Shown piece after piece: positions 1 through 64,000 of a DNA stretch of 64,000 nucleotides. Every line of letters starts with the position of its first letter. Positions within the stretch are counted from its first letter, which is position 1. The stretch covers positions 431,771 to 495,770 of the forward strand of contig JAHFLF010000001.1 of NCBI GenBank assembly GCA_023255625.1, given 5' to 3'. The notes under the pieces were generated by a model, which searched no databases, was not told the DNA's origin, and saw nothing but the letters and a program-made list of their open reading frames with translations. This DNA is from Candidatus Harrisonbacteria bacterium. Its GTDB lineage: Bacteria > Patescibacteriota > Minisyncoccia > UBA6257 > 1-14-0-10-44-23. A program made the position numbers and the translations under genes.

Positions 1-228
1 GGTGTTTCCCTGATGACACTGGCAAAATGGCAGGACAATCCCCGGATGATTCGTTCCATAGCAGTTTTTGCGGGAATTTTCTGGATTTTGTACGACGGTT
101 TTGCCGGGTCTTACGGTGGCGTGCTCGCAGAGTCCATCATCCTTGTTTCTGTTCTAATCAGCTTACTAAGGAAAAAATCTTTGCATGTCTAATAACTAAA
201 AACCAGGCTCTCACCGGGTTTTTAGTTA

Positions 229-1224
229 TTAGATGAGCCCTACTTTTTCGTAGACCTCTTTGAGTTTGGCTCCGGCTACTTTGTTGGCTTTTTTGTCGCC
301 AGTCGCGAAGGCCTTGAGGATTTTTTTCGGGTCTTCCATCAATTTAGCTTTTTTCTCGCGGATTGGGGCGAGATAGGGAATGAGGGACTCGGCGACCGCG
401 GCTTTGAACTGACCGTAGTTTTTGCCGGCAAATTCTTTTTCTAGTTCCGGGATTGTCTTGCCGGCTTGCCCGCCGTGGCGGGTCGCTGCGCTCAAAATCA
501 TGAGCAAGTTGCTAACGCCAGGTTTGCTTGCCTCATCAAACTTAACCTCGCTGCCGGAGTCGGTTACGGCCGACATGATTTTTTTCTTGATGACCTCCGG
601 TTCGTCGTCTAGGAACAAGCAGCCATTCGGCACAGATTTGCTCATTTTTTTGAGTGGGTCGGCCAGCGACATGACGCGCGGCGTAGCGGTATGGAGCGCT
701 TTTGGCTCAATGAATGTTTCGCCAAATCGGGAGTTGAATTTACGGGCAAGCGTGCGGGCGAGTTCTAAGTGCTGGTCTTGGTCATCGCCAACTGGCACGA
801 ATTCAGCGTCATAGAGAATGATGTCTGCCGTCATGAGCGCCGGATATGTGAAGAGTCCCGCATTGGTTTCCATGCGCGCAGATTTATCTTTATACTGCGT
901 CATTCGTTCAAGTTCTCCCATCGGGCAGATGCTGTTTAAGACCCATGCAAGCTCTGCGTGCGCAGGTACATGAGATTGAATAAATAACGTTGATTTTTTA
1001 GGATCCAATCCGGCTGCAAGATAGTTCGTTGCTATATCAATGATGTGATCAGCGCGTTCGATAGGAGATGCTGACTCTGTAAGTGAGTGGAGATCTGAAA
1101 GGAAAAAATAGCAATTGTACTTTCCTGAATTTTGTAGCTGCACAAAGTTGTGGAGCGCACCAAGATAATTGCCGACATGCAATTTTCCAGAAGGCGTGAT
1201 GCCGGAGAGAACAATAGGTTTCAT
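229..1224 (-). CDS. trpS: tryptophan--tRNA ligase
   Basis: Class I aaRS with HIGH-type motif (KLHVGN) and KMSKS. Start taken at MKPIVLSG; the listed ORF (229..1254) has a 10-aa upstream extension. Confidence 0.9.
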   Translation of the reverse strand: MKPIVLSGITPSGKLHVGNYLGALHNFVQLQNSGKYNCYFFLSDLHSLTESASPIERADHIIDIATNYLAAGLDPKKSTLFIQSHVPAHAELAWVLNSICPMGELERMTQYKDKSARMETNAGLFTYPALMTADIILYDAEFVPVGDDQDQHLELARTLARKFNSRFGETFIEPKALHTATPRVMSLADPLKKMSKSVPNGCLFLDDEPEVIKKKIMSAVTDSGSEVKFDEASKPGVSNLLMILSAATRHGGQAGKTIPELEKEFAGKNYGQFKAAVAESLIPYLAPIREKKAKLMEDPKKILKAFATGDKKANKVAGAKLKEVYEKVGLI

Positions 1225-1496
1225 AATAGTTAATTGGTTAGTCAGTAAAAGCAAAATGAAAATGCTCTAAGCGTTTCGCCAGAATTTGTATGCAGAGTGG
1301 TATGTTTGCCGGAGAATAATCATGTATGTATTGTAGCGGGGGAGGAGCTTTTTTGCAAAATTATTAAATAAAAAAGTTATCCACCATTGTATTTGAAGTG
1401 GTTTTACTTCATTCTATATAAAGTACCTGGGGATTTTTATTTTTTCTTATTGTTTTTAAAGGTCGAATTATTTAGGGATTTTTTCAAAAGGATTTT

Positions 1497-1598
1497 ATGA
1501 AAAAGAAAAAGGCAAAAAAGACAGCGAAGCGCCGCGTAGTTCGCCATCCGGCAAAGCGGAAGACTACGAAAAAGGCCGCCAAGAAGCGTCGTCGCTAG
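1497..1598 (+). CDS. 33-aa highly basic peptide (MKKKKAKKTAKRRVVRHPAKRKTTKKAAKKRRR), unknown function
   Basis: ATG..TAG ORF read directly from the sequence, below the ORF-track size cutoff. About 60% Lys/Arg. A strong intrinsic terminator follows immediately. Confidence 0.4.
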   Translation: MKKKKAKKTAKRRVVRHPAKRKTTKKAAKKRRR

Positions 1599-1619
1599 TT
1601 TCATGATAACAACAAAAAA

Positions 1620-1668
1620 CCCGCAGTTTACGCCGTAAATCTTCAGGCGTAAACTGCGGGTTTTTTGT
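1620..1668. terminator. rho-independent terminator, probably bidirectional
   Basis: Perfect 14-bp stem (cccgcagtttacgcc / ggcgtaaactgcggg) followed by TTTTTTG. An A-run upstream gives a T-run on the opposite strand, so it can also serve the converging RNase J gene. Confidence 0.7.
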
Positions 1669-1749
1669 TGCTCGGAGCTATACTTCAATTATCACCGGAA
1701 GTATCACCCCAGTAGTAGAACCTGCTGGTTCACTACGGGGCAGGTCGGC

Positions 1750-3954
1750 CTACACCTCTATAATTACCGGAAGTATCATTGGCCTTCTCAAGGTTTTATT
1801 ATATAAGAATAACCCGAGCTGGTCGCGGATGATGCCTTTGATGTAATCACTCTCGGCTTCTTGGCGAACTTTGCTTTGATTGACCTGATTCACCAGATTT
1901 TTAACCTTCATGCGCAACTCGCTCATGAGCGCGCCCTGGTCTTTCAAATAAATAAATCCACGGCTAATTATGTCCGGATTTTTAGCCAGTTTGCCGGTCT
2001 GGCGGACTATCGTGGCGATCACGACAATCATGCCCTCCTGCGCCAATAATTTTCGATCACGCAGTACCACCGCCTCGACATCACCAACGCCAAGACCGTC
2101 AACCATAACATAGGTGGCGTCAACATGCTGGTCGGTGACTACAGCGGTATGTTCAGTGAGCTCAAGCACCTGGCCGTTGTCCGGCAGAATAATTTTTTCC
2201 TGCGGGATGCCAACTGTTTTCATGTTGCGAATATTGTAGGCGCGCTGGAAGATGTAGCCGTGAATTGGCACAATAAACTTTGGCTTGCACATCTTGGCAA
2301 CCAGGGCGAGGTCTGGGCCGGGCGCATGACCGGAGGAGTGAATGTCTAGGTCATCGTTGGTAATCACGATCGCGCCCTGGCGGGCCAGGTTGTCTTTGAC
2401 CGCCTGCACCGATCGCTCGTTGCCTGGAATTACTGATGAACTAAAAATAGCCGTGTCGCCGGGTTTAATCTTGACATGCTTATGTTCGCCGTTAATTATC
2501 CTCATCAGCCCGGCATTCTCCTGTCCTTGCGCGCCGGTAGTGATAATCAGCAGCTTGTTGTCGGCATATTTGTGTACCTCTTCAACGGCGACTAGCGAGC
2601 CATTTTTGTAAGAGAGATAGCCAAGCTGACGCGCGATTTCCAGGTTGTCTTTCATTGAGCGGCCGTTAATAGCAACATAGCGGCCGAGCTTTTCGGCAAT
2701 CTTGATGACTTCGGCGAGCCGTTCGATCATTGAGGCAAAAGTCGACAGAATTATGCGGCCTTCGGCCTCAACAAATAATTGCTCAAGGTGTTCAATAACA
2801 ATTTCTTCGCTGACTGTGTGGCCATCCTCGTGTGCGTTGGTTGAGTCAATGAGTAAGGAGTGCACACCAAGACCGCCAAGCCACTCAAATTCTTTGGTGT
2901 TAAATAGATTATCGTGTTTATCGTACTCCAAGCGGAAGTCGGCAAAGTGCACCATTTTACCGGCCGGAGTTTCCAGCATTACTCCGGTGGTATCCGGAAC
3001 AGTATGGGCGACACCGAAAAATTCTGCTGTAAAGTGTTCGCTGATTTTCACGCGGGCGTGATTTTTGATTAGTTCAAAGCGCAGCTTTGGGGCGTTCGGC
3101 ATTTCATCGAGCCGTTTTTTTACTAATTCGCGGATTAAGGCCGTGCCGTAAATAACCGGATTACCCAGTTTTTCCAAAACATAGGGGATTGCGCCGAAGT
3201 GGTCGTAGTGGGCGTGGGTAATGATGATGCCCTTGATGTTTTTTCTCTTTTTTTCCAGATAGCTGATGTTGGGGATGATCCAGTCAACGCCCGGGGTGTC
3301 TTCTTCTGGGAACTGGATGCCCATGTCAATAATGACAATCTCGTCGTTGTACTCAAAGAACGAGCAGTTGCGGCCGACCTCCTCCAGCCCACCGAGTGGG
3401 ATCCAGTAGAGAGTGTCGCGTTTGAGCGAAATGGCACCGGTGTCGCCGGTAAGCACTCCTTCTTTTTTGATGAATTTTCGTTCCGAAAACATAGAGATCA
3501 TTTGCTGGCGGGGCATTCGTCCGCCTCGTTGCCTGATCGGCCGGTTAGAAAGTTCGTGCGGAGTAGCACCGCCCTGGTCAATCATCGGACGCTGCTCTCT
3601 GTCATGTGCTCTGGATGTGTCATGTCGCGCAATTTCTCGTCCCGCTAGAACTCGTCCACCATCAATATGTACAGTGCGGGTTGGTGCAATTTTAAAGACA
3701 CCAGTTTTAATTTCACCGGAATTTGTAGCTGATTTTGGCGGTTGGCCATTTTCTTGTTTTAGCCCCGACTCGATTGAATTCGGCAGAAGGCCGCCGCGAT
3801 TAGTTATAGAGTGGGGAAGCGGCGTAGCATGTTTCTCTGGGCTGCGTGGCGGCAAACTTGGGCGAGATTGATAATAGCCGCGTCGCGGACGGGATCCGCG
3901 GTTGCCGCCGGAGGAGCTGCTACGCCCGGCTGGTTTGTTGTTGATAGGAGTCAT
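1750..3954 (-). CDS. rnj: ribonuclease J (metallo-beta-lactamase/beta-CASP), Arg/Gly/Ser/Pro-rich N-terminal extension
   Basis: HAHYDH metal-binding motif, beta-CASP region and RNase J C-terminal domain. The first ~150 codons are GC-rich low complexity; the true start may be an internal Met (MIDQ.. or MISMFSERKF..). Confidence 0.85.
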   Translation of the reverse strand: MTPINNKPAGRSSSSGGNRGSRPRRGYYQSRPSLPPRSPEKHATPLPHSITNRGGLLPNSIESGLKQENGQPPKSATNSGEIKTGVFKIAPTRTVHIDGGRVLAGREIARHDTSRAHDREQRPMIDQGGATPHELSNRPIRQRGGRMPRQQMISMFSERKFIKKEGVLTGDTGAISLKRDTLYWIPLGGLEEVGRNCSFFEYNDEIVIIDMGIQFPEEDTPGVDWIIPNISYLEKKRKNIKGIIITHAHYDHFGAIPYVLEKLGNPVIYGTALIRELVKKRLDEMPNAPKLRFELIKNHARVKISEHFTAEFFGVAHTVPDTTGVMLETPAGKMVHFADFRLEYDKHDNLFNTKEFEWLGGLGVHSLLIDSTNAHEDGHTVSEEIVIEHLEQLFVEAEGRIILSTFASMIERLAEVIKIAEKLGRYVAINGRSMKDNLEIARQLGYLSYKNGSLVAVEEVHKYADNKLLIITTGAQGQENAGLMRIINGEHKHVKIKPGDTAIFSSSVIPGNERSVQAVKDNLARQGAIVITNDDLDIHSSGHAPGPDLALVAKMCKPKFIVPIHGYIFQRAYNIRNMKTVGIPQEKIILPDNGQVLELTEHTAVVTDQHVDATYVMVDGLGVGDVEAVVLRDRKLLAQEGMIVVIATIVRQTGKLAKNPDIISRGFIYLKDQGALMSELRMKVKNLVNQVNQSKVRQEAESDYIKGIIRDQLGLFLYNKTLRRPMILPVIIEV

Positions 3955-4070
3955 TAATTTGTTAATTTTTAATTACAATTTATTTTTTAAAAAATAAAAG
4001 ATTGTTAGGAATAATTATTTACATTTATTAACTTTGTGCCCAGGGAGGGGGCTGAATCATTTTTTAAATC

Positions 4071-5564
4071 CTAGTCAAACGTGAAAGAGTTCAGGATCCG
4101 ATAAAGAATTGCATTCTCTAACGACTCATTAGCAGGATTGGCTTTTATGTAGAAATCTACAACTCCCCCTTTAGGATTTTCAAGAGCGGCTCTTACGCCC
4201 AACAGGTCATACGCTGCAGACGTTATCCTTAAAGCATTGTAACCGTTGATCTTAGAAATTTCTGAGTGACCAGAAATGAGCGCAGATGTTGAATAGCCAG
4301 ACCAGGCATCTTTTTCGGGATAGATGCTTATTTTAAGCGTCAATCTTTTATCGACTGCATTCCCGTATTCTACATATGCCGTCGGCACAAACTGAAATCG
4401 GCCATTGGTACTTGGGTAGTCAGTGGCGTTGTCGCGAACATTAGTAACTTCATTGAGTAGCGTCCAAGTCCCATCCCAGCGCGGACACGCAAAACTGAAA
4501 TGATACTTTTCACTGGCGCAACCCTTCCAACTCCAATTTCCATCGTCAACTATGAGAGGTTTAGAAGTAATCTTGAAAGTCGAAAGGACTTTTAAGAGCA
4601 TTTGTTCGTCCATCGCACTAAACTCGAATACCTGGGTTTCATCAATACGTTGTTCTAGCTGATAGTTAAATTGGGGTTTAATTTTGCCTTGATTGCTTAG
4701 AAAATCTGCTTTCAGCCAAGCGACTCCATTAATCATTACACGCGTTCTGCTATAATCGCCGCGACCACTATAGATAGAGAAGGTGCCAAACGTCAGGTCG
4801 AAATTAAGATGAGGAGTCTCTTGAATACAATATGATGGACTAGGATTTCCGTTAGGATCTTTACCATTCGCGCAATTTTTTACAATCTGTTCGTACTCCG
4901 TCTCGTGTTCAGGAGTTCGGAAGCCACCATGACTGTAATTAGTAAGGTTGTTTGGTATTTGGAACTCAACACCAAGGTCTTTGTCCTGGTACAGCTTCCA
5001 GTCAGTCTTATCAAAATCAGGGACAGTTATCGGAGGTTTAGCAGTTATTTTGAAAGTTGAAAGCACTTGTTGAAGTAACTGCTCGTCAGAAGAAGAAAAA
5101 TTAATGCTCGGATATTCATGATCACGAACGACTAGCTGATAGTTTATCCAAATCGGTGCGGATCCGCTTCTGTAGACCGACCAGGTAATTCCGTTAATTA
5201 TTACACGATCATCTCTGTCGCTGAAACTAGAACCAGCATAAAAGTCTATTGATATATTTTTATCACTCGGCGCGCGAAACCGGCCAGGAGACTCTTCCGT
5301 AAAATTATTTGGAATTTGAAATTGAACTCCAAGACTCTGGTCTTGATATAGTTTCCAGTTAGTTTTATCAAAAGTAGGGGCAGTTACTGTTTCGGCGGGT
5401 GCAGCAGGGGCTTCGGGCTTAAGAACTTGATTGCTAGGGGCGGTAGCTTTTTGCTCTAAGGCAATGGTTGGTCTATTTTGCCGATAGAGAGCGGTGCCAG
5501 CGACCAAAATCACAACAACGACGATAGATGCAATAATTTGTTTACTATTTTGTATTTTTCTCAT
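4071..5564 (-). CDS. membrane-anchored/secreted protein with an internally duplicated ~140-aa domain, unknown function
   Basis: N-terminal TM/signal anchor. Two tandem copies of a (T/V)PxFDKTxWKLYQDxxLGVxFQIPNNxT ... LLxxVLSTFKIT(A/S)KP module. Confidence 0.6.
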   Translation of the reverse strand: MRKIQNSKQIIASIVVVVILVAGTALYRQNRPTIALEQKATAPSNQVLKPEAPAAPAETVTAPTFDKTNWKLYQDQSLGVQFQIPNNFTEESPGRFRAPSDKNISIDFYAGSSFSDRDDRVIINGITWSVYRSGSAPIWINYQLVVRDHEYPSINFSSSDEQLLQQVLSTFKITAKPPITVPDFDKTDWKLYQDKDLGVEFQIPNNLTNYSHGGFRTPEHETEYEQIVKNCANGKDPNGNPSPSYCIQETPHLNFDLTFGTFSIYSGRGDYSRTRVMINGVAWLKADFLSNQGKIKPQFNYQLEQRIDETQVFEFSAMDEQMLLKVLSTFKITSKPLIVDDGNWSWKGCASEKYHFSFACPRWDGTWTLLNEVTNVRDNATDYPSTNGRFQFVPTAYVEYGNAVDKRLTLKISIYPEKDAWSGYSTSALISGHSEISKINGYNALRITSAAYDLLGVRAALENPKGGVVDFYIKANPANESLENAILYRILNSFTFD

Positions 5565-5643
5565 AATTTTTTCCGCGTGTTTTACAAGTGAATCTGCCCT
5601 TTTGCAAATGTATTCTGTTTTCCGATTATGTTAATAAATTATC

Positions 5644-5727
5644 TGGTGGGGATGAAGGGAGTCGAACCCTTATGAGTTGCCTCGTACGCACCTGAAGCGT
5701 ATGCGTCTGCCATTCCGCCACATCCCC
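5644..5727 (-). tRNA. tRNA-Leu (anticodon CAG), type II with long variable arm, CCA encoded
   Basis: Hand-folded cloverleaf: acceptor GGGGATG/CATCCCC, anticodon loop TTCAGGT, 13-nt variable arm, T-arm AAGGG-TTCGACT-CCCTT, 3' ACCA. Confidence 0.85.
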
Positions 5728-5743
5728 ATTGATTTATTAGACT

Positions 5744-5870
5744 AGCGTTTTTTGTCATCCCGAAGCCGAGGGGTCTCATCCTGGATTCCGGATTTGCCGC
5801 CGGAATGACAGAGGGGAAGATGAGATGCTTCGGCTTGGACTCAGATCCCTCGGCTTCGGGATGACAGACA
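5744..5870. repeat. ~125-nt nested palindromic element next to tRNA-Leu
   Basis: Outer 19-bp inverted repeat gtcatcccgaagccgaggg / ccctcggcttcgggatgac enclosing further nested inverted repeats (tctcatc/gatgaga, attccgg/ccggaat). Confidence 0.5.
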
Positions 5871-5882
5871 AGATGGTATTGA

Positions 5883-7190
5883 TTACAATTTCTTTTTTCC
5901 CGCTAATTTTTTGATTTTATTCACAACTTCCAGTCCGAGCGGATTCATCTTTCGGTTGACGGCAACATAGTACCCGATCCACTGTGCTATCACAATTCCA
6001 TTTGCGGTTACCTCGAGCGGTGTCCGCCCGGGTACCCGTATAGTTTCCGATGGGATGCCGTACTCGTCAAGTGTCTGTGCCGTCAGATCAAATTCTTTTT
6101 TTCGATTTTTATATTCTTGTTCGCTGGTAATAAAAATTGCATATAGATTTTTCGGCCGGGCTTCTAGCAGATTTAGTTCGTTGTGATTTACCTCCGGGAT
6201 CGTATTGGCAAAGGCCAACGATTTGCCGCTTTCGGTAATGCTGATTTTAAAAATCTGGCCGAGGTGGCTGAAATTATGAGTTGTATATATTAAAGCAATT
6301 TTTCCAGCTTGTCGGGCAGAGCTCTGGCGAAGTCCGAATATCCGCGCGGCTGTCTTTTTGGCGCTTGTCGCAAACCTTCGTGAGTTAATCTGCGCGGATA
6401 AGTCCGGTATATGTAGGCGGGGGAAAACGGATTGGAGAATCTGCAGTGTTGCGTAGAGCGTAAGCCCATATGCTTGTCTGGGCTGAAGAGATCCTATGTT
6501 GATATTTTCCACATCCCGCGTTCTCGCCTCATCTGTCCCAGATGCTAGGCCTGCCGAGGAAATTGAAGACTCGCTCTTCATTTCCGAGGCGTAACGACGC
6601 AGATGGGCAGATGAGGCAGAACCCGAAGGGACAGGTCTAGTTTCGCCGATTACTTTGTCGCTTCCGTCACGCTGTGCCGCAGCGGGCACTATCGTGTCGT
6701 CGCTTCGCGTACTCGGCGAAACTGGTTGCTGTCGCGGGGTGGGAGAAATATCAACATAGGATCCACTGTCTGCACTAAAGGTTGCGTGCGGCAGCTGTTT
6801 CGCTTTGGCTTCTTCTAAGAGTGTTCCGCCACCAGCAACAACCGCGATCATTTTTCCCGATTTGACTGCTTTTTGAAAAGCAGCAAGCGGTTCGCGAGTG
6901 TTGCCGGAGAAAGAAATAAATATGTATAGGGGATTTTTGCCCGGGACTACGGGAAGCACGCTATCGTGCCAGGAAAAAATCGGTATGTTTACTATAGCAC
7001 ATGACAGGATATTTTGCAAGATGGCCCCCGGTGTGCCAGAGCCGCCCATGCCAATAAACACGATAGAATCTGGCTTTTTGGCATGTATTTGCTTTTGGAG
7101 TTTATCCAAATTAGCCGTTCGGATGTTGTCGGGCTTAAGTTGTTTTGGAAATTCCAAAATATGCTTTCGAAATATTTCACTATCCCTCAT
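5883..7190 (-). CDS. bifunctional phosphoglucose/phosphomannose isomerase (SIS domain) with a ~90-aa low-complexity insertion
   Basis: GMGGSG and SFSGNTxE motifs typical of archaeal-type PGI/PMI. The central Ser/Pro/Ala-rich segment (about 6470..6780) is GC-rich and interrupts the fold. Confidence 0.65.
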   Translation of the reverse strand: MRDSEIFRKHILEFPKQLKPDNIRTANLDKLQKQIHAKKPDSIVFIGMGGSGTPGAILQNILSCAIVNIPIFSWHDSVLPVVPGKNPLYIFISFSGNTREPLAAFQKAVKSGKMIAVVAGGGTLLEEAKAKQLPHATFSADSGSYVDISPTPRQQPVSPSTRSDDTIVPAAAQRDGSDKVIGETRPVPSGSASSAHLRRYASEMKSESSISSAGLASGTDEARTRDVENINIGSLQPRQAYGLTLYATLQILQSVFPRLHIPDLSAQINSRRFATSAKKTAARIFGLRQSSARQAGKIALIYTTHNFSHLGQIFKISITESGKSLAFANTIPEVNHNELNLLEARPKNLYAIFITSEQEYKNRKKEFDLTAQTLDEYGIPSETIRVPGRTPLEVTANGIVIAQWIGYYVAVNRKMNPLGLEVVNKIKKLAGKKKL

Positions 7191-7196
7191 AGAGGA

Positions 7197-8876
7197 TTAT
7201 GGCTCTGTGCTGGTTTCATTTTTGAACACCCGGGCGGTTTCCAGATACCATTCATAGATATTCGAAAGCCGATCGGCGGGCGAGCTGATGAGCGGCTGGT
7301 CGAAGCCACCCAGACCGGTCGGCGCGGCATATAAATAGAGAGGCGAATAAAGGAAGACAGCGGGTTTATCGGTGTAAATCTGGGTTTGAATTTTTGCCAG
7401 CGCCTCGGTGCGCGTAGCATTGTCGAAGGTGGTGCGCGCAGTTTCAATCAGTTTATCTACAGATTTATTTTCGTAGAGCGCTAAATTCAGTCCCGGCTGA
7501 AAGCGCTGGCTGGAGTGCCAGAAAGAAAATAGGTCGCTGTCTGCCCGCAAAATGTTGCCGAAGAGCAGCATCTGGTAGGTGCGCGGCTTGATCGCCTCGG
7601 TCTCTATATTTTCTACCGGAACAGTTTTTATGGTGATTTTTACTCCGATTTGTTGCAACTGGTTTTTAATCAGATCTGCAGTTTTGGTTAGGAAGGGGAG
7701 ATCCGGAGTTGTCAGTTCGAAGTCTAACCGCTGTGCCGTTTTACCAACCGTGCGCGTTTGCACGCCGTCCGGGCCGATTTTCCATCCCTGTTTTACAAGT
7801 AGTGCTCGCGACTCCTCGACTGATATGTGTTCGGTTGCATAAGTTGAACTGCTGTATTGAGGAAGGTTCGGAGAGATTGGGCCGCGAGCTATCGTGGCAT
7901 GATTTTCAAAAATTTCTTCAATCATTTTATCTTTATCGATTGCCAAGGTCAGCGCCTCGCGAACAGAGCGGTCTTTGAGGGCAATATTAACCGATGGGTT
8001 AAAGAATAAAGCATAATATTGAGGCAAAGCTAGCTCGCGCAAAGCATAATTTATTTTTATCTCCGGGAGTTGCTCCTGGCTGATGCCGCCCAGGCCATCA
8101 ATTTGTTTATGATTGAAGGCGATAACCGCATCCTGATAAGTCGGGAAAAAAGCAAAGTTAAATTTCTCAATGAGCGTGCGCGAACCAGGATAGTTATTAT
8201 TTGCTTTTAGATTGTAGCTCGTGATAAAGCCGTCTTTGCGTTTTTCGTATCGGTCAAATTCATAAGGGCCGCTTGTTACGGGCTCCAGGTTGTAATTTGA
8301 AAGACGGATATTCGAGATAGGTAGATTTTCAAATATATGCGCCGGTGCGATGCGCAAATCGCGCAGCGCGTCCAGGAAATAACTGTACGGGGCCTTGAGC
8401 GTAAAGCGAACTTGCAGTTGGCTGACTCGTTCAACAGTTACGCCCTGCCAGTTACTAAAGAGCGGACTGCCGGCGTCGGGGTGCTGGATTGTTTGTACGG
8501 TAAAGACGACATCATCGCTGGTAATCGGTTTTTCGTCCGACCAAACCATATCCTCTTTGAGCGTTAGCAACCAAACTTTTCCGGTGGAATTTGTCTCGTA
8601 GCGTGCGGTAAGTGTGAGCAGATCTGCGAAGACGGCGGTAACCAGGTCCCGATCAGTTGAAGAGCTGCCGATCAGCATCGGATTAATCGCTGTTGGCTGG
8701 CCGATGATTCCCTCGGTGTATTCTCCGCCGGGCGCAGGGGCGATTGTTGTATTTTTGATGAATAAATTCCAGCCGGTCAGTGCACCGGAGAAGATTGCTA
8801 TGAAGGTACAACCATAGAGGATGTTTCTTTCTACGGTTGTAAGATTTTTGAAAAGCCGGATAAGGTAATTAATCAT
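7197..8876 (-). CDS. ABC transporter substrate-binding protein, family 5 (peptide/nickel type)
   Basis: N-terminal TM anchor. Length and motif pattern of OppA/DppA-like SBP_bac_5 proteins. Confidence 0.65.
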   Translation of the reverse strand: MINYLIRLFKNLTTVERNILYGCTFIAIFSGALTGWNLFIKNTTIAPAPGGEYTEGIIGQPTAINPMLIGSSSTDRDLVTAVFADLLTLTARYETNSTGKVWLLTLKEDMVWSDEKPITSDDVVFTVQTIQHPDAGSPLFSNWQGVTVERVSQLQVRFTLKAPYSYFLDALRDLRIAPAHIFENLPISNIRLSNYNLEPVTSGPYEFDRYEKRKDGFITSYNLKANNNYPGSRTLIEKFNFAFFPTYQDAVIAFNHKQIDGLGGISQEQLPEIKINYALRELALPQYYALFFNPSVNIALKDRSVREALTLAIDKDKMIEEIFENHATIARGPISPNLPQYSSSTYATEHISVEESRALLVKQGWKIGPDGVQTRTVGKTAQRLDFELTTPDLPFLTKTADLIKNQLQQIGVKITIKTVPVENIETEAIKPRTYQMLLFGNILRADSDLFSFWHSSQRFQPGLNLALYENKSVDKLIETARTTFDNATRTEALAKIQTQIYTDKPAVFLYSPLYLYAAPTGLGGFDQPLISSPADRLSNIYEWYLETARVFKNETSTEP

Positions 8877-8942
8877 AGCAAATTACAAAATGGCAGAGAG
8901 CAAATAGCCAAATTGATTCTACCATTTGCTATAGCCCGTTGG

Positions 8943-9275
8943 CTATCTTGTTGGCGTGATGGTGATTGGCGCACTGCTTGATGCGTCTAGAGAGAGGAAC
9001 GGAGAGGTCGAGGATGCTGCCGCGGGGATAGTTGAAATGGGCGTCTCATGATAAAAGAGGGAAACCAGCGCCAGGGAGGCAAAGATAATTACAAGCACGA
9101 CTGTCGCACCGAAGAAAAAACTTTCCATACCTCGCCGTTGCTGATAAAATCCGCCGCCACCGCCGGAACCACCGCCCATAAATCCGGATAAATCGCTGTC
9201 GCGCTGTTGGAGTAGGATTAGAGTAATTAAAGCTACGGAGACTATAATTTGGATGATAATAATTGTTTGTTGCAT
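8943..9275 (-). CDS. secG: preprotein translocase subunit SecG
   Basis: TM1 - LLQxR..D - Gly-rich loop (GGGSGGGGGF) - TM2, with a Ser/Thr/Pro-rich C-terminal tail. Confidence 0.7.
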   Translation of the reverse strand: MQQTIIIIQIIVSVALITLILLQQRDSDLSGFMGGGSGGGGGFYQQRRGMESFFFGATVVLVIIFASLALVSLFYHETPISTIPAAASSTSPFLSLDASSSAPITITPTR

Positions 9276-9299
9276 ATTTTCGGTTTGCCGATTTACAAT

Positions 9300-9656
9300 T
9301 TAAGATTTTTTGCGGTGAATCAGGTGGATAATGATGTTTACGGCAGTAATGATCAGGGTTCCGTAGATTAGGGCCGGCAATCCGCTTATATTAAGGTTTT
9401 GTGAGTAAATGTCAACGACATAGAGGAAGCCGCCGGTAATTATGATATTAAAGAGTCCCAGGGTCAGGATGATGAGCGGGCCCAGGAAAAAACGCAGGAC
9501 GGGCTTGATGATAACATTCAGCCCGGTGAAAACGGCGACCAGAGCCGCGGCGGCCTGTAGATTACTTAAATCTAAATTGAAACCGGCGACTAGATAGCCG
9601 GAAGCGACCAGGGCGAGCGCATTGCCGATAAGCGACCAGATGATATTTGCGAGCAT
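9300..9656 (-). CDS. phage holin family 4 / DUF360 (YvlD-like) 4-TM membrane protein
   Basis: Hydrophobicity pattern and conserved P..L..LG.F...I.GG motif region of the Phage_holin_4_2 family. Confidence 0.65.
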   Translation of the reverse strand: MLANIIWSLIGNALALVASGYLVAGFNLDLSNLQAAAALVAVFTGLNVIIKPVLRFFLGPLIILTLGLFNIIITGGFLYVVDIYSQNLNISGLPALIYGTLIITAVNIIIHLIHRKKS

Positions 9657-9686
9657 CTTTTAATGATAAACGAAAAGCAGGAAACA

Positions 9687-9766
9687 GTAAAACTTGCGAC
9701 AATTCGGATTTTTGGCCGGGCTCACCCTGCGGGATGGCCAAAAATCCGAATTGTCGCAAGTTTTAC
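9687..9766. repeat. long hairpin H1: 31-bp perfect stem with conserved GGGCTCACCCTGCGGGATGG loop
   Basis: gtaaaacttgcgacaattcggatttttggcc [gggctcaccctgcgggatgg] ccaaaaatccgaattgtcgcaagttttac. Lies in the divergent region between the holin-like gene and murA. Confidence 0.7.
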
Positions 9767-9832
9767 ATTGAGTCATTAGTTAGCCGGCGATTAGCATTTA
9801 CTTAAATATCTCATATATGATATACTTTAAGA

Positions 9833-11347
9833 ATGATAAATCATCTGCAAAATCGGATCGGGAAACTGATCGGGGCATTTCGGGAGCGTTCTGGTATGAC
9901 GCAGGCGCAGCTTGCAAAAATTGTTGGTACGAGTCAAAGCGCTATTGCACGTATGGAGGATGGCGAGCAAAATTTTACGGTGGAAATGCTTGGGAAAATT
10001 TCCGGGGCGCTCAAGCGCGATATCATGACGCTTTCTAAAGGGACGGTTGATTTTGAAATTGAGGGCGGCAGGAAGTTGCACGGAACGGTTGTTACCAAAA
10101 CAAGCAAGAACGCTGCGGTTGGACTGCTCTGCGCCTCGCTTCTTAATAAAGGTACAACGACGCTTAAGAGCATGCCGAAGATTGAGGAGGTCAAACGGTT
10201 GATTGAGGTGCTGACGAGTATCGGCGTGGAAATAAGATGGGCTGGCGATGATTTAGAAATTCGCCCGCCGAAAAAGCTGGCGCTTGAGAAATTGAATGTC
10301 GTATCTGCGATTAAGACGCGTAGCATTATTATGTTTATCGGCCCGCTGATTCACCAATTAAAATCTTTTTCTCTGCCGCAGGTTGGGGGATGCAAGCTCG
10401 GCAGTCGCACAGTCCGCCCGCACTTTTTCGCACTGGAAAAACTCGGCGTGCAGATTGAGGCGCACAGCGACAGTTTTACGGTGAGTCATACAAAGCTTAA
10501 GCCGAATTACATTGTGCTGTACGAATCCGGCGACACCGTTACAGAAAATGTGCTGATGGCAGCCGCACTGATTCCGGGAACAACCACAATCAAATTTGCT
10601 TCGGCAAATTATCAGGTGCAGGACATGTGTCATTTTTTGCAGTTACTCGGGGTGCGCATAGAGGGGATTGGCACAACAACACTTGTGATTCACGGTGTTG
10701 CTTCTATTGATAAGGCGATTACCTATCACCCGAGCGAGGATCCGATTGAGTCCATGTTTTTCATTGCCGCCGCGGCCGTAACCAACTCGTCTATTGTTAT
10801 CAAGCGTTGCCCCATTGATTTTTTGGAGTTGGAGTTACTGAAGCTAGAAAAAATGGGTTGGAAGTTCAAGCTCTCGCCGCGGTACAAGGCGCGCAATGAC
10901 CACGCCGAGCTTGTAGATATCACGACACTGCCGAGTAAACTTGTGGCGCTGGAAGAAAAAATTGATTCGCGGCCGTTTCCTGGCATGAACATTGATAACC
11001 TGCCATTTTTTGCCGTGATTGCCACGCAGGCCGAGGGCCGCACGCTCATTCACGACTGGGTCTACGAAAAACGCGCTATCTATTATACGGAGTTAGATAA
11101 GTTGGGTGCGAATACTGTTTTAGCAGACAGCCACCGCGTGTTTATTCAGGGCAAGACTGATTTAAAAGCCGCTCAAGTCGTCTGCCCGCCGGCGCTCCGC
11201 CCCGCAACGATTATTTTGATCGGCATGCTTGCAGCAAGGGGGACTTCAATTCTGCGCAATGTGTATTCTATAAACCGCGGGTATGAGGATTTGGCGAATC
11301 GGCTCAATGAGCTGGGCGCGAAGATAAAGGTGTTGCGGGAGGCGTAA
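9833..11347 (+). CDS. murA: UDP-N-acetylglucosamine 1-carboxyvinyltransferase with N-terminal XRE-family HTH domain
   Basis: Residues ~20-65 form an HTH_3 pattern (MTQAQLAKIVGTSQSAIARMEDG). The rest aligns to MurA, including the catalytic Cys loop (QVGGCKLGSRTVRPH) and C-terminal INRGYEDLANRLNELGA. Confidence 0.85.
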   Translation: MINHLQNRIGKLIGAFRERSGMTQAQLAKIVGTSQSAIARMEDGEQNFTVEMLGKISGALKRDIMTLSKGTVDFEIEGGRKLHGTVVTKTSKNAAVGLLCASLLNKGTTTLKSMPKIEEVKRLIEVLTSIGVEIRWAGDDLEIRPPKKLALEKLNVVSAIKTRSIIMFIGPLIHQLKSFSLPQVGGCKLGSRTVRPHFFALEKLGVQIEAHSDSFTVSHTKLKPNYIVLYESGDTVTENVLMAAALIPGTTTIKFASANYQVQDMCHFLQLLGVRIEGIGTTTLVIHGVASIDKAITYHPSEDPIESMFFIAAAAVTNSSIVIKRCPIDFLELELLKLEKMGWKFKLSPRYKARNDHAELVDITTLPSKLVALEEKIDSRPFPGMNIDNLPFFAVIATQAEGRTLIHDWVYEKRAIYYTELDKLGANTVLADSHRVFIQGKTDLKAAQVVCPPALRPATIILIGMLAARGTSILRNVYSINRGYEDLANRLNELGAKIKVLREA

Positions 11348-11364
11348 TTTGATATAGTTGCTAT

Positions 11365-11799
11365 ATGAGTGGAGATTCATTAGATAAAAATTTGGGAAAT
11401 TCTGCGCCGCAACCTACGCCGGCGAAAGAGGCGGGTCCAGCGGAAAGGGCATCCCTTGAAATGCCACTTAGAACGATAGAGGGTGGTGGCGACTATAGTT
11501 TGGATTTTGCCTCTGACGAGGCCGCAGCAGAATTCGTCCGGGCATTTTGGGCACAAGTTGATAGTATTAGAGCTGCGCCGCCGGGTTCACAGATGCATGT
11601 GACAACTTATTTAAACAGTGGGATGTTTCTTCCGCTCAGGGAAATAACCGTAGGTTGTAGGACTGATACAGTAAGAACGACGGATGATAACGGCAGGACT
11701 CTGCGAAGAGTTATCGTTTGGAGCAATGGTACCAGAGGTGGATTGCAGCCATACGGAGTACAGGCGCTAAGAAATTTAGGCATAGAGGTTAAGAAGTAG
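11365..11799 (+). CDS. hypothetical protein
   Basis: ORF with reasonable codon usage between murA and an arsC-like gene; no recognisable motif. Confidence 0.4.
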   Translation: MSGDSLDKNLGNSAPQPTPAKEAGPAERASLEMPLRTIEGGGDYSLDFASDEAAAEFVRAFWAQVDSIRAAPPGSQMHVTTYLNSGMFLPLREITVGCRTDTVRTTDDNGRTLRRVIVWSNGTRGGLQPYGVQALRNLGIEVKK

Positions 11800-11805
11800 G
11801 TTTTT

Positions 11806-12225
11806 ATGAAAGTCTTATTTGTCTGTTGGGGAAATTCTGGGCGCAGCCAGTTCGCGGAAGCGTTTTTTGAAAAATTATCTTCTCGCCATCAGGTGAAAAG
11901 TGCCGGCACAAATGCTGATGAGCGCACCAAGCATTTCGGAACTGATCATGTGCCGGACATTGTTGCTGATGTTATGAACGAGGTCGGCGTTGACATGAGT
12001 GCGAAGCGCCGCAAGCAGCTGACAAAAGAGATGGCGGATGAGGCGGATATTATTATTGGAATTATTGATACACAGTTTTTGCCTGATTACATTTTGAAGT
12101 CGCCAAAATTTAGGCACTGGGATATACCTGATCCAAAAGGAACTGACGCAGCTTTTCATCGGAAGGTGCGTGACCAAGTCAAAAAGGAGGTTGAGAAATT
12201 GGCCCGTGAGATTGAGCGCGTGTGA
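11806..12225 (+). CDS. arsenate reductase / low-molecular-weight phosphotyrosine phosphatase family protein
   Basis: N-terminal CxGNxxRS P-loop (VCWGNSGRSQFAEAF), as in ArsC/LMW-PTP. Confidence 0.75.
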   Translation: MKVLFVCWGNSGRSQFAEAFFEKLSSRHQVKSAGTNADERTKHFGTDHVPDIVADVMNEVGVDMSAKRRKQLTKEMADEADIIIGIIDTQFLPDYILKSPKFRHWDIPDPKGTDAAFHRKVRDQVKKEVEKLAREIERV

Positions 12226-12239
12226 TGTTGCAATCTTCC

Positions 12240-12277
12240 CAGTATACTAAACCGACGGCCGTCGGTTTAGTATACTG
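12240..12277. terminator. perfect 17-bp palindrome, terminator-like hairpin
   Basis: cagtatactaaaccgacgg / ccgtcggtttagtatactg directly after the arsC-like gene. Confidence 0.6.
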
Positions 12278-12405
12278 TGGCAGCCTGTGAGGCGCGGACT
12301 GATGCGGGTTGATTTTGTATTTTGTGGCTGGTTTTGCTAGGATACCAGCACTTAATCGTGTATCGTATATCGTGTAACGCGAATCAGGATTCTGTTCCTA
12401 GCGCT

Positions 12406-12436
12406 ACACGCTACACGCTACACGCTACACGACTAT
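12406..12436. repeat. heptamer tandem repeat (GCTACAC/ACGCTAC) x4.4 abutting the mreB start codon
   Basis: gctacacgctacacgctacacgctacacgac ends 2 nt before the ATG at 12438. No obvious SD in between. Confidence 0.7.
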
Positions 12437-12437
12437 C

Positions 12438-13445
12438 ATGTTCATCCGCCGTATTGGAATTGATTTAGGCACCGCCAACACAATCGTGTTTGTGCCGGGC
12501 AAGGGGTTTGTGGTTAACGAGCCCACTATTGTCGCGCTCGGGCAACCGGATAATAAAGTTTTGGCGGTTGGAGCCGAGGCCAAAAATATGATTGGACGGA
12601 CACCAGCGGACATTATTGCGTATAAGCCGCTTAAAGATGGCGTCATTGCCGACTACTATATAACCAAGGCGATGCTTCGGTATTTTATCAGCAAAGCGAT
12701 TGGGCCGTGGAACATTATCAAACCCGATGTGGTTATCTCTGTGCCGGCCGGTATTACGCAAAACGAACGGCGCGCAGTGAATAATGCAACACGCGAGGCC
12801 GGCGCAAAAAATGTATATATTGTGCGCGAGCCGATTTTGGCGGCGCTTGGTGCGGATATTCCGATAAATTCGCACTCAGGCAACATGATCATCAACATTG
12901 GCGGCGGCACAAGCGAGGTGGCGGTTGTCTCGCTCGGCTCTATTGTCAGTTGGGCGAGCGCGCGCATCGCCGGCAACAAGTTTGATGCGGCCATCATGGA
13001 GTTTATTAAGAAAAAGTTTTCAGTCTATATTGGCGAGCAGACGGCTGAACAGGTAAAGATTGAGATTGGTTCGGCGCTCCCTATGAAGGAGAAGCTCTCA
13101 ATGAAGGTGCGTGGTCGCGATGCCTCGTCGGGGTTGCCAAAAGATATTACGGTTAATAGCAACGAAATTGCAGAGGCACTCAATCCGCTTCTTATTGATG
13201 TTGCGCAGAATGTGCAGACGGTTTTTAACGCAACTCCGCCGGAGTTGGTTGCTGATATTATGGAAAAAGGAATTATGATTTCTGGTGGCGGAGCGCATCT
13301 GCGAAACATTGATGAGTTTTTTAAACGCATGACCGGTGTCAGCTGCTATATCTCCGAGGAGCCGCTGTTTTGTGTGGCAAAGGGAACGGGATTAATTTTG
13401 GAGCATTTGGAGGTGTATAAGAGGACTTTGCTGAACAAGAGATAG
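12438..13445 (+). CDS. mreB: rod shape-determining protein MreB
   Basis: Actin-fold ATPase; N-terminal IGIDLGTANT and conserved MreB blocks throughout. Confidence 0.9.
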   Translation: MFIRRIGIDLGTANTIVFVPGKGFVVNEPTIVALGQPDNKVLAVGAEAKNMIGRTPADIIAYKPLKDGVIADYYITKAMLRYFISKAIGPWNIIKPDVVISVPAGITQNERRAVNNATREAGAKNVYIVREPILAALGADIPINSHSGNMIINIGGGTSEVAVVSLGSIVSWASARIAGNKFDAAIMEFIKKKFSVYIGEQTAEQVKIEIGSALPMKEKLSMKVRGRDASSGLPKDITVNSNEIAEALNPLLIDVAQNVQTVFNATPPELVADIMEKGIMISGGGAHLRNIDEFFKRMTGVSCYISEEPLFCVAKGTGLILEHLEVYKRTLLNKR

Positions 13446-13453
13446 CGTTTGTG

Positions 13454-13572
13454 TGCCCGTGCGCGATTATGTGAAGACGGCACCGGGCATATTTTTCTGG
13501 TGAAAAATCGGTCTATACTCTCGCGCCGTCGCGCTGCGAGAATTGCCGCTATCACATAATCGCGCACGGGCA
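13454..13572. repeat. structured repeat family 'GACGGCACC-core', copy A
   Basis: 21-bp flank pair tgcccgtgcgcgattatgtga / tcacataatcgcgcacgggca enclosing the core gacggcaccgggcatatttttctggtgaaaaatcggtctatactctcgcgccgtcgcgctgcgagaattgccgct. Starts 9 nt after the mreB stop. Confidence 0.7.
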
Positions 13573-13626
13573 GTTCTGCAATTTTGTTGTTAAAAATAAG
13601 TTTTTGGGGAGGAGGTGAGGGGAGGG

Positions 13627-13664
13627 GAAAAAAGAACGGCCCCGCGCGACGATGTCGCGCGGGG
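13627..13664 (-). terminator. rho-independent terminator (minus strand)
   Basis: Minus-strand stem ccccgcgcgac/gtcgcgcgggg followed by CCGTTCTTTTTT. Terminates the small Zn-ribbon ORF transcript. Confidence 0.6.
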
Positions 13665-13757
13665 TTCGTCCGCTGCAGAAGCGCTTCTGCGCACCCACCA
13701 CTTTTACGGCTCTAGCCGCAGGGCTCGGTGGCTCCCTTCAGATATATTCGCTCCGGG

Positions 13758-13922
13758 CTAGTACTCGGGCTCTGCCGCGAGTTCCGCGCGGAACTCGTCG
13801 TAGCACGGTTTGCATGCCTGGCCGGGCTCTTCCCCTCGTACCGACGAGGGGATTCGGTATCCTCCCTCGCCAGGAGGGATGTCGTGACCGCAGAAATCGC
13901 ACTTCTCCATGGGCTCCTCCAT
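13758..13922 (-). CDS. 54-aa CxxC..CxxC zinc-ribbon protein (MEEPMEKCDFCGHDI...CKPCYDEF...), hypothetical
   Basis: Hand-translated minus-strand ORF in a GC-rich island. GGAGGA precedes the second Met. Its own terminator lies downstream. Could instead be part of a structured RNA. Confidence 0.35.
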   Translation of the reverse strand: MEEPMEKCDFCGHDIPPGEGGYRIPSSVRGEEPGQACKPCYDEFRAELAAEPEY

Positions 13923-14015
13923 TTCCGAGTGAGTTGCTCGGAATATTTATATTATAGCATTAAAATATATAATTGTCAATATCCATTCAGCCCATAAATC
14001 CTGTATTATTCAAAC

Positions 14016-14801
14016 ATGGCGACCATTGCTTCACTAGAAAGAGATTTTAAAAATCTCGTTAAACATGAGGCGCTTGCGCAGGCGTATGTTTTGCATGGGC
14101 CGGGCGGGGCGGTGCAGTTTGAGTTTGCAAAGGGGCTGGCATATTTTTTAGAAACCGGAGACTGGGCTGGTCCAACTAACCAACTAACTAAGCAACCAAC
14201 TAACCAAATTTTGTTGGATGCAAAATTTGTTGACGGCACCGCGCAGGATTTGGGAGTTGATGTGACTCGTGAGTTTAGTGAATTTTTATATCGCCAGCCG
14301 GTGGCAAGTCCACGCAGGACACTGGTGATTAACAGCGCGGCTGAATTTACCGACCGGGCGCAGAATGCAATTTTAAAGATTGTTGAGGAGCCGCCAAGTC
14401 ATGCGCTGATTATTCTGACAGTTCGCGATGTGAATTCGCTGCTGCCGGCGCTGCGGTCGCGGTTGCAGAAGGTGTGGGTGGCTGCAAGCGGCACGCTGCA
14501 AGAATCAAGCGAGGAGAGGCGAGCCAATGAATTAGTTGAGCAGTTTTTTCTCTCTGCGCCTGGCGAGCGAAGTAAATTAGTGAAAGCACTGATTGACGAG
14601 GATAAAGAACTGAAAGAAAAAGAAATAAAAAGCGAGCAAATTGCAGATCACTTCGTGCGTGCGCTGATTGTCGAACTTGCCAAAAAGCCGGAGCAGAATT
14701 GGCAGGCGCTCAAGGAGTTATTAAAGCGCCAGACGGCCATGGGGGATTACACGACGAGCCGGAAGTTGCAGCTGGAGGCCGCGCTTCAGTATTTGAAATA
14801 A
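14016..14801 (+). CDS. holB: DNA polymerase III subunit delta'
   Basis: AAA+-like N-terminus and conserved NAILKIVEEPP ... LPALRSR block of HolB. Confidence 0.8.
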   Translation: MATIASLERDFKNLVKHEALAQAYVLHGPGGAVQFEFAKGLAYFLETGDWAGPTNQLTKQPTNQILLDAKFVDGTAQDLGVDVTREFSEFLYRQPVASPRRTLVINSAAEFTDRAQNAILKIVEEPPSHALIILTVRDVNSLLPALRSRLQKVWVAASGTLQESSEERRANELVEQFFLSAPGERSKLVKALIDEDKELKEKEIKSEQIADHFVRALIVELAKKPEQNWQALKELLKRQTAMGDYTTSRKLQLEAALQYLK

Positions 14802-14805
14802 GCAA

Positions 14806-14920
14806 CGATGCGAATATACTAATGTACAAATGATACGAATGTATACAAATGTTTCCGTTCCCTGTATATTCGTATTATTAGTATAATTTGTACGAATTTG
14901 TATATTTGCATCGCGCACTC
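14806..14920. repeat. ~110-nt imperfect AT-rich palindrome between holB and frr
   Basis: gatgcgaatatactaatgtacaaatgatacgaatgtatacaaatg ... mirrored by ...catttgtatacattcgtatcatttgtacattagtatattcgcatcg on the opposite strand. Contains a TATAAT-like box. Confidence 0.45.
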
Positions 14921-14923
14921 ATT

Positions 14924-15475
14924 ATGGATTCCATCCTCAAGGATTTTGAAAAGTCAGTCGCGGCAATACTTTCGGCTCTTTCCGGCGAGCTTGGTTCGGT
15001 GCGCACAAGCCGGCCGAGCCCGCAGCTGATTGAGGATTTGAAAATTGATTACATGGGGACTTTGATGGCCGTGAAGCAGCTTGGTTCAATCAGCATCATC
15101 CCGCCGCGGGAGATGGCGATTAGTTTGTGGGATGCCAGCGGCGTAACAATAGTTGCCAAGGCGCTGGAGGATGCAAAGCGGGGATTTACAGTTTCGGTGC
15201 GGGGCGGAGCAATCTATATTGCTTTGCCGCCACTTTCCCAGGAACGGCGCGATGAGATGAGCAAACTGGCAAAAAGTATAGCCGAGATATATCGGATTAA
15301 AATCCGCGGTGCTCGGGAATCGGCGAACAAGCAACTACAAGTGGGCAAGCAGGCAAAGACTTTGACTGAAGACATGGAGACGCGTGGCAAGAAAAAAGTT
15401 CAGGAGGTTACCGAGAAGGCAAACAAGGATATTGAAGCAGCAGTTGAGAAAAAAGTTAGGGAGATTGCTGAATAA
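14924..15475 (+). CDS. frr: ribosome recycling factor
   Basis: RRF family conservation throughout. Start taken at MDSILKDFEK; the track ORF begins 12 codons earlier. Confidence 0.9.
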   Translation: MDSILKDFEKSVAAILSALSGELGSVRTSRPSPQLIEDLKIDYMGTLMAVKQLGSISIIPPREMAISLWDASGVTIVAKALEDAKRGFTVSVRGGAIYIALPPLSQERRDEMSKLAKSIAEIYRIKIRGARESANKQLQVGKQAKTLTEDMETRGKKKVQEVTEKANKDIEAAVEKKVREIAE

Positions 15476-15476
15476 T

Positions 15477-15782
15477 ATGAGCAAGACGCCAGAGGAGACA
15501 CTGTCAGGGCCAGCAGAGGTTATCAAGAGAGGTTTGACTGATGCAAAGACCGGCCTTGGGCAGATTGAGGTAGAACGGGGGAATGTTGTTGGCACGGCTC
15601 TTGCTGCTCTGCAGCTTGCACGCGATATGATCCCGACTGATGATGCTGATTTACGCGCACGCATTGATACTATTGTGAGTATGAATGATTCCAGGCAGCG
15701 CGCAGCCGAGCCCATAAAAGACGAGGTGGTTGAGACTGTCCGCGGCTTGATTGACGAAGTTCTTGGTAAGTTGCAGGGTTAG
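15477..15782 (+). CDS. hypothetical 101-aa protein
   Basis: Starts 1 nt after the frr stop (MSKTPEETLS..). The longer track ORF 15384.. overlaps frr out of frame and is rejected. Confidence 0.45.
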   Translation: MSKTPEETLSGPAEVIKRGLTDAKTGLGQIEVERGNVVGTALAALQLARDMIPTDDADLRARIDTIVSMNDSRQRAAEPIKDEVVETVRGLIDEVLGKLQG

Positions 15783-15793
15783 ACATTTTACTT

Positions 15794-16840
15794 ATGATCA
15801 CCGGCATCATTTTATTTATTGGCATCTCATTACTTATCCTCGTTCACGAGCTCGGGCATTTTTTGAGTGCGAAGCAAGCGGGGATTAAAGTTGAAGAGTT
15901 TGGGTTTGGTTTTCCGCCGCGGATAAAAGGATGGCGACGCGGTGAGACGCTCTATAGTTTGAATTGGTTGCCATTTGGCGGGTTTGTGCGGATTTATGGC
16001 GAGAGTAAACATAAGCAAGAATTGATCGCGCAGGAGACGGGGGAAGTTATAGAAATAAAACGAACTTTTTTTGCGCAATCAGTGTGGCGGCGTTTCGTGG
16101 TTATTGCCGCCGGCATTGCGATTAATTTTATTGCCGGCTGGCTGCTGCTTTCCGCGGTTTATATGATCGGAGACTGGGTGCGAGTTGAGATAACCGAGGT
16201 GCAACCGGGAAGTCCGGCGGCTTTGATTGACCTGCGCGAGGGGGATGCACTCACGCAGTTTACGGTGGCTGATGAGTTTGTCGCTTTCACAAAAGCGCAT
16301 AAGGGCGAGACGGTGAAAGTTGAAATTTTGCGCGACGGGATTTCTCTACAGAAGCAAGTGACGCTTCGGGCGCAACCAAAAGAGGGCGAGGGCGCGCTCG
16401 GTGCTGCGGTTTCTGACTTTGGTTTTCCGCGGCTGGGATTTGGCCGGGCGCTCGTAAAAGGATTTTCTGATTCAGTCGGTATGCTGGCTGATATTTTTCG
16501 TGCGCTTGGCAATCTGGTTGGTCAGATTTTTAGTCATGGAACATTGCCGGGCGATGTTGTTGGGCCGGTTGGTATCTTCAGCATGGCGGGGGAGTTTGGC
16601 AAACTTGGTTTTGTGTATGTGATTCAGGTGCTTGCCATGATCTCGCTCAACCTTGCCGCTCTTAACGCCTTACCGATTCCTGCGCTTGATGGCGGTCGTA
16701 TTCTTTTTCTAATTATAGAAAAAATAAAGGGCTCACCGATTGCGCCCAAGCGTGAGTTTTTCGCAAACATTATCAGCTTCGGCCTTTTAATTATTCTGAT
16801 GATTTTTATTACCGGACGAGATATAGTGCGACTGTTCTAA
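15794..16840 (+). CDS. rseP: RIP zinc metalloprotease RseP (site-2 protease, M50) with PDZ domain
   Basis: N-terminal TM with HELGH motif, central PDZ-like region, C-terminal LDGG motif region. Confidence 0.9.
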   Translation: MITGIILFIGISLLILVHELGHFLSAKQAGIKVEEFGFGFPPRIKGWRRGETLYSLNWLPFGGFVRIYGESKHKQELIAQETGEVIEIKRTFFAQSVWRRFVVIAAGIAINFIAGWLLLSAVYMIGDWVRVEITEVQPGSPAALIDLREGDALTQFTVADEFVAFTKAHKGETVKVEILRDGISLQKQVTLRAQPKEGEGALGAAVSDFGFPRLGFGRALVKGFSDSVGMLADIFRALGNLVGQIFSHGTLPGDVVGPVGIFSMAGEFGKLGFVYVIQVLAMISLNLAALNALPIPALDGGRILFLIIEKIKGSPIAPKREFFANIISFGLLIILMIFITGRDIVRLF

Positions 16841-16858
16841 AATACGATTCATTTAATT

Positions 16859-16908
16859 ATTTCTGACTATGTTACAGTGTACTAGTACACTGTAACATAG
16901 TCAGAAAT
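16859..16908. repeat. 50-nt perfect palindrome
   Basis: atttctgactatgttacagtgtac tag tacactgtaacatagtcagaaat, immediately after rseP. Confidence 0.7.
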
Positions 16909-16963
16909 CAAAGACCGAAATGATGAGAGAGTAGAGAGGCGTGGAAAAGAATAATTTTGTTTC

Positions 16964-17005
16964 ATAAAAATAGTGCGAGCCGTCCCAAGTTCATCGGGAC
17001 GGCTC
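16964..17005 (-). terminator. rho-independent terminator (minus strand)
   Basis: Minus-strand stem gagccgtccc/gggacggctc plus GCACTATTTTTATG, downstream of the small TM ORF. Confidence 0.55.
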
Positions 17006-17097
17006 GGCGGTTGCGCCCGTTGGTTCGTCACGGCTTGACGGGTCGGGCGATGGCACGCCAGAAGCTCCTGGGGCCGCACTTCGGCGGACGCCGCGAA

Positions 17098-17262
17098 TCA
17101 CTTCACCTCCGTGCCGGCTGGGGTCGCGATACCGGCGTGGGGTGTCTTGGGGCGCGCCGCAACGCTTACCCAGATCACGATCGCGAGTAGAACGATCACG
17201 ACCACTCCCTGAACCCAGTCTCCAGACTCCGGTTCATGGTCTTCGATTTGGACCGGGTCCAT
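17098..17262 (-). CDS. 54-aa single-TM protein (MDPVQIEDHEPESGDWVQGVVVIVLLAIVIWVSVAARPK...), hypothetical
   Basis: Hand-translated minus-strand ORF in a GC-rich island with a terminator just downstream. Alternative plus-strand track ORFs look low complexity. Confidence 0.3.
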   Translation of the reverse strand: MDPVQIEDHEPESGDWVQGVVVIVLLAIVIWVSVAARPKTPHAGIATPAGTEVK

Positions 17263-17527
17263 TTTCGTATACGCCGATTTCTCGACGCCTCCATATTGCC
17301 GCTGGGCGGGTTTGCCCAGTTTTTAAACTTTATACTGAAATTTTGAAAAGTCAATATTCGTATTTATTTCGGAAGTCTTATACAATAAGATTCTGGATTC
17401 AGGGTGAGATTCTTCGCTTTGATCAGAATGACGGACAGGGGATGGATTGCCACGGTGGGATAGACTCCCGCCCATTACTATGGGCGAGGCTCGCCCCAAA
17501 GGGGCGGCGCAATGACAGACTGAAAAT

Positions 17528-18781
17528 ATGAAACAAAGCCAGCTATTTACAAAAACTCGCAGAGAGCCACCAAGCGATGAGGTCGCAAAAAACGCGCAGC
17601 TTTTGATTCGTGCCGGATATATTCACAAAGAGATGGCGGGAGTGTACGCGTACCTTCCTTTGGGTTTGCGCGTTCTGAATAATGTTTCCAGAATTATTCG
17701 CGAAGAGATGAATGCCATCGGCGGCATTGAGATTCAGATGACCGCGCTGCAGGACAAAGAGAAGTGGGTCAAGAGTAATCGGTGGGATGACGCCGTGGTT
17801 GATGTATGGTTTAAGACTGCGCTCAAAAATGATGCTCAACTTGGTCTTGGTTTCACGCACGACGAAGCGCTGATTGATATTTTGAAAAATTATATTGCCT
17901 CGTACAAAGACCTGCCCCGGTATATTTATCAGATCCAGACAAAATTTCGCAATGAACTGCGTTCCAAAAGCGGCATTATGCGCGGACGCGAGTTTTTGAT
18001 GAAAGATCTGTATTCTTTTACTCGCACACAGCAGGAGCTTGATGCATTTTATGAAAAGGTCCAGCGGGCGTATCACAATGTGTTTCGCCGTTGCGGTATC
18101 GGCGACTCCACCTATCTTACATTCTCAAGCGGAGGAACATTCAGCCAGTTTTCGCATGAGTTCCAAACTATTTCTGATGCAGGCGAGGATGTTATTTATG
18201 TTGATCAGGCAAAAAAGATTGCTGTGAATAAAGATGTACTGAATGACGAGGTGCTTAAAGGTTTGGGGCTTACACGATCTAACCTGGTTGAAAAAAAGGC
18301 AATTGAAGTTGGCAATATTTTTCGGCAGGGAACTCGTTTTACCGATGCGCTTGGCGTGTATTACGCTGACGAAAAAGGTGAGCGGCAGTCTTTATATATG
18401 GGCGGGTATGGGATTGGCGTGAGTCGTGTTGTTGGCACTATCGTTGAGGTGCTGGCTGATGACAAAGGATTAGTTTGGCCCAAAGAGGTGGCGCCATTTG
18501 CGGTGCACCTTATCGCAATCGCGGGGAAAAGCGGAGAGAAGGTCAGTGCTGCCGCCGATAATTTGTACGCTGATTTAGAGAAAGCCGGCGTTGAGGTTTT
18601 GTATGATGATCGCGATGTTTCGGCCGGCGGAAAATTAGCGGATGCTGATCTGATTGGTATTCCGACGCGCATTGTTATTTCTGAAAAGACCCTAGAAAAA
18701 GATTCTGTAGAGGTTAAAGAGCGGGCGAGCGGAGAGACGAAGATGGTGGCGCTTTCAGTTGCGATAGATCATTTTGCTTAG
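17528..18781 (+). CDS. proS: proline--tRNA ligase, short form lacking the editing (INS) domain
   Basis: Class II aaRS motifs, ProRS-type N-terminus (LLIRAGYIHKEMAGVYAYLPLG) and C-terminal anticodon-binding domain. 417 aa versus ~570 for INS-containing enzymes. Confidence 0.9.
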   Translation: MKQSQLFTKTRREPPSDEVAKNAQLLIRAGYIHKEMAGVYAYLPLGLRVLNNVSRIIREEMNAIGGIEIQMTALQDKEKWVKSNRWDDAVVDVWFKTALKNDAQLGLGFTHDEALIDILKNYIASYKDLPRYIYQIQTKFRNELRSKSGIMRGREFLMKDLYSFTRTQQELDAFYEKVQRAYHNVFRRCGIGDSTYLTFSSGGTFSQFSHEFQTISDAGEDVIYVDQAKKIAVNKDVLNDEVLKGLGLTRSNLVEKKAIEVGNIFRQGTRFTDALGVYYADEKGERQSLYMGGYGIGVSRVVGTIVEVLADDKGLVWPKEVAPFAVHLIAIAGKSGEKVSAAADNLYADLEKAGVEVLYDDRDVSAGGKLADADLIGIPTRIVISEKTLEKDSVEVKERASGETKMVALSVAIDHFA

Positions 18782-18851
18782 CGGTTGGCCATATATTTTT
18801 ACAGCCGGGCTCATCGCAAGCGAATGGCTGTAAAAATATATGGCCAACCGC
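18781..18851. repeat. long hairpin H2 (GGGCTCA-loop family)
   Basis: cggttggccatatatttttacagcc [gggctcatcgcaagcgaatgg] ctgtaaaaatatatggccaaccg. Confidence 0.7.
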
Positions 18852-18860
18852 TACCTTTGG

Positions 18861-18941
18861 TTTAGAATTCCGCAGTTTGTGTTTTTGCGGCCGGGCTCAT
18901 CCTTCGGAATGGCCGAAAAACACAAACTGCGGAATTCTAAA
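18861..18941. repeat. long hairpin H3 (GGGCTCA-loop family)
   Basis: tttagaattccgcagtttgtgtttttgcggcc [gggctcatccttcggaatgg] ccgaaaaacacaaactgcggaattctaaa. Tandem with H2. Confidence 0.7.
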
Positions 18942-19040
18942 ATCTGCTTGCGCGCTTATTTTGTTTGGTATATAAAGAAACTGTTGGCTACCATCAAGTT
19001 CTGTCTGGTGACAGAGGGAGGTGGGGCTACATTTCAGGAG

Positions 19041-19763
19041 ATGGAGGATTTGATGCTTAGCTGGAGCAATATCGGTGTCCCGGTGCAGGATGTTCAGGTA
19101 GTGGGGCCGGAAGTCTTCCTGAATGTCCCAGTATTCCGGCAGACGAGCGCTGCCGGAAGAGCTCGTCTTGCCGAATGCGGCTGTGTTCGGCGGCTGAACC
19201 GAGGAGAGAGGGTCTTCCGGATCGGCGATCCGGTGGAGAAGCTGGCCATCGTTCTGGATGGTCGCATCCAGTGCGGCCGCGAGAACCGCGGGCGACCATG
19301 GGTCAGCACCATCACGGAGGTTGGTGGAGTCGTGTCTCTCGCTGGATGCCTGGTCGGAGGGAATTGGCCGGCGGGTGCCATCGCGCTCACCGCGGCCTCG
19401 GTGGTGGAGATTCCTCGCGATGTCTTCATGACGCTGATTCACGAGGATCGTGAATTGGTAGAGGCGCTTCTCCTTGCGGTTGCACGGGAGGCGCTCGACG
19501 CCGAGGCGATGTGCGCGGCATTCGCACTTCAGACCCCAGAGCAGAGGGTCGCCGCGTTCCTGATTGGACTGGTAGGCGAGAGTGACTCTGCCGTGCTGCC
19601 AGATACACAGGCGCGCCTGGCTGCACAGCTCGGGACCGTTCGCGAGTGCTTTGGGAGGGCCATGCGCAGTCTCGTGGATAAAGGGGTGATCACTCGCTCG
19701 GGGATTTACGGCAAGAGCTTCCGGATCATCAACCGCGAGTATCTCGAGCTGCTCGCGAGCTGA
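19041..19763 (+). CDS. Crp/Fnr family transcriptional regulator (cNMP-binding + C-terminal HTH)
   Basis: cNMP-binding beta-roll pattern (FRIGDPVEKLAIVLDGRI) and HTH (TQARLAAQLGTVRECFGRAMRSL). Start taken at MEDLMLS, preceded by AGGAG; the track ORF's N-terminus is translated through hairpins H2/H3. About 65% GC, unlike neighbouring genes. Confidence 0.75.
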   Translation: MEDLMLSWSNIGVPVQDVQVVGPEVFLNVPVFRQTSAAGRARLAECGCVRRLNRGERVFRIGDPVEKLAIVLDGRIQCGRENRGRPWVSTITEVGGVVSLAGCLVGGNWPAGAIALTAASVVEIPRDVFMTLIHEDRELVEALLLAVAREALDAEAMCAAFALQTPEQRVAAFLIGLVGESDSAVLPDTQARLAAQLGTVRECFGRAMRSLVDKGVITRSGIYGKSFRIINREYLELLAS

Positions 19764-19883
19764 TCTCGTAGCGCTCTGGGCTACACGCACAACTACGGGT
19801 TCGTAGCAGGTGGATGATCCACCGCTTTGAACCCGCGTTCTTTTTTACAAAAAATTCGATTCTTGCTAGGATAGCAGCACTTT

Positions 19884-20933
19884 ATGAGGAATCCTTTCAG
19901 GTTTTTTCGGCACAATATTGGTATTGATCTTGGTACAGCCAACACGCTTATTTATTTAAGCGGCCGGGGAATTGTCATCAACGAGCCGACTGCTGTGGCT
20001 GTTAATACAAAAACCAATAAAGTTGTTGCTATCGGACATGAGGCCAAGCAAATGCTCGGGCGAACGCCGCAACATATGAATGTGGTCAAGCCGCTTAGCG
20101 GTGGCGTGATCAGTGACTTTGAAATGGCGCAGGAGATTTTGCGGCAGTTTTTAAAAAAGTTGGCTAAAGATAATACTTTTGCTTATTACCAAAATGCGGT
20201 GGTTGGCGTGCCGGCTGATTTAACGGAAGTTGAACGCAAGTCGGTTGAGGACGCGGTTATCGGTGCCGGCGTGAGTCAGGCCTATGTGATTGAGTCGGCG
20301 CTGGCCTCGGCACTGGGTGCAAGACTACCGGTTGGCGACCCGGTTGCCAACATGATTATTGATATTGGCGGCGGCACAACAGAGATCGCGATTATTTCCA
20401 TGGGCGGCGCGGTAACCATCAAGAGTTTAAAAATTGGTGGCGATAAATTTAATGAGGATATCATTAAGTTTGTGCGGGACGAGTTCCAGTTGATTATCGG
20501 TGAGCCGACTGCCGAGCAGATTAAAATCGAGCTGGGCAGCGCTATTCCGATAAATGATAAGCTGGAGCTGGCTATATCCGGCCGCGATCTGCTGACTGGT
20601 TTGCCCAAAGAGGTCATTCTAAAAGATATGCATGTTCGTGCCGCAATTAATAAATCGCTGCGGCAGATTGTGGACGCTGCGAAAGAGGTGATTGAAAAGG
20701 CGCCGCCGGAGTTAGCCGGCGATCTGCTCCGGCGCGGAGTTTCGATGTGCGGCGGCGGCAGTTTATTGCGTGGAATCGATCAGCTGATGAGCAAGGAGCT
20801 GGCGACAACGGTCACGGTGGTTGACGATCCTTTAACTTGTGCGGCGCGCGGAGCCGGTATCGCCGTAGAAAATTTAGAAAAATACGATTATATTTTAAAT
20901 AGTCCGATGCGGCCGAGAGACATCAAATTGTAA
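19884..20933 (+). CDS. mreB: rod shape-determining protein MreB/Mbl paralog
   Basis: IGIDLGTANT N-terminus and MreB blocks. Second copy in the window, followed by mreC/mreD/PBP2. Confidence 0.85.
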   Translation: MRNPFRFFRHNIGIDLGTANTLIYLSGRGIVINEPTAVAVNTKTNKVVAIGHEAKQMLGRTPQHMNVVKPLSGGVISDFEMAQEILRQFLKKLAKDNTFAYYQNAVVGVPADLTEVERKSVEDAVIGAGVSQAYVIESALASALGARLPVGDPVANMIIDIGGGTTEIAIISMGGAVTIKSLKIGGDKFNEDIIKFVRDEFQLIIGEPTAEQIKIELGSAIPINDKLELAISGRDLLTGLPKEVILKDMHVRAAINKSLRQIVDAAKEVIEKAPPELAGDLLRRGVSMCGGGSLLRGIDQLMSKELATTVTVVDDPLTCAARGAGIAVENLEKYDYILNSPMRPRDIKL

Positions 20934-20934
20934 T

Positions 20935-21032
20935 TTTAAATTTCTAATTTCTAATTTTCAAACAATGATGCAATGTCTTAATTGGAAAATTTTAAAATTG
21001 TTTAGAAATTGTAAATTGTAAATTGAAAATTA
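20935..21032. repeat. GAAATT-type AT-rich module as an inverted repeat pair ('empty cassette' configuration)
   Basis: aatttctaatttctaattttcaaacaatg ...25 nt... ttgtttagaaattgtaaattgtaaattgaaaatt. The inner part reads as the mini-ORF MMQCLNWKILKLFRNCKL*. Confidence 0.7.
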
Positions 21033-21791
21033 TTGTACCCCATGCCACGGTCTCCATTAATTATTGCCCTTGCAACTTTCAGCTTTCTTTTTGTTGTCGG
21101 GCAATTTTTTTTCGTGCCGAAAACTGCATTGAATTCAGTCGTGCTGACTGCGCTTTCTGCTCCGCGCGTTTTTTTTAGCGCATTGCGTAATAAACATAAG
21201 CTTGTAACTCAACTTAGTGATCTGGCCATAGAAAATCAGGCCTTGCGCGGGGAGCTGGCTGGCGCTCTTTCCCTGCCAAGAATTATTGAAGAGAGCAAAC
21301 AAGAGTATCTGCGGGCGATTGTCTATTCTTCTTATCCTTTAACCAGTGCTAAAACTCTGACGATCGGAGCTGGTGCAGCGCAGGGTGTTGGCTTAGGAAT
21401 GCCCGTGGTGGTTAAGCCGGGACTTTTTATCGGTGAGGTGTGGCGTGTTTTTGGACAGCAGAGTAGCGTGCATACCGTTTTTGACAGTGCGGAGTCTGCC
21501 ACCAGCACTGTTTGGCAACTTTCTGTTAAGGTCGGCAAAAATAATACAGATGCGCTGCTCATTGCCGGTCTTGAGCCGCGACTGACTATTATTTCCAGGA
21601 AAAAAGGTGTGACTGTTGGTGATGAGGTTCGGCTGGCCGGAAAACAGTATCCATATGGGCTCTCGATTGGCACAGTGGGCGCGGTCATTGACGATCCAGG
21701 GAATATTTTTTTGGAGGCGACTCTGGCTGTTCCCTATTCAATCGCCGATTTAGACGAGCTTTTTGTGATTCTACCAAAAAAGCCATTATAA
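21033..21791 (+). CDS. mreC: rod shape-determining protein MreC
   Basis: N-terminal TM, coiled-coil, C-terminal beta-rich MreC domain pattern. Position directly after mreB. Confidence 0.7.
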   Translation: MYPMPRSPLIIALATFSFLFVVGQFFFVPKTALNSVVLTALSAPRVFFSALRNKHKLVTQLSDLAIENQALRGELAGALSLPRIIEESKQEYLRAIVYSSYPLTSAKTLTIGAGAAQGVGLGMPVVVKPGLFIGEVWRVFGQQSSVHTVFDSAESATSTVWQLSVKVGKNNTDALLIAGLEPRLTIISRKKGVTVGDEVRLAGKQYPYGLSIGTVGAVIDDPGNIFLEATLAVPYSIADLDELFVILPKKPL

Positions 21792-21799
21792 ATTCTGTT

Positions 21800-22267
21800 A
21801 TGACGAGCTCTTCCAGATTGACCGTAACCGCTTTCATGGCCATCGTGCTTGCATCCGCGCTTAGCCGAATGCCCATACTGACTATTGGGCCGGTTCAGCC
21901 AAATCTGGTGCTCATTGTACTTTTAGTTACGGGATTTTTTACCGGTAACGCATTTTTTTTCGGATTACTCGTGGCGCTTGCCGCAATGTTAGTTCGTCAG
22001 ACACCCGTCCTTTTTGATGTTTTTTCAGTCGGGACGGCGGTTTCTGCGTTTGCCGCTTTTTTCATTAAGCAACATGTTGTTTGGCCGGATCGCTTGGGCG
22101 TTGTGTTGCTCATAATCTGCGCAACATTTTTTTTACACCTGATCGTTGCGCCGGGTTTTATTTTGGCTCATTTTGGCATGTTTGCTCTTGAGGTTGTTTT
22201 GAGTATTGTAATCGGTTTAATTTTGTTCGAATTGTTCTCGTTAGTTGTGGGTCGGCGTCATGAGTAG
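21800..22267 (+). CDS. mreD: rod shape-determining protein MreD (multi-TM membrane protein)
   Basis: Five or six hydrophobic helices. Synteny mreB-mreC-[this]-PBP2. Confidence 0.5.
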   Translation: MTSSSRLTVTAFMAIVLASALSRMPILTIGPVQPNLVLIVLLVTGFFTGNAFFFGLLVALAAMLVRQTPVLFDVFSVGTAVSAFAAFFIKQHVVWPDRLGVVLLIICATFFLHLIVAPGFILAHFGMFALEVVLSIVIGLILFELFSLVVGRRHE

Positions 22268-22270
22268 TAG

Positions 22271-22495
22271 AGCTACGAATAACGAATTATTACGAAAGTA
22301 CGAATAATACGGGAATGACAAAAAAGCCCGAGAGCTACGAATAACGAATTATTACGAAAGTACGAATAATACGGGAATGACAAAAAAGCCCGAGAGCTAC
22401 GAATAACGAATTTTTACGAAAGTACGAATAATACGGGAATGACAAAAAAGCCCGAGAGCTACGAATAACGAACTAATTACGAAAGTACGAATTAA
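22271..22495. repeat. 62-nt tandem repeat x3.7 (agctacgaataacgaattattacgaaagtacgaataatacgggaatgacaaaaaagcccgag)
   Basis: Three near-identical units plus one diverged unit between mreD and PBP2. The same unit flanks the GxxExxY gene at 26509. Confidence 0.85.
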
Positions 22496-22501
22496 GAATC
22501 A

Positions 22502-24367
22502 ATGAGAAAAAAACCAGAATTACTTTTTGAAGAATTTGCCACTGACGCCCGCGGAACTAGCGAGATGGATTATTTGGAGGTTCCGGTAGCTTCTTCAATG
22601 TTTGCAATAGCGGGCATTGCGGTTTTGGTTATTTTAATCAGTCTGTTTTTGCGGATGTCCTATCTGAATATCGGTCAGAAGCAGTTTTATTCAGCGCGGG
22701 CGCAGCGCAATGTGAATTTGGAGCGGCCGTTACCTGCACAACGCGGAATAATTACCGACCGATACGGAGAGGTTTTGGCAAAAAATACCGACACATTCAG
22801 CGTTTTCGCGGATGCGGCCGCACTTTTAAAAGATCGCCAACTTTTGAGCGAGACATTTAGCCAGCTTTCTGATGCGCTGGGAGTTCCGGTTGAAGAGCTC
22901 GAGCAGACTTTAGCCGCCGGTGATTACGAGCAGGCGGCCGAGGTGCCGATTGTCCGCAATATTAGTCCGGAGCAGGCGATTGCAGTGCGAGGATTGAATT
23001 TAGGGACGATTACAGTAGCTAATGATCTTCGGCGTGAATATATTGATGGCGAGATTTTTGCGCAGGCGCTCGGTTATACTGGCGTTGATGATCGGCGCGG
23101 AGCGATTGTCGGTAGAGCCGGACTTGAGCGCTCTTATGACGAGGTGCTGCGCGGAAGCGACGGATCCTTTGTTACAAGCCGCGATGCTCGGGCCAATGTG
23201 CTGGATGAACACATTGCCGCCCAGCCAATTTCCGGAAAAAAGCTGGTCACGACGCTAGACGCCGGGCTGCAAAGATATTTTGATTCAAGATTGCGCAGCG
23301 GGCTTCGCTCGCTCGGCGTAACCGTTGGCGTTGGTGTTGCGATGGATCCTAAAACTGGCGAGGTGCTTTCACTTGTGAGTATTCCAAGCTATGACAACAA
23401 TCTTTTTGTGACACCTGGGAAAAGTAAAGAGCGAGCGGCTTTAGTCAATGATTCTGTGCGCAAACCGCTTTTTAACCGAGTTGTCTCTGGCGCATATAAT
23501 CCCGGCTCGACTATCAAACCGCTGGTCGCTTTAGCCGCGCTCCACGAGGGAGTAATTACGCCAACAACGCTGGTCTATTCAAAAGGATATATCGAGGTCC
23601 CTAATCCATATGTGCCAGATAAGCCGACTCGGTTTGTTGAGTTTAATCAGCAGGAGTTAGGGTTGCTCACAGTTCGCTCTGCGCTGGCGCGGTCAAGCAA
23701 TGTATTTTTTTACAGCGCCGGTGGTGGGTTTGGCGATATTAAAGGACTGGGAATTGAACGGCTTTATCAGTATTGGCAGCAATTTGGTTTTGGAAAAAAG
23801 ACCGGCATCGGTTTAGAGCCGGAACAGCCGGGTTTTCTGCCGACGATCGAAGAAAAAGAAACGAGAACCAGGCAGCCCTGGCGGCTTGGTGATACTTTCA
23901 ATGTATCTATCGGGCAGGGTGATTTATTGGTAACGCCGATACAACTGATAAATCAAATTGCTTCGATTGCTAACGACGGCCTACTTTTGAAACCGCGCCT
24001 GGTTCGTTCGGTTGGTGGTGCTGCCGCTTCGCCGCCGGAGATACTGGAAAATTATAGTAGTTGGCAAATGGAGCTGGGCGAGGTGCAAGCCGGTATGCGC
24101 GACGGCGTAGTTAAAGATTACGGCCGCTCTCACGCATTAGCCGATTTGCCTTTTAGCGCAGCCGCAAAAACCGGTAGTGCGCAGATCCAAAATAATACAA
24201 AAACCAACGCACTTTTTGTTGGTTATGCGCCATATGAGGATCCACGCATTGTTATTTTAGTACTGATTGAGAACGCAAAAGAGGGGAGTTTGAATGCAAT
24301 TCCTATTGCCAAAGATGTTCTGAATTGGTATTACGAAAATCGGCTGGGCAAGCAGGATACGGAATGA
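22502..24367 (+). CDS. mrdA: penicillin-binding protein 2 (peptidoglycan D,D-transpeptidase)
   Basis: N-terminal TM, dimerisation domain, transpeptidase motifs STIK, SSN (in RSSNVFF), KTGSA. Confidence 0.85.
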   Translation: MRKKPELLFEEFATDARGTSEMDYLEVPVASSMFAIAGIAVLVILISLFLRMSYLNIGQKQFYSARAQRNVNLERPLPAQRGIITDRYGEVLAKNTDTFSVFADAAALLKDRQLLSETFSQLSDALGVPVEELEQTLAAGDYEQAAEVPIVRNISPEQAIAVRGLNLGTITVANDLRREYIDGEIFAQALGYTGVDDRRGAIVGRAGLERSYDEVLRGSDGSFVTSRDARANVLDEHIAAQPISGKKLVTTLDAGLQRYFDSRLRSGLRSLGVTVGVGVAMDPKTGEVLSLVSIPSYDNNLFVTPGKSKERAALVNDSVRKPLFNRVVSGAYNPGSTIKPLVALAALHEGVITPTTLVYSKGYIEVPNPYVPDKPTRFVEFNQQELGLLTVRSALARSSNVFFYSAGGGFGDIKGLGIERLYQYWQQFGFGKKTGIGLEPEQPGFLPTIEEKETRTRQPWRLGDTFNVSIGQGDLLVTPIQLINQIASIANDGLLLKPRLVRSVGGAAASPPEILENYSSWQMELGEVQAGMRDGVVKDYGRSHALADLPFSAAAKTGSAQIQNNTKTNALFVGYAPYEDPRIVILVLIENAKEGSLNAIPIAKDVLNWYYENRLGKQDTE

Positions 24368-24391
24368 TTATTTTCAGGTAAAATCAATATT

Positions 24392-24850
24392 ATGGTTGAT
24401 CCGGAAATTTTGACGCTACTAACCGCCGCCGCACCAATTTCGGAGCTGCGCGGAGCAATTCCGCTAGGGATGAGTTTGGGGTTAACACCGGCCGCGGTTT
24501 ATTTTTGGGCTGTGCTCGGTAATATGCTGCCGATTCTGCCGCTACTTTTGTTTTTGAAGTACGGTTCTAGGTGGGCGATGGCACATCTGCCGATCATAAA
24601 AAGGATTTTGAATTGGGTTTTCGCTCGGACGCGGGCCAAGCATGGGCAAAAGTTCGAACAGATTGGTTTTTGGGCGCTCCTGGTCTTTGTGGCAATCCCT
24701 TTGCCTCTAACCGGCGGCTGGACCGGGGTTGTAATCGCGTATTTGATTGACATGCCGATAAAAAAAGCATTTTTTGCTATACTAGGAGGAGTGCTTCTGG
24801 CCGGGTTAGCCGTACTGGCTTTGACTTTTGGGTTAATAAAACTTTTTTAA
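24392..24850 (+). CDS. small multi-TM membrane protein (possibly COG2426 / small multidrug export-like)
   Basis: Four hydrophobic helices; family assignment from memory only. Confidence 0.45.
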   Translation: MVDPEILTLLTAAAPISELRGAIPLGMSLGLTPAAVYFWAVLGNMLPILPLLLFLKYGSRWAMAHLPIIKRILNWVFARTRAKHGQKFEQIGFWALLVFVAIPLPLTGGWTGVVIAYLIDMPIKKAFFAILGGVLLAGLAVLALTFGLIKLF

Positions 24851-24855
24851 TCGAT

Positions 24856-25602
24856 ATGAAACTATTAGTTGCAAACTGGAAGGAGAATCCGATTATGTTA
24901 GAAGATGCTTTAACGCTAGCAAAACAAGTTGACCATCAGGAGGTTGTTATTTGCCCGCCGCATATTTTTACCGCGGCAATCAGCAAGGTTCTAAAAAAAG
25001 CGTCCACAGGGGCTCAAGATGGATTTTATGAACCGCATGGGCCGTTTACCGGATATGTTTCGATGGCACAGCTCGCCGCTGTCGGGGTAAAACATGTTAT
25101 TATTGGTCACTCGGAAAGGCGGGCTCTCGGTGAGGAGGAAACTGTGATTGCCCGGAAGATAGCTGCCGCTTTTGAAGCCGGACTCACGCCGATAGTTTGC
25201 ATAGGAGAGACAGCCGAGGAGCATAAGCAGGGCAAGGTAAAGGAGGTTGTCGATCGACAGGTTCGCAGCGCATTTTCTCTTTTGCCCGCCGGGAGCGTGG
25301 CCACAAGCCGCGAAGCAATTATTTGTTATGAACCGGTTTGGGCGATCAGCACAAATCAAGTTCCGGGCATGGAAACTGCAGATACGCCGGAACAAGCCCA
25401 AACCGTAGCTCGTTATCTGGAGGGGATTGTGCGCGGCATGCCTGTAACTTCGCGTTTTATCTATGGCGGGTCGGTGAATCAAGAAAATCTGGCTGCGTTC
25501 CTGATTTGCCCGGAGTTTTCCGGTGTACTGGTGGGTGGTGCCAGTTTACGCGTCCCAGAGTTTAAGAAGATGATTAAAATTGCCGAGCATATTTTGATGT
25601 AA
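24856..25602 (+). CDS. tpiA: triose-phosphate isomerase
   Basis: VANWKEN, IIGHSERR, CIGET, YEPVWAIST, GGSV motifs. Confidence 0.9.
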   Translation: MKLLVANWKENPIMLEDALTLAKQVDHQEVVICPPHIFTAAISKVLKKASTGAQDGFYEPHGPFTGYVSMAQLAAVGVKHVIIGHSERRALGEEETVIARKIAAAFEAGLTPIVCIGETAEEHKQGKVKEVVDRQVRSAFSLLPAGSVATSREAIICYEPVWAISTNQVPGMETADTPEQAQTVARYLEGIVRGMPVTSRFIYGGSVNQENLAAFLICPEFSGVLVGGASLRVPEFKKMIKIAEHILM

Positions 25603-25678
25603 CGCTCCGCAAGATTTATCGTCTTAATATATACTTAGGGTATTCTCTGGATTATTAAATAATTACTAACTAAATTTT

Positions 25679-26452
25679 ATGGCAACACAAGATTATTCGG
25701 TTAAGGGGGTATTCTGGTATTTAGTTAACGGTGTTTTAGTTGTTACAACTGTTTTTGGTTTGATCGGTATCGGCACGATGGTACGGTACAGTAATGCAAT
25801 CGCTCCGACCCGGACAATCCAGGTCTCCGGTGAGGGTAAGCTGGATACGCGTCCGGATATTGCGACGATTACGGCTTCAGTAATAACTCGTGGTGCGGAT
25901 GCGGCCAAGGTACAGCAGGACGGTACAACTAAGATGAATTCTGTGATTGCTTTTGTGAAAGCCCAGGGTGTTAAGGAGCAAGATATTCAGACAACCAGTT
26001 ACAATGTTTATCCGACGAATCGTTGGGATCCAAAAAGCGGCGAACAGATTCTGACCGGCTATGAGGCAAGTCAAAGTATAACGATTAAAGTGCGCGGCAT
26101 CGATAAGAGTACAGATAAAGTTAATGCAATTGCCGGCGGTATAGTGCCTGCCGGAGCGAATCAAGTTTCCGGCGTTCAGTATATGATTGAGAATCCGGAG
26201 GTACAACGCGCAGCAGCCCGGGCGCAGGCCTTTGATAACGCGGCGATGAAAGCCAGAGAGATGGCCAAACAAAACGGAGTTCGTATTGCCCGAGTGATTA
26301 CCTTCTCGGAGTCGAATAGCTACGGCGGGCCAATCTATTACGATCGCGCTATGGTCGCCGGTAAAGCAGGCGAGGTTGCTCCGATGCCGACGATTGAGCC
26401 GGGGACAGAAGAGGTGCGGGTCAGTGTCAGTGTGACTTACGAAATCCGGTAG
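25679..26452 (+). CDS. SIMPL domain (DUF541) protein
   Basis: N-terminal TM followed by the conserved SIMPL pattern (RTIQVSGEGKLDTRPDIATI...). Confidence 0.7.
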   Translation: MATQDYSVKGVFWYLVNGVLVVTTVFGLIGIGTMVRYSNAIAPTRTIQVSGEGKLDTRPDIATITASVITRGADAAKVQQDGTTKMNSVIAFVKAQGVKEQDIQTTSYNVYPTNRWDPKSGEQILTGYEASQSITIKVRGIDKSTDKVNAIAGGIVPAGANQVSGVQYMIENPEVQRAAARAQAFDNAAMKAREMAKQNGVRIARVITFSESNSYGGPIYYDRAMVAGKAGEVAPMPTIEPGTEEVRVSVSVTYEIR

Positions 26453-26508
26453 AGCTACGGATAACGAATCAATCCGCCGGCTGGCGGAACGAAAGTACGA
26501 ATAAAGAA
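26448..26508. repeat. diverged single unit of the 62-nt 'agctacgaataacgaa' repeat (left flank of GxxExxY cassette)
   Basis: agctacggataacgaatcaatccgccggctggcggaacgaaagtacgaataaag, directly before the ATG at 26509. Confidence 0.65.
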
Positions 26509-26904
26509 ATGGAACTGGCGAAGGTGAAACGAAAGGATTTGATATACCCAGAACTAAGTTATCAGATTCTTGGTTGTGCCTTTGCTGTTTTCAATGAGAT
26601 TGGTCCAGGACAGCTAGAGAATGTGTATCATAAAGCGCTGATGATCGCGCTCAAAAATGATGGAGTCGGTGCGGTTACTCAAGCATATAGCTCTATTCAT
26701 TTTCAGGGCGAGGTAGTTGGCAAGAATTTTTTCGATATTCTTGTAGATGGGAAAATTATCGTTGAGCTAAAAAGGAATTCTTCCTTCTCACGCGACCATA
26801 TTGCGCAGGTTACGAGATATTTGAAAGCGAGTAATCTTACATTAGCTCTCTTAGTTAACTTTGGTACTAATGGTGTACAATGTAAGCGTATTTTGAATCT
26901 ATGA
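26509..26904 (+). CDS. GxxExxY family protein (23S rRNA intervening-sequence protein-like, PD-(D/E)xK-related)
   Basis: N-terminal ELSYQILGCAFAVFNEIGPGQLENVYHKAL contains the G-x-x-E-x-x-Y signature; typical ~130-aa size. Confidence 0.75.
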   Translation: MELAKVKRKDLIYPELSYQILGCAFAVFNEIGPGQLENVYHKALMIALKNDGVGAVTQAYSSIHFQGEVVGKNFFDILVDGKIIVELKRNSSFSRDHIAQVTRYLKASNLTLALLVNFGTNGVQCKRILNL

Positions 26905-27008
26905 ATTCGATTCGTGCTTTCGTAAAAATTCGTTATTCGTAGCTCTAGGGCTTTTTTGTTATCCCCGTATTATTCGTACTTTCGTAAAAATTCGTTATTC
27001 GTAGCTCT
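26905..27008. repeat. 1.6 inverted units of the 62-nt repeat (right flank of GxxExxY cassette)
   Basis: Reverse complement reads agagctacgaataacgaatttttacgaaagtacgaataatacggggataacaaaaaagccctag agctacgaataacgaatttttacgaaagcacgaa. Confidence 0.8.
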
Positions 27009-27278
27009 ATGCGTTTTTTCCTCGCACTCTTCCTAACAGTGATTGTTGTTTTCCTGGGTATCCAGGGATACCGGCTTTTCAAGCAGCAAAAAGAGTTTGC
27101 GGAGCGAGCCGCTACTCTTGAACAAGAGCAGAGCGGGCTTGCATCCGAAAATGCGAAGCTGAATCAGGATATTCAGTTTTATCAAAATTCGGAAAATGCG
27201 ACAAAGGAATTACAGTCAAAAGCAAATTATCGTAAGCCAGATGAAAAAATGATTATTTTGGTGCCGGCCGAGCCCTAA
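27009..27278 (+). CDS. septum formation initiator family protein (FtsB/DivIC-like)
   Basis: N-terminal TM, coiled coil, C-terminal YRKPDEKMIILVP block. Confidence 0.5.
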   Translation: MRFFLALFLTVIVVFLGIQGYRLFKQQKEFAERAATLEQEQSGLASENAKLNQDIQFYQNSENATKELQSKANYRKPDEKMIILVPAEP

Positions 27279-27515
27279 CTTTCTCTCGCGACGCTGTAGA
27301 TTTCATCTTGAGACCAATGCTTGCCATTTGAAGCCTAACGTTAGCATAACAAAAAACGAGAGATAGCCCGTGCTTCGCTTCCTTCTTCGCTAAAGCTTCG
27401 AAGGACAAGCAAGCTACGCAGGGCACTTCTTCGTTTGCATATTAAATTATTTGAAATGCGAACACTATTTTTTAATGTGCTTGCACTTCGTAGCTCCGAT
27501 AGGAGCGAAGAAGTG

Positions 27516-27586
27516 AGCGGGCGAGGAGAATCGAACTCCCGTATATAGCTTGGGAAGCTATCGTACTACCACTGTACTACGCCCGC
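27516..27586 (-). tRNA. tRNA-Gly (anticodon CCC)
   Basis: Hand fold: acceptor GCGGGCG/CGCCCGC, D-arm GTAC-AGTGGTA-GTAC, anticodon arm ATAGC-TTCCCAA-GCTAT, T-arm GGGAG-TTCGATT-CTCCT. CCA not encoded. Confidence 0.85.
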
Positions 27587-27864
27587 GGATAAAATTTTTT
27601 CAAATAGCCCTCCAGCCTTCGCGAAATATATCCTCGACCAAAACCAGTTTTCAACTGGAGTTCACGCTTCCGCGCATCAGTCTTATTCAAACATACTTCA
27701 TAATATACAAGATGAACAGTATCAAATTTTTTAGTTGTCTGCACATTCTTGTCGCGATGTGCCTGCAAACGTTCATCAAGATTGCTGGTGCTGCCAACAT
27801 AAAATTGGCGACTACCCCGACCCACATCGATGCACAAAAGAATGTAGGTATAGTAGAAATTCAT
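27577..27864 (-). CDS. GIY-YIG nuclease family protein (95 aa)
   Basis: YYTYILLC..GR..YVGSTSNLDERLQAH matches the GIY-YIG motif. Last three codons overlap the first 10 nt of tRNA-Gly. Confidence 0.75.
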   Translation of the reverse strand: MNFYYTYILLCIDVGRGSRQFYVGSTSNLDERLQAHRDKNVQTTKKFDTVHLVYYEVCLNKTDARKRELQLKTGFGRGYISRRLEGYLKKFYPRA

Positions 27865-27990
27865 ATTGATTATTTATTGCCCGCCAAAAGCTTCGCATTT
27901 AGGCGGGTCCGCCTTAATGTCCGCACGGCGGACCTTGGGCGGAGGAAGGTCGCGCCCGCCTGCAACGCCTGTGCGTAGCACTGCGGGCAG

Positions 27991-28014
27991 GTACTACCAC
28001 TGTACTACGCCCGC
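27991..28014 (-). repeat. 24-nt direct duplicate of the 5' end of tRNA-Gly
   Basis: gtactaccactgtactacgcccgc is identical to 27563..27586. It lies about 400 bp upstream (in tRNA sense) and brackets the GIY-YIG gene plus a ~120-nt GC-rich hairpin segment. Confidence 0.8.
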
Positions 28015-28053
28015 AATGGTATGCTTACTATATCGTAATTTTTTTTCCAGTCA

Positions 28054-29880
28054 ATGAAATTTTTAATTCACATCAAACATCCGGTGCGCTGGGCAATCGC
28101 GATTTTTATTTTTTTGCTATTGTGCGGAACTGCATTTTTTGAATATCATTATCGGGATAGATTTTTCCCGGGCGTAGTTATCGGCGGAGAGTCGCTTAGG
28201 GGGATACGGTATCAGGATGTTATAGAACGCGTAACGCGAGTTGGCGAGGGGTTAGCGCTCGACGGCATTCATGTTGTGATTAAAAGCAGGAGTGGCGATA
28301 AAACTATTATTATTCCGGAACGATCGACTGGTCTCACTCCGGATGTTGTTGTTGAATATTTTTCTGTGGGTGATAGCGAAAAAGTAGTTGACGAGGCATT
28401 TGCTCTGGGTCATACCGGCAGTTTTTGGTCTAAGCTGCTTGCTCAATATCGTTTGCTCCGCAGCGGCTATTCAAGCGAATATGATCTGACTCTGCGGGAG
28501 GAGTCGATCAGCTCAATACTCGAAAGGGAGCAACAGGAACAGTTGGCACAGCCACAAGATGCGCATCTGGTGCGGGGGACTGGCGGTTTTAAAATTGAGC
28601 CGGAAAAATCCGGCGAGCAGATTGATACCCAAGAGGTTCTTCGGGCGCTCAAGCAGTCGCTGCGGCGAATGCAGACTAATCAGTTGCAAGTTGCTGTTCG
28701 GGAAAATGCTGCACAGGTGACGGTCAAAAAAATTGAACCAATTTTAGGTTTTGCCGGTGCTCTTTCTACTATGTCGCCAATTACCTTAACATATACCAAT
28801 GGGCGTATCGTCTATCTTTCCGGTTCGCGTTTGGCCGGCTGGCTGACAGTTGACCCAAACCAGCCAGGCGTAGTGATCAAAGTTTCCGAGAAGCCGCTTA
28901 AAGAATTTGTGCAGCAATATATAGACGGCGATCTGGCCGATGCGCCTCGTAATAGCCGTTTTGCCATGGTTGGTGGGAAGCTAGTTGAGACCTCTCCGGC
29001 GCAGATTGGCACGGTTGTTGCCGTCAGGGCGCTCGCGGCGGAATTAAATACACTTTTAAATAAACTGTATGTCTCCTCGGTTTTCGGTGCGGCAGAGCAT
29101 GCGCAGTCAGTTACAATCCCAGTTTCATATCAACAGGAGTATCCGCTAGTTACCTCGTCAACGATTGCGCGCTTTAAAATTGCCGATTTATTGGGCAATG
29201 CAACGACGAGTTTTCGCGGTAGCAGTGCAGAGCGCATTAAAAATATTCGCACCGGTGTAGAACGGGCGAGCGGGATTTTGATTGCCCCGGGCAAAGAATT
29301 TTCTTTAGTCGATGCGATTGGCGAGGTTACCGAAGAAACGGGTTTTGAAAAAGAGTATGTGATTAAGGGCGATCGAAGCATCAAAGAGGTGGGCGGCGGA
29401 CTTTGCCAGTTAGCTACAACTGTATTTCGGGGTGCCATTGCGACAGGGCTGCCGATTACCGAACGGCAGAATCACAGCTATGTGGTTGGTTATTACGGGC
29501 CCGGACTGGACGCAACAATCTATGGCCCACATCCGGATTTAAAGTTTATTAATGACACGGGCAACTATCTTTTATTCCAAATGAAGATGCAGGATACGCA
29601 GCTTATTTCCGAGTTTTATGGCGTGCGCGATGGCCGAGTTGCCAATACTACCGCGCCGGTTTTGTCTGATTACATCGATCCGCCGCCAACGAAATATCTA
29701 GCTGATCTTGAGCAGACCTGGGGTCACATTGAATGTCATGACCAGCCGCGCAAGGGACTGACGGCTGTTGCAACAACAACAGTAACCTACGCAGACGGCC
29801 GTGAGCGCACGCAAGTATTCAATAGTGTGTATACGCCCTGGCCAAAAATTTGTTTGGTGGGGATTAAAGCGGGGCAGTAA
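28054..29880 (+). CDS. VanW family protein
   Basis: N-terminal TM. C-terminal VanW block (GGGLCQLATTVFRGAIATGLPITERQNHSYVVGYYGPGLDATIY). Confidence 0.75.
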   Translation: MKFLIHIKHPVRWAIAIFIFLLLCGTAFFEYHYRDRFFPGVVIGGESLRGIRYQDVIERVTRVGEGLALDGIHVVIKSRSGDKTIIIPERSTGLTPDVVVEYFSVGDSEKVVDEAFALGHTGSFWSKLLAQYRLLRSGYSSEYDLTLREESISSILEREQQEQLAQPQDAHLVRGTGGFKIEPEKSGEQIDTQEVLRALKQSLRRMQTNQLQVAVRENAAQVTVKKIEPILGFAGALSTMSPITLTYTNGRIVYLSGSRLAGWLTVDPNQPGVVIKVSEKPLKEFVQQYIDGDLADAPRNSRFAMVGGKLVETSPAQIGTVVAVRALAAELNTLLNKLYVSSVFGAAEHAQSVTIPVSYQQEYPLVTSSTIARFKIADLLGNATTSFRGSSAERIKNIRTGVERASGILIAPGKEFSLVDAIGEVTEETGFEKEYVIKGDRSIKEVGGGLCQLATTVFRGAIATGLPITERQNHSYVVGYYGPGLDATIYGPHPDLKFINDTGNYLLFQMKMQDTQLISEFYGVRDGRVANTTAPVLSDYIDPPPTKYLADLEQTWGHIECHDQPRKGLTAVATTTVTYADGRERTQVFNSVYTPWPKICLVGIKAGQ

Positions 29881-30063
29881 CCGTGTGTTCACGGAGAGTA
29901 TTGACAAGCGAGTTTGGCTAAGATCGGCAGGGATACATTTTACCGCCGCCTTTAGCCAAACTCGCTTGTCTTCAATCACAATGTTTATTTGCGGCACAGC
30001 GATTTGTTGTGCCAAGAATTTGCTTGCTTTGTCATTAAAATTTATGCTTAAATAAGCCGTATC

Positions 30064-30139
30064 GCCATCTTAGCTCAGCTGGTAGAGCAGACCCTTCGTA
30101 AGGGTAAGGTCCCCGGTTCGATTCCGGGAGATGGCTCCA
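30064..30139 (+). tRNA. tRNA-Thr (anticodon CGT), CCA encoded
   Basis: Hand fold: GCCATCT acceptor, D-arm GCTC-AGCTGGTA-GAGC, anticodon loop TTCGTAA, T-arm CCCGG-TTCGATT-CCGGG, 3' TCCA. Confidence 0.85.
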
Positions 30140-30337
30140 ATTTAAAATATAATTTGCCAGTCCGCCTAGGTTTTTGGTATACTACTATCATGTCAACAAA
30201 AACTAAGAAAAAGAATTATACAATTGCAGAAGTTAGGACTTCACTAAGCAAGTATATTGCCGTATCTACAGAGCAGCTACGCAAGGAACTGCGAGAGCGG
30301 TGGAGAATGCAAGCCAAAGAAGAGTTAAAGCAGAGGC

Positions 30338-30688
30338 ATGTTCGATCTTAGTTTTACCGTTCGCGCGCATCAGGACTTAACTGATTTTATTGATGCTTAT
30401 AAATCCGGCTTTGTTGAACTCTATTCTGATAGTGGTATTTGGTCAGAAGATACTATTCTTAAGCAGTATCAGCAGGCGGCAGAGTCATTGAAGGAGGGAA
30501 TTTTAGATTGCATTCAGTTTAGATTGGAGAAGCCAGTTGTTTTTGGACGTCATAAACAATTTGACTCGTATGAATGCATTGTGATGACCAAGGGTCGTCT
30601 TATTGATGTGATATATTCTGAAAATTTGAAACTTAAAGAACGGATCATAGAACGAATTGGAATTAATCGTAAACCTATAATTTTCTAA
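30338..30688 (+). CDS. prfB: peptide chain release factor 2, N-terminal domain 1 only (first half of an interrupted prfB)
   Basis: [17 protein letters not shown] ... [25 protein letters not shown] parallels the RF2 N-terminus (MFEIN..IQDLTER ... [21 protein letters not shown]). Ends TAA overlapping the next ATG (TAATG). Confidence 0.6.
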
Positions 30689-31422
30689 TGGATATTGTAT
30701 CTTTAATCCCAAAACTGACCGGCCCGTACGACAAGGGCAGCGTTCACCTGACCGTCCAAGCCGGCACGGGCGGGGATGATGCTAAAGATTGGGCGCAGAT
30801 GCTGCTTACTATGTACGCGCGGTTTTCCGGTGGCCAGGGATGGACGGTGAGCCAGATTGATGACAACGCGATTGAAATAAAAGGGCAGTATGCGTACGGT
30901 TTGCTGAAAAAAGAAGCCGGCGTGCATCGGCTCGTCCGTATCTCGCCATACGACGCTAAAAAGTTGCGCCACACCTCGTTTGCATTGGTTGAGGTTGTGC
31001 CGATTTTACCGGAGCTGGCCCGGAAATTAAATATTCCGTCAGAGGATTTACGCGTTGAGACGGCGCGGGCCGGCGGCCCGGGCGGGCAGAATGTGAATCG
31101 CCGCGAAACGGCCGTGCGCATTGTGCATCTGCCGACAGGCATTGCTGTAACCTGCCGTGAGGAGCGGGGGCAGCTGCAAAATAAAGAAAAGGCGATGGTC
31201 ATGCTGAAAAGCAAGCTACTGCATTTGCAGGATGTGTATCAGAAAGCAACGCTCGCGGATTTGCGCACGCACGCCAAGCCGGATTTTGGCAGCCAGATAC
31301 GCAGCTATGTTTTGCATCCGTACAAAATGGTTAAAGACCACCGGACAAAAGCCGAGACGACCCGGGCCGAAGAGGTGTTAAAAGGGGATTTGGCAAAGTT
31401 TATTGAAGCGGAGTTGGAGTAA
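30688..31422 (+). CDS. prfB: peptide chain release factor 2, domains 2-4 (GGQ), second half of an interrupted prfB
   Basis: Strong RF2 blocks: [28 protein letters not shown] (SPF-type motif), [29 protein letters not shown]. In the -1 frame relative to the N-terminal ORF. Confidence 0.85.
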
Positions 31423-31822
31423 TTTTTTTGTGAGGAAATACAAACCTCTCCCCAAGATGAGCAGATAAGATATTTGGCAGGAAAACCAATGCAAAGTCTG
31501 CACCAAGATGAGCAGGGATACCTTTTACTGCTCCCTATGGTGCGGACTTTGCATTGGTTGGGGTGTTGCGCTTACTTGTTGGACTCACGATTTTCTTGGC
31601 TGGGTGCATTTTCCTGGTTATCGGGTACTACGGAGCGCCGCGCGAAAGCGCATGATGCGGACAATTGCCGAAAAACCCGAGCGGGCTGTATTTGTTTCTT
31701 ACAATGGTTTGCTCTGGCACGGCAATACATACAAAATATTGCAGCAGCTAAAAAATGAGTATTGGTTAAGATCCGGGGGTTCGGGGGTGGTATGATAAGT
31801 ATGCGGATTTGCGCCGCTTGTT

Positions 31823-33148
31823 ATGCGCCAACGAAAATTTTTATTAATTTTGTTAAGTTTCTTAATTATTGAGGCAGGTTTTGGTTTTGTCATGTACCGA
31901 TTTGCGGCGCAGGCAGAGCAGCAATCGCTTCTGACGCGCGTACAGACAGTTGCCGGGGCCTTTGATGCCCGAGAGATTACGCAGCTTGCGGGCAATGAGT
32001 CTGATTCAGAAACACCAGCATATCGGTCGCTGAAGCAGCGGCTTGTTCGGATAGGCAAGGTGAACGCAGACGTTGTGTCCGTGTATGTAACGGGATACCG
32101 TGACGGTCGCGTTTTTTTCTACGCTGACTCTGTTGATAACCACGAGGTGGGCGAGGCAACGCCCGGTTTGCTTTACGAAGAGGCAACGCCGCTTTTTGTC
32201 AGTGTTTTTACTGAAGGTAAAACAATTTTTGAGGGGCCTTTGGCGGACCGGTGGGGGGAGTGGGTCTCGGCCATTGCGCCGATTGTGGACGAGAACGCAG
32301 CGGTTGTTGCCTCTATCGGAATGGATTTAGACGCAAGTGCGTATCGCGTTGGTGTTATCACAAAAACGGCGGTGCCGGTGCTTCTTCTTGGCATTCTGTT
32401 TCTTATAGCATTCATTCTTTACATCCGGTATTCAAAAAATCGCGAATTACTTGAACTAAAGTCCCGTTTTGTTTCTATTGCCTCTCATGAACTGCGTTCT
32501 CCGGTCGCCGGAATTGTTTGGGCCGCGCAGTCGCTGCAACATCGCGCCGGGGCACTGTGCGATGATGAAAGTCGGCAGACCATGCTTCTCATAGAGCAGG
32601 CCGGCAAACAGCTGGGCGGGACAGTTGAAGAAATTTTAAATTTTTCCCGGCTGGCCAGCGCAGAACATGAAAAATTCAAGATTAGCATGATTGATCTTGC
32701 CGCCCTGGTTCGTACCAGCGTACGGTCGCTGGCGCTGGTAGCCCAGCAAATGGGTGTAGTTATCACTACCAGCCCCTCGTGGCCTCTGGCAGTTAATATG
32801 CGCTGCGACAGCGAGAAGACAAAGCGGGTTTTGCTGAATCTGCTGACTAATGCACTTAAATACTCGCGTCGGGGTGGGCGGATTACTATCGGGTATTCTT
32901 TGGATGCGCACGGGCATCATGTTTCTGTCGCTGACGAGGGAGTTGGGATTCCAAAATCAGAACAGGAGAAAATTTTTAAGCCGGATTTTCGGGCTAGTAA
33001 TGTAGACAAATCGCTAATTGTTGGCAGCGGGCTGGGTCTTTATTTCGCCAGGAAGATGATGGAGGAACAGGGGGGTGCGTTACGGTTTACCTCGCACGAG
33101 GGCAAAGGAAGCATATTTTATATGGACTTGCCCGATAGGCAAGCATAG
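31823..33148 (+). CDS. sensor histidine kinase
   Basis: N-terminal TM and sensing region, internal TM, HisKA (SIASHELRSPVAGI), HATPase_c (GSGLGLYFARKMMEEQGG). Confidence 0.8.
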   Translation: MRQRKFLLILLSFLIIEAGFGFVMYRFAAQAEQQSLLTRVQTVAGAFDAREITQLAGNESDSETPAYRSLKQRLVRIGKVNADVVSVYVTGYRDGRVFFYADSVDNHEVGEATPGLLYEEATPLFVSVFTEGKTIFEGPLADRWGEWVSAIAPIVDENAAVVASIGMDLDASAYRVGVITKTAVPVLLLGILFLIAFILYIRYSKNRELLELKSRFVSIASHELRSPVAGIVWAAQSLQHRAGALCDDESRQTMLLIEQAGKQLGGTVEEILNFSRLASAEHEKFKISMIDLAALVRTSVRSLALVAQQMGVVITTSPSWPLAVNMRCDSEKTKRVLLNLLTNALKYSRRGGRITIGYSLDAHGHHVSVADEGVGIPKSEQEKIFKPDFRASNVDKSLIVGSGLGLYFARKMMEEQGGALRFTSHEGKGSIFYMDLPDRQA

Positions 33149-33186
33149 CCAGGCCGGTTTTGGTTGTTGCGTGTTATACTGAATCT

Positions 33187-33570
33187 ATGGATAAGCTGAC
33201 TATTTTGCTGATTGAAGACGACACCCTTTTGCGCTCTGCATTAGCCGGGGAGTTACGGTTTAGCAATTTTAATGTTTTGGAGGCCGAAAATGGTAAGGAG
33301 GGGTTGGCTGTAGCGCTGGCTAAGCACCCAGATTTAATTTTGCTGGATGTTGCCATGCCGGTTTTAGACGGAATTAGCGTGATGCGCAGGTTAAGAGAGG
33401 ATGTCTGGGGTAAAATTGTGAAGATTATCATGCTGACCAGTTTGAGTAGCTCTGATTTTATGATGAGCGAGATCATGAAAGGTGAGCCATCGTATTATCT
33501 GCAAAAAAATACGACCGACTTGGGCATTGTTCTCTCAAAGGTCCGCGAGGTACTGGCAGTGTCTGCATAA
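33187..33570 (+). CDS. response regulator, stand-alone receiver domain
   Basis: CheY-like fold pattern with phospho-acceptor Asp context (ILLDVAMP). No output domain. Start taken at MDKLTILLIEDD. Confidence 0.75.
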   Translation: MDKLTILLIEDDTLLRSALAGELRFSNFNVLEAENGKEGLAVALAKHPDLILLDVAMPVLDGISVMRRLREDVWGKIVKIIMLTSLSSSDFMMSEIMKGEPSYYLQKNTTDLGIVLSKVREVLAVSA

Positions 33571-33579
33571 GAGAACTCC

Positions 33580-34263
33580 ATGATCCAATTTATTAATGTT
33601 TCCAAAATTTACGAAAATAGGGCAGTTGGGCTTGAAGACATTAGCTTTACTATCAAGCCGGGCGAGTTTGTTTCTCTGGTAGGCCGATCCGGCGCCGGCA
33701 AAAGCACTCTCATCAAACTTTTGATTGGAGAAGAAAAACCGACTAAGGGGCGGATTTTATTTGGGGCTTATGAGGTTAATAAGTTGCGTAGTACCGAGAT
33801 GAGTCAGCTGCGCCGGCAAGTTGGCATCGTCTTTCAGGATTTTCGCCTGCTGGCCAATAAGACGGCTTTTGAGAATGTTGCTTTCGCGCTCGAGGTGGGC
33901 GGTCGGCCGCAATCAGAAATTGATGAATTTGTGCCCCAGGTTCTAGAGATGGTCGGGTTGCCAAGTAAGCGAAATCATTTTCCGAATCAGCTCTCCGGCG
34001 GTGAAAAACAAAGAGTTGCCATTGCCCGGGCCATGATTCATCATCCGGCTGTAGTTATCGCCGATGAGCCGACTGGTAACTTGGACGACATCAATAGCGA
34101 GGAGATTATTAAACTGCTTTTGCGGATTAACGAGCTTGGGACGACTGTGCTCCTAGCAACGCACAACAAAGAGATTGTGAATAAGTTGAAACGACGAGTT
34201 ATCTCGATGGTTGATGGGCGGATTGTGCGAGACGAACCGAATGGGAAGTATATAATTATGTGA
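33580..34263 (+). CDS. ftsE: cell division ATP-binding protein FtsE
   Basis: ABC ATPase with Walker A GRSGAGKST, LSGGEKQR signature, Walker B VIADEPTGNLD. FtsE-type N-terminus. Confidence 0.9.
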   Translation: MIQFINVSKIYENRAVGLEDISFTIKPGEFVSLVGRSGAGKSTLIKLLIGEEKPTKGRILFGAYEVNKLRSTEMSQLRRQVGIVFQDFRLLANKTAFENVAFALEVGGRPQSEIDEFVPQVLEMVGLPSKRNHFPNQLSGGEKQRVAIARAMIHHPAVVIADEPTGNLDDINSEEIIKLLLRINELGTTVLLATHNKEIVNKLKRRVISMVDGRIVRDEPNGKYIIM

Positions 34264-34283
34264 ACGCGGAGCGCTACATGATG

Positions 34284-34345
34284 GAATTTCTAATTTCTAA
34301 TTTTCAATTTCTAAACAATGCTTAATGAATCAATTTCTAATGTGC
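34284..34345. repeat. GAAATT-type module, left flank of four-helix-bundle cassette
   Basis: gaatttctaatttctaattttcaatttctaaacaatgcttaatgaatcaatttctaatg between the ftsE stop and the cassette gene. Confidence 0.75.
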
Positions 34346-34352
34346 TAATGGC

Positions 34353-34697
34353 ATGCAGTACGATTTGGAAGAGCGGACAATGAAATTTAGCAAGAGTATC
34401 ATTCAACTTGCTAAGCATTGCAGGGGGAATGATATTGTAGCGCATATTATTTTACAGCTTGTCCGGGCGGCGACGAGCGTTGGAGCAAATTATCGCGAGG
34501 CAAACGGGGCCAGCTCAAAGAATGATTTTCGCAATAAGATTTATATTTGCCGCAAGGAGATTCAAGAAGCTGAATATTGGATAGTATTGTTGGTTGAGGC
34601 ATTGCCGATTTGTAAGCAAGAAGCTATGATTCTATACAAAGAAGCGCATGAGTTGTCTCTTATTTTTAATAAAATTTCTTCTACATTAAGAAATTAA
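34353..34697 (+). CDS. four-helix-bundle protein (23S rRNA intervening-sequence protein family)
   Basis: Conserved ..QLVRAATSVGANYREANGASSKNDFRNKIYICRKEIQEAEYWIVLL.. block of this family. Inserted between ftsE and ftsX. Confidence 0.75.
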   Translation: MQYDLEERTMKFSKSIIQLAKHCRGNDIVAHIILQLVRAATSVGANYREANGASSKNDFRNKIYICRKEIQEAEYWIVLLVEALPICKQEAMILYKEAHELSLIFNKISSTLRN

Positions 34698-34735
34698 AAA
34701 TTGTTTGAAAATTGAAAATTATAAATTGAAAATTA
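34694..34735. repeat. GAAATT-type module, right flank (inverted relative to left flank)
   Basis: aaattgtttgaaaattgaaaattataaattgaaaatt. Its reverse complement matches the left flank (aattttcaatt..caaacaat). Confidence 0.75.
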
Positions 34736-34744
34736 CCCACTCCC

Positions 34745-35653
34745 TTGGCCACAACATTTTTACGAATTCTAAAATACGGGTTTCAGAGTTTCTGGCGTAA
34801 CGGCTGGCTTTCGATGGCGACCGTCCTGGTTATGGTGCTTGCCCTTATGACAATGCAGGCGCTCATGCTTTTTAATGTCGGTACGACTACGGCCGTGGCC
34901 GCTATACAGGATAAAATTGATATCGCAGTTTATTTCAAACGAGCGGCCAGCGAGGATAGCATGCTGGCTCTCAAGAAAACTGTTGAACGGCTGCCGCAGG
35001 TAAAAAATGTTGAATATGTTTCTAGCGATGAGGCGCTTGCGGATTTTAAGCAGAGGCATTTAACCGATTTAACAATCAACCAGGCGTTGGCCGAATTAAA
35101 CCAAAACCCGCTGCCCGGATCGTTAAACATCAAGGCCAATGATCCAAATGATTACGCCCTGATTGCGGCATATCTTGATAAAAATGCTCCGGCCGGACTG
35201 ATCGAAAAAGTTACCTATAGCCAGCACAAAAACGCTATCGACCGGCTGAATAAATTTGTCGATACTCTGAACCGAATGGGGCTTGCGGTTACCTTGTTTT
35301 TGGCTTTTGCCGCCAGCTTAGTGGCCTTCAATACAATCCGGCTGGCGATTTATTCCAACCGCGACGAGATTGGTATTATGCGGCTAGTTGGCGGTTCGAA
35401 TATGTTTATCAAAGGGCCGTATCTGGTTACCGGGATTATGTATGGATTTTTTGGCGCGCTCGTAGCGATTATCTTGATGGCACCGATTGCCAATATTATT
35501 AATCCATATCTGGTTCGGCTAGTGCCGGAGGTTCAGTTGGAAACTTATTTTTATGCTCACATTTTTCCGCTTTTCGGCTATATGATGCTTTTCGGGGCAG
35601 GGTTGGGAATTATTTCCAGCTGGATAGCAACTCGGAGGTATTTGCGCGTCTAA
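34745..35653 (+). CDS. ftsX: cell division permease FtsX
   Basis: TM1 - large periplasmic loop - three C-terminal TMs, FtsX-like blocks. Partner of ftsE. Confidence 0.85.
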   Translation: MATTFLRILKYGFQSFWRNGWLSMATVLVMVLALMTMQALMLFNVGTTTAVAAIQDKIDIAVYFKRAASEDSMLALKKTVERLPQVKNVEYVSSDEALADFKQRHLTDLTINQALAELNQNPLPGSLNIKANDPNDYALIAAYLDKNAPAGLIEKVTYSQHKNAIDRLNKFVDTLNRMGLAVTLFLAFAASLVAFNTIRLAIYSNRDEIGIMRLVGGSNMFIKGPYLVTGIMYGFFGALVAIILMAPIANIINPYLVRLVPEVQLETYFYAHIFPLFGYMMLFGAGLGIISSWIATRRYLRV

Positions 35654-35758
35654 TAATTGCCCAGACGGCACCGTCCATATTTTTCTGGTGAAAAATCGGT
35701 CTATACTCTCGCGCCGTCGCGCTGCGAGAATTGCCGCTAGGGCAATTATTAGACGCGC
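35645..35758. repeat. structured repeat family 'GACGGCACC-core', copy B
   Basis: Flanks gcgtctaataattgccc / gggcaattattagacgc (includes the ftsX stop codon). Core nearly identical to copy A. Confidence 0.75.
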
Positions 35759-35796
35759 AAACTAGACCTCCTTCATAAAAAAGCGAGGGATTTTAC

Positions 35797-35927
35797 TCAA
35801 GATGAGCAGGGATACCTTTTACTGCTCCCTATGAGAAAAATTTTGCTGGTTTAGAAATTAGAAATTGAAAATTAGAGATTCCCGCAGGGTTTTTAACCGC
35901 AAAAGACGCGGTTAAAAACCCTGCGGG
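35797..35927. repeat. composite: CAAGATGAGCAGGGATACC hairpin motif, GAAATT module, and 20-bp terminator hairpin overlapping the stop of the converging surface-protein gene
   Basis: caagatgagcagggataccttttactgctccctatg (also at 31498..31535). gtttagaaattagaaattgaaaattagagatt. cccgcagggtttttaaccgc aaaagac gcggttaaaaaccctgcggg. Confidence 0.6.
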
Positions 35928-37495
35928 TCGTATCCTTCTTCTGCCGGAAGAATAGTTTTTTCTTTTTTAAATTTCCAAATTGCCAGCCAGCCGAACAAAG
36001 CAATGACGGCCAGGATGCCGCCGCCAACTCCAAATCGCAGTGCAATTTGTTTTTTGATGACGGTTATGCTTTGAGATGGAGCTACTTTCGTGTAGGTTTC
36101 ATCTGCACCAACACCGTAAACGATCACATGATGTACGCCGGAGGTCAGCCCGGGAATTTCTTTAGAATGTTCTCCGGCCGGTACTCTGATGCTCCTTTCT
36201 AAGTTATGGTCATAATCAAAAATATCGATGCGATAACCATTCATCGGTTCGCCATTTGACGGGCTTTGCCATATAAAATTAGTGTTATTACTGCGCATGC
36301 CCGGGCCAATAGTTAATTCCTGGCTCTGGCCGATTGTGACAGGAGCATTTCCGCTTCCTGGCGCTCCTGTATTCGAGTTTGTAGAAGCAGACTGCCCACC
36401 GGATGAGGGCGCTGCTGTGTTAGAATTTGCCGGCGGATTTGTCGATTGATTTGTTTGGGCTGGAGTATTTGTATTAGTTGGTGTAGTTGGCTGGGTGTTA
36501 TTGGCCGGTGGTTGCACTGCGTTGTTAGTCGGCTGCTGGCTGTTTGCCGGCGGTTGCGTATTAACGGGAGTTTGCTGGGAGGCGATTGGAGTGCTGAAGC
36601 CGATTGTGTATGTGGTTAAGATTATGCTTTCTCCCTGGTTGCTAAAAATATCTGCAAAATAATTTACTCCGGGTATCAGCCCGTTAACTGTGATTGTGTG
36701 TTCGAGTTCCAGGGTCGGGTCTGTGGCGCTCGTAAAAATAAAATTTGGATTGAGTTGTGTTCGGATAGAGACACGGGAGTCAGCGGCGATGTTTGTTGTC
36801 CAGGAAAAAGTTGCCGAGGTTGCCGTAGTGTTTACGACACGAGCGTTGGTTATAGTAACATAGGACTGCTGCGGTGTGCTGGCGACCGGGGTTGAGCTGG
36901 CGGTAATTTGATCCGGATCCGTAAAAATGTAGTCCGCGCCGCTCTCTGCGGGCGCATAGAGGGCAAGTTTAAAGGTAAAGGGTTGTAGAGCCGGCCCGAT
37001 TTTAGCCGCGCCATGACTATATTGGCTAACAAAGGTTTGGTTGTGATCAAGCGTTAAAATCCGGTCAGCGCTATACAGGCCAAAGTTGGGCAAATCTGAT
37101 TCTATCTGGAGCGTATATGTTCCTGTGGCGCTAATTGCTATCGGTGTAGTCAGATTCACATGGAATTTGTATCCTCCGGGAATTTCGGCCAGGTGAGGAA
37201 GCGTAACATTGCGTACGGCAAGCTGATGAACCTCATCAGAGAGTCGTAATGTGAGGGGCCCATCCTCGCCAGTGTTATCAACCCAGAGATCAAAACCCGT
37301 CATTAAAGCGTTTACTCCAGGCGCAAAAATTTCATAGACCGGCCCAGCAGCCGAGGAGAATTCAAACCGTTGCGAGGCCCAGCCGTCTGGGGCAAAGGCG
37401 AAAAAGACAGCGTCGGCGGCGAGCGCCGGAGCAGTAGACAGTAGTAAGTAGACGGTAGACAGTATGAGAATAAAAAAGCGAGATGGGCGGTTCAT
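35912..37495 (-). CDS. cell-surface protein: signal peptide, beta-rich (FN3-like) domains, Thr/Pro/Gln/Asn-rich linker, C-terminal TM anchor
   Basis: N-terminal signal peptide, long low-complexity PTQ/N linker, C-terminal hydrophobic helix followed by KFKKEK. Confidence 0.55.
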   Translation of the reverse strand: MNRPSRFFILILSTVYLLLSTAPALAADAVFFAFAPDGWASQRFEFSSAAGPVYEIFAPGVNALMTGFDLWVDNTGEDGPLTLRLSDEVHQLAVRNVTLPHLAEIPGGYKFHVNLTTPIAISATGTYTLQIESDLPNFGLYSADRILTLDHNQTFVSQYSHGAAKIGPALQPFTFKLALYAPAESGADYIFTDPDQITASSTPVASTPQQSYVTITNARVVNTTATSATFSWTTNIAADSRVSIRTQLNPNFIFTSATDPTLELEHTITVNGLIPGVNYFADIFSNQGESIILTTYTIGFSTPIASQQTPVNTQPPANSQQPTNNAVQPPANNTQPTTPTNTNTPAQTNQSTNPPANSNTAAPSSGGQSASTNSNTGAPGSGNAPVTIGQSQELTIGPGMRSNNTNFIWQSPSNGEPMNGYRIDIFDYDHNLERSIRVPAGEHSKEIPGLTSGVHHVIVYGVGADETYTKVAPSQSITVIKKQIALRFGVGGGILAVIALFGWLAIWKFKKEKTILPAEEGYDPQGF

Positions 37496-37523
37496 TTATT
37501 TATGATACCATGGGCAAGGATTT

Positions 37524-37647
37524 GTATCGGCCCCGCGGTTTTGCCGCAGACCGGCACCGGCTATCTTTTTCTGCTGAAAAAGCGCCTGCTCTCGGCCTCC
37601 TCGGCCTGCGAGAGTGCCGCCTAGCGGCAAAACCGCTGGGCCGATAC
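37524..37647. repeat. structured repeat family 'GACGGCACC-core', copy D (diverged)
   Basis: Flanks gtatcggcccc..gcggttttgccgc / gcggcaaaaccgc..gggccgatac. Core gaccggcaccggctatctttttctgctgaaaaagcg... with compensatory changes in the inner hairpin (ctttttc/gaaaaag versus atttttc/gaaaaat). Confidence 0.65.
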
Positions 37648-37655
37648 TGATAGCG

Positions 37656-38306
37656 TTAGATATTCTGGCGGTGGTAGTCGCCAAGGTGTGCGTGGTCGTT
37701 GAGTGTCACGATGTGCCAGTTTTTTCCGTCATAGTCAGCGACCGTGATGCCGGTATTATGCATTGAGGTAGTATTAAAAAGATCGCGGAACAGTTTTGCT
37801 GGAACTTCGGGGCCATGGATGATAGTTGCAAAAAGTACGCGCAGGAAGTGTCCGTGGCTGATCACCGCAATATTGTTATATGTTTGGTTGAGCGTTACGG
37901 CGAAATTTAAAAATGCAACTGCTCGGGCACGGACATCAATAAAGCGTTCTTCTGTGGTGTCTCGGAATTCTGGATCTGATAATTCTTTTTCAATCAGGAG
38001 GTCTTTTACTTTTTGGATTTCGGGGTTGTCGCGGGATTTTCCGGTGAGCACCGAGCCCCATTTTTTTTCAACAAGTAGGGGATTGTGTGTGATAGGAATT
38101 TTTTTGACCGCAGAAATATACTCTGCAGTTTGTTGAGCGCGTATATAAGGGCTTGCGAGAATATAATCAACGGGGATTGATTCAAAACGATGGGCTAAAA
38201 ACTCCGCCTGTTTCTTCCCGAGCGCCGTCAGATTTTCTTCAGGGCCTTGGAAAATATGCGTAAGATTACCCTCTGATTGACCATGTCTGACTAAGTAGAG
38301 CTTCAT
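37656..38306 (-). CDS. histidine phosphatase family protein (phosphoglycerate mutase-like)
   Basis: N-terminal LVRHGQSEGN (RHG catalytic motif) and a second His near the C-terminus (ISHGHFLR). Confidence 0.8.
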   Translation of the reverse strand: MKLYLVRHGQSEGNLTHIFQGPEENLTALGKKQAEFLAHRFESIPVDYILASPYIRAQQTAEYISAVKKIPITHNPLLVEKKWGSVLTGKSRDNPEIQKVKDLLIEKELSDPEFRDTTEERFIDVRARAVAFLNFAVTLNQTYNNIAVISHGHFLRVLFATIIHGPEVPAKLFRDLFNTTSMHNTGITVADYDGKNWHIVTLNDHAHLGDYHRQNI

Positions 38307-38309
38307 ACG

Positions 38310-40115
38310 TTATCTGCTTGCCCGCAGCGCGTTAATGGTTACTCCGACATCAATGATTTCTTGTATAGTAGCAGCAAGTATCGGAGTAATAAAGCCCGCG
38401 GCAGCAAAACCCATGCCAATCAGTGAGAGGCCGATGCCAAAACCGATACTCTGGAGCGCAATCTTTGTAGTTTTACGGGAAATAGCCAGTGTTTCGGTAA
38501 CGAGTGCAAGATCATGCCCGAGAATAGCAACACTTGCCGCCTCAATCGAAGCGCTATTTTCTGTACCGGAAAAAACAATGCCGGCATCGGCCAGGGCCAG
38601 AGCTGGTGCATCGTTGAGTCCGTCGCCGATCATAATCACTCGTTCGCCCGCATCACGAGCAGTTTTGACAATGGCAAACTTTTTTTCCGGCGTGGCGCGG
38701 GCATGAATGGTCATACCGTGGCCACCGAACAGGCGGTCGGCATTTTCCTGCGAGTCGCCGGTGATAAGTGCGATTTTATAGTTTTTAGAAAGCTCGGCAA
38801 GAAAGCCGCTGGCGTTCTTCTTCATCTGATCTGCGAAGAAAAATAGGGCGATGGGTATCTCTTCCTGACGCATTTCCAGCAAAATGCCACCTTCATAAAC
38901 TTTGCTGCTTTTATTAATCGTATAGCTTTTTCCGTCAACTGTGCCGGTGATGCCCTGGCCGATTATTTCACTCACATTGGTTGCGATGAGTTCCGGCAAG
39001 CTGCGCCTTGCGCGCTCGGCCATCATGGCGCGGGCGAGTGGATGGAGCGAATGCATCTCAATCGCCGCAGCAATAACAATCGCATGCTCTTCATCAATAT
39101 TCTTATCGTGCAATGTTACTTTTTCAAGCAGTGGTTCGCCGAGCGTGAGGGTACCGGTTTTGTCCAGAAAAATCGTAGTTGCGCTGCTTAGAATTTCCAT
39201 CACCGAGGGTTTTTTGATGATGATTGTTTTCTTCGCAGCGTGGCTCATACCGGCCAGAAAGGCGATGGGTGCGGCGATCAGAAGTGGGCAGGGAGTTGCT
39301 ATGGCGAGCACAGCCAGGGTGCGACTTATATCGCCAGTAAAAAAATAGGTGCCGCCGGAAATAACCAGCGTGGCAATGGTAAAGGGCCAGTTAAATTTTT
39401 CGGCATAGCGCACAATGCGGGCCGGAAATTGGCGACTCTGTGCTACCAGGTCTACAATTTTTTGGTAGCTGGAGGTGGCAAAGCTGCCGGCCGTTTCCAG
39501 TTCAAAAGAGGGGCCGATATTAACCACGCCGCTTTTGATAAATTCATTTTGCGTATGTTCAACCGGCATGCTCTCACCGGTTAAATTCGCCTCATTGACT
39601 GTTGCAGTGGTTGATTTTAAAAATCCATCCAGCGCCACCAGTTCGTTTGTTTTTACAAAAATCGTTGTTTTTTCCGGGATCTCCTGAATGGCAACTTCTT
39701 GGTATCCGGTTGCGGTTTTAACCAGACAAAATTTTGGGATGCCTTCTACTAAAGTTTTTAGAGAGGCCTCTGCTCGTTCGGCGCCAAACTGCTCAAGTGC
39801 GCCGGAGAGGGTAATCATGAGCGCCACAACCGCACCGGCGATATAATATTCGGGAGAGACAAGTGAGGTTGCCATTGCCAGCATGGCAATATAGTCTAGC
39901 GACCATCTTGCTTCGCGTATTTTTTGGACTGACTCCCAGAGTAACTTGCCAAGGCCGATGGCGATTGCCGTTAGGAGCAGGACATTTTTAGATAGGATTG
40001 CGCCAAAGAGTGCGAGCAGAAGAATCACTATTGGGACACGGAATTCTTTTCGGCGGATTATTGTAAGTACGAATGACATTGATTCAGTATACTCTGTTGC
40101 GGCGTAAGAATGCAC
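38310..40115 (-). CDS. P-type ATPase, P1B (heavy-metal transporting)-like, no N-terminal metal-binding domain
   Basis: DKTGTLT phosphorylation motif, GDGLNDAPAL, TGES-like actuator region, TM6 TPCP (xPC) motif at the usual CPC position. Confidence 0.85.
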   Translation of the reverse strand: MHSYAATEYTESMSFVLTIIRRKEFRVPIVILLLALFGAILSKNVLLLTAIAIGLGKLLWESVQKIREARWSLDYIAMLAMATSLVSPEYYIAGAVVALMITLSGALEQFGAERAEASLKTLVEGIPKFCLVKTATGYQEVAIQEIPEKTTIFVKTNELVALDGFLKSTTATVNEANLTGESMPVEHTQNEFIKSGVVNIGPSFELETAGSFATSSYQKIVDLVAQSRQFPARIVRYAEKFNWPFTIATLVISGGTYFFTGDISRTLAVLAIATPCPLLIAAPIAFLAGMSHAAKKTIIIKKPSVMEILSSATTIFLDKTGTLTLGEPLLEKVTLHDKNIDEEHAIVIAAAIEMHSLHPLARAMMAERARRSLPELIATNVSEIIGQGITGTVDGKSYTINKSSKVYEGGILLEMRQEEIPIALFFFADQMKKNASGFLAELSKNYKIALITGDSQENADRLFGGHGMTIHARATPEKKFAIVKTARDAGERVIMIGDGLNDAPALALADAGIVFSGTENSASIEAASVAILGHDLALVTETLAISRKTTKIALQSIGFGIGLSLIGMGFAAAGFITPILAATIQEIIDVGVTINALRASR

Positions 40116-40145
40116 ATTGTAAAAGTGTAGTATATACTAAAATAT

Positions 40146-41156
40146 ATGAAGAAAGCTGCCCTATGGCGGGCTACCGGTATTTTTGTGCTGGCGATTGGCG
40201 TCGGGTTTTTTACTGGTTACAAGATTCCGCGTGCCGGGACATTTGATGTTCAATCAAGCCAGACCCTTCGAGAACATGGCGGATATCAATATATTAGTAA
40301 GCTGCTGGCCTGCGATTTTCCGGTCAGCCAAGACACCCGTAAATATGGAGGATTGACTGATTCGGTAAACGATTTTATCGCAAAAGGAAAGGCAAATCAT
40401 GAATTGAGCCGAATGTCTGTTTACTTTCGAGACCTGACTGACGGTCGCTGGATTGGTGTCGGGGAGGATGATCAATATGACCCAGCCAGTCTCTTTAAAA
40501 TTCCGACACTAATTGCTTATTACAGGTTAGCAGCAACTGAACCGGATATTTTTTCCAGGCAGATTCAGTTTGTTTTTGCTGATGATAATTCAAAGACACA
40601 GAATATAAAACCGAGCGAGGTCTTACAAAACGGGGAGCGGTATACGGTTGATGATCTGCTGAACCGGATGATTATATATTCAGATAATGCCGCTACCAAT
40701 TTACTAATTAAAAATATTGATAAAGTTTATCTTGAAAATGTCTTTAGAGATCTGGAGTTAAGTTCGGCTGTTCTGACTGATGCCGGCGAATCAATGTCTG
40801 CAAAATCATTTTCACTCTTTTTCCGAGTTTTGTATAACGCTTCATACTTAAGTCGAGACCGTTCAGAGAAGGCACTTGCTCTTCTTGCCAAGACTGATTT
40901 CCAGGATGGATTTCAGGCCGGTATTCCGACCGGTGTCCCGATCGCACATAAGTTCGGGGAGAAGACATTTGTGAATCCGCAGGGTATACCGCTTTCCGCG
41001 CAACTACATGAATGCGGGATTGTATATGCGTCCGGGCACCCATATTTACTCTGCGTGATGACCGAAGGGCAGAGCTTGGATAAGCTGAAGACGGTGTTGC
41101 GGAATGTTTCATCTATGGTATATCAGACGGTCGTTGCGGCTGGTATCACAAAGTGA
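40146..41156 (+). CDS. serine hydrolase, class A beta-lactamase / PBP-related
   Basis: Signal anchor. SxxK (ASLFK), SDN (YSDNAATN), KxG (HKFGEK) triad pattern. Confidence 0.55.
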   Translation: MKKAALWRATGIFVLAIGVGFFTGYKIPRAGTFDVQSSQTLREHGGYQYISKLLACDFPVSQDTRKYGGLTDSVNDFIAKGKANHELSRMSVYFRDLTDGRWIGVGEDDQYDPASLFKIPTLIAYYRLAATEPDIFSRQIQFVFADDNSKTQNIKPSEVLQNGERYTVDDLLNRMIIYSDNAATNLLIKNIDKVYLENVFRDLELSSAVLTDAGESMSAKSFSLFFRVLYNASYLSRDRSEKALALLAKTDFQDGFQAGIPTGVPIAHKFGEKTFVNPQGIPLSAQLHECGIVYASGHPYLLCVMTEGQSLDKLKTVLRNVSSMVYQTVVAAGITK

Positions 41157-41207
41157 TCCTGTGCAGGCATTTTAGAAGCTGCAGTAAAGTGGTAGTATAA
41201 TATTCAT

Positions 41208-41576
41208 ATGCGCCCGTTTACTGTCGTTCGGCCGTGGGGCAGTTTTCGCCGTTTTGATCCGGGCCAGATTGTGGCGGTTAAAATTATGCGGATTAATCCA
41301 AATGCACGGGTTAGTTTGCAGTATCATAATCATCGGAGTGAGTTTTGGTACATTATAAGTGGCCGGCCGAAGATTACAATTGGGAAAAAGACAGTAACGG
41401 CCAGGGCCGGACAGGAATTTAAGATTGGTAAAAAAGTTATGCATCGGGTTGCGGCCGGGAAACAGGAGGCGGTTTTTTTGGAGATTTGGTTTGGCCGGGC
41501 CGACGAGACTGACATTGTCAGGATTCAAGATGTATATGGTCGAGCAGGGACGCGGCCAACGAGTAATAAAAAGTGA
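41208..41576 (+). CDS. cupin domain protein (phosphomannose isomerase type II C-terminal-like)
   Basis: RPWGSF N-terminal motif and cupin His/Glu pattern (QYHNHRSEFWYIISG). Confidence 0.6.
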   Translation: MRPFTVVRPWGSFRRFDPGQIVAVKIMRINPNARVSLQYHNHRSEFWYIISGRPKITIGKKTVTARAGQEFKIGKKVMHRVAAGKQEAVFLEIWFGRADETDIVRIQDVYGRAGTRPTSNKK

Positions 41577-42730
41577 AGAATATGGTGCAGCGAGTAAAAA
41601 AACGAGTAAAAAAAATAGCGAATAAGCCGATTAGGAAATTTTTGGTGCGCCAGCGCGTATCATCAAAAACCAGCGTCAAGAAAAAAGTTCGTTCAAAGGT
41701 TAAGAAAGTTGTACCCAAGCAAAAGAAGAAAGCGCTTTTGTTGGCGAGGCATCAGGAAAATCCGGTTATTCAGCCGGGCGGACATGCTTGGGAGGCGCGG
41801 GCAACATTTAACCCGGCCGCCGTTAGTCATCAGGAAAAAGTACATGTTTTGTATCGGGCGATTGGCGACGATGATCGCTCCGTTCTTGGTTATGCTTCAA
41901 GTGAAGACGGCTATAAGTTAAGCGGGCGCTACCACCACCCCGCTTACGATTATTTTCCTGGTCGGTCGGCTCCGGGTACACCAAAACTGCATTACTCCTC
42001 CGGAGGCGGAACAAGCGGCGGCTGCGAGGATCCTAGAATGACGATTCTCGATGATCGCGTGTATTTAATTTATACGGCTTTTGACGGCTGGGGATCGCTT
42101 CGGCTCGCGCTAACTTCTATTAGTTTAGCTGATTTTACTGCGCAGCGCTGGAGCTGGAAAGAGCCGGTGCTGATTTCTCCGCCCGGGCAGATCAATAAAA
42201 ATTGGGCACTTTTTCCGGAGAAAATTAATGGGCAGTATGCGCTGCTTCATAGTATTTCGCCAGCGGTGCAGATTGCCTATTTCAAAAGTTTAGACGAGTT
42301 AGACGGGGCGCATTTTGTGCAGAGCGTTTATCAAAGCGGCGGCGCTCGCAAGGGCGACTGGGACAGCTGGGTGCGCGGCATCGGGCCGCCACCCCTCAAA
42401 ACAGATTATGGCTGGCTGGTTCTTTATCATGCGATGGATTTTCGCGATCCGAATCGCTATAAGCTGGGCGCGATGATTCTGGACTTAAAAAACCCGACTA
42501 AGATTTTATATCGCGCGCAGCAACCGATTCTGGAGCCAGATGAGCATTATGAAAATCAGGGGTTTAAGTCCGGCGTAGTTTACTCCTGCGGCGCGGTTAT
42601 CAAGAACGGAGAACTCATCGTTTACTACGGCGGCGCCGACACCGTCGCCTGCATCGGCTCCGTCAACCTGAATAGTTTTTTAAAAGAGCTCGTTGCGAGC
42701 GGGCGGCCAAGGTTAATAAGTCGGTCGTAG
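41573..42730 (+). CDS. glycoside hydrolase family 130 (DUF377 glycosidase/phosphorylase-like) with Lys-rich N-terminal extension
   Basis: GH130 block HAWEARATFNPAAV..VHVLYRAIGDD..SVLGYASSEDG, preceded by ~55 aa of K/R-rich low complexity. Confidence 0.7.
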   Translation: MKNMVQRVKKRVKKIANKPIRKFLVRQRVSSKTSVKKKVRSKVKKVVPKQKKKALLLARHQENPVIQPGGHAWEARATFNPAAVSHQEKVHVLYRAIGDDDRSVLGYASSEDGYKLSGRYHHPAYDYFPGRSAPGTPKLHYSSGGGTSGGCEDPRMTILDDRVYLIYTAFDGWGSLRLALTSISLADFTAQRWSWKEPVLISPPGQINKNWALFPEKINGQYALLHSISPAVQIAYFKSLDELDGAHFVQSVYQSGGARKGDWDSWVRGIGPPPLKTDYGWLVLYHAMDFRDPNRYKLGAMILDLKNPTKILYRAQQPILEPDEHYENQGFKSGVVYSCGAVIKNGELIVYYGGADTVACIGSVNLNSFLKELVASGRPRLISRS

Positions 42731-42744
42731 AAATCCTGAATTAT

Positions 42745-44676
42745 ATGCCACTAACATTCGAGCGCTCCGAAGAAAATCCAATTTTGGTGCCGCGTTTTGA
42801 TGAGGAGTGGGAGCAGCAAGGCGCTTTTAACGGCTGCGCCGTAGATGATGGCGGGACGATTCATTTTGTGTACCGCGCACAAAGTGCGCAACAGGATTTT
42901 CATGGCGCCCAAATCAGCGTCTCTACTATAGGTTATGCCAGGAGCGAAGATGGTATTCATTTTACTGATCGCCGGCAGCTTATTGTTCCGAGCGAGCCAT
43001 GGGATCGTTTTGGCTGCGAGGATCCGCGGGTTACTAAGATCGGCGATACATATTATATTTTTTATACCGCCCTTTCCGAATATCCGTTTCGGGCCGAAGG
43101 AATCAAAGTTGCAGTTGCGATTACGAAAGATTTCAAAAAGATCATCGCCAAACATTTAGTAACGGCTTTTAATGCAAAGGCGATGGCTCTTTTTCCGGAC
43201 AAAGTCAGCGGTAAATATGCCGCGATTTTGACGGTGCATACGGATATGCCGCCGGCCAACATCGCCCTTGCGTGTTTTGAGAAGATTACCGACATCTGGT
43301 CGCCTGATTATTGGAGCGCTTGGTATGCACAGATGCCGGCGCACCTGATCACGCTTGGCAGGGGTTTGTCTGATCACATAGAGGTTGGTGCGCCGCCAGT
43401 TAAAACAAAAAATGGTTGGCTGATCTTCTTTTCCTATATCGAGAATTATTTTCACCCGCCGGCCAATTTTGGCGTCCAGGCGGCTCTTTTGGATTTGCGC
43501 AATCCTCAAAAAATAATCAGCCGAATAAAGAGTTCTTTGATCTCGCCGAAAGAGGAGTATGAACGATATGGTTTTGTGCCCAATATTACCTTTCCCTCCG
43601 GCGCAATCGTGCGTAAGCGACAGGTGTGGCTTTACTACGGTGCCGCAGATACCTGTTGTGCCATGGCCAGGTTGCCGCTCCAGAGAATTTTGGATGAGCT
43701 GCTTGCGCCGCCGCAGCGCGTTGCAGCTCTCATTCGTTCAGCAGAGAATCCAATTATGAGGCCGGTCCCAGGTCACGAGTGGGAGTCGAAAGCAGTTTTT
43801 AATCCGGCGGCAATTTATTTAGATGGTAAGGTGCATATTGTTTATCGGGCGATGTCATCAGATAACACCTCGGTTTTTGGCTATGCGGTTAGCAATGATG
43901 GATTTACTATCAGCGAGCGATTGCCAGAACCGATTTATGTTCCGCGCGAATCCTACGAGCAGAAACTTGTACCCGGCGGTAACTCCGGCTGCGAGGATCC
44001 GCGATTAACTCAAATCGGGCAGACTATATACATGTGCTATGTTGCCTTTGATGGCAGGAATCCGCCGCGGGTGGCACTAACCTCTATTTCTGTTTCTGAT
44101 TTTCTGAATCGCAAGTGGAATTGGGCACATCCCAAATTAATTTCAGAGTCCGGCCGCGACGACAAAGATACTGCGCTTTTCCCGCGTCTGCTTGGCGGTA
44201 AATATGCTTTTCTGCACCGGCTTGGTGAGAGTATCTGGCTTGATAAAGTCGATTCACTTGAGAGGGATTGGCAGCAGCAGCCGCTTGGCGGTTCGGTGAT
44301 TATGAATCCAAGGGCGACAGTTCACGATAGCCGAAAAATTGGTATTGCTGGGCCGCCGATTGAGACTCCGGCTGGCTGGCTGCTTATTTATCACGGTGTT
44401 TCGCGCAGAGAAGATCATCATTACCATTTGCGCGCCGCGCTGCTCGATAAAAATAATCCGACCAAAATTTTAGCCCGGACAAAAGATGAAATTTTAGATA
44501 CCGAGACCCCATACGAGCGATACGGAATTGTTCCAAATGTTGTTTTCTCCTGCGGACAGGTTGTGCTCGGAGACCAGCTAATTGTTTATTACGGCGCGGC
44601 CGACACAGTGATTGGCGTTGCTTCAATGCCGCTTAACGAACTAATGATGAAGTTGAGGAGTGAAAAGGAAAGATAG
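42745..44676 (+). CDS. tandem double GH130-domain protein
   Basis: Two copies of the WE..FN..AV...HF/IVYRA...S..GYA.S.DG pattern (near residues 20-300 and 340-640). Confidence 0.7.
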   Translation: MPLTFERSEENPILVPRFDEEWEQQGAFNGCAVDDGGTIHFVYRAQSAQQDFHGAQISVSTIGYARSEDGIHFTDRRQLIVPSEPWDRFGCEDPRVTKIGDTYYIFYTALSEYPFRAEGIKVAVAITKDFKKIIAKHLVTAFNAKAMALFPDKVSGKYAAILTVHTDMPPANIALACFEKITDIWSPDYWSAWYAQMPAHLITLGRGLSDHIEVGAPPVKTKNGWLIFFSYIENYFHPPANFGVQAALLDLRNPQKIISRIKSSLISPKEEYERYGFVPNITFPSGAIVRKRQVWLYYGAADTCCAMARLPLQRILDELLAPPQRVAALIRSAENPIMRPVPGHEWESKAVFNPAAIYLDGKVHIVYRAMSSDNTSVFGYAVSNDGFTISERLPEPIYVPRESYEQKLVPGGNSGCEDPRLTQIGQTIYMCYVAFDGRNPPRVALTSISVSDFLNRKWNWAHPKLISESGRDDKDTALFPRLLGGKYAFLHRLGESIWLDKVDSLERDWQQQPLGGSVIMNPRATVHDSRKIGIAGPPIETPAGWLLIYHGVSRREDHHYHLRAALLDKNNPTKILARTKDEILDTETPYERYGIVPNVVFSCGQVVLGDQLIVYYGAADTVIGVASMPLNELMMKLRSEKER

Positions 44677-44704
44677 CGATCACTGTGCGCAGTATTTTTT
44701 ACCT

Positions 44705-44828
44705 GCAGTTTGCCGTCAGACGGCACCGGGGTTATTTTTCTGCTGAAAAATCCCCCTACATCTCCCGCCGTCGCGGTCCGATAGTTGCCGCGTAGACGGC
44801 AAACTGCAGGTAAAAAATTAACGGCTCG
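44705..44828. repeat. structured repeat family 'GACGGCACC-core', copy C
   Basis: Flanks tttttacctgcagtttgccgtc / gacggcaaactgcaggtaaaaaa. Lies between convergent genes and overlaps the 3' end of the dgkA-like ORF. Confidence 0.7.
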
Positions 44829-45201
44829 CATCAAATAGTTTAAGCAGATAAGGAAGAAGCATTTCAATCCAGACCATAATTGCGAGTAAGCCGGTCAAAA
44901 GTACTGCCCCGGCAGAAAGCTCTTTGACCCTGGCCACGCCGGGATGATGCTCTTTGATTAATGCATCCGCTAGTTCCTCGATCGCAGTATTTAAAAGTTC
45001 TGCTGCGAGGGTCAGTATGACCAGGATGATAAATATTCCTTGTTCAGGATAGGAGGCCTGGGCGAAATTTAGTAATGCAGCGGCAACGATGCCGCCGATA
45101 AACAACAGCCGGAAACTGCGCCCGCGTAGAGCGTGGCGCCAGCCCTTTATGGCGCTCGCAATACTGGCAAGGGTGGATTGTTGACCATTTACAGGATGCA
45201 T
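44818..45201 (-). CDS. diacylglycerol kinase family protein (DgkA/undecaprenol kinase-like)
   Basis: Three TM helices and the conserved AELLNTAIEELADAL ... SAGAVLL block of prokaryotic DAGK. Confidence 0.75.
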   Translation of the reverse strand: MHPVNGQQSTLASIASAIKGWRHALRGRSFRLLFIGGIVAAALLNFAQASYPEQGIFIILVILTLAAELLNTAIEELADALIKEHHPGVARVKELSAGAVLLTGLLAIMVWIEMLLPYLLKLFDASR

Positions 45202-45280
45202 ATGCTATAATTATAGTTGATATGGCCGATAGGGTCGAGCGGCGATTATAAACTATCTAAAGAATTTTCTTCATATTATT

Positions 45281-45547
45281 ATGGATGGAAAAAAGTGTGT
45301 TTGTACTCCAGCGATGATTGGTAAGGTTTTGGTCATTATTGGTGCGGTTAACTGGGGCTTGGTTGGTCTGGGCGGTTTGTTCAGCGGTGACTGGAATGTA
45401 GTCAAGATGATTCTTGGCGGCTGGCCGGTCGTTGAGAACATTGTTTATCTCTTGGTGGGTATTGCCGGCGTTATGATGATTTTTGGTTGCAGGTGCAAGG
45501 CCTGCACCTCTTGCCAGCCACCGGCTGCAGGCGGACAGGCGATGTAA
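45281..45547 (+). CDS. DUF378 family membrane protein with Cys-rich C-terminal tail
   Basis: VLVIIGAVNWGLVG ... IVYLLVGIAGV pattern; tail CRCKACTSC. Confidence 0.65.
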   Translation: MDGKKCVCTPAMIGKVLVIIGAVNWGLVGLGGLFSGDWNVVKMILGGWPVVENIVYLLVGIAGVMMIFGCRCKACTSCQPPAAGGQAM

Positions 45548-45623
45548 GCTGCAAAAGATTTTTATTTTTTCAAAAGCGCCTGTGAGGGGCGCTTTTGATT
45601 TTATTGTTCGTGCATGATAAAAT

Positions 45624-46184
45624 ATGCATATGAAAAAATCTACCTGGATCATTTTGGGCATCATTGCCATTATCCTTATTTGGGGAGTTACCAGCTACAA
45701 TAATTTTGTCGGTTTAAACACCGCGACCGACAATCAGTGGGCACAGGTTGAGACTCAATATCAGCGGCGTTTTGATCTGATTCCAAATCTCGTCGCTTCA
45801 ACCCAGGGAGTTTTAAAACAAGAACAAAAGGTGTTTGGCGATCTGGCGGCGGCACGGAGTAAATATGCTGGGGCGGCTACAGTTGGCGAGAAGGTGTCGG
45901 CGGCCAATGAGGTTGAGGGCGCACTTGGACGGCTGCTAGTGATTGTTGAAAACTATCCGCAGCTTAAGTCGGCAGAAACTGTGCAGACGCTGATGGCGCA
46001 GCTTGAAGGCACAGAGAATCGGATCAGTGTGGAGCGGAAACGGTTCAACGACGATGTCGCCGCTCTCAATGCTGCGACAAAACGGTTCCCGTCGTCGATT
46101 ATCGCCGGTATTTTCGGATTTAGCGGGCGCGAGTATTTTCAGTCAGCTGGCGGTAGCGAGGTGGCACCGAAAGTTGAGCTATAA
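45624..46184 (+). CDS. LemA family protein
   Basis: N-terminal TM and conserved LemA blocks (WAQVETQYQRRFDLIPNLV, VENYPQLKS). Confidence 0.85.
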   Translation: MHMKKSTWIILGIIAIILIWGVTSYNNFVGLNTATDNQWAQVETQYQRRFDLIPNLVASTQGVLKQEQKVFGDLAAARSKYAGAATVGEKVSAANEVEGALGRLLVIVENYPQLKSAETVQTLMAQLEGTENRISVERKRFNDDVAALNAATKRFPSSIIAGIFGFSGREYFQSAGGSEVAPKVEL

Positions 46185-46187
46185 AGT

Positions 46188-47060
46188 ATGCGCAAGCTGA
46201 TTGTATTTTTTGCCGCAGTTTGTCTGCTGCCTCCCTTGGCTTTGGCATATATTTCGCCCGGGCAGCCGGCCGGTTTTGTGAATGATTTTGCCGGCGTTCT
46301 TTCGGTAGAACAGAAACTGATGCTTGAGCAAAAGTTATCTAACTTTGAGAAGCAGTCTGGGAGCGAGCTGACAGTTGCTACAGTTCCTTCTCTCGGCGAA
46401 GAAACAGTGGAGGAGTATGCAGTTTCGCTTTTTAAGGAATGGGGGATTGGTAAAAAATCCGCAGACAATGGCGTTTTGCTTTTAGTTGCGCCCAGCGATC
46501 GGCAGATGCGAATTGAGGTCGGTTATGGTTTAGAGGGCGTACTGACTGATGCGCAGGCGGCTCAAATTATCGCGCTCATGCGCCCGGCATTTGCTGCAGG
46601 AGATTTTGCCGGCGGAATAACTTCCGGCGTTGAGGCGATCACCGCCGTTATTTCCGGTGAGCCGCTGCCGGATGTGCCAGCTGCTGGTTTTCGGCTATCT
46701 TCCGACGCTTTCTTATTTATCTTATTTATCGCTGTTTTTATTTTCCGAATCTTTTTTATTATATTTGCGCGCACCAAGTCCTGGTGGCTTGGCGGGGTCA
46801 TCGGTGTAGTTGTGGCCGGTATTGCCGGGTTAGTTTTTAGTTCTCTATTTTACTTAATTTTTGGAATTTTAATTTTAGTACCGCTCGGTCTGCTGTTTGA
46901 TTATCTGGTCAGTCGTACGGCCGGTAAGGTAATACACAAGGATTATCATATTTGGTGGGGTGGGCCGTTTGGCGGAGGTCACGGTGGCGGCTCTGGAGGG
47001 GGATTTGGCGGTTTTGGCGGCGGTAGTTCTGGCGGTGGCGGGGCGAGCGGAGGGTTTTAA
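46188..47060 (+). CDS. TPM domain protein (YgcG-like) with C-terminal TM segments and Gly-rich tail
   Basis: Signal peptide. TPM block FVNDFAGVLS...ELTVATVPSLGEET..EYAVSLFKEWGIGKK..NGVLLLVA. Conserved gene pairing with LemA. Confidence 0.8.
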   Translation: MRKLIVFFAAVCLLPPLALAYISPGQPAGFVNDFAGVLSVEQKLMLEQKLSNFEKQSGSELTVATVPSLGEETVEEYAVSLFKEWGIGKKSADNGVLLLVAPSDRQMRIEVGYGLEGVLTDAQAAQIIALMRPAFAAGDFAGGITSGVEAITAVISGEPLPDVPAAGFRLSSDAFLFILFIAVFIFRIFFIIFARTKSWWLGGVIGVVVAGIAGLVFSSLFYLIFGILILVPLGLLFDYLVSRTAGKVIHKDYHIWWGGPFGGGHGGGSGGGFGGFGGGSSGGGGASGGF

Positions 47061-47099
47061 AAGTTATACACTTCCCTAATTGCGTTGTCTTTCCCTATA

Positions 47100-47406
47100 C
47101 TAGGGGAGTAAGGGTGCGCTGTGCGCCCGGGTCCAGCACGGAGGTGCAAGATGACATGCATGTCTCAAGCTTCCCGCGGCATGAGCCGCGGTATCACGAA
47201 GGAGGTGGTCATCTAGACACCTCCGCTCTGGGGCTAACCACCCTGGGGCGCCGACGGTCGATCATCTACCTCCCGTCGGCAAACATCGGCGCGCATTATC
47301 TGGCGCCGACAAAGCGAAACATATTCAAGTTGTACCGAGGGCTACCGTCATTCCCTCGGCCGCCGAAGGCGCTGCGTCCAGGGTAACGCAGCGCCACTTC
47401 TTTTTA
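47100..47406 (+). ncRNA. candidate structured RNA / leader of unknown class, ending in an intrinsic terminator
   Basis: GC-rich (versus ~45-50% nearby) with at least 7 consecutive hairpins (ccgcgg/ccgcgg, ggaggtg/cacctcc, gccgacgg/ccgtcggc, cggcgc/gcgccg, gaggg/ccctc). Final hairpin ggcgctgcgt..acgcagcgcc followed by ACTTCTTTTT. Contains a 21-codon mini-ORF behind GGAGGT. Confidence 0.3.
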
Positions 47407-47475
47407 ATAGTAGACAAAAAGCGCCCTCGGTGCTTAGATGAAAGAGAGGTTATTTTACGATATTGCTCAATCATC

Positions 47476-48630
47476 ATGTTTTCATATTCAATCAAAAAAG
47501 TTTTTATCGCCGGATTAGCGGCAGCAGCCGTGTTAGTCCCACTGGCGGTTTCTGCGCAATCAGTCGCCACGATACAGAGTAAGACCGGCGGCTGTATTTT
47601 CAATCGCGACATGACAATCGGTCTGCGCGGCGATGATGTGCAATGTTTGCAGGAGTATTTGATTAAGGGCGGATTCTTGAAAGTTTCAGCCACCGGATAC
47701 TTTGGTCTGCTCACGCGATCAGCGGTCATTAGCTGGCAAGCGGCGCATGCGGTTCTAGCGCGCGGCTACTTTGGTGCCATTTCGCGCGGCGTATATAACG
47801 GATATAATCAGCAGTCGACATTTGCTTTCGATAGTTATCAGACAAAAGAAAGCTGCGAGCAAGCCACCGGATATGAATGTGAGCCCTGGATGTGCGACTA
47901 TGTGCCACCGGGTAAAACATTCGCGCAGGTTTGTCCAAATGGCGGCAGTGGCTGGAGTCGGACGACGATTCGTAAGCCGGTTATCAGTACTCCTGTATGT
48001 GCTCAAGTCCTCAAGCAGTGCCCGGATGGTTCATTGGTTGGTTATGCGACTGGCACATGCCAATATCTTAGCTGTCCGCAGCCGACTACCGCGCCGACGA
48101 GCAGCGCCATTAATCAGCCGAGTATCAGTGGGGGAGCAGCAGTAAGCAGCGGATCTTTCGGCGGGCTTCTGAATCAAAAGCTGGCGGTTTTTTCGATCTC
48201 AAATTATGCCGGTGGTTCTGTGAAGATTTCCGATTTGTCATTCAAAAAAGATAAAAACACCGGTTTAATTTTGCAAAATTTAAGAGTGGTCATCGCCGGT
48301 AGTTTTGGCGGCAATCAATTTGGGGTTACTCAAACTGCCGTGATGGACGATGAGAAGATTGTTGTTACGGCTGTATATCCGGTTACGATTTCAAAAAGGC
48401 AAGCAATCACTGTAGAGGTTTACGCCGATATTCTGGCCGGATCATTGCCGAGTAAATACCTCTCCGTTATTGATCTGGTAGATTGGGGGGCAACCAAATC
48501 GAAAAGCGGTGCCTCGATCGCTTTCCCGGGCACCCAGCCCGGGCAGGATCTGCTGCTTTACGAAAAATATTCAACTTTAGAGGGATCTGTTCCGGCTGGA
48601 GTTAGTTTGACATCACTGGATGGATCCTAG
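47476..48630 (+). CDS. secreted Cys-rich protein with peptidoglycan-binding (PG_binding_1-like) domain
   Basis: Signal peptide MFSYSIKKVFIAGLAAAAVLVPLAVSAQS; DDVQCLQEYLIKGGFL...GYFGLLTRSAVISWQ pattern. Confidence 0.55.
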   Translation: MFSYSIKKVFIAGLAAAAVLVPLAVSAQSVATIQSKTGGCIFNRDMTIGLRGDDVQCLQEYLIKGGFLKVSATGYFGLLTRSAVISWQAAHAVLARGYFGAISRGVYNGYNQQSTFAFDSYQTKESCEQATGYECEPWMCDYVPPGKTFAQVCPNGGSGWSRTTIRKPVISTPVCAQVLKQCPDGSLVGYATGTCQYLSCPQPTTAPTSSAINQPSISGGAAVSSGSFGGLLNQKLAVFSISNYAGGSVKISDLSFKKDKNTGLILQNLRVVIAGSFGGNQFGVTQTAVMDDEKIVVTAVYPVTISKRQAITVEVYADILAGSLPSKYLSVIDLVDWGATKSKSGASIAFPGTQPGQDLLLYEKYSTLEGSVPAGVSLTSLDGS

Positions 48631-48667
48631 AAATTCAAAACCCGCACTAGGCGGGTTTTGAATTTCT
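48630..48667. terminator. bidirectional terminator hairpin between convergent genes
   Basis: gaaattcaaaacccgc cta gtgcgggttttgaatttc (perfect 16-bp stem). Confidence 0.7.
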
Positions 48668-48672
48668 AACGA

Positions 48673-49152
48673 TTATTCTGCTAACCACCGCCGCAGTTTC
48701 GGCGAATTTGCACAACTCGGGAGATTCGCGCAACAATTGCCCAGACCCCAGACACGACCAGCACGCCAGCTGGCCAGTGTCAAAAGTCCAGCAGCATAGA
48801 TGATGTGCTCATCAACTAGCCAGCCATGAGCGATGACGAGGCCTGGTTCGAGTACCGGGAAGTAATATAACAGCATCAGAATCGCACCGGCAATTCCGCT
48901 GAATCTGACGAAGATGCCAAGAATAAGAGCGGCGCCGATCAGTGTGAGCCCCCATTCGTTAATGAAATCGACGAAGGGTAACATACTCGGACTAGCCAAC
49001 CAGCCATACAATCCGGAAAAAGTTTTTGCCGTAGTTAAGTAGCTGGCCGCACTCCAGGTCGGATTCATCAATTTAGTCAGACCGGCATAAAACAACAGCC
49101 AGCCGGTTGTGATCCGTAGAAGAAACAAAGACAATTTTTGAAAGTTAGACAT
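48673..49152 (-). CDS. DoxX family membrane protein
   Basis: Four-TM pattern and N-terminal LRI..G..F...GL.K motif. Confidence 0.7.
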   Translation of the reverse strand: MSNFQKLSLFLLRITTGWLLFYAGLTKLMNPTWSAASYLTTAKTFSGLYGWLASPSMLPFVDFINEWGLTLIGAALILGIFVRFSGIAGAILMLLYYFPVLEPGLVIAHGWLVDEHIIYAAGLLTLASWRAGRVWGLGNCCANLPSCANSPKLRRWLAE

Positions 49153-49320
49153 ATTTATAAGTTAGTTTGTAATTTAGAGACCTGACTTAAAGTCGGCTGC
49201 CAGAAAACCGTGGCCGATAAATTCACCGGCAACGGCAATTCGTAAAATCCAATTGATGAGTTTTGTATTCATATTTGTTTCAATTAATTGCAAAACGACC
49301 TTTGAATAAATCTTATTTGA

Positions 49321-49632
49321 TTATATACGCGCTAATTTTCCATGCTGGCGCAGATTATGGAGAATCCGACATGGGTCAACAATCCGACGGTCGATAATTC
49401 GATAGTGGGCATTTTGTCCGCTGCGACGCACGGTAACCAGTCGCGCGTGGCGCAGCAGGGCAAGATGCTGCGAGAGATTGGATTTTGTTAAGCGCAGGAT
49501 GCCGCGCAATTCCTCAACTGCAAATTCGCGGATGCGGAGCAAATTTAAAATTTCCAGCCGCTTCGGGTTGGCCAGCACTTTATATACCTCCGCATTTTTT
49601 ATATAGGCCTCTTTGGGCAGCGGTGATTTCAT
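49321..49632 (-). CDS. ArsR/SmtB family transcriptional regulator
   Basis: Winged HTH: ANPKRLEILNLL....VEEL......SNLSQHLALLRHARLV. Confidence 0.8.
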   Translation of the reverse strand: MKSPLPKEAYIKNAEVYKVLANPKRLEILNLLRIREFAVEELRGILRLTKSNLSQHLALLRHARLVTVRRSGQNAHYRIIDRRIVDPCRILHNLRQHGKLARI

Positions 49633-49706
49633 AGTTGCGCAACTCTGAAATTAGTATAGCATGCGGAATCCGGGGGAGGGTGTGGATAGCCGACTTAGGG
49701 CGCTGC

Positions 49707-50372
49707 TTAGACCCGTTTGTTTTTAGATTTCTGAACTTTTCTTGGGAAACCAATATAAGCTCGGATAGTCTTTTTGCCGCTAATTGCTAGGGCGACAGAT
49801 CTCATGCAACCATCATCAATATCACCTTTCATTTTTCGTTTGAGTCCTTTTCTGCCGCGCGTGCCAGTCCCGCCCTTGAAGATTATCGGAAACAAGTACT
49901 TCTCTTTTTGCAAAATATGTACATTCGTTTTCAGAATATTCGGAATGCTATACCTTGATCGCTTTTTCAAAATTTTTGGATCGTGTTCTAGCGCAGATTT
50001 TACATGTGCAGCAGTTTGGGCAAGGGAACCCTTGGTCCATGCAAGAGGCAACCCACCTGCTTTTTTCCAAACACCAATTTCATCTACTGATGCTGTACCA
50101 ATATACCAATCATAATCGTCGTAGGCCCTCAACCTTTTTGCCCACTCGTTTTTAATAATTCGGTTGAGGGTTGATATCGGCATCTTCAGAGCTTTTTTCT
50201 TTGCAGTTTTGAGTTTTCTCCTAAAGACATGCTCCGGTACAAGCGTCAGATGTTTTCTCCTGTCTTTTTTGGCGCTAATAAGATCGGCAACAACAAAAGC
50301 TCGCTTAACTTCGATGCCGTTTACTGATTCGAGGATTTTCATGTGTTGGGATGTGGGGCGCTGCCCGACCAC
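49707..50372 (-). CDS. hypothetical 221-aa basic protein, no recognised domain
   Basis: Long ORF abutting the DUF1801 gene stop-to-start (50372/50373). Lys/Arg-rich. Confidence 0.5.
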   Translation of the reverse strand: MVGQRPTSQHMKILESVNGIEVKRAFVVADLISAKKDRRKHLTLVPEHVFRRKLKTAKKKALKMPISTLNRIIKNEWAKRLRAYDDYDWYIGTASVDEIGVWKKAGGLPLAWTKGSLAQTAAHVKSALEHDPKILKKRSRYSIPNILKTNVHILQKEKYLFPIIFKGGTGTRGRKGLKRKMKGDIDDGCMRSVALAISGKKTIRAYIGFPRKVQKSKNKRV

Positions 50373-50807
50373 TTATTTCCTGCGATTTACTGCGAGTTTG
50401 ATGATTTTTTCAAGCTCTTTTTCGTCGATATCGGAAAGTTTTTTGATATAGAGACATCCACCCCCTTCTTTATACTTACCTAATTTTAAGAGAAAATCGT
50501 TTTTCCCTTTATCTTCTTTCAAGCCATTGATGGTCATTTTGAAAATTTTTAAGCCATAGAGAGCAATGTTTTGTTTGCGTGGCGAAAGACCTATCATCAT
50601 CCACTCACCCTCTTTGCCGTTTGCGTAGGTGTACTTTTTGCGACCGAAACCGACGATTGATGTGCCCCACATTTCTGGCTTAGCCTTAGTTGCCCGCTCC
50701 ATCATTCCGGAAATGACGGAACAATCTTTGCGCTTCTCTATATCTTTGATTGTGCTCAAAAATTTCTTCACACTTACCTTATTCACTTTTGTTTTTAATT
50801 CTGGCAT
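50373..50807 (-). CDS. DUF1801 (YdhG-like) domain protein
   Basis: Family-like C-terminal block LGKYKEGGGCLYIKKLSDIDEKELEKII; family assigned from memory. Confidence 0.5.
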   Translation of the reverse strand: MPELKTKVNKVSVKKFLSTIKDIEKRKDCSVISGMMERATKAKPEMWGTSIVGFGRKKYTYANGKEGEWMMIGLSPRKQNIALYGLKIFKMTINGLKEDKGKNDFLLKLGKYKEGGGCLYIKKLSDIDEKELEKIIKLAVNRRK

Positions 50808-50846
50808 AGATGATCTTTTGTTGACGATATGGGACGGAGCGGGAAT

Positions 50847-51461
50847 CTATTTGCTCGATAAAACCCCTAAGGCCTTAAGGTTTTCTATCAATGAGTCGTA
50901 ATCCTTAAAAAGGATAGGATGAAATCCAATCTCTTTTGAGGGCAATAGACTTTGCGGACTATCATCAATGAATATTAGTTCGTGCGGCGATACGCCAAGA
51001 TTTTTTGCGAATAATTCAAAAATTTGTCTGCTTGGTTTTTGCATGCCAACTTCTGCGGATACTATCAAGGTATCAAAATGTTTATCCAGCCCAATCGCAC
51101 GCATGTGAACCGCTGCTTCTTTGCGGTTATTACTTAAGAGTCCTACTTTGTAGTCTAGCGATCTCAGCTTATCAACAAGATCAAGCATCATCGGATCTAT
51201 CTCTGGCTCTGTGTGCGCTTGGAATTTTTTGAGAAGATCAGCAAATTTTTCCGGAACTCTTAATTTTTCTGTTAAAATTTTGGCAAAATTTTCAATTGAT
51301 ACTCCCTCAATGTTGATAAGATGGTTATTTTCAAAATACACTTTGCGCACTCTATCAACAGGGAGCTTAAGGGCAGAGGCGATGCCGTCAATATAACCAT
51401 AACCCACCATGCTTGTGGTCATTACACCTCCGTAATCAAATCCGATTGCTTTGAATTTCAT
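50847..51461 (-). CDS. HAD superfamily hydrolase (subfamily IA)
   Basis: Motif I (FDYGGVM), motif II (LSNN), motif IV (IFIDDS). Confidence 0.8.
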   Translation of the reverse strand: MKFKAIGFDYGGVMTTSMVGYGYIDGIASALKLPVDRVRKVYFENNHLINIEGVSIENFAKILTEKLRVPEKFADLLKKFQAHTEPEIDPMMLDLVDKLRSLDYKVGLLSNNRKEAAVHMRAIGLDKHFDTLIVSAEVGMQKPSRQIFELFAKNLGVSPHELIFIDDSPQSLLPSKEIGFHPILFKDYDSLIENLKALGVLSSK

Positions 51462-51623
51462 GCGTTGACCACGTCGGTTGCGGAGCTTTAGCTTCCAATC
51501 AGTATCCTCCTTCGCTTGATTCTAATCAAGCCCCTGAAGGACGCGATAAGCACCACGGTAACCTTTATTTGTATCTACAACGGGTCCTGGAAATTGAGCC
51601 GTAAAAATGATATAATTACAACT

Positions 51624-52175
51624 ATGACTACTATTGACGAAGATAGCAAAGAGCGGGCTTTAAAACTTTTTGGGAGCCCTGAAATTGAAGGTTTTGAATT
51701 GGGCACTCTGAAGGGGTTGCAGCAAATTCACACCTATCTTTTTGGCGGCCTTTATGATTTTGCCGGGCAGATTCGCAGTAAGGACATCAGCAAGGGCGGT
51801 TTTCGTTTTGCTTCACATTTATATTTAATAGAGAGTTTAGCAAAGGTGGAGAAAATGCCGGAGAGTAGTTTTGAGGATATTGTGGCTAAATATGTGGAGA
51901 TGAACATCGCTCATCCATTTATGGAGGGTAATGGGCGCAGTATGCGGATTTGGTTAGATTTGGTATTAAAAAAGAATCTGAAAAAGTGCATAGATTGGGC
52001 CAGAATCGACAAGCTGGATTATTTGAACGCAATGCAGCGAAGCCCAGTTAATAACCTAGAGATCCGAGAACTTTTGCGTGGGGCTTTAACTGAAAAAATC
52101 AACGACCGCGAAGTGTATATGAAGGGCACTGAGCAGTCCTACTATTACGAAGAGGTGGATTTGTATAAGGCGTAA
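51624..52175 (+). CDS. Fic/Doc family protein
   Basis: Canonical Fic motif [12 protein letters not shown] (HPFx[DE]GNGR). Start taken at MTTIDED. Confidence 0.8.
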
Positions 52176-52308
52176 AACCGGGTCAGTGCCGCTTTCGAAT
52201 CCATCTCCTTATTTGTAGAATATCGCAACAATCTGTCCGATGGAGCCGCTAAGATGTTGACGATCTGGGACGAAGTTGGAACATTTCTTAAAGAATCACT
52301 AAATGGAA

Positions 52309-52812
52309 TTACTTCAGCGCTCGTAATCCCTCAATATCACGAGCATCCCAATCGTCCCGCATGATCATCTCTTTATTCTTGATGATGAGATCCTTAGCCA
52401 TAAGCGGTAAGGAGAATCCGTGGAAATCAACCATTTCGACCGCAGGAAAACCTTGATCGTAAAAGGGTTTATAGTCTCCAAGCTCTTTGTCAAAAATCTT
52501 TAGATCGGCCATCGTACAAATATCGACAATCTGATTTGAGATGGTGATCTCCATATTGTAGTTATCGTAGGATTTGCTTACAAAGTGGATCAGTGGCTGC
52601 GTTATATAAGGACTGAGTTTCTTTATCATATCTGTGAACTTATGATCGTCTTTAGTTATGTCTATATCAATGTCGATATCAGTCAGTTTTCTTTTAACGC
52701 CATATACATAGCATGCGAAACCACCTGTGATCACCCATTTACTATCAAGCCCTTCTATTTCAGGGATTATTTTTGCAAGCGTATCACACGCTGCCTGTTC
52801 TTCGGAATTCAT
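52309..52812 (-). CDS. nucleotidyltransferase domain protein (Pol-beta-like NTase fold)
   Basis: GGFACYVYGVKRKLTDIDIDID fits the G[SG]x9-13DxD NTase signature. Confidence 0.55.
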   Translation of the reverse strand: MNSEEQAACDTLAKIIPEIEGLDSKWVITGGFACYVYGVKRKLTDIDIDIDITKDDHKFTDMIKKLSPYITQPLIHFVSKSYDNYNMEITISNQIVDICTMADLKIFDKELGDYKPFYDQGFPAVEMVDFHGFSLPLMAKDLIIKNKEMIMRDDWDARDIEGLRALK

Positions 52813-52867
52813 TGTTAAATATTATCATTCATCGATGCGACTTGAGCGGAATAACACAGTTCATTTG

Positions 52868-52939
52868 TTGGGGGACAGGGACTCGAACCCCGAACTTCGC
52901 CTCCAGAGGGCGACGTGTTACCAATTGCACCATCCCCCA
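52868..52939 (-). tRNA. tRNA-Gln (anticodon CTG)
   Basis: Hand fold: U1-A72 acceptor (TGGGGGA/TCCCCCA), 3-bp D-stem, anticodon arm TCGCC-CTCTGGA-GGCGA, T-arm CGGGG-TTCGAGT-CCCTG. CCA not encoded. Confidence 0.75.
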
Positions 52940-52986
52940 ATTGGTCAATGTATCTTAGGGTATTTCCGGAAAGAAATCAATTTTTT

Positions 52987-53031
52987 GTTGTACTATGCCC
53001 TTATTCGCGCGAATAAGGGCATAGTACAAAT
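52987..53031. repeat. 44-nt perfect palindrome upstream of tRNA-Gln
   Basis: ttgtactatgcccttattcgcg cgaataagggcatagtacaa. Confidence 0.7.
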
Positions 53032-53094
53032 TGACCATGTCGTGCGTTTGGCGTAGGTTATGGAGACCGGACTCAAACTAACAAAGGAGGAGCA

Positions 53095-53721
53095 TTGCGC
53101 GCAGCATTCGCAATCATCGCTATGTTCCTAATGGTAGGAGCGAGCGGTTGGTGTTGCTACCGGATCTGGAGCAAGAAAGATCCGCCTCTTCCAATTACCA
53201 CCTGGCTCATCTTCAGTATGGTGGTGCCGGCCGTGGCTCTGGCGGCCGTACTACAAACAGGCATTGAGAGGTGGGGGAACGCGCAGGCGGTTGTCGACGC
53301 GATGTCAGTTGTCTGCGTGCTTGGTTTCATGCTGGGCACCGGGCATTACCGGATCGGCGTCAGCGCGCTGGAGCGGCGGGTCAACATTCTCTGTGTTGTA
53401 CTGGCGATCCTGGTTGTTGTCTATTGGTCATGTACCAGTGCACACCACTACGCTAATCTTGCGCTGCAGGGCGTGATGGTCGTGAGCTACATCCCGCTCT
53501 GGTTTGAGCTACTGACCGCGAAGCGGAATCCTTACCGGTTTGGTTTCTGGTTCACGCTGTTCATTCTTTCGGTGATCAGCTTCGAACCTGCCTACGAGGA
53601 TTGGTCGGAAAACGGTGAGACCATGCAGCTCTGGTACGCCGGGCGCGCCACCGTTTCGACTCTGTCGGTGCTATTCCTGATGCGGCGGCTCGTTCGCAGG
53701 GAGCAGCGCAACGCACTATGA
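53095..53721 (+). CDS. hypothetical multi-TM membrane protein (GC-rich gene)
   Basis: Five or six hydrophobic helices. GC3-rich codon usage distinct from neighbours. Confidence 0.5.
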   Translation: MRAAFAIIAMFLMVGASGWCCYRIWSKKDPPLPITTWLIFSMVVPAVALAAVLQTGIERWGNAQAVVDAMSVVCVLGFMLGTGHYRIGVSALERRVNILCVVLAILVVVYWSCTSAHHYANLALQGVMVVSYIPLWFELLTAKRNPYRFGFWFTLFILSVISFEPAYEDWSENGETMQLWYAGRATVSTLSVLFLMRRLVRREQRNAL

Positions 53722-53919
53722 GGCCCGCTTCGAGGAGCGGGCCTTGCGATTTTCAAAAGTAATCGCGAATGAAAAACCAGCGAAATATCGCGAATGGGAA
53801 GAGAAAGAGGTGCGTTTTTCGTGTTACAATAAAGGAGTTCCGGTTCTACCCGGCTTTTTCCTACTGGCCGCTGCTTATTTTTACTACTCCCTACCACCTA
53901 AAACCTATAACCTATCCCA

Positions 53920-55158
53920 ATGGCCGAAGGCGAAGCAAAAATAGACATGACAGTTATTGAGGCGGAGGTGCAAAAGCACCCTCCGTTTCGTTCGATTATT
54001 AAAATTGTCGATGCTCTGGTGGCACAGGCCTTTTTTGCCCGCAGTTCTGATATCCATCTTGATCCAGAGGAGAAGAAGTTGCGCGTCCGGTTTCGGATCG
54101 ATGGCGTGCTGCACGATATCTATTCATTTCCGAAAGAGCTGCATCAGGAAATTATTACCCGTATTAAAGTGCTGGCCGCGATGCGCACCGACGAGCACCA
54201 GGCCGCGCAGGATGGTCGCATGCGAATTGCAATTCCAGACAGCCCGCCGGTGGATGTGCGTGTTTCTATCACGCCGACTTATTTTGGCGAGAACTGCGTG
54301 ATGCGACTTTTAATCAGCCGCGCCGATGATTTTACGCTGAAGGATTTGGGCTTTTCCCCGCATAATTTAGCGATTATTGCCAAGGCCATGAAAAAGCCGT
54401 ATGGGCTGATGCTGGCGACCGGGCCGACCGGGTCTGGTAAGACGACGACTTTGTATATGATTCTTAAAGAATTAAATAAGCCGGAGATTTCGATTATCAC
54501 AATTGAAGATCCGATTGAGTATTCGCTGCCGGGCGTTGATCAAATCCAGGTTAACGCTAAAACCGGACTAACTTTTGCGAATGGTTTGCGTTCTATCTTG
54601 CGTCAGGATCCGAACACCGTGATGGTCGGTGAAATTCGTGATGGGGAGACGGCTTCGATTGCCGTAAACGCCGCCATGACCGGCCACCTGGTGCTTTCAA
54701 CTTTACATACTAACGATGCGCCAACTACCTTGCCGCGATTACTTGATTTAGGCGTTGAGCCATTCTTAATTGCCTCAACTTTGAATATCGCCATCGGTCA
54801 GCGTTTAGTGCGCACAATTTGCACTGATTGCAAAGTGAAAAAAGAATTAACCGATGTTGAACTTAAAACATTGACCGAGGCGTTCCCAGCGGAGTTGCTG
54901 CAGAATAACCGGGCTTTTTATCGGGGAGAGGGCTGCAAACGGTGCAGCAGCAGTGGTTATCGCGGTCGAGTTGGTATTCATGAGGTATTGGAGATTAACG
55001 AAGAACTGCGCGTTATGATCATGCGCCGGGCGAATGCCGACGAGATGCGTGCGGCGGCGATAAAACAAGGTATGATTACTATGACGGTAGATGGTTTTAA
55101 TAAGGCAGTTGCCGGACTAACGACTCTCGAAGAGGTGCTACGCGTGTTCCATGAGTAA
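53920..55158 (+). CDS. pilB: type II/IV secretion system ATPase (GspE/PilB family), short form
   Basis: Walker A GPTGSGKTT, Asp box, Walker B, His box, and tetracysteine CTDCK..CKRC motif region. Confidence 0.85.
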   Translation: MAEGEAKIDMTVIEAEVQKHPPFRSIIKIVDALVAQAFFARSSDIHLDPEEKKLRVRFRIDGVLHDIYSFPKELHQEIITRIKVLAAMRTDEHQAAQDGRMRIAIPDSPPVDVRVSITPTYFGENCVMRLLISRADDFTLKDLGFSPHNLAIIAKAMKKPYGLMLATGPTGSGKTTTLYMILKELNKPEISIITIEDPIEYSLPGVDQIQVNAKTGLTFANGLRSILRQDPNTVMVGEIRDGETASIAVNAAMTGHLVLSTLHTNDAPTTLPRLLDLGVEPFLIASTLNIAIGQRLVRTICTDCKVKKELTDVELKTLTEAFPAELLQNNRAFYRGEGCKRCSSSGYRGRVGIHEVLEINEELRVMIMRRANADEMRAAAIKQGMITMTVDGFNKAVAGLTTLEEVLRVFHE

Positions 55159-55261
55159 TCGCTAATATCGCAAATAAAGGGCAGGAATATCGCCAATGGA
55201 TGCATGATCAAGAAGTAATCGCTAATATCGCAAATAAAGGGCAGGAATATCGCCAATGGAT
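55154..55261. repeat. two direct ~47-nt units (agtaatcgctaatatcgcaaataaagggcaggaatatcgccaatggat), left flank of GxxExxY cassette
   Basis: Unit 1 overlaps the pilB stop. Unit 2 supplies the ATG of the cassette gene. A diverged third copy lies at ~53748..53795 upstream of pilB. Confidence 0.8.
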
Positions 55262-55648
55262 ACTGCTGAAAATACTCTTGTTTTCCCAGAATTAAGCTAT
55301 CAAGTTGTTGGAGCGGCTTTCGATGTATTTAACGAGCTTGGTTGGGGATATAAAGAAAAAGTATATGAGCAAGCTCTTTTGTTAGAGCTGCAAAAATTTA
55401 GGTTGCCGATACGATCTCAAGTTTACATTCCATTACAATATAAAGAAAATATAATCGGTAAGTTTTTCGCAGATATTATTGTTGACGATAAAATTTTGAT
55501 TGAGCTTAAGATTGTTTCGCAATTGGGTTATGTACATATCAAACAAATATATCCTTATCTAAAAGCTGCTAGGTTTAAACTGGGTATTTTGATATACTTT
55601 ACTAAAGATGGTGTTAAGTACAGGAGAATTTTGAATCCGGAAGTTTAA
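55256..55648 (+). CDS. GxxExxY family protein (second paralog)
   Basis: ELSYQVVGAAFDVFNELGWGYKEKVYEQAL contains the GxxExxY signature. Inserted between pilB-like and pilC-like genes. Confidence 0.75.
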   Translation: MDTAENTLVFPELSYQVVGAAFDVFNELGWGYKEKVYEQALLLELQKFRLPIRSQVYIPLQYKENIIGKFFADIIVDDKILIELKIVSQLGYVHIKQIYPYLKAARFKLGILIYFTKDGVKYRRILNPEV

Positions 55649-55692
55649 TTTGCGATATTTTTAAATAATTAGCGATATTAGCGATTACTCCT
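55649..55692. repeat. inverted copy of the 'gtaatcgctaatatcgc' unit (right flank of cassette)
   Basis: tttgcgatatttttaaataattagcgatattagcgattactcc; reverse complement contains gtaatcgctaatatcgc. Confidence 0.7.
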
Positions 55693-55694
55693 TT

Positions 55695-56960
55695 ATGAAT
55701 GAAGAAATAATAAAACCAAAAGCAACACCGCAGTCGGCGGCGGAACCGGCTCAACAATCGGCCCTACGAGACGCCAATGAGGTTGTTCAGCAAAGTCCAG
55801 TGGCGCAGCCGGCGGCAGGTGAGGTTTCGGCCGGCCAGCAGGTGCGTGATGATGAACAGGGTGCGAAAAAAGTCAAAGGAAAATTTAGTTTCAAGTCTTT
55901 GTCCGGCATGAGTTTTTTGCGGGTCTCTCTGGAGGAAAGGGTACTTTTTGCCAGGCAGCTTTCTGTGGGGATTAAGGCCGGCCTTTCGATGCAGGACAGC
56001 TTGCAGTTGCTTGTTTCACAGACCAAGTCGGCTTCGCTCAAAAAAATTCTCAAAACTTTGTTGGATGATACAGCCAACGGAATGTATCTTTCAACGAGTT
56101 TAGACAAGTATGCGCAGATTTTTGGCCAGCTATTTATTAACATTGTCCGGGTTGGTGAACAAAGCGGTACGCTAATTGAAAATTTGACTTATCTGGCCGA
56201 GGAGCTCAAGAAAAAGCATGAACTAGTCAGCCGAGTTCGTGGAGCGCTGATTTACCCGGGTGTAATTTTATTTGCGACGATCGGCATCGTTGTAACCCTC
56301 ATGGTGGCCGTTTTTCCAAAAATCTTGCCGGTGTTTGCCGGGCTGAACATCAAGCTGCCCTTAAGTACCAGGATTTTGATTGCCTCGACCAATTTTTTAA
56401 CTACATATACTTTTTGGCTGATTATCGGCGTGCTGGTTTTTCTGGTCGCTATCTATTTTGTCGCCAGACAGGAGTGGTTCAAAAACTTTTTTGACCATGC
56501 GATCATGCATGTTCCGGTTTTCGGTTCGATGGTTATGAAGATCAATTTGGTAAACATTGCCCGTGTGCTCGGACTACTCCTAAAAAGCGGTTCGCAGATT
56601 ATTGAGGCGGTGAATATTACCGCCAGCGCTCTCGACAATCGCTATTATCGGCGCGAGCTCAAGACGGCGGGGGAGACGCTCCGGCGCGGTGATTTTTTCT
56701 CGGTTTACCTGGGCAAGAATCCCAATCTTTTCCCGCCGATTTTTACAAACATGATCCATGTTGGTGAAAACACCGGCAATCTTTCTGAAAACTTGGTTTA
56801 TCTGGCGACTTATTATGAAGAGGATGTAGACAATTTTCTAAAGAATTTAAACAGTATTATTGAGCCGGTTTTACTGCTCTTCATGGGACTGCTCGTTGGT
56901 TTCATGGCGCTTTCAGTTATTACGCCAATTTACTCGATTTCTCAATCACTGACCCTATAA
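55695..56960 (+). CDS. pilC: type II secretion system F family protein (PilC/GspF platform)
   Basis: Two T2SSF repeats with three TMs. GEQSGTLIENL and GENTGNLSENL motif pair. Confidence 0.85.
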   Translation: MNEEIIKPKATPQSAAEPAQQSALRDANEVVQQSPVAQPAAGEVSAGQQVRDDEQGAKKVKGKFSFKSLSGMSFLRVSLEERVLFARQLSVGIKAGLSMQDSLQLLVSQTKSASLKKILKTLLDDTANGMYLSTSLDKYAQIFGQLFINIVRVGEQSGTLIENLTYLAEELKKKHELVSRVRGALIYPGVILFATIGIVVTLMVAVFPKILPVFAGLNIKLPLSTRILIASTNFLTTYTFWLIIGVLVFLVAIYFVARQEWFKNFFDHAIMHVPVFGSMVMKINLVNIARVLGLLLKSGSQIIEAVNITASALDNRYYRRELKTAGETLRRGDFFSVYLGKNPNLFPPIFTNMIHVGENTGNLSENLVYLATYYEEDVDNFLKNLNSIIEPVLLLFMGLLVGFMALSVITPIYSISQSLTL

Positions 56961-56963
56961 CTT

Positions 56964-59225
56964 ATGAAAATTTTCAATTTAGTTGGGAATTGGAAATTAT
57001 CAATTAAAAATTTTGCCGCTAAGCGCGGCGGTTTTTCTTTGATTGAGATTCTAATCACAATCGTAATTTTTATTATTTTGACCGGCGGTATTTATTTGAC
57101 TTACGCCAATTTGCTGGAAGTAATTGCGAAGACTCGTAATCGGACACTGGCCACCTCTCTGCTTAACAAAGAGATAGAGTATGTTCGCAATTTAAAGTAT
57201 GACGATGTGGGCATTGTTGGCGGCGCTCCAGCCGGCCAGATTCCGGCGACCAAGACAGTTACCTATGAAGGGCAGCAATTTACCGTCAGCGCCTTTGTGC
57301 GGAATATTGACGATGCTTTTGATGGCAGAGCAACCGGGACAACGCCGACCGACACCGCTCCGGGCGACTATCGACTCGTCGAATTACAAGCGAATTGTAC
57401 AACTTGCTTCAAATTTAAACCAGTTATTATTACAACCAGGGCTGCGCCGCAGAATTTAGAAAGCAGCACGAAAAACGGATCGCTGTTTATTAATGTATTT
57501 AACGCCAGTGGAAATCCGGTTGCGAACGCGAATATTCTCGTCAAAAATACCATTTTAAATCCGACTATCACGATTAACGATACGACCAATAGCAGCGGCA
57601 CGCTCCAACTGGTGGATATTCCGACCAGCACGAACGGTTACCAGGTATTTATTTCTAAAGACAATTATTCTTCTGCGCAGACTTATGCGGTGAGCAGCAC
57701 GAATCCTAATCCTGCGCCGAGACATGCGACTGTCGCGAGTCAGCAGGTTACTTTGCTTAGCTTTGGTATTGATAAGGTCAGCCAGATCGATGTTCAGACC
57801 CAGGATCAGTACTGCGCGGGGGTGCCCAATATTGATTTTACCCAGAACGGAGCCAAGTTGATCGGGGTTAGCCCGAATGTACTAAAGTATAGTAAGTCAT
57901 TTGTTACCGATTCCGGCGGGCAGGCCTCGCGTACAGGGCTAGAATGGGATAACTATACTTTTATTAATACAGATACGGGGTTTGATGTCGCCGGCAATGT
58001 TCCATCCTTGCCGATTACCCTGAATCCAAATACAACAACCAGCATTGCATTTTTGATGGAGCCCAAGATCAGCTCCTCCAGCTTGTTGGTTTCGACGGTG
58101 GATAGTTCCGGTGCGCCGATTTCCGGAGTTTCCGTAAAAATCGATAAAATCAGCGGGGGCTTTAGTACCAGTTCGGCTCAATTCACCATCACTAGTTTTG
58201 GTAATTTGCCATATAGCAACTCTGTCGGCATTACTACCTCCGGCGGTTTAAGATTGTCTCCAGGAAGTGCGCCATATCCAACCACCGGCGGCCCTTATTA
58301 TCGGACTTTCGCGCCAGTTGATTTTGGCACATCTACCGTTGATTACACCGCGATCTCTTGGAATCCGTCCAGCCAACCGGCCGGAACTTTGGTCAGAATT
58401 CAACTTGGCGCCACTAATGACGGAAATTCACCGGCAACTTTTACCGGTCCGGACGGTACCAGTAATTCTTATTACACCGTTAGCGGCGGTGCTCTTGGCG
58501 CCAGCTACGACAATAAACGTTACTTAAGCATGAAGATTTTTTTGAGCACGACTGACGCAAATGTCTCTCCTTCGCTGACTTCTGTAACCTTAACCTATGT
58601 CGGGCCATCGGTTGTTTTTACGGATACGAAGCAGACCGGTCAAAAAAAGTTTGTCGTTACCGACTGGTCCGGAAATGCGTACGCCAACCAAGATGGCAAC
58701 ATTCAATCAGAGACAGTGCTCGGCCGCCTGACTCTAAAAAATAGCGGCGGTCAATATCCAACCAGCACTAATAGCTATCTTGAATCAAATACTATAGACT
58801 TCGGCACCGCTAATATTTCTTACAAATCATTAAGCTGGAACCCGACCAGCCAGCCGTCGGGGGCAACCTTAAAATTTCATTTGGCCGGCGCCAGTAGCGT
58901 TAGCGGGCCATTCACCTTCACCGGGCCCGACGGCACTAGCAGTACTTATTACACGACTAATCCGGTCAATCTGCCAACAACCTATAATGCCAACCAATAT
59001 CTTCGCTATAAGGTTTTTCTTAACACAACGAATCAAACAGTAACCCCGACCTTAAATGACCTTGCTATAGCATTTGAATCCGACTGCGTGCCCAGCGGAC
59101 AGGCCTTTTTTCCGGGACTATCAACAGGAAATTATCTGCTGACCCTAAACAAATCCGGACACTCAACCGTGATCCTCCCATTTACTATTGTCTCCGGCTG
59201 GCAGGAAAAAAAGATAACCTGGTAG
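56964..59225 (+). CDS. large prepilin-type N-terminal cleavage/methylation domain protein (753 aa)
   Basis: Leader MKIFNLVGNWKLSIKNFAAKRGG|FSLIEILITIVIFIIL, then a ~700-aa Thr/Ser/Asn-rich beta-type domain with internal repeats. Confidence 0.65.
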   Translation: MKIFNLVGNWKLSIKNFAAKRGGFSLIEILITIVIFIILTGGIYLTYANLLEVIAKTRNRTLATSLLNKEIEYVRNLKYDDVGIVGGAPAGQIPATKTVTYEGQQFTVSAFVRNIDDAFDGRATGTTPTDTAPGDYRLVELQANCTTCFKFKPVIITTRAAPQNLESSTKNGSLFINVFNASGNPVANANILVKNTILNPTITINDTTNSSGTLQLVDIPTSTNGYQVFISKDNYSSAQTYAVSSTNPNPAPRHATVASQQVTLLSFGIDKVSQIDVQTQDQYCAGVPNIDFTQNGAKLIGVSPNVLKYSKSFVTDSGGQASRTGLEWDNYTFINTDTGFDVAGNVPSLPITLNPNTTTSIAFLMEPKISSSSLLVSTVDSSGAPISGVSVKIDKISGGFSTSSAQFTITSFGNLPYSNSVGITTSGGLRLSPGSAPYPTTGGPYYRTFAPVDFGTSTVDYTAISWNPSSQPAGTLVRIQLGATNDGNSPATFTGPDGTSNSYYTVSGGALGASYDNKRYLSMKIFLSTTDANVSPSLTSVTLTYVGPSVVFTDTKQTGQKKFVVTDWSGNAYANQDGNIQSETVLGRLTLKNSGGQYPTSTNSYLESNTIDFGTANISYKSLSWNPTSQPSGATLKFHLAGASSVSGPFTFTGPDGTSSTYYTTNPVNLPTTYNANQYLRYKVFLNTTNQTVTPTLNDLAIAFESDCVPSGQAFFPGLSTGNYLLTLNKSGHSTVILPFTIVSGWQEKKITW

Positions 59226-59234
59226 CATAATTTT

Positions 59235-59882
59235 ATGAAGTGCTTGTTTAGAAATTCAAAATTAGAAATTAAAAATTCCGCTGCTAATGCAGCGGCCGGG
59301 TTTACTCTCATCGAGATAGTTGTCTCGATGGCAATTACCGTCGTGATCGCTATTTTACTGGTGCGCTTGGCTAGAGATACAACGGATTCAACTCTGCGAT
59401 TTAATAATCAACTGGTAACTCAACAGCAAATTGAACAGACTCTGCAACTTATAGTGCCCGAGATTCGCAGTATCTCGCAGGGGATAGACGGTTCTTATCC
59501 AATTGCCGCGGCTGCCAGCAGCAGTTTCCAGTTTTTTAGCGATGTTGACCGAGACGGGAAGTTGGATAAAGTCCGTTATTTTATGAATGGAAATATATTA
59601 CAAAAGGGCATAATTAAACCGGCGGGTAGCCCGGCCTCGTATCCGACTAGCACAGAGATTATCAGCGATTTGGTCAGCGGTATAGTTTCCGGAACGCAGG
59701 TTTTTTCGTATTACGGCAGCGCGGCAACCAGCAGTGGCTCTACACCCTTACCTTCACCGATTAATGTCCTGTCGATTAAAACAGTGAAGGTAACGATTGT
59801 CGCAGACCAGGGACTCCCGGGTAAACCGTCGCTTGCGGGCGCAGAGACGAGTGCGAATATTAGGAACCTTAGGTACAAGTGA
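59235..59882 (+). CDS. pseudopilin (prepilin-type N-terminal domain protein)
   Basis: Leader MKCLFRNSKLEIKNSAANAAAG|FTLIEIVVSMAI (class III signal peptide with Glu+5). Confidence 0.7.
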   Translation: MKCLFRNSKLEIKNSAANAAAGFTLIEIVVSMAITVVIAILLVRLARDTTDSTLRFNNQLVTQQQIEQTLQLIVPEIRSISQGIDGSYPIAAAASSSFQFFSDVDRDGKLDKVRYFMNGNILQKGIIKPAGSPASYPTSTEIISDLVSGIVSGTQVFSYYGSAATSSGSTPLPSPINVLSIKTVKVTIVADQGLPGKPSLAGAETSANIRNLRYK

Positions 59883-61453
59883 ATATGAGACAATTTTCAA
59901 TTTTCAATTTTTCCGCCAAAGGCGGATCCGCCTCGGGCGGACAATTTTCAAACAATGACTCAATTCTAAAATTAAGGCATTTAAAATTGTTTAGAAATTG
60001 GAAATTAGAAATTAAAAATTCCCGCGCACGCGTTGCGTGCGCGGGACAGCTCTCACTCCAGGTGCTGATTATCGGTTCGATCGCTACGGTGCTCATCGCC
60101 GGTTTTACAATGTGGGCGCGGGTTTATGTAACTAATGTGCTGCGTGGTTCTTTGAAAGCGCAGGCCTTTACTATTGCCGAGGCCGGGATCGAGTATTATC
60201 GGTGGCACCTGGCTCACGCGCCACAGGATTTTAAAGATGGCAATTCAGTTGCCTCCAGTACTTATGTTCATCCCTACTTTGATAAGAACAATAATCGTCT
60301 TGGACAATTTGATCTTACTATCACCGCGCCGGCGAGCGGTACTACGATTATGACTATTCAATCAACCGGCAAAATAGATACGGATCCGACTATTAAAAAG
60401 ATTATCAAAGTGAAGATGGGGTTGCCGTCTTTTGCCCGTTATTCAGTTGCCAGCAACAGCAATATTCGGTTTGGTAGCGGTACTGATGTGTATGGCGTTT
60501 TGCACAGTAATGGCGGAATTCATTTTGATGGCGTCGCCCACAATGTTGTTACTAGCGCGGTCTCAGCATATGACGATCCGGACTATAGCGAGCCAAATGC
60601 TTTTGGTGTTTATACGCGGGTTTCGCCACAGGATCCATTTCCGCCGGCGGCTGTTCCGGTGCGCAATGATGTTTTTATGGCCGGTCGGCAATTTCCTGTT
60701 CCGGCGGTTGATTTCAACGGTATTACCGCAAATCTTTCCGCATTAAAAACGCTTGCAACTTCAACCAGCGGCTACTACCGAGCCGGCTCTGGCGCAAAGG
60801 GCTACGATCTTTTACTTAAGACAAATGACAAATTTGATCTCTATCGTGTAGACAGCGTTACCGGACTCTCCGGAAATTGCTCTAATAACAGCTACCAGGA
60901 GTCGGGCTGGGGGAGCTGGTCGATTGCCAGCGAAACGCTTCTGGCTAGTAATGTTAATTTTCCGGCCAACGGGATTATCTTTATCGAAGACGATCTTTGG
61001 GTGCGCGGCCAGGTCAATACCGCCCGATTGAATATTGCCGCCGGCCGTTTTCCGGTTAATGCTTCAACTTATGCCAACATTACAACGAATACAAATTTAC
61101 TGTATACAAACTATGACGGGCAGGATGTCATTGCTCTGACTTCGCAAAACAATCTTAATGTCGGTTTATTCAGTGATGATGTCTTTAAAATTGATGCGGC
61201 GCTCGTTGCTCAAAATGGACGCGTCGGCCGATATCATTACGCGCCACAATGCGGATCTACAGCGACTCGCAGCCAGCTGACTTCTTACGGAATGATTGGC
61301 AGCAACACCCGTTATGGCTGGGCCTGGACTGATGGCACCGGTTACCAAACTCGTACTATCAATTATGACGGGTACCTGCTTTATGGTCCGCCGCCAAGTT
61401 TTCCGACAACTGCGAGTCAGTACGATATCATTAGCTGGGATGAGGTGAAGTGA
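59879..61453 (+). CDS. pilus-associated hypothetical protein with pseudopilin-like N-terminus; start codon uncertain
   Basis: In-frame LFRNWKLEIKNS leader module, then ..ACAG|QLSLQVLIIGSIATVLIAGF. No ATG near the leader (candidates: TTG at 59987, GTG at 60062, or ATG at 59885 reading through repeats). Confidence 0.5.
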   Translation: MNMRQFSIFNFSAKGGSASGGQFSNNDSILKLRHLKLFRNWKLEIKNSRARVACAGQLSLQVLIIGSIATVLIAGFTMWARVYVTNVLRGSLKAQAFTIAEAGIEYYRWHLAHAPQDFKDGNSVASSTYVHPYFDKNNNRLGQFDLTITAPASGTTIMTIQSTGKIDTDPTIKKIIKVKMGLPSFARYSVASNSNIRFGSGTDVYGVLHSNGGIHFDGVAHNVVTSAVSAYDDPDYSEPNAFGVYTRVSPQDPFPPAAVPVRNDVFMAGRQFPVPAVDFNGITANLSALKTLATSTSGYYRAGSGAKGYDLLLKTNDKFDLYRVDSVTGLSGNCSNNSYQESGWGSWSIASETLLASNVNFPANGIIFIEDDLWVRGQVNTARLNIAAGRFPVNASTYANITTNTNLLYTNYDGQDVIALTSQNNLNVGLFSDDVFKIDAALVAQNGRVGRYHYAPQCGSTATRSQLTSYGMIGSNTRYGWAWTDGTGYQTRTINYDGYLLYGPPPSFPTTASQYDIISWDEVK

Positions 61454-61623
61454 GTTATGCACAGCCCTGCAAGATTGATCTAATTTCATCTGCTATTATT
61501 AAAACAAGTCTGACCTGTTCCTGCAGGGCAGGATGCCTTACTTATACGGGGTAAGGAAAGCGTTTATTACTAACATTAACCGTATCAGTCGAATTAGAAT
61601 ACTTTAATTACAAATTTATTATT

Positions 61624-62070
61624 ATGAAATCCAACAAAGGTTTCACGCTCATCGAGCTCCTCGTCGTTATCGGTATTATTGCAATTTTGGCTTCAGTGGT
61701 CATCGTCGCCCTGAACCCGGCCCGGCAGTTTGCCCAGGCCCGCAACACGCAGCGCAGCGCAAATATAAATGCAATTTTGAACGCAATCGGCCAGAACATG
61801 GCGGACAATCGTGGCCTCTGGAATTCCACTGGCTGTGGCACCGCACTTCCGGCTTCGATCTCTTACATTGGTTCGGCCAGCACCAGCATCGCGGGCTGCT
61901 TAGTTTCCGACTATCTGCCGAGCATGCCTTATGATCCAGATGGCGGTTACTACACAGACGCTACAGATTATGGCGCTTTCTACCGTGTGATGCAGGATGC
62001 AGTTACCGGCCGCGTGACGGTTGAGGCTCCAAAGGCAGAACTTGGCGCCGTTCTTTCCGTAACTCGTTAA
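61624..62070 (+). CDS. type IV pilin (major pilin candidate)
   Basis: MKSNKG|FTLIELLVVIGIIAILASVVIVALNP: short leader, Phe1/Glu5, hydrophobic alpha1; C-terminal Cys pair. Confidence 0.85.
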   Translation: MKSNKGFTLIELLVVIGIIAILASVVIVALNPARQFAQARNTQRSANINAILNAIGQNMADNRGLWNSTGCGTALPASISYIGSASTSIAGCLVSDYLPSMPYDPDGGYYTDATDYGAFYRVMQDAVTGRVTVEAPKAELGAVLSVTR

Positions 62071-62094
62071 GCGGTTTGTTTCGTATCGCGTTAT

Positions 62095-62128
62095 TAACAC
62101 AAAGACCCCTGGCTGGGGTCTTTGTGTT
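62095..62128 (+). terminator. terminator hairpin after the first pilin gene
   Basis: aacacaaagacccc tggct ggggtctttgtgtt (14-bp stem), followed by a TATAAT box (ggtataattg) for the next pilin gene. Confidence 0.65.
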
Positions 62129-62161
62129 AATGGTATAATTGAATAAAACATTAATTTATTT

Positions 62162-62635
62162 ATGTCGATATCAACTGTAAACTATAAACTACTAAATCGT
62201 CGCCGCGGTTTCACCCTCATCGAACTTCTCGTCGTTATCGGTATTATTGCCATCTTGGCTTCAGTGGTCATCGTTGCCTTGAATCCGTCTCGCCAGTTTG
62301 CCCAGGCCCGCAACACGCAGCGGCTTTCGAACATTAACGCGATTTTAAATGCGGTTGGACAGAATATGGCAGATAACAGCGGCAAGTGGTCTTGCTCCGC
62401 GCCGCTGCCCGGTTCAGAAACTGTTATCGCTTCTGCTGGCGGCGCGGACATAGCTGATTGCCTTATTCCTGATTATCTACCATCTATGCCATATGATCCG
62501 CAGAGCGGTACTTGGGCTAGCTCGACAAGTTACAATACCGGTTATAGCATTTTCCAGACCGGCGGGAGTACTGGCCGGGTTACCGTGAAGGCGCAGGGAC
62601 AGGAGCTTGGCGCTAATTTGATTGTAACACGGTAG
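62162..62635 (+). CDS. type IV pilin paralog
   Basis: MSISTVNYKLLNRRRG|FTLIELLVVIGIIAILASVVIVALNP; about 110 nt near-identical to the first pilin at the 5' end; C-terminal Cys pair. Confidence 0.85.
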   Translation: MSISTVNYKLLNRRRGFTLIELLVVIGIIAILASVVIVALNPSRQFAQARNTQRLSNINAILNAVGQNMADNSGKWSCSAPLPGSETVIASAGGADIADCLIPDYLPSMPYDPQSGTWASSTSYNTGYSIFQTGGSTGRVTVKAQGQELGANLIVTR

Positions 62636-62646
62636 CATTTTAACAC

Positions 62647-62718
62647 GCAGCATCCGGCTTACTTTTCACAGCCGGGCTCACCCTACGGGATGGCTATGAA
62701 AAGTAAGCCGGATGCTGC
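62647..62718. repeat. long hairpin H4 (GGGCTCA-loop family)
   Basis: gcagcatccggcttacttttcacagcc [gggctcaccctacgggatgg] ctatgaaaagtaagccggatgctgc. Confidence 0.7.
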
Positions 62719-62732
62719 GAAGATAGATTAAT

Positions 62733-63368
62733 ATGAAAAATCGTAAAGACTACATTGCCGATAAGAATTTATTTGATAAAGACCTCGAGGGTTTGTCTTT
62801 GAAGATGTTGGAACAGCATTACAAACTCTACGAGGGCTATGTAAAAAAGAGCAATGAGATTCAGATAAAGGTTGAGTCGGCGGACAAGAGTGAGGCCAAC
62901 GGCGTGTATAGCTTCATCGGCGAGTTAAAGCGCCAGGAGACTTTTGCGGTCAATGGTATGAAGCTGCACGAGGTGTACTTCGGTCATTTGCAGGGCGATG
63001 GCAAACCAGCAGGCGAGCTGCTCGCAATGATTGAAAAAGATTGGGGATCGCTCGACGAGTGGAAAAACGAGATGATCGCGACCGGCATGAGTGCCCGCGG
63101 CTGGGCGATTACCGCGTTTGATTACCGCGATAATCGGTTGCATGTTTACGGCTCTGACGGCCACAATGTGGGAGCGGTCTGGGGGGCCGCGCCGGTAATC
63201 GTTTTAGATGTCTACGAACACGCTTACTTTATTGATTACGGTATCGGTCGCAAAGCGTACATTGATTCATTCTTTAAAAATTTAGACTGGAACTTTGCCA
63301 ACAAGATTGCTCTTGAATACGGTTTAGCTGCGCGGTATGGGAAGTTGCATGAGCAGAACGGAGCTTAG
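62733..63368 (+). CDS. Fe/Mn superoxide dismutase family protein (divergent N-terminus)
   Basis: C-terminal DVYEHAYFIDYG matches the SOD D-x-W/Y-E-H-A-Y-Y signature with Asp/His ligands. The N-terminal HH.KHH block is reduced to QHY. Confidence 0.55.
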   Translation: MKNRKDYIADKNLFDKDLEGLSLKMLEQHYKLYEGYVKKSNEIQIKVESADKSEANGVYSFIGELKRQETFAVNGMKLHEVYFGHLQGDGKPAGELLAMIEKDWGSLDEWKNEMIATGMSARGWAITAFDYRDNRLHVYGSDGHNVGAVWGAAPVIVLDVYEHAYFIDYGIGRKAYIDSFFKNLDWNFANKIALEYGLAARYGKLHEQNGA

Positions 63369-64000
63369 ACCTTCATCGGTTTTTTGCCGTCTGGCTGAAT
63401 CTCGGTGATTTTAAGTTCACCATCTTGCATTGTTGCTCCGAGCAATTTGACCCTTTTCCCTTCGCGGCCGGGAAAGTTCATCGTCCAACAGCCCGGTTCG
63501 GGATTAAACGCTCTAATTTTATTGTAAATTATTTCCGGTTTATCGTTAATCATATCTACCTGACCGTCTGCGGTCGTGAATTTTCGCGTGAAGGTTGCTT
63601 TGGCATGATCCTGCTCCTGCGGTTTAATTTCGCCCTTTAGGAATTTGGGTATCGTTTCAACAAGGAGTTCACCTGCAATTTTTGAAAGTTTGTGGCCCAA
63701 TGTTTCATTCGTGTCCTCTAAGGCGATTTGCGATTTGCGCTGCGCGAGAATCGGCCCGTTATCCATTTTTGCATCCATCTGATATAAGGTAACGCCAGTT
63801 TCAGTTTCGCCGGCCAGGAGCACGGATTGAATCGGGCTGGCGCCGCGGTAGAGCGGGAGGAGCGAGGGGTGCACACCGATTGTGCCCAGCCGGGGGAGAT
63901 TGATGATGCTGTCCGGGATGATGTGGGGGTAGCCCATGACCACGGCGAGGTCTACCTCGCCAATTTCTAATTTTAAATTTTCAATTTCTAATTTTTCCGG
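63365..64000 (-). CDS. fmt: methionyl-tRNA formyltransferase, 5'-partial (continues beyond window edge)
   Basis: VHPSLLPLYRGASPIQ and C-terminal Fmt domain. The reading frame stays open upstream of the track's GTG start and runs through the GAAATT-module in frame (..PEKLEIENLKLEIGEVDLAVVMGY..). Confidence 0.75.
   Translation of the reverse strand, partial: PEKLEIENLKLEIGEVDLAVVMGYPHIIPDSIINLPRLGTIGVHPSLLPLYRGASPIQSVLLAGETETGVTLYQMDAKMDNGPILAQRKSQIALEDTNETLGHKLSKIAGELLVETIPKFLKGEIKPQEQDHAKATFTRKFTTADGQVDMINDKPEIIYNKIRAFNPEPGCWTMNFPGREGKRVKLLGATMQDGELKITEIQPDGKKPMKV

Follow-up and report, generated by a model that had tools for sequence, protein, structure and literature searches.

Perfect palindromes carrying dispersed tip modules at gene ends of a Candidatus Harrisonbacteria bacterium

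Results

Four hairpins with one conserved tip

The window, by which we mean the whole 64,000-nucleotide stretch of contig JAHFLF010000001.1 analyzed here, encodes proS, mreB, ftsX, sod, RNase J, and a crp/fnr-family gene among others, and carries long hairpins between its genes (Table 1). The gene upstream of the tandem pair A2-A3, previously read as HisRS, encodes prolyl-tRNA synthetase. The crp/fnr gene has a GC content of 62% (window: 47.6%); it is missing from the proS-mreB interval of relatives L124, L125, and L126, and a different gene occupies that interval in L246. Its composition and its absence from these four relatives' loci (three related lineages) indicate that it was acquired, as the initial annotation had supposed. 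The called ORF (18840-19763) passes through hairpin A3 and is probably over-extended.

Table 1 Hairpins, palindromes, and the acquired gene of the window
Feature	Position	Strand	Structure	Context
A1	9687..9766	+	31-bp perfect stem; core 9715-9738 = GCCGGGCTCACCCTGCGGGATGGC	Divergent holin-like gene (minus) and HTH-EPSP-synthase-like gene (plus)
A2	18779..18853	+	28-bp perfect stem; core 18804-18828; ministem TCG/CGA, loop CAAG	First three bases are the proS stop codon TAG
A3	18861..18941	+	26-bp perfect stem, one bulged G, then 5-bp inner helix; core 18890-18913; ministem TCC/GGA, loop TTC	Tandem with A2; acquired crp/fnr gene downstream of the pair
A4	62646..62719	+	23 + 4 bp stem, one C.A mismatch; core 62671-62694, loop TAC	Starts 10 nt past stop of pilin-like gene; ends 13 nt before sod
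B-13454	13454..13572	+	21-bp perfect stem; 77-nt three-way-junction cap AGACGGCACC...TTGCCGCTA	Begins 8 nt past mreB stop
B-35641	35634..35771	+	22-bp perfect stem (35641-35761) plus outer 6-bp extension	Proximal arm in ftsX
B-37524	37524..37647	+	10 + 13 bp stem; most divergent B copy	8 nt after stop of minus-strand gene 37656-38306; module antisense to it
B-44694	44694..44818	+	24-bp perfect stem	Between convergent genes
C-29903	29903..29970	+	19-bp perfect stem; 30-32-nt tip AGAT-CGGCAG-GGATACATTTTA-CCGCCG-CCT	
C-31484	31484..31559	+	15 + 7 bp stem; tip AGAT-GAGCAG-GGATACCTTTTA-CTGCTC-CCTA	
C-35790	35790..35841	+	Same tip as C-31484; 10-bp stem with one mismatch	Flanked by B-35641 and plain hairpin 35881-35927
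Plain long hairpin	1610..1670		25-bp stem, 11-nt loop; canonical A-run/GC-stem/T-run centre	Resembles a bidirectional terminator, but with extended stem
Zero-spacer palindrome	12240..12277		19 + 19 bp	14 nt past stop codon
Zero-spacer palindrome	16859..16908		25 + 25 bp	18 nt past stop codon
Plain long hairpin	35881..35927		20-bp stem, 7-nt loop	Arm covers last 16 nt of minus-strand gene 35912-37495
Plain long hairpin	48628..48668		18-bp stem	Opens with TAG stop of gene 47476-48630; convergent genes
Zero-spacer palindrome	52988..53029		21 + 21 bp	Divergent region, adjoins tRNA gene
Plain long hairpin	62093..62131		17-bp stem, 5-nt loop	22 nt past stop codon
crp/fnr-family gene	19046..19763	+	62% GC	Start approximate

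All four hairpins of the initial annotation, here termed family A, were found where it had placed them. Their stems (23-31 perfect bp) are mutually unrelated, each arm matching nothing except itself and its partner, and the hairpins fold with energies of -51 to -55 kcal/mol (z = -10 to -12 relative to shuffles). The hairpins are unchanged between independent assemblies (the ENA MEGAHIT contig and Logan contig L123, in which A4 is identical), which excludes an assembly artefact. The shared loop of ~20 nt reported earlier is indeed conserved, but the actual core is larger, measuring 24-25 nt (RGCC-GGGCTCA-YCS-N3-4-SGR-AT-GGCY) with the GCC/GGC closing helix included. Between GGGCTCA and AT-GGCY lie a 3-bp covarying ministem and a 3-4-nt loop, and in all copies a T4-5 run stands 1-4 nt upstream of the core with a matching A-run downstream. 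Three copies have C-G and two have U-A as the outer ministem pair; at the third pair, read by eye, four copies have C-G whereas A2 has G-C. Pairing was 97% in the proposed register vs. 14-49% in slid registers; the covariation is real but shallow. The 7-mer GGGCTCA by itself is not enriched (9 observed vs. 6.4 expected), but the full core was found exclusively within these hairpins.

Further tips, plain palindromes, and their siting

At least two further tip families occur in the same genome: B, whose tip is a 77-nt three-way junction, and C, with a 32-nt tip. Over the window and its extensions we counted four copies each of A, B, and C (for C, three inside the window and one 2.8 kb beyond its end), two singleton tips, and ~12 plain hairpins, five of them palindromes with zero spacer; plain long palindromes are as numerous as capped ones. 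In 81.6 kb there are 21 perfect stems of at least 17 bp, whereas 30 dinucleotide shuffles gave none, and not one G.T wobble occurs in the ~500 bp of perfect stem. In every copy, the junction of module and stem falls precisely at the centre of symmetry, without residual loop bases. Family A is best explained as a non-coding, non-autonomous module of ~26 nt (~40 nt with the T/A runs) lying at the symmetry centre of a palindrome.

Measured from the stop codon of the gene transcribed toward them, nearly all hairpins start within -13 to +25 nt, the association with gene ends for which the initial annotation had proposed to look. They occupy 4/7 convergent, 12/62 tandem, and 2/8 divergent intergenic regions; A1, as previously described, lies between divergent genes. 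The A, B, and C modules share one DNA orientation (13/13), which fits the replication strand in 13/13 and transcription in 12/13, and therefore does not separate a role in DNA from a role in RNA. The several tip families and plain palindromes, the stop-codon siting, and the locally templated, concertedly evolving stems described below had escaped the first reading.

Gene-end siting and enrichment at convergent pairs are what ordinary intrinsic terminators with a chance resemblance of loops would give, and many plain long hairpins have the canonical A-run/GC-stem/T-run centre. This account is nevertheless very improbable for family A, in which the T-run precedes the GC core. A search for a U-tract or T-tract 3′ of the family A hairpins found none at any of them, and the terminator consensus scan called 0; they are accordingly not canonical terminators, in line with the earlier view that more than termination was involved. 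Moreover, 25-35 perfect bp far exceeds what a terminator needs, and a 24-25-nt core common to five unrelated stems in two organisms is not chance. The missing T-tract and the shared core refute ordinary termination as a sufficient explanation.

Arms are locally templated and change in concert

The proximal arm of B-35641 holds ~20 nt of the ftsX frame, corresponding to the conserved C-terminus RRYLRV*, which aligns with the end of solved FtsX structures. Similarly, at the end of an MFS gene in two lineages with different stop codons (TAG and TGA), the distal arm ends in the reverse complement of the gene's own last codons and stop. Because the stems contain conserved coding sequence, the distal arm is the templated, inverted copy. 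Between the orthologous family G hairpins of L247 and L249, a mid-stem block of 14 nt in one corresponds to 12 nt in the other and is mirrored exactly by the opposite arm in each genome, so the arms evolve in concert. Replacement of this block needs a source of new sequence beyond simple arm-to-arm copying.

Tips and stems have separate histories. Of the 77 positions in their tips, B-13454 and B-35641 differ at three adjacent ones, yet their stems show no similarity; true orthologs with comparable tip divergence (L247 and L249) retain 22 of ~36 stem pairs. The tip of C-31484 likewise recurs on the short imperfect stem of C-35790. The earlier picture of a conserved loop on an arbitrary stem holds in that the tip forms an independent unit, found in a second organism and, in family B, on unrelated stems.

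Unique stems with conserved tips, and arms of 23-36 bp (within the range of guide RNAs), might also suggest captured foreign, spacer-like sequence expressed as long hairpin RNAs with an RNAi-like or guide function, the tip being a processing signal. We regard this as extremely improbable, since conserved coding ends and stop codons of the host itself occur in the arms, and the outer arm of A1 overlaps the consensus -35 element (TTTACT, 9691-9686, minus strand; sequence read by eye) of the holin-like gene. Four arm 20-21-mers had no exact match in IMG/VR, and no second copy of an arm was found in 81.6 kb or in relatives L124-L126 and L231.

Relatives and conservation of the tips

A fifth family A copy, on an unrelated stem, lies in a contig of another Paceibacteria metagenome, and families A, G, D, D2, and H occur in other Paceibacteria contigs. 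The syntenic relatives (82-86% ProRS identity), in contrast, have no tips and only 0-1 stems of at least 17 bp per ~20 kb each, and their spacers measure 30-55 nt vs. 120-700 nt at the same places in the window. Copies beyond the original four exist, but not in these relatives; the hairpins are a recent, lineage-specific gain. The closest relatives yielded no pair of filled and empty alleles, their divergence being too great for intergenic sequence to be aligned.

Neutral DNA is saturated between the genomes compared, yet the A core varies between them at a single loop base and 18/18 positions of the D loop agree in three genomes; conservation of this strength, not expected of purely selfish elements, suggests selection on the tip sequence and a real function. 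Family G folds alike in two genomes through compensatory changes, and helices covary in families A, B, and G. These observations would suit tips that serve as protein- or RNA-recognition caps, or as small RNAs released by RNase III, on stems acting as exonuclease barriers or processing sites. Consistent stop-codon placement, the sense orientation of every A copy with a clear upstream gene (two genomes), and the RNase J gene in the window point the same way, and REP hairpins are reported to serve as 3′-UTR regulators in E. coli (bioRxiv 10.64898/2026.03.23.713779). As the primary explanation, however, an RNA function is unlikely. Selection on RNA requires neither strict Watson-Crick stems without G.U nor zero-spacer palindromes, features that point to a process at the DNA level; B-37524 and the G hairpins lie in antisense orientation relative to the preceding gene, and no gene precedes A1 in its divergent region. 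The tandem pile-ups (A2-A3, and B, C, and plain hairpins at 35641-35927) exceed the needs of any single function, and close relatives manage without hairpins. An RNA function can coexist with the reading preferred below, as a reason for retention of the tips.

Discussion

Our preferred reading, put forward tentatively, is of dispersed non-autonomous tips centred in palindromes that are templated locally, owe their continued perfection to template switching, and act as 3′-end hairpins when transcribed. In the first of its two layers, an intramolecular template switch in the course of DNA synthesis would produce one arm from the other, the gene-proximal arm with the last codons of the upstream gene serving as template. 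The same switching would both make the stem and maintain its perfection; published work shows that template switching during replication can generate a perfect stem in a single step and preserve its perfection (PMC8794818), and can lengthen the arms of inverted repeats (PMC13100816). Such copying would be a genome-wide property acting on any stable small hairpin, including ordinary terminators and tips A, B, and C. Template switching is here read from the pattern, and the inner part of each proximal arm is only presumably ancestral 3′-UTR. In the second layer, the tip would be a dispersed repeat that spreads separately from stems and carries its own covarying small hairpin, most likely serving as the nucleating or asymmetric centre for stem copying; alternatively, it was inserted at the apex of a pre-existing palindrome. 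Being located at stop codons, the palindromes would be transcribed as hairpins of -50 to -70 kcal/mol at mRNA 3′ ends, where they probably work, without a U-tract, as barriers to read-through or to 3′ exonucleases, with the conserved cap available for protein recognition or for nucleation of folding.

The insertion alternative, in which palindromes come first and a structure-specific enzyme with its gene at another genomic location (an HUH/Y1 transposase, a recombinase, or similar) inserts modules at the tips of extruded hairpins or cruciforms, is unlikely but has several points in its favor. The plentiful plain palindromes, five with zero spacer, would be ready targets; modules abut the stem at its exact centre; and the long hairpins of two lineages at the orthologous MFS site bear an A tip in one and an H tip in the other. 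Module orientation is uniform with respect to the leading strand, as in single-stranded DNA transposons, and IS1397, ISKpn1, and IS621 provide precedent by inserting specifically into REP palindromes (PMC1525189). However, no IS200/IS605, RAYT, Cas-like, recombinase, or reverse-transcriptase gene was found in the 81.6 kb around the 12 module copies, no transposase, recombinase, or reverse-transcriptase gene was seen beside the copies in other contigs, and no target-site duplication is visible. One C tip sits on a mere 10-bp imperfect stem, and the origin of the palindromes would still require the template-copying layer. The zero-spacer palindromes could equally be vacant targets. The initial annotation had offered either an element targeting hairpin loops or a protein-recognition hairpin; the search identified no enzyme of the kinds sought and no binding protein, but loop targeting fits as one of two readings, the other being that the tip came first and the stem was copied around it.

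On the preferred reading of templated stems with dispersed tips, the multiple tip families, the stop-codon siting, and the templated stems would move the view from a special family of hairpins to a genome-wide palindrome-making process with dispersed tips. A search of Rfam gave no match to the hairpins, and no match to viral, phage, or plasmid sequence was genuine. No described repeat family matches the layout of site-unique perfect stems with conserved shared tips at gene ends, here in a CPR/Paceibacteria bacterium with a tiny genome.

To our knowledge, the only well-known case of a conserved loop on a free stem is that of HUH-endonuclease origins (RCR plasmids, gemini/circoviruses), where the enzyme nicks single-stranded DNA in the loop. 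Those origins occur once per replicon, beside a rep gene, on stems of ~10 bp, whereas here there is no rep gene, and dozens of chromosomal copies at gene ends have stems of 25-35 bp. Fungal mitochondrial GC clusters and double-hairpin elements, small hairpin repeats, invite a comparison of the MITE kind. MITEs (Correia, RPE, Nezha) and sponge RHEs (PMC2800124) are likewise small non-autonomous hairpin repeats that invade intergenic DNA and vary among close relatives, but their TIR arms are conserved, define the family, and lie between direct duplications of the target; the present hairpins have unique arms and show no such duplication. REP/BIME elements and REPINs with RAYT are also short, multicopy, non-autonomous intergenic hairpin repeats, clustered at gene 3′ ends, often in tandem, and transcribed into 3′-UTR hairpins. 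In REP, however, the stem is conserved (with a 5′ tetranucleotide) and the loop variable, whereas here the tip is conserved and the stem unique to its locus, two to three times longer and perfectly paired, and no RAYT/Y1 gene was seen. IS1397, ISKpn1, and IS621 (IS110 family) are mobile DNA that, as noted above, recognizes extragenic palindromes; they are autonomous elements of 1-1.5 kb that require a specific REP sequence, in contrast to non-coding inserts of 20-77 nt in palindromes sharing no sequence. Template-switch mutation and quasipalindrome correction produce reverse-complement copies of adjacent sequence and perfect stems in one event, mend mismatches, and expand arms (PMC8794818, PMC13100816, PMC7202029), matching the templated arms and mirrored blocks described here. 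Reported cases are usually sporadic and span a few to ~20 nt, whereas the copying in this lineage would have to be genome-wide, affect dozens of gene ends, and be centred on recurrent tip modules.

Conserved cores on unrelated stems

The four long hairpins of the window that make up family A (A1-A4) were all found where the initial annotation had placed them, and their single-strand folding energies lie between -51 and -55 kcal/mol (z approximately -10 to -12). Their arms have no similarity to one another and no match elsewhere in the sequence compared, that is, in the relatives' loci and the 81.6 kb consisting of the window and its same-contig extensions L122 and L245. What the four have in common is a core of 24-25 nt, RGCC-GGGCTCA-YCS-(3-4 nt)-SGR-AT-GGCY, which is closed by a GCC/GGC helix. 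All copies have a T4-5 run on the 5' side of the core, at a distance of 1-4 nt, and an A-run mirroring it on the 3' side. The covariation proposed for the inner ministem is real, if shallow (CCC/GGG, TCC/GGA, TCG/CGA); its outer pair is C-G in three aligned copies and U-A in two, and the proposed register gives 97% pairing vs. 14-49% in slid registers. The 7-mer GGGCTCA by itself is not enriched; the full core is confined to these hairpins. Assembly artefact was dropped as an explanation of hairpins of this type, the same sequence being present in independent assemblies (ENA, Logan and NCBI). Homologs of the window's ProRS and SHMT come from sources labelled Candidatus Parcubacteria, Paceibacterota and Minisyncoccia, which places the window in a CPR/Patescibacteria bacterium.

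Family A is one of several hairpin groups. Perfect stems of 17 bp or longer number 21 in the 81.6 kb, compared with 0 in 30 dinucleotide shuffles, and the hairpins fall into family A (n = 4), family B (n = 4), family C (n = 4), two with singleton tips and about 12 plain ones. The family B tip is a 77-nt three-way junction (AGACGGCACC...TTTTTCTGSTGAAAAA...CTCTCG..CGAGA..TTGCCGCTA) and the family C tip a 32-nt module (AGAT-CGGCAG-GGATACMTTTTA-CTGCCG-CCTA), three copies of which are inside the window and one 2.8 kb beyond its end. B and C have their termini and part of the interior in common, so C would seem to derive from B by shortening. The two singleton tips (74 and 59 nt, on perfect stems of 20 and 22 bp, respectively) each occur once in the sequence examined and are possible additional tip families. 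Five plain hairpins are perfect palindromes of 34-50 bp with zero spacer; long spacerless palindromes are normally unstable in SbcCD-bearing bacteria. Hairpins also pile up in tandem, as in A2-A3 and in a B, a C and a plain hairpin within 290 nt at 35641-35927, and dozens of gene ends in one lineage carry perfect palindromes of 25-35 bp.

Locations of hairpins, tips and neighboring genes (positions beyond the window end continue the window numbering)
Feature	Location	Description
A1	window 9687-9766	stem 31 perfect bp; repeat search and own scan
A2	window 18779-18853	stem 28 perfect bp; repeat search and own scan
A3	window 18861-18941	stem 26 perfect bp, 5-bp inner helix past one bulged G; repeat search and own scan
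A4	window 62646-62719	stem 23 + 4 bp, one C.A mismatch; repeat search and own scan
B/G motif	window 13454-13572	
B/G motif	window 35641-35761	
B/G motif	window 37524-37647	
B/G motif	window 44694-44818	
G motif	L247 19801-19933	relative
G motif	L248 13746-13878	relative
G motif	L249 17859-17995	relative
Tip G		61 nt; stems 36-38 bp; B homology in TCTGCTGA loop and CTCTCG..CGAGA helix
Tip D		18-nt loop GAATTATTCTTATCACGA; identical on 3 unrelated stems in 3 genomes
Tip D2		L231 lineage/relatives
Tip H		same MFS site as A, in 82% relatives; A-like layout, different sequence and different 32-bp stem
Singleton-tip hairpin	window 5753-5866	
Singleton-tip hairpin	-5193 to -5091 (L245 reverse complement 3058-3160)	5.1-5.2 kb upstream of window position 1
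Zero-spacer palindrome	window 12240-12277	
Zero-spacer palindrome	window 16859-16908	
Zero-spacer palindrome	window 52988-53029	
Zero-spacer palindrome	67721-67758	beyond window end
Zero-spacer palindrome	69323-69356	beyond window end; inside coding region (LTD-domain protein)
crp/fnr-family gene	window 19046-19763	between proS and mreB, after A2-A3
Small selfish-type ORF	window 26509-26904	PDDEXK_3
Small selfish-type ORF	window 27577-27864	
Small selfish-type ORF	window 34353-34697	
Small selfish-type ORF	window 55256-55648	
Small selfish-type ORF	L122 11529-11939	

Position relative to genes and replication

Nearly all hairpins, capped and plain alike, start between -13 and +25 nt from the stop codon of the incoming gene (A2 -3, A4 +10 and the copy at locus L250 -5 nt, with A3 in tandem after A2), and A2 and the plain hairpin at 48628 open with the TAG stop itself. 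Hairpins occupy four of seven convergent, 12 of 62 tandem and two of eight divergent intergenic regions. A1, which had been noted as lying in a divergent region, is indeed between divergent genes and is a true exception to the stop-codon placement. At the same spot the relative L125 has a small gene and a plain hairpin (4389-4427), and in the window a consensus scan places the -35 element of a holin-like gene (TTTACT, 9686-9691) over the outer arm of A1.

Lying just 3' of a stop codon is a property that family A, except for A1, has in common with intrinsic terminators. The 3' flanks of A1-A4 (ATTGAGTC, CCTTTGGT, ATCTGCTT and AAGATAGA, respectively) contain no T-tract, the T-run of the family sits 5' of the GC core, and a consensus terminator scan called none of the four, in line with the earlier view that they are not just terminators.

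GC skew is positive throughout, and since this holds even inside minus-strand genes, the plus strand is taken as the leading strand. All 13 A, B and C modules have one DNA orientation, which agrees with replication in 13 of 13 and with transcription in 12 of 13 (the hairpin B-37524 is antisense to its gene); orientation therefore fits a DNA-level and an RNA-level role about equally.

Stems are copied from local sequence

The arms carry traces of their origin. In B-35641 the proximal arm and a 6-bp outer extension take in about 20 nt of the ftsX reading frame encoding ...RRYLRV*, which aligns to the extreme end of solved FtsX structures; the proximal arm is thus coding sequence of ancestral origin, from which the distal arm must have been copied. 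Similarly, outside the window's own genome, the MFS gene ends in ...VA-TAG in one lineage and ...VA-TGA in another, and in each the distal arm ends in the exact reverse complement of its own codons and stop. These host coding ends speak strongly against spacer-like capture of the stems, as do the lack of second arm copies in the 81.6 kb and relatives and the lack of any exact match of four arm 20-21-mers in IMG/VR.

Direct evidence for concerted, copy-based evolution of the arms comes from the tip G hairpins of L247 and L249, which are orthologous (their flanks align) and have identical outer and inner stem blocks. Between these lies a mid-stem block of 14 nt in one genome and 12 nt in the other; the two blocks are unrelated in sequence, and each is mirrored exactly by the opposite arm. 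Both signatures of template switching are accordingly seen, arms that are reverse-complement copies of adjacent sequence at the ftsX and MFS ends, and mirrored multi-base changes in the 12/14-nt block. Furthermore, the perfect stems contain no G.T wobble, which, together with the five spacerless palindromes, argues for a symmetric process at the DNA level over selection on RNA pairing. Orthologous intergenic regions of the 82-86% relatives, aligned to learn if either arm is ancestral, are too diverged and gave no clean filled/empty boundary.

By reading of the sequence, the outer stem blocks at L247 19801-19812/19922-19933 and their L249 equivalents coincide with a likely -35 element (TTGCAA) of the S1 gene. 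Such overlap may be why outer blocks are conserved and the mid-stem is not.

Tips have a history apart from their stems

The tips of B-13454 and B-35641 differ at three adjacent positions in 77, and their stems are without similarity; the tip of C-31484 recurs without change on a stem of just 10 bp with one mismatch. Duplication of whole hairpins and their later divergence would not give this pattern: where tips have diverged to a similar degree, true orthologs retain most of the stem.

A metagenome scan returned one true family A match, a fifth copy (L231/L250; JGI Ga0182030_10002029, 55% GC, Paceibacteria). It has the core GCCGGGCTCACCCTTCGGGATGGC with TTTTT upstream on an unrelated 34-bp stem, and starts 5 nt inside an MFS gene in the sense orientation. 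Searching 292 kb of CPR loci with a covariance model of family A brought up no additional copy, and among the matches listed and inspected from a genome-collection scan with the pattern GCCGGGCTCAYCN{5,9}RATGGC none had a flanking stem; most were in GC-rich genomes, and we regard them as chance. IMG/VR scans with A, B, C and D patterns gave chance, stemless matches or none, and blastn of the B hairpin found no match in phage and plasmid collections. The L231 lineage and its relatives (L247-L253) have the same hairpin architecture with other tips (G, D, D2 and H). Downstream of folD there is a D2 hairpin in L250, a D hairpin on a different stem in L247 and L248, and none in L249. The window's syntenic relatives (82-86% ProRS identity) have no tips and zero or one stem of at least 17 bp, with spacers of 30-55 nt vs. 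120-700 nt in the window. Capped hairpins turn over quickly.

The B tip and its homolog G have in common a hairpin with the loop UCUGSUGA, whose stem covaries completely (AUUUUUC/GAAAAAU, CCGGUC/GACCGG, CCGUUC/GAACGG); the second helix, CUCUCG...CGAGA, also shows compensatory changes, and G keeps its fold through changes of this kind. Every copy of the motif caps a long perfect hairpin. For the four B copies RNAalifold returned an incoherent consensus owing to alignment shifts, and its P2 hairpin result alone was used. Covarying across lineages, the B/G three-way junction is a candidate new structured RNA motif.

Several known identities for the tips were dropped on reading the sequence: a K-turn, a hammerhead (the loop is CUGSUGA, not CUGANGA) and a DNA uptake sequence (too few copies, single orientation). 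Mimicry of the initiator-tRNA anticodon arm was also dropped: although GGGCUCAU matches, there is no match in the 3' half, and the stem cannot form in A2. At gathering score Rfam returned only tRNAs and tmRNA; at E <= 5 the hairpins gave only spurious miRNA-precursor matches.

Neighboring genes

No transposase, recombinase or reverse transcriptase was found in the window or its extensions (Pfam, ORFs), the 81.6 kb in which a partner of the hairpins was sought. A Pfam survey of every window ORF, together with the genes called at flanking loci, showed nothing that consistently adjoins the hairpins. Five small selfish-type ORFs (three PDDEXK_3 genes of the GxxExxY-type nuclease, one GIY-YIG and one 23S-rRNA-IVP) stand alone among housekeeping genes, away from hairpins; the PDDEXK_3 gene at 26509 and the GIY-YIG gene with a tRNA at 27516-27864 are absent from syntenic relatives. 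In the mreD-PBP2 spacer (22331-22492), a sequence of about 100 nt is present as two overlapping copies and is an inverted copy, at 93-95% identity, of the 3' end of the former gene (about 26786-26884). The window and the ENA assembly differ there by about 25 nt; the repeat could be a relic, or its copy number could be polymorphic.

The tandem pair A2-A3 is preceded by proS and not by hisS. The crp/fnr-family gene that follows the pair is indeed acquired, with 62% GC vs. 47.6% in the window, and is absent between proS and mreB in the relatives L124, L125 and L126; L246 has an unrelated 305-aa gene there, and insertion seems to recur at this junction. ORF calling gave 18840-19763, which crosses A3 and probably has an over-extended 5' end.

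A conserved palindrome, ATATCATATATGATAT, stands just upstream of an HTH-EPSP-synthase-like fusion gene (window about 9806-9826, L125 4686-4709, L124 about 1955-1975) and is probably an operator through which the HTH domain is predicted to autoregulate. A near-identical copy lies upstream of a different gene (L124 15765-15788).

Directly downstream of the family A hairpin in L250 is a family-X DNA polymerase (PolX, PHP domain; 9349-11130). PolX enzymes have been linked to the filling of gaps and to snap-back synthesis; the adjacency is probably coincidence. L247 carries Transposase_mut genes, a serine-recombinase-like gene and a T4SS/relaxase island (1-744, 5234-6166, 8529-9758, 14701-18020), which adjoin the SHMT-folD-tRNA region, an integration hotspot breaking synteny with L231/L250.

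Origin and significance of capped palindromes

The simplest account of these palindromes has two layers. In the first, a process that both makes and perfects palindromes would act, in these lineages, wherever a stable small hairpin lies at a gene end. The best explanation for it is intramolecular template switching; published work documents that such switching can generate a perfect stem in a single step and lengthen the arms (PMC8794818, PMC13100816). In the second, the tips would be small, structured, non-autonomous modules that spread independently of the stems. A tip might land first and nucleate the copying, an order favored by the C tip on a short stem, by the exact abutment of stem and tip and by the GC-rich closing helices. 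Alternatively, the palindrome could come first and receive the tip at its apex; the zero-spacer palindromes would then be ready targets, and IS elements that target REP sequences are a precedent (PMC1525189). Strong conservation of tip sequence across genomes suggests that the tips are also under selection, likely for a role in recognition or folding on the very stable 3'-end hairpins that they cap.

It is less likely than not, yet a genuine possibility, that the way in which tips spread or are recognized is new. We give similar weight to a previously undescribed bacterial repeat class, whose modules would home to the apex of a DNA hairpin or cruciform whatever its stem or, on inserting, set off inverted duplication of the flanking target; if true, structure-directed or target-copying spread without a described enzyme would be shaping most gene ends in these CPR/Paceibacteria. 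As a variant, the caps would be putative ligands of an RNA- or DNA-binding protein marking transcript ends in reduced genomes. Mobility by a structure-directed route, or a dedicated protein, would be a new mechanism; otherwise the tips, above all the 77-nt B/G junction, remain candidate new RNA motifs.

CPR/Patescibacteria account for much of bacterial diversity, and to our knowledge almost nothing is known of their non-coding DNA. Here, palindrome arms are copied from local sequence, coding included, and the centers are a few conserved structured modules common to sites and organisms. This is a natural system for studying the creation and maintenance of template-switch hairpins on a genome scale, with a DNA mutational process directly yielding structured RNA at the 3' ends of mRNAs. 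Any repeat finder, terminator predictor or RNA-motif pipeline that groups elements by stem sequence will overlook such palindromes.

Comparison with known repeat families

Capped hairpins are not intrinsic terminators, having no T-tract, nor are they attC sites or IS200/IS605 ends. Integron attC sites have conserved R''/L''-L'/R' boxes at the base of an imperfect hairpin, whereas capped hairpins are conserved at the tip and have perfect stems, and no integrase or cassette array was found near them. IS200/IS605 ends and PATEs have conserved subterminal imperfect hairpins with tnpA/tnpB; the stems of capped hairpins are not conserved, and there is no Y1_Tnp or OrfB Pfam match in the window or flanking loci. 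MITEs have conserved terminal inverted repeats and a direct target-site duplication, but the outer arms of capped hairpins are unique and have no flanking direct repeat; the B and C tips do have short imperfect inverted termini (AGAY-CGGCA...TGCCG-SYTA), without duplication. In REP and BIME-REPIN elements a conserved palindromic stem is common to the copies, whereas here the arms are unrelated and only the tip is common; the 81.6 kb, out of a genome of ~0.6 Mb, contains no gene for a RAYT (Y1 HUH transposase).

In the way they work, capped hairpins resemble intergenic hairpin repeats of the REP/BIME or MITE type. They lack what defines these, namely conserved arms, target duplications and, in the 81.6 kb examined, a cognate transposase. 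The literature searched gave no description of a conserved center on unique, locally copied arms. Capped hairpins belong among the intergenic palindromic repeats as a variant, one in which the usual logic of conserved arms and a free center, as in the known repeat families, is inverted.

Follow-up and report, generated by a model that had tools for sequence, protein, structure and literature searches.

The window, a stretch of 64,000 nucleotides from a Candidatus Harrisonbacteria bacterium, contains four copies (A–D) of a repeated element, family 1, in which a core of about 77 nt is enclosed within a copy-specific stem of 21–24 bp. All four occur on the + strand and are located at gene ends (Table 1). 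These copies, already recognized in a sequence-only reading, are all present, even though re-measurement of the arms displaces the limits previously given for copy D by about 10 nt and those for copy B by about 4 nt. The assignment of the genes preceding copies A and B to mreB and ftsX agrees with Pfam, and the ftsX stop codon does occur inside the stem of copy B, as had been claimed. The location of copy C between convergent genes turned out to be wrong, since both of its neighbours are minus-strand genes.

Table 1. Module-bearing hairpins and module-less hairpins of the window
Feature	Position	Strand	Arms and module	Neighbourhood
Family-1 copy A	13454-13572	+	arms 13454-13474 / 13552-13572, 21 bp, perfect; core 13475-13551	in sense; starts 8 nt past the mreB stop codon
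Family-1 copy B	35641-35761	+	arms 35641-35662 / 35740-35761, 22 bp, perfect; core 35663-35739	left arm includes the terminal ftsX codons with the stop
Family-1 copy C	37524-37647	+	arms 37524-37547 / 37624-37647, 24 bp, 1 mismatch; core 37548-37623	flanked by the minus-strand genes for His_Phos_1 (37656-38306) and an fn3 protein (35912-37495); antisense to both
Family-1 copy D	44694-44818	+	arms 44694-44717 / 44795-44818, 24 bp, perfect; core 44718-44794	between convergent GH130 (+) and DAGK (-) genes; last base of right arm is first base of the DAGK stop codon
Family-3 module	29903-29970	+	19-bp perfect arms; (A)GAT-CGGCA-GGGATACATTTTAC-CGCCG-CCT, base as in family 1	starts 23 nt past the stop of a VanW-type gene
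Family-3 module	31484-31559	+	15-bp perfect arms plus imperfect inner arm; module 31506-31537, AGAT-GAGCA-GGGATACCTTTTAC-TGCTC-CCTA, P1 covarying with family 1	after the RF-1 gene
Family-3 module	35790-35841	+	arms only about 10 bp, imperfect; core 35800-35831	29 nt past the right arm of copy B
Family-2 module	9687-9766	+	31-bp perfect arms; GGCC-GGGCTCA-CCCTGCGGG-AT-GGCC	between divergent genes
Family-2 module	18779-18853	+	28-bp perfect arms	left arm begins with the TAG stop of tRNA-synt_2b
Family-2 module	18861-18941	+	26-bp perfect arms	in tandem with the module at 18779-18853
Family-2 module	62646-62719	+	23-bp perfect arms; identical in an independent sample (L137)	11 nt past a stop codon
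Module-less hairpin	35881-35927	.	20-bp perfect arms; loop AAAAGAC	right arm includes the last four fn3 codons and the stop
Module-less hairpin	1610-1670		classical bidirectional terminator with extended arms
Module-less hairpin	48628-48668		classical bidirectional terminator with extended arms
Module-less hairpin	62093-62131		classical bidirectional terminator with extended arms

The pattern GGCACCG-N6-TTTTTCTG-N-TGAAAAA retrieves exactly the four family-1 sites of the window at 0 mismatches and no further site at up to 3 mismatches, for a chance expectation of 0.01. A fifth copy was found outside the window in this genome, and other Patescibacteria have two diverged ones, which brings the total to seven, six of them in sense and 0–24 nt past a stop codon. 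Searches of phages, plasmids and viral contigs with family 1 found nothing. The cores of copies A and B differ at 2 out of 77 positions (75/77 identical, 97%), loops and junctions included, beside arms that are unrelated, and the only match of each arm in all sampled sequence is its own partner (blastn-short). Such an identity beside unrelated arms requires copying between loci, so that the spread suggested by the sequence-only reading is borne out, the element having spread as a unit, and the comparison identifies the core of about 77 nt as the unit copied. Copies A–D contain no copy-specific loop residues between the arms and the core, and direct reading of their sequence reveals no direct repeat outside the arms, the right arms being followed by GTTCTGC, CTAGACC, TGATAGC and TAACGGC, respectively.

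All family-1 copies share the same predicted fold, a three-way junction with z-scores of -4.9 to -9.1. At its base, a mismatch bubble (AGA / CTA) of 3x3 or 4x4 nt is followed by the 5-bp helix P1 (CGGCA/TGCCG), which bears two hairpins, P2 and P3. The structured core already proposed corresponds to a conserved fold with real covariation over seven distinct copies: 91.3% of the cells are paired versus 42–52% with the partners slid, double changes occur in 15 of the 20 pairs, and the observed values were reached by none of 500 shuffles. The compensatory changes CTTTTTC/GAAAAAG and CTCTC/GAGAG are present too, but in the third copy (37524) instead of the fourth one, to which they had been attributed. 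In copy G, CTGCGCG/CGCGCAG replaces CTTTTTC/GAAAAAG with place and length unchanged; P3 is common to copies C and G and P2 is not, whole helices being thus swapped between copies. P2, which is A/T-rich, and P3, which is G/C-rich, are mutually dissimilar, and across three genera both stay in place and retain their length in spite of sequence changes. The unpaired junction residues GGCACC and the TGC bulge are conserved, and the G-U pairs display no clear preference for either strand. It should be kept in mind that compensatory-looking changes can arise without selection where template switching is frequent, in which case the covariation overstates the evidence for a function. As to a known RNA family, none was matched, in agreement with the earlier reading: with Rfam 15 only tRNAs reached the gathering threshold in the window, and in E-value mode copies A and B and family 2 retrieved only generic microRNA-precursor hairpins, far below threshold.

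Once transcribed, the whole hairpin is predicted to fold at -57 to -78 kcal/mol and would be located at the 3' end of the upstream mRNA. Its most likely role is in transcript-end formation, insulation or stability, rather than that of a classical terminator with a U-tract. Like the modules, intrinsic (Rho-independent) terminators follow stop codons and possess stable G+C-containing stems; however, the family-1 "loops" measure 77–85 nt, a U-tract occurs neither after the family-1 stems nor in any of the 14 modules of the three families in this genome, and most of the family-1 copies have a T-run on the 5' side. The assignment to intrinsic terminators, defined by a G+C-rich stem, a 3–8-nt loop and an adjacent 3' U-tract, was rejected, a terminator scan reporting no family-1 hairpin. 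A purely cis-acting structured RNA of mRNA 3' ends (terminator variant, RNase III site or stability element), which would not move by itself and whose copies would resemble each other through gene conversion and selection, is considered unlikely. The sense orientation directly past a stop codon and the conserved, covarying structure agree with it, as does the recurrence, in different lineages, of a hairpin of one family or another at the ends of uvrA and of the GH130 gene and at the ftsX/fn3 junction. The perfect stems of 20–30 bp, which contain an internal bubble, also resemble RNase III substrates. The near-identity of cores A and B beside unrelated arms, the missing U-tract and mostly 5' T-run, the antisense orientation of copy C and the emptiness of the sites in close relatives, which indicates that the element is dispensable there, are all difficult to reconcile with such an RNA. 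Neither copy C nor the family-2 copy located between divergent genes fits a role as a 3'-end RNA.

Beyond what had been noticed earlier, family 1 is one of several families with a common architecture, and the genome is rich in long perfect palindromes. At least two further families possess a conserved tip on unique arms. The base of family 3 is that of family 1 (AGA-CGGCA...TGCCG-CTA) but its interior differs, consisting only of a 14-nt loop on P1; it reads AGAT-CGGCA or GAGCA ... TGCCG or TGCTC-CCTA, with a covarying P1, and was found both in the window and in L136; the relative L138 has it with another loop. Because this shorter family displays the same bubble and P1 under a mere 14-nt loop, propagation is most likely to depend on the base.

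Perfect hairpins with a stem of at least 14 bp number 18 in the window; shuffles gave 0.03, unrelated metagenome loci about 3 per 64 kb and module-poor relatives 0–1 per 21 kb. Module-less palindromes with a zero loop are also present. This density, far above chance, would suit a mutational by-product devoid of function and of any dedicated enzyme, in which frequent template switching grows palindromes from small seeds and the modules are seeds that template switching between loci, at the common P1 microhomology, copies from one hairpin to another. The extension of the arms until coding sequence is met, the perfect short inverted repeat formed by every internal helix and the swapping of whole helices between copies C and G point in the same direction. 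Nevertheless, this explanation is regarded as very unlikely, for it accounts neither for the position and length of P2 and P3 kept in spite of sequence change, nor for the conserved unpaired junction residues, the recurrence of modules at the same gene ends and the strict strand bias.

In close relatives, the corresponding gene ends are empty or differently occupied. The ftsX/fn3 gap, of 258 nt here, amounts to 1 nt in L131, L134 and L140, whereas L142 and L138 contain other hairpins in a gap of 30–91 nt; the His_Phos/fn3 gap measures 160 nt here versus 19 nt or an overlap in relatives; and uvrA and uvrC are 20 nt apart in L145, whereas uvrA of L101 is followed by a 318-nt gap holding copy F. 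Overall, these gene ends are occupied in syntenic relatives by a plain terminator hairpin or another module, or else by a gap of only 1–20 nt, and judged from this comparison the module-bearing state is derived, by insertion. The alternative proposed earlier, an insertion into pre-existing terminator hairpins, finds little room at the sites of copies B and C, where three relatives possess a 1-nt gap, a 19-nt gap or an overlap, with no space for a hairpin. The inverted ftsX codons in the right arm of copy B, the lack of leftover loop residues and the lack of a U-tract also disagree with it. In its favour, plain hairpins do occur at the ftsX/fn3 junction of L142, and a related module of L138 is located where a canonical A5-stem-T5 terminator would have its loop. 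Module-less perfect hairpins being common, the stem could predate the module.

As to the origin of the arms, the right arm of copy B repeats in inverted orientation the codons that specify the C-terminus of ftsX (RRYLRV-stop, RRYLKV-stop in relatives), the inverted duplicate continuing up to ACCTCC at 35766-35771. As an inverted copy of conserved codons, this arm was made locally. In L138 and L142, the fn3 gene end similarly contributes GGTAG or AATCAATAA to the arms. Because 28 bp of each L138 arm and 9 bp of each copy B arm are untraceable to a neighbouring gene, local duplication is demonstrated for no more than part of one arm, at a single family-1 locus. The left flank is similar to the 3' end of the element itself, TTGCC occurring within 9 nt of the left junction in four out of nine copies (p about 2e-6), copy A being devoid of it. 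Copies B, C and D present TTGCCG-spacer-CGGCA at both junctions, with spacers that differ between the two.

These features can be accommodated, with moderate confidence, by assuming that family 1 is one among several families of small, non-autonomous hairpin-tip modules of Paceibacteria-like Patescibacteria, which spread by copy-and-paste, have their stem made or extended by fold-back template switching and probably act as transcript-end hairpins. The module would land either 0–25 nt from a stop codon or on the tip of a hairpin located at a gene end, without bringing along the long perfect stem. The latter would be made or extended in place by replication template switching: the nascent strand may fold back across P1 and copy the just-made flank in inverted orientation, so that the palindrome would grow up to the adjacent coding sequences; the arms would be kept perfect in the same way. 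The order of these events and the mobilisation of the core are inferred. Template switching is an established one-step route to the creation and perfection of inverted repeats (PMC8794818, PMC5453318, PMC7202029, PMC8604942). As proposed for the hairpins described here, quasi-palindrome mutation yields perfect inverted repeats from nearby sequence in one step and also makes compensatory-looking changes, but it has been described as sporadic; it has not been reported to accompany a repeated module regularly, or to reach such a density in a bacterial genome (PMC8794818, PMC5453318, PMC7202029, PMC8604942, PMC13100816).

With respect to the interspersed stem-loop repeats and MITEs of bacteria (reviewed in PMC2229807 and PMC3184786, surveyed in PMC2267715), the modules resemble REP/BIME, ERIC, Correia, RUP and MITEs in being short, non-coding, non-autonomous, multi-copy and intergenic, mostly at gene ends, in folding as hairpins and in their possible co-transcription with the upstream gene. 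In the REP/ERIC/MITE class, however, the stem or the terminal inverted repeats are conserved and MITEs have direct target duplications, whereas the modules combine a conserved tip with a locus-unique, partly flank-made stem of 20–30 bp and no direct duplication. An assignment to MITEs was rejected on account of the unique arms of each copy, hence no conserved terminal inverted repeats, and of the absence of direct target-site duplication in copies A–D. REP or REPIN (a conserved imperfect palindrome with 5' GTAG and a RAYT) were discarded because the stem is not conserved and no Y1_Tnp was found in about 104 kb. Similarly, a retron non-coding RNA (a1/a2 repeats, msr-msd and an RT gene) was discarded, no RVT_1 occurring near any copy or in the sampled 104 kb; RT genes were found only in the relatives L134, L138 and L140. 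More generally, Pfam detected no transposase, integrase or reverse transcriptase in the approximately 104 kb sampled of this roughly 0.6-Mb genome.

All 14 modules of families 1–3 in this genome are located on the G-rich strand (p about 1e-4), mostly in sense and just past a stop codon. Elements of the IS200/IS605 PATE and REP/RAYT type undergo single-strand HUH transposition, with mismatched hairpin ends, a replication-related strand bias and a left flank resembling the right end, and without terminal inverted repeats or target duplication. The modules could accordingly be remnants of such a transposon, with a Y1 HUH transposase encoded elsewhere that recognises the bubble and P1 hairpin and pastes the module, within single-stranded DNA, into the tips of gene-end hairpins extruded during replication, the stems being target hairpins that pre-existed or were perfected later. 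The location of all 14 modules on one replication strand, the conserved ends with an exchangeable interior, the lack of conserved terminal inverted repeats and of direct target duplication, and the position of the L138 module in the loop of a canonical bidirectional terminator are in line with this explanation. So is the resemblance of the left flank to the 3' end, which is comparable to the paired cleavage sites of IS608. It is nonetheless considered distinctly unlikely. IS200/IS605-type PATEs are defined by similar subterminal hairpins at both ends and by insertion 3' of a fixed 4–5-nt target, whereas P2 is unlike P3 and no invariant target occurs at the left junction, TTGCC missing from copy A. 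In addition, no Y1 transposase, TnpB or RAYT gene occurs in the 104 kb, the L138 module is on the C-rich strand, and the B and C sites of three relatives contain no hairpin. The complementarity of the flanks across the module has no counterpart in IS200/IS605 or REP/RAYT.

Integron attC sites (PMC2727003, PMC5027507) likewise consist of a folded single strand of 60–140 nt at a gene 3' end, recognized by its structure, in which two duplex boxes flank an unpaired spacer and the terminal structure varies. A comparable bubble (AGA/CTA or AGAY/CCTA) occurs here between the arms and P1, below a tip made of a 14-nt loop or a three-way junction, the analogy being one of shape only. A structure-specific recombination site, of the attC type or comparable to the attP that the filamentous phage CTX forms by folding, on which a tyrosine recombinase would act through two duplex boxes (inner arm and P1) and the unpaired AGA/CTA spacer, would parallel the central spacer, strand asymmetry and variable terminal structure that are the three unpaired features of attC (PMC2727003, PMC5027507), and would agree with the gene 3' end position, the strand bias and the TTGCCG-spacer-CGGCA motifs of copies B, C and D. 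It is, however, extremely unlikely: the spacers of the two junctions differ, no integrase was found in the 104 kb, the neighbours are core genes (mreB, ftsX, uvrA) with no cassette array, and the conserved tip and variable stem are the reverse of attC. In this respect, attC itself was rejected as a class, since direct reading of the ends of copies A–D revealed no R'' RYYYAAC / R' GTTRRRY boxes, the copies are dispersed and the sampled genes include no Phage_integrase.

The combination of a conserved tip with a locus-specific stem, built at least in part from the end of the neighbouring gene, corresponds to no repeat or RNA family described so far. Beyond the copy-and-paste reading retained above, it is conceivable, albeit improbable, that the modules represent a new type of mobile element, which would lack inverted repeats of its own and have them made from the target DNA at each insertion, by inverted target-site duplication through fold-back or snap-back synthesis across the basal helix. 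Were this the case, each insertion would yield a ready-made perfect hairpin at a gene end, and the bubble and P1 would be the recognition module of several families across Patescibacteria.

The four copies of family 1, the element with a conserved core of about 77 nt inside copy-specific arms, that the sequence-only reading had announced are all present, all on the + strand, with cores of 76-77 nt. A 22-base core pattern occurs at exactly four sites in the window, with none extra at up to three mismatches and 0.01 expected by chance. The cores of A and B, described as nearly identical, differ at just two adjacent positions and their arms are unrelated. Pfam agrees with the names mreB and ftsX given to the genes that precede A and B, and identifies GH130 (+) and diacylglycerol kinase (-) genes around D. 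The placement between convergent genes, proposed for both C and D, holds for D only, since the two tandem genes flanking C, which Pfam names His_Phos_1 and an fn3 protein, are both on the minus strand, and C lies antisense to both. Three further copies, E, F and G, were recognized elsewhere; a metagenome scan with a loose, variable-gap pattern gave three real loci (L011 and L083 = L101) among the 120 loci listed, and family 1 is certainly larger than the sampled copies. Nine core-pattern matches in GTDB species genomes, every one devoid of the 3' half, are attributed to chance. An assembly or amplification artefact was rejected, identical hairpins recurring in independent samples (L137; L083 versus L101).

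Location of the elements, gene junctions and associated features in the window and in comparison loci (L-numbers: relatives, metagenome contigs and other contigs of the window's genome)
Feature	Locus	Position	Strand	Description
Copy A	window	arms 13454-13474 / 13552-13572	+	21 bp, perfect
Copy B	window	arms 35641-35662 / 35740-35761	+	22 bp, perfect
Copy C	window	arms 37524-37547 / 37624-37647	+	24 bp, 1 mismatch
Copy D	window	arms 44694-44717 / 44795-44818	+	24 bp, perfect
Copy E	L011	4951-5086		metagenome contig, Patescibacteria organism; after RNase HII gene
Copy F	L101 (= L083)	10986-11101		two independent contigs, Candidatus Harrisonbacteria genome; 9 nt after uvrA
Copy G	L144	12705-12829 (5' arm 12705-12724)		another contig from the window's genome; 10 nt after uvrA
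Family 2	window; once in L134	window 9687, 18779, 18861, 62646		GGCC-GGGCTCA-(3-bp stem, tetraloop)-AT-GGCC
Family 3	window; also just right of it	29903, 31484, 35800		AGAT-CGGCA-GGGATACCTTTTAC-TGCCG-CCTA
Family-3 partial duplicate	window	31452-31470		5' half (CCAAGATGAGCAG), 45 nt upstream of complete module 31506-31537
Bidirectional terminators	window	1610-1670, 48628-48668, 62093-62131		textbook (A-run, G+C stem, T-run), complementarity extended outward
Loopless perfect palindromes	window; L144	12240-12277, 16859-16908, 52988-53029; L144 2716-2749		38-50 bp
AT-rich short repeat	window	20920-21036, 35845-35875		TTAGAAATTGTAAATTG... / TTAGAAATTAGAAATTGAAAATTAGAG; two intergenic regions
GTCATYCYGAR...YTCRGRATGAC repeat	window; L138; L144	5753-5866; L138 11091-11171, 12081-12100; L144 ~10750-10825, 14917-14992		conserved ends
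cNMP-binding/Crp-type regulator	window	18840-19763		longest ORF (= public gene call); begins in family-2 right arm, spans next hairpin
RVT_1 reverse transcriptase	L134; L138; L140	19063-20139; 8357-9445; 8597-9574		325-362 aa
PDDEXK_3 (PF13366) nuclease	window; L136	26509-26904, 55256-55648; L136 11529-11939	+, +; -	small; three paralogues in 82 kb
ftsX / fn3 junction	L131, L134, L140			convergent; gap 1 nt, empty
ftsX / fn3 junction	L141			gap 46 nt, no hairpin
ftsX / fn3 junction	L142			30 nt; plain terminator, 18-bp arms including last two codons and stop of fn3
ftsX / fn3 junction	L138			91 nt; 33-bp arms and family-3-like module
ftsX / fn3 junction	window			258 nt; copy B, family-3 module, AT-rich repeat, module-less hairpin

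A single shape is predicted for every family-1 copy, the z-scores relative to shuffled sequences running from -4.9 to -9.1. From the outside inwards, the long stem is followed by a bubble of 3x3 or 4x4 (AGA/CTA or AGAC/CCTA), the 5-bp helix P1 (CGGCA/TGCCG) and a three-way junction with P2, a 7-bp stem with a loop of 4-5 nt, and P3, in which an outer helix leads through a TGC bulge into an inner G+C helix of 4 bp; bubble and P1 together are called the base. A covariance model, proposed as a check in the sequence-only reading, recovers the seven copies, with no other match over 200 kb of related sequence. The claim of covariation is borne out by double-sided changes in 15 of the 20 pairs and by 91.3% of cells pairing, versus 42-52% after sliding the partners by 1-3 columns, values which none of 500 shuffles reached and which relate to only seven sequences in an alignment fitted to the model. 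The compensatory changes that had been assigned to D belong to the third copy, C. Copy G makes the strongest individual case: its P3 is base for base that of C, P2 reads CTGCGCG/CGCGCAG where C has CTTTTTC/GAAAAAG, and P1 is CGGCC/GGCCG. A purely cis-acting RNA, one of the rival readings of the element, would be consistent with such pairing; among the seven copies, G-U pairs do not favour one strand clearly, and in a genome prone to template switching a single event can change both sides of a pair with no selection involved.

No Rfam family matches the element: over the window, only tRNAs are returned at the gathering score, and for copies A and B and family 2 the E-value mode gives only generic microRNA-precursor hairpins, far under threshold. 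Known ribozymes (hammerhead, twister and others) and tRNA-like elements were rejected, finding no support in Rfam. Nothing resembling the core was found in viral contigs, phage records or plasmid records, nor anything relevant in the literature on such elements in Patescibacteria and on conserved-loop/variable-stem repeats. The element belongs to the broad group of stem-loop repeats interspersed in bacterial genomes (PMC2229807, PMC3184786, PMC2267715) but inverts their logic, its tip being conserved and its stem unique and made at least in part from the flank. Considered as a MITE, a REP, an attC site, a retron RNA or an intrinsic terminator, it fails the defining tests of each. By direct reading and a terminator scan, a U-tract 3' of the stem is absent from every family-1 hairpin; a run of T precedes the module, on the 5' side of the stem in several hairpins, which is the reverse of terminator polarity.

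Counting perfect stems of 14 bp or more that enclose no more than 130 nt of loop, the window contains 18 hairpins. Its shuffles (100, dinucleotide-preserving) average 0.03, whereas unrelated metagenome loci have about 3 per 64 kb and two syntenic relatives 0-1 per 21 kb. About half of them carry a recognisable tip module; those without a module have short or zero loops. Family 3, a family of shorter modules, shares bubble and P1 with family 1, but a plain loop replaces P2 and P3, and two of its copies have GAGCA/TGCTC as P1, a double compensatory change. In the relative L138, AGATGAGCA-CCTTTGGACTCAAG-TGCTCCCT combines the family-1/3 base with yet another loop. Because family 3 and L138 keep the base and change the loop, the base is constant and the interior exchangeable, as would be expected if a propagation machinery recognised the base. 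With respect to the other features of the window, the palindrome at 52988 has an identical counterpart (ACTATGCCCTTATTCG) on a different contig of the same genome, and is therefore a repeated site rather than a local duplication; one of the two AT-rich repeat sites falls between copy B and the fn3 hairpin; and the true start of the cNMP-binding/Crp-type regulator is probably located downstream of 18941.

The corresponding junctions were compared in six relatives with conserved gene order, the neighbouring P-type ATPase being 65-71% identical. Besides the ftsX/fn3 junction, the His_Phos/fn3 gap measures 19 nt, an overlap or 56 nt in relatives and 160 nt in the window, copy C accounting for 124 of them. 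The 3' end of the GH130 gene carries copy D in the window and a family-2 module in L134, and that of uvrA carries G in the window's genome and F in one Harrisonbacteria, another having a uvrA-uvrC gap of 20 nt; F and G may be either orthologous or independent. Judged from these junctions, the elements are gains relative to the relatives, and the same gene ends have been hit repeatedly. The reverse transcriptase genes of three relatives are located in the RF-1/ftsE/VanW neighbourhood, which in the window has no reverse transcriptase and harbours a tRNA gene and two family-3 hairpins. The window copy of the GTCATYCYGAR-type repeat adjoins a tRNA and has a 20-nt arm that L138 shares without change; within the called uvrA and uvrC of the window's genome are two in-frame copies of about 75 nt.

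The origin of the stems can be traced in part. FtsX ends in ...ATRRYLRV* in the window and in ...ATRRYLKV* in the relatives, so that the ftsX codons within the left arm of B represent the ancestral state. On the right, the arm (GGGCAATTATTAGACGCGCAAA and, 4 nt on, ACCTCC) is the reverse complement of the ftsX end codons and was therefore copied from the left side. The outermost arm bases of L138 and L142 (GGTAG/CTACC and AATCAATAA/TTATTGATT) correspond to the last codon(s) and stop of fn3 plus an inverted copy abutting the ftsX stop codon, so that the arms extend until the far-side coding sequence. No copy-specific loop bases are left over between arms and core in any window copy. The arms have decayed in E and F, copies from other organisms, and perfect arms are thus either young or continually corrected. 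Taken together, these arm observations are what replication template switching produces, in which the nascent strand folds back, copies the flank inverted, and makes and homogenises inverted repeats in one step (PMC8794818, PMC5453318, PMC7202029, PMC8604942). The inner 9 bp of the B arms and the inner 28 bp of the L138 arms are traceable to no neighbouring gene. Arms copied as "spacers" from elsewhere were rejected, each arm matching only its own partner in the sampled sequence. According to a rival reading, the element is a functionless by-product of rampant template switching, which would cover the arms. A new insertion mechanism by inverted target duplication appears unlikely; if the stems were made from the target at insertion, they would represent a new transposition signature, unseen by tools that seek conserved inverted repeats.

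Two features of the left side deserve attention. TTGCC, a repetition of the TTGCCG with which the element itself ends at 3', occurs at most 9 nt from the left junction in four of nine family-1 and family-3 copies (p about 2e-6), and may represent a preferred target, a recombination core or an outer helix that the element had at an older stage. Another rival reading is an attC-like, structure-specific recombination site. The 5' arms of family-1 hairpins A, C, D and G are rich in T and poor in A, with T minus A between +3 and +11, which fits a right arm derived as an inverted copy and is suggestive only, T exceeding A in the left arms of just 10 of 13 module hairpins.

Each PDDEXK_3 gene sits inside a conserved gene pair (SIMPL/DivIC, pilB/pilC and def/fmt), the SIMPL/DivIC junction of relatives L131 and L140 being without it, and is flanked by copy-specific inverted repeats of 18-45 nt made of CGAAT/ATCGC-like motifs, which span the interval between the stop codon of the neighbour and the start codon that follows. 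These loci repeat the module layout of conserved centre and unique arms at a larger scale, and the genes could encode a partner nuclease or be another passenger of the module process.

GC skew is positive over the whole window and in L144, and all 14 family-1-3 modules of the window's genome lie on the G-rich strand (two-sided p about 1e-4), together with copy F, the family-2 copy of L134 and the family-4 copy of L138. Most copies are in sense to the upstream gene, gene and replication direction being confounded here. Copy C and the family-2 copy located between divergent genes go with the replication strand; the family-3-like module of L138, on the strand opposite to the G-rich one, sides with transcription. 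A single-strand, HUH-type transposon aimed at hairpin tips, a further rival, might accommodate such a strand bias; in about 104 kb of the window's genome, Pfam shows no gene for a transposase, an integrase or a reverse transcriptase.

The reading we favour, to which we would grant an even chance, is that of a non-autonomous copy-and-paste hairpin-tip module. Its recognisable unit would be the base; the module would settle at gene ends and acquire or extend its long stem through local fold-back template switching, for which P1 may serve as the seed. As RNA, it would provide the upstream transcript with an extremely stable 3' hairpin, possibly an end, insulation or stability element, and not a classical terminator. 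The data demonstrate that the core is copied, that its fold and base are conserved and shared, that one arm is of local origin, that the state is derived and that the elements lie at gene ends; how the stem forms, in which order the events took place, what mobilises the module and what the RNA does are inferred.

To our knowledge, the candidate-phyla bacteria, with their tiny and tightly packed genomes, have almost no described non-coding elements. Modules and stems make up most of the extra intergenic DNA of this lineage compared to its relatives, with 258 nt versus 1 nt at one junction, and offer a natural system in which to follow, site by site, how long perfect hairpins arise and grow, a process that bears on the origin of terminators and structured RNAs. 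Annotation of such elements across Patescibacteria can build on the covariance model together with the base motif that the families share.

Follow-up and report, generated by a model that had tools for sequence, protein, structure and literature searches.

A truncated tRNA copy, a conserved double hairpin and a stand-alone GIY-YIG nuclease gene recur together at tRNA genes of Patescibacteria

The window, that is, the whole 64-kb stretch of DNA analysed here, carries an apparently functional tRNA-Gly(CCC) gene next to a small nuclease gene and a truncated copy of the tRNA. Read 5' to 3' on the minus strand, the order is promoter, truncated tRNA copy (T5*), double-hairpin element (E), GIY-YIG ORF and complete tRNA-Gly. 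The features are as follows:

28027 to 28054, minus strand: sigma-70-like promoter match, TTGACT-16 nt-TATAGT (10/12 consensus matches only)
27991 to 28014, minus strand: T5* part 1, exact copy of tRNA-Gly nt 1-24 (sequence match)
27954 to 27990, unstranded: H2, a 37-nt GC-clamped hairpin (GCCCGCCTGCAACG..TGCGTAGCA..GCGGGC) that splits T5* between nt 24 and 25
27944 to 27953, minus strand: T5* part 2, tRNA nt 25-34, GCGACCTTCC (sequence reading)
27880 to 27943, unstranded: E, a 64-nt conserved double hairpin, UCCGCC..GGCGGA CCCGCC..GGCGGG (alignment A2, covariance model R1)
27577 to 27864, minus strand: stand-alone GIY-YIG nuclease gene, 95 aa (Pfam PF01541 match)
27515 to 27586, minus strand: complete tRNA-Gly(CCC), which closes the cassette (ARAGORN; Rfam tRNA, 69.4 bits)
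27346 to 27371, minus strand: terminator-like hairpin followed by a T run, where an inverted segment has its downstream end (consensus match only)

A sequence-only reading of this DNA had started from an exact 24-nt copy of tRNA-Gly nucleotides 1-24 at 27991-28014. Indeed, the 64-kb window contains exactly two occurrences of GTACTACCACTGTACTACGCCCGC, at plus-strand positions 27563-27586 and 27991-28014, the first copy being the reverse complement of tRNA-Gly(CCC) nt 1-24. No further match was found in the 64-kb window, even with 3 mismatches allowed, and the chance expectation from shuffled sequence was 0. The upstream copy lies 428 nt from the intact tRNA-Gly, with the GIY-YIG gene between them. 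Two further points of that reading, the 95-aa gene whose end overlaps the tRNA and the unusual duplication of the 5' rather than the 3' part of a tRNA, were likewise borne out: the repeat comprises nt 1-24, and the ORF, which matches PF01541, has no stop codon of its own and terminates at a TAG formed by tRNA-Gly nt 8-10, so that its last 10 nt overlap the tRNA. Neither a second GIY-YIG copy nor an additional tRNA fragment was found elsewhere in the 64-kb window, and there is no recombinase between the repeats, where the GIY-YIG gene is the only credible ORF. Because the locus is identical in the independent metagenome assemblies L001 and L002, an assembly artefact could be excluded.

The GC-rich, hairpin-rich segment of about 120 nt that had been described between the tRNA copy and the nuclease gene is present but composite, consisting of H2, tRNA nt 25-34 and E. 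Nucleotides 1-24 of T5* equal the resident tRNA, and only nt 25-34 are of the type of the syntenic relatives: T5* part 2 is identical to the tRNA-Gly of L003/L005 and differs from the resident tRNA (GATAGCTTCC) at 3/10 positions. The 3' half of this interrupted copy is missing. Hairpins of the H2 family are also nested within E of L016/L196. On sequence comparison, the 24-nt repeat forms the first part of a truncated, ~34-nt pseudo-tRNA broken up by hairpin elements. The earlier view of the direct repeat as the footprint of an element is supported by the tRNA site, the 5' duplication and the recurrence described below, but the repeat is the beginning of a pseudo-tRNA and not a simple bracket. 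E and the complete tRNA, as parts of the cassette, had escaped that reading.

E is inserted after position 34, between anticodon bases 2 and 3, and is followed by the anticodon-loop CAA. Its consensus fold has 23 pairs, 12 of them with compensatory changes, and the covariance model R1 scored 80.4 bits at the window copy, its sole strong match in 64 kb; a 28-nt mini version of E lies at 59913-59940. Folding energy did not differ between the sense and antisense strands (p=0.89) and no sense-strand G-U excess was seen in E (32 vs 57). Since the strands are symmetric and show no G-U enrichment, we no longer favor reading E as an RNA motif of the sense strand or a ribozyme; the sequence of E suggests that it behaves as a palindrome at the DNA level. 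The Rfam scan of the window at gathering thresholds gave the tRNA as the sole match at the locus, and a scan of 27200-28200 at E<=10 returned the tRNA only, with no group I intron, ribozyme or other family.

The -10 hexamer of the promoter match ends 12 nt before nt 1 of T5*, and promoter-like scores are modestly enriched upstream of such truncated copies (30 loci). To judge from its sequence, the predicted promoter probably drives a single transcript that spans the pseudo-tRNA, E, the GIY-YIG ORF and the tRNA.

The nuclease matches Pfam PF01541 over residues 4-77 with 52.1 bits (cutoff 22.6, E=8e-14). We found 290 homologues, and in an aligned subset of 57, from several named candidate phyla and at ~60-73% identity, Y7, Y22, R32 and E68 are invariant and G24, H36 and N60 nearly so; going by the order of the motifs, these would be the GIY-YIG motif and catalytic residues. 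The AlphaFold model (pLDDT 89.5) is a single domain with the GIY-YIG alpha/beta fold, three strands and three helices. Its top Foldseek matches were UPF0213 protein BH0048, the Slx1 nuclease domain, At-HIGLE and the UvrC N-terminal domain (1zg2, 7cq2, 4xlg, 7wme), with probabilities of 0.99-1.0 but weak E values of 4e-3 to 9e-2 and 22-28% identity. PDB profile matches were to 1zg2 (E=3e-3) and 1ywl (E=8e-3), and the NCBIfam model for group I intron endonucleases gave 16 bits, below its cutoff of 56. The modelled structure points to a nuclease of the Slx1/UPF0213 type.

Other GIY-YIG copies near tRNA fragments, which had been suggested as a check, turned up in >100 loci, spread over several tRNA species. 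The T5*-E-GIY-tRNA layout recurs in many lineages of Patescibacteria, mostly at tRNA-Gly and also at tRNAs for Ile, Val, Thr, Arg and Phe. Among 119 near-full-length homologous ORFs, 102 have a same-strand tRNA on their 3' side (tRNA-Gly in 80), and in 65 of these 102 loci the ORF stops inside the tRNA, ending at nt 10 in 50 and at nt 15 in 15. An exact copy starting from tRNA nt 1 is present upstream in 23 loci and reaches nt 33-35 in 10 of them; in the 22 loci besides the window it lies 82-158 nt upstream of the GIY-YIG start. The full layout was also seen at tRNA-Ile (L061), other loci have the ORF immediately 5' of a Val, Thr, Arg or Phe tRNA, and protein sub-clusters follow tRNA type. Three layouts were observed, T5*-E-GIY-tRNA, tRNA-E-T3* and both combined, and a complete uninterrupted tRNA is nearby wherever an E-bearing truncated copy occurs. 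By these sequence comparisons, the window locus is a rearranged representative of a cassette that is widespread in Patescibacteria. As the case that would speak against a link to the GIY-YIG gene, the sequence-only reading had named a larger duplication with no relation to it; the duplication is in fact larger than 24 nt, but it is tightly linked to the gene. The literature on GIY-YIG nucleases with tRNA genes, on Patescibacteria tRNAs and introns and on YhbQ yielded no description of the module, which is apparently undescribed so far. As side observations, the GIY-YIG gene seems to be single-copy per locus, and a tRNA-Asp gene upstream of the cassette in ~10 loci is a conserved neighbour in some lineages.

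E accompanies the nuclease gene closely. It lies directly 5' of the GIY-YIG ORF in 51/54 genome loci, which had been chosen by the protein alone, and in 103/122 ORFs overall. Its insertion points within the truncated tRNA copies vary (after nt 12, 13, 17, 21/22 or 34); all are loop-coding positions, and a common target sequence is absent. In a comparison for crossover at E, which asks whether the anticodon-stem halves are unpaired, most upstream copies had a 3' flank that decays after 2-5 nt. Metagenome contigs also carry E-like copies outside tRNA contexts, and the copy number of E varies between contigs that are 99% identical. In a separate search for complete tRNAs interrupted by E (ARAGORN in intron mode), all matches proved to be an intact tRNA followed by a 3' fragment.

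Comparison of related tRNA-Gly loci, also suggested at the outset, revealed syntenic relatives that keep the order SIMPL-DivIC-tRNA-Gly-VanW and lack the GIY-YIG gene. L006 has a plain tRNA-Gly at the syntenic site, and in L003 and L005 an L006-type tRNA is present as 5' and 3' fragments on either side of a different, intact tRNA. VanW identity to even the closest syntenic relatives is only ~60%, and the window module is inverted as a whole relative to them. The acceptor strands of the outer fragments in L201, L008 and L003/L005 are complementary to each other and differ from those of the resident tRNA; from their sequences, the inserted copy in these loci would be foreign and the displaced copy native. 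The window tRNA agrees at 65/72 positions with the tRNA beside a 70%-identical GIY-YIG gene in L009, whose flanks are unrelated to those of the window, compared to 58/72 with the syntenic relatives. The cassette is patchily distributed. The ORF is truncated or frameshifted in L057, L059, L068, L069, L071, L074 and L075, and a second GIY-YIG gene is present in some population variants and missing from another. Exact-protein look-ups for P0052 and P0087, from well-sampled species, returned same-species contigs only, with no empty allele among them. Since we found no same-species pair of empty and filled alleles and saw absence of the gene only in deep comparisons, it is from the latter that we infer mobility.

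Taken together, these sequence data make it reasonably probable, in our view, that the locus holds a selfish cassette of the homing type that invades tRNA genes and brings along a replacement tRNA. The sequence-only reading had proposed an integrative or homing mini-element; a nuclease-encoding element at a tRNA gene stands, and nothing integrase-like is present. The cassette would enter a resident tRNA gene at a loop-coding position, in the D loop or the anticodon loop, and the incoming replacement tRNA, or its 5' part, would leave the host a working gene. The displaced native 5' fragment would keep its promoter and become the leader of the nuclease mRNA, while in some loci the displaced 3' fragment would persist on the downstream side. 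The direct repeats derived from the tRNA might then recombine, deleting one side or the other and giving rise to the three layouts. Because the nuclease is Slx1/UPF0213-like and E is palindrome-like, we propose that the substrate of the enzyme is hairpin or cruciform DNA, either at E or in the loops of the tRNA cloverleaf, and that it does not read sequence as I-TevI does. Once RNase P has cut at the 5' end of the tRNA, the nuclease mRNA would be left without its stop codon, and this loss would tie nuclease output to the unprocessed precursor and keep it low.

The closest analogues of the cassette appear to be gene hybrids formed by free-standing homing-endonuclease genes. In fungal mitochondria, mORFs (Allomyces atp6; Glomus atp6, atp9, cox2 and nad3) form such hybrids with duplicated gene termini (PMC3630166). 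As in the Patescibacteria loci, a free-standing endonuclease ORF (GIY-YIG in atp9) stands next to a host-gene segment that has been duplicated; the gene is made whole by the incoming copy and the native piece is displaced, and the ORF may run in frame with the host gene and have no stop of its own. A foreign inserted copy and a displaced native one are likewise suggested by the sequences of L008, L201 and L003/L005. The mORFs differ in targeting protein genes and duplicating the 3' (C-terminal) end, whereas tRNA genes and mainly 5' duplications are involved here, with a nuclease of ~90 aa, a constant conserved double hairpin and bacterial hosts. Phage T4 SegB, which is homologous to the GIY-YIG homing endonuclease family (PMC2330249), is similarly a free-standing GIY-YIG gene among tRNA genes, lying in the phage tRNA gene cluster (PMC2330249; PMC13096335). 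It promotes inheritance of the tRNA region, to which a 2026 paper adds amplification (PMC13096335). SegB works in phage co-infection and has no truncated tRNA copy, shared stop codon or hairpin element. GIY-YIG homing endonucleases consist of two domains, including a C-terminal DNA-binding domain (PMC3664794); unlike this I-TevI/Seg type, the present protein has a single domain and 95 aa. In its best sequence and fold matches, its size and its single-domain build it is like Slx1, the UPF0213 proteins (BH0048, EF2693) and HIGLE, with the difference that Slx1 needs Slx4. To our knowledge, no link to tRNA genes or palindromes has been described for UPF0213 proteins.

Short G+C-rich elements of two stem-loops, with signs of mobility, have reportedly been found in genomes that harbor mobile endonuclease ORFs. 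E resembles the organellar double-hairpin elements in being a short G+C-rich unit that folds into two stem-loops, Allomyces mitochondria being the example given (Paquin et al. 2000, as cited in PMC3787672). Unlike them, with their many dispersed copies per genome, E has one full copy in the window and is closely tied to the nuclease gene and to the loops of tRNAs.

Several observations count against a selfish homing-type cassette. Conservation of the protein is unusually high for a selfish endonuclease, and this conservation, the single copy per locus and the conserved neighbours would also fit a gene that is useful to the host. A restored tRNA should retain any tRNA-borne target site, and hence be exposed to self-cutting. 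The constant place of E in the truncated copy, at varying loops, lacks a mechanistic derivation, and the inversion of the window module has no obvious cause. Viral contigs contained neither the E pattern nor a member of the nuclease family, so there is no sign of a phage vector.

A bolder version of the homing-type cassette, which we put forward tentatively and regard as rather improbable, is that E and the 90-aa nuclease constitute a new minimal autonomous mobile element of ~430 nt. Here the Slx1-like enzyme would recognise DNA hairpins or cruciforms instead of a base sequence and cut at the D and anticodon loops of the tRNA gene as well as at the loops of E. Hairpins would be nested because the enzyme also cuts within the loops of E. 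As a palindrome, E would provide the recombination end, so that the cassette could enter and regenerate tRNA genes whatever their sequence. Through the shared stop codon, synthesis of the nuclease would hinge on pre-tRNA that has not been processed.

We find it unlikely, and somewhat less credible still, that the GIY-YIG gene and its T5*-E leader form a vertically inherited, host-integrated module that serves the cell, be it in control of tRNA-Gly expression, in quality control of tRNA or DNA, or in repair, with the fragments as old duplications kept as a regulatory leader. The strong conservation of the protein across phyla, the precise and conserved ORF-tRNA junction with its shared stop codon and the conserved neighbours in some lineages (tRNA-Asp upstream) would all suit such a role, as would the identity of T5* with the resident tRNA in 10 loci although the tRNAs differ between loci. 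A GIY-YIG::TrmH fusion (TrmH being a tRNA D-loop methylase) in the Slx1 cluster has also been taken as a hint of a role with RNA (PMC1564403). The closest syntenic relatives nevertheless manage on a plain tRNA, copies have repeatedly decayed, tRNA fragments occur in nested generations with mismatched acceptors, the same cassette sits at unrelated tRNAs, and E has no sense-strand RNA signature.

The placement of E could alternatively be read at the RNA level, with E as an intron-like sequence or part of a split or processed tRNA, the truncated copy helping to make a tRNA or regulatory RNA, and the nuclease cutting RNA in the D and anticodon loops. E always occupies tRNA loop positions without a common target sequence, these positions recall those of archaeal introns (PMC4090602, PMC10714607) and the stems of E covary. 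We nonetheless consider this very unlikely: the copies that bear E are truncated and always have a complete, uninterrupted tRNA nearby, the configurations found by ARAGORN in intron mode are explained by an adjacent intact tRNA, folding is strand-symmetric without a sense-strand G-U excess, and Rfam has neither a group I intron nor another family at the locus. Unlike a tRNA with a group I intron, the interrupted copy here also lacks its 3' half.

tRNA genes are common integration sites, which gives rise to direct repeats. The exact repeat might thus be attL/attR of a remnant integrase island with tRNA-Gly as att site and the nuclease as unrelated cargo, and the cassette does share with tRNA-targeting integrase elements its tRNA site, the direct repeat and an element-borne copy that restores the disrupted part. 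Such an origin is highly improbable, as no recombinase is present, every part of the 428-nt span has been assigned, the duplication concerns the 5' part of the tRNA where those elements duplicate the 3' part, and the same compact layout in >100 loci contradicts an integrase-driven island. A chance or slippage duplication of a tRNA fragment, unlinked to the nuclease gene, would ask for nothing beyond a short repeat, yet its probability is close to nil: the number of matches expected by chance is zero, the copied sequence goes on with tRNA nt 25-34, and the arrangement of tRNA copy, E and GIY-YIG gene recurs across loci and phyla.

If the cassette is indeed a selfish, homing-type invader of tRNA genes, a single-domain nuclease and a 64-nt palindrome would make it one of the smallest self-contained mobile cassettes known to us. 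The large UPF0213-type family of stand-alone GIY-YIG proteins would gain a concrete and testable function, and so small a structure-specific nuclease, with its DNA partner defined, could find use as a tool. The stop codon within the tRNA suggests a testable tie between tRNA processing and nuclease dosage. Fragments of tRNAs and hairpins are a practical problem for annotation and tRNA-based phylogeny, and the cassette would account for those fragments and GC-rich hairpins that clutter the tRNA loci of Patescibacteria. It would represent a way of living inside essential tRNA genes without splicing, by means of a carried replacement copy, and would offer an explanation for the turnover of tRNA genes and the horizontal replacement of tRNAs in Patescibacteria.

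Two exact copies of the 24-mer GTACTACCACTGTACTACGCCCGC are present in the window, at 27563–27586 and 27991–28014; no further matches were found in the window even with 3 mismatches, and none is expected by chance. The copy at 27563–27586 is the reverse complement of nt 1–24 of a tRNA-Gly(CCC) gene. The locus, which is identical in two independent metagenome assemblies, has the following features, where T5* denotes a truncated 5' tRNA copy and E a conserved double hairpin.

28054–28027, minus strand: sigma-70-like match TTGACT-16-TATAGT, ending 12 nt upstream of T5* nt 1
From 28014 downward (27991–28014), minus strand: T5* part 1, tRNA nt 1–24
27954–27990: 37-nt GC-clamped hairpin, between tRNA nt 24 and 25 of T5*
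27944–27953, minus strand: T5* part 2, tRNA nt 25–34, GCGACCTTCC
27880–27943: E, 64 nt, two hairpins (UCCGCC..GGCGGA and CCCGCC..GGCGGG)
27577–27864, minus strand: GIY-YIG ORF, 95 aa, between the two 24-mer copies (PF01541, E=8e-14)
27515–27586, minus strand: tRNA-Gly(CCC) (ARAGORN; Rfam 69.4 bits)
27371–27356: terminator-like hairpin

The sequence-only reading had placed a 95-aa GIY-YIG gene between an exact copy of tRNA-Gly(CCC) nt 1–24 and the tRNA itself, with the last codons of the gene overlapping the tRNA, and was correct on each count: the ORF stop codon, TAG, is tRNA nt 8–10. The GC-rich, hairpin-rich segment that it described is also present, and holds more than that, namely the 37-nt hairpin, tRNA nt 25–34 and E. 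tRNA nt 25–34 resume after the hairpin and are followed by E and then by CAA, so the upstream repeat is the beginning of a pseudo-tRNA that is truncated, T5* (nt 1–34). On the minus strand, this CAA is the remaining anticodon loop, with ATG 12 nt further on. In this copy E separates the second anticodon base from the third, and the foreign hairpin lies at position 24/25. GCGACCTTCC is of the type seen in the syntenic relatives L003 and L005 and differs from the resident tRNA at 3 of 10 positions. On the simplest reading, promoter, T5*, E, GIY-YIG and tRNA would form a single transcription unit. Within the ORF, a promoter-like match TTGAAA-18-TATATT (27625–27654, minus strand), 39 nt upstream of the tRNA, might allow tRNA transcription independent of the cassette leader. 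Downstream of the tRNA (27352–27514, minus strand), CGAAG/CTTCG hairpins are abundant, including a 10-bp stem CACTTCTTCG..CGAAGAAGTG, and the motifs GCCCTGCGTAGCT and AGCGAAGCACGGGC are common to this stretch and the region downstream of the L006 tRNA-Gly.

The window protein has 290 homologues, of which 57, ~60–73% identical to it, were aligned (A1); all named homologues are from Patescibacteria. A one-genome-per-species scan for the protein yielded 68 loci, and source lineages include Harrisonbacteria, Giovannonibacteria, Curtissbacteria, Levyibacteriota, Woesebacteria, Gottesmanbacteria, Shapirobacteria and Zambryskiibacteriota. In nearly every locus with at least 50% protein identity, the next feature after the ORF is a tRNA-Gly on the same strand, with a mostly CCC, sometimes GCC or UCC, anticodon. 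When genome-scan and metagenome loci were pooled (119 near-full-length ORFs), a tRNA came right after the ORF in 102, tRNA-Gly accounting for 80 of these. In 50 loci tRNA nt 10 is the last base of the ORF stop codon, in 15 it is nt 15, and the frame xxG-CGG-GAU-UAG is common to the window (CCG CGG GCG TAG) and a tRNA-Ile locus. At 23 loci, including the window, an exact copy from tRNA nt 1 is located 82–158 nt upstream of the ORF start; it reaches nt 33–35 in 10 of the 23. These copies match the local tRNA though tRNA sequences vary from locus to locus, and E comes directly after them. The layout is an E-interrupted truncated 5' tRNA copy, a GIY-YIG ORF without its own stop and a complete tRNA. 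The proteins fall into a large Gly-associated group (n=79) and a second group (n=19) on other tRNAs. GIY-YIG paralogues of ~46–53% identity were seen directly upstream of tRNA-Thr(CGT) at L014 (3757–3990), L119 and L148; since this tRNA often neighbours tRNA-Gly(CCC), two cassettes on adjacent tRNAs are possible in one genome.

Nineteen copies of E align well (A2), with a consensus fold of 23 pairs, 12 of them showing compensatory changes. In the window, the covariance model R1 has a single strong match (27872–27947, 80 bits), and no Rfam family was found at the E region. Of 54 genome loci chosen by protein only, 51 have an R1 match to E immediately before the ORF, and over all loci E lies no more than 150 nt upstream in 103 of 122 ORFs. 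It occupies the anticodon loop or D loop of the truncated copy; in tRNA-Gly the insertion follows nt 12, 13 or 17, and for Ile, Val, Met, Arg and Ala tRNAs it follows nt 21/22; no target sequence common to the E insertion sites was found. The pseudo-tRNA runs 3–16 nt past E before the ATG. Several loci have further hairpins nested within E or next to it, and the 37-nt insert of the window belongs to the hairpin family nested inside E of L016/L196. Because neither strand of E folds better than the other (Wilcoxon p=0.89) and the sense strand is not richer in G-U pairs (32 against 57), the data point to a DNA-level palindrome and not a sense-strand RNA motif. Elsewhere in the window, a mini double hairpin, CCGCCAAAGGCGGATCCGCCTCGGGCGGA (59913–59940), with CAATTTT repeats on its flanks, matches the E model weakly (25 bits) and could be a minimal E relative or simply a terminator.

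An exact-pattern scan of metagenome contigs for E returned at least 120 loci. Among the matches listed, a GIY-YIG ORF adjoins E in about half; the adjacent tRNA is Gly at 59% or more protein identity to Gly-type queries and Val, Ile, Thr, Arg or Phe at 47–56%. Also among these matches, E occurs at some non-tRNA intergenic sites, and E without the ORF takes two mirror layouts.

T5*, E, linker, complete tRNA: L089/L076 (Ile), L096 (Gly), L157 (Val), L180 (Met), L080 (Arg)
Complete tRNA, spacer, E, 3' fragment: L098 and L106 (Gly), L165 (Arg), L101 (Ala), L115 (Ile)

As judged by comparing loci, the cassette is conserved, patchily distributed, decaying and nesting. Three syntenic relatives found via VanW (60% identity), L003, L005 and L006, keep the SIMPL-DivIC-tRNA-Gly-VanW order, and the GIY-YIG gene is absent from the locus in all three. 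L006 has a plain tRNA; in L003 and L005, a different intact tRNA-Gly lies between two pieces of an L006-type tRNA, a 5' fragment on one side and an exact 3' fragment of 34 nt on the other. The window tRNA matches that of L009, a locus with a 70% identical nuclease and unrelated flanks, at 65 of 72 positions, versus 58 of 72 for the syntenic relatives. In seven loci the ORF is truncated or frameshifted and the remaining layout is intact. At L201, DivIC is followed in turn by GCGGGATTGA, the ORF, the resident tRNA (acceptor GCGAGAT/ATCTCGC), a fragment that carries E and ends in ATTCCGC, and a second E-bearing piece, a 3' half with the end ATCCCGC. Pairing is between the two outermost fragments and does not involve the resident tRNA, which implies at least three nested generations. 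L008 has the same pattern, T5* GCGGAAT pairing with a 3' fragment ATTCCGC versus resident GCGGGAG/CTCCCGC. E copy number differs among ~99%-identical contigs of one species and is polymorphic within the population.

At L201 (2014–2167), two tandem E copies were seen in some same-species contigs and one in others (compared with L207/L208). At L196–L198 (3378–3653), a second GIY-YIG gene of 91 aa lies downstream of tRNA-Gly(GCC) and is followed by the duplicated tRNA 3' end CATCACCCGCTCA, which suggests a 3'-side version of the cassette; the variant contig L199 is without this gene and has an IS21 IstB-like gene nearby.

Compared with L003, L005, L006 and L013, the window carries the entire cassette, tRNA included, in the opposite orientation with respect to the flanking DivIC and VanW genes (~27352 to 28014). 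The right end of the inverted segment abuts sequence that in relatives follows the tRNA 3' end, and the left end lies near a palindrome, TGCTAACGTTAGCA, also in L005. One candidate mediator of the inversion is the 7-bp inverted repeat of the acceptor stem.

A PD-(D/E)XK_3 nuclease gene (131 aa, 26509–26904, plus strand) lies between SIMPL and DivIC in the window; none of the three syntenic relatives has it at this position. Two copies of a 62-nt repeat come next (26910–27019), and the reverse complement of this repeat makes up a tandem array of 3.6 copies (97% matches) that precedes the PBP2 gene (22269–22492); gene and repeats may be a second small nuclease-plus-repeat insertion. Between VanW and tRNA-Thr, a reverse-transcriptase (RVT_1) gene is found in L005 (7877–8953) and L006 (7904–8986), and none in L003.

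The window protein is a single domain (AlphaFold pLDDT 89.5). Among solved structures it is closest to two UPF0213 proteins, BH0048 and EF2693, and next closest to the Slx1 nuclease domain, At-HIGLE and the UvrC N-terminal domain. These relatives act in repair or are structure-specific nucleases, not of the two-domain I-TevI type. The score against the NCBIfam group I intron endonuclease model is far under cutoff.

Among known systems, the closest logic is found in fungal mitochondria, where mobile endonuclease ORFs give rise to gene hybrids in which gene termini are duplicated and the ORF sometimes lacks its own stop (PMC3630166). Phage T4 SegB is a GIY-YIG homing enzyme within a tRNA cluster (PMC2330249, PMC13096335), and E is similar in form to the organellar double-hairpin elements (Paquin 2000, cited in PMC3787672). 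The cassette departs from these systems in its tRNA-gene target, duplicated 5' part, minimal nuclease, obligatory palindrome and bacterial hosts. Studies of CPR rRNA insertions report GIY-YIG ORFs in non-intron inserts and mention none at tRNAs (PMC11270868). No published description of the module was found in the literature searched, an absence that is not proof of novelty, and we consider it rather unlikely that the cassette represents a genuinely new class of minimal mobile element that is directed by structure.

Most likely, the cassette is a selfish homing-type element. The proposal of a mini-element using the tRNA gene as its site is upheld in part, the actual layout being richer by a pseudo-tRNA and E. 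Such an element would enter tRNA genes at loop-coding positions, carrying a replacement tRNA and leaving fragments of the native tRNA on one or both sides, and recombination between the tRNA-derived direct repeats would trim it to its common forms. More tentatively, E or the loops may be where the Slx1-like enzyme acts, on DNA in hairpin or cruciform form, and the stop codon within the tRNA may couple nuclease synthesis to the unprocessed precursor, since an mRNA cleaved by RNase P would lack a stop codon.
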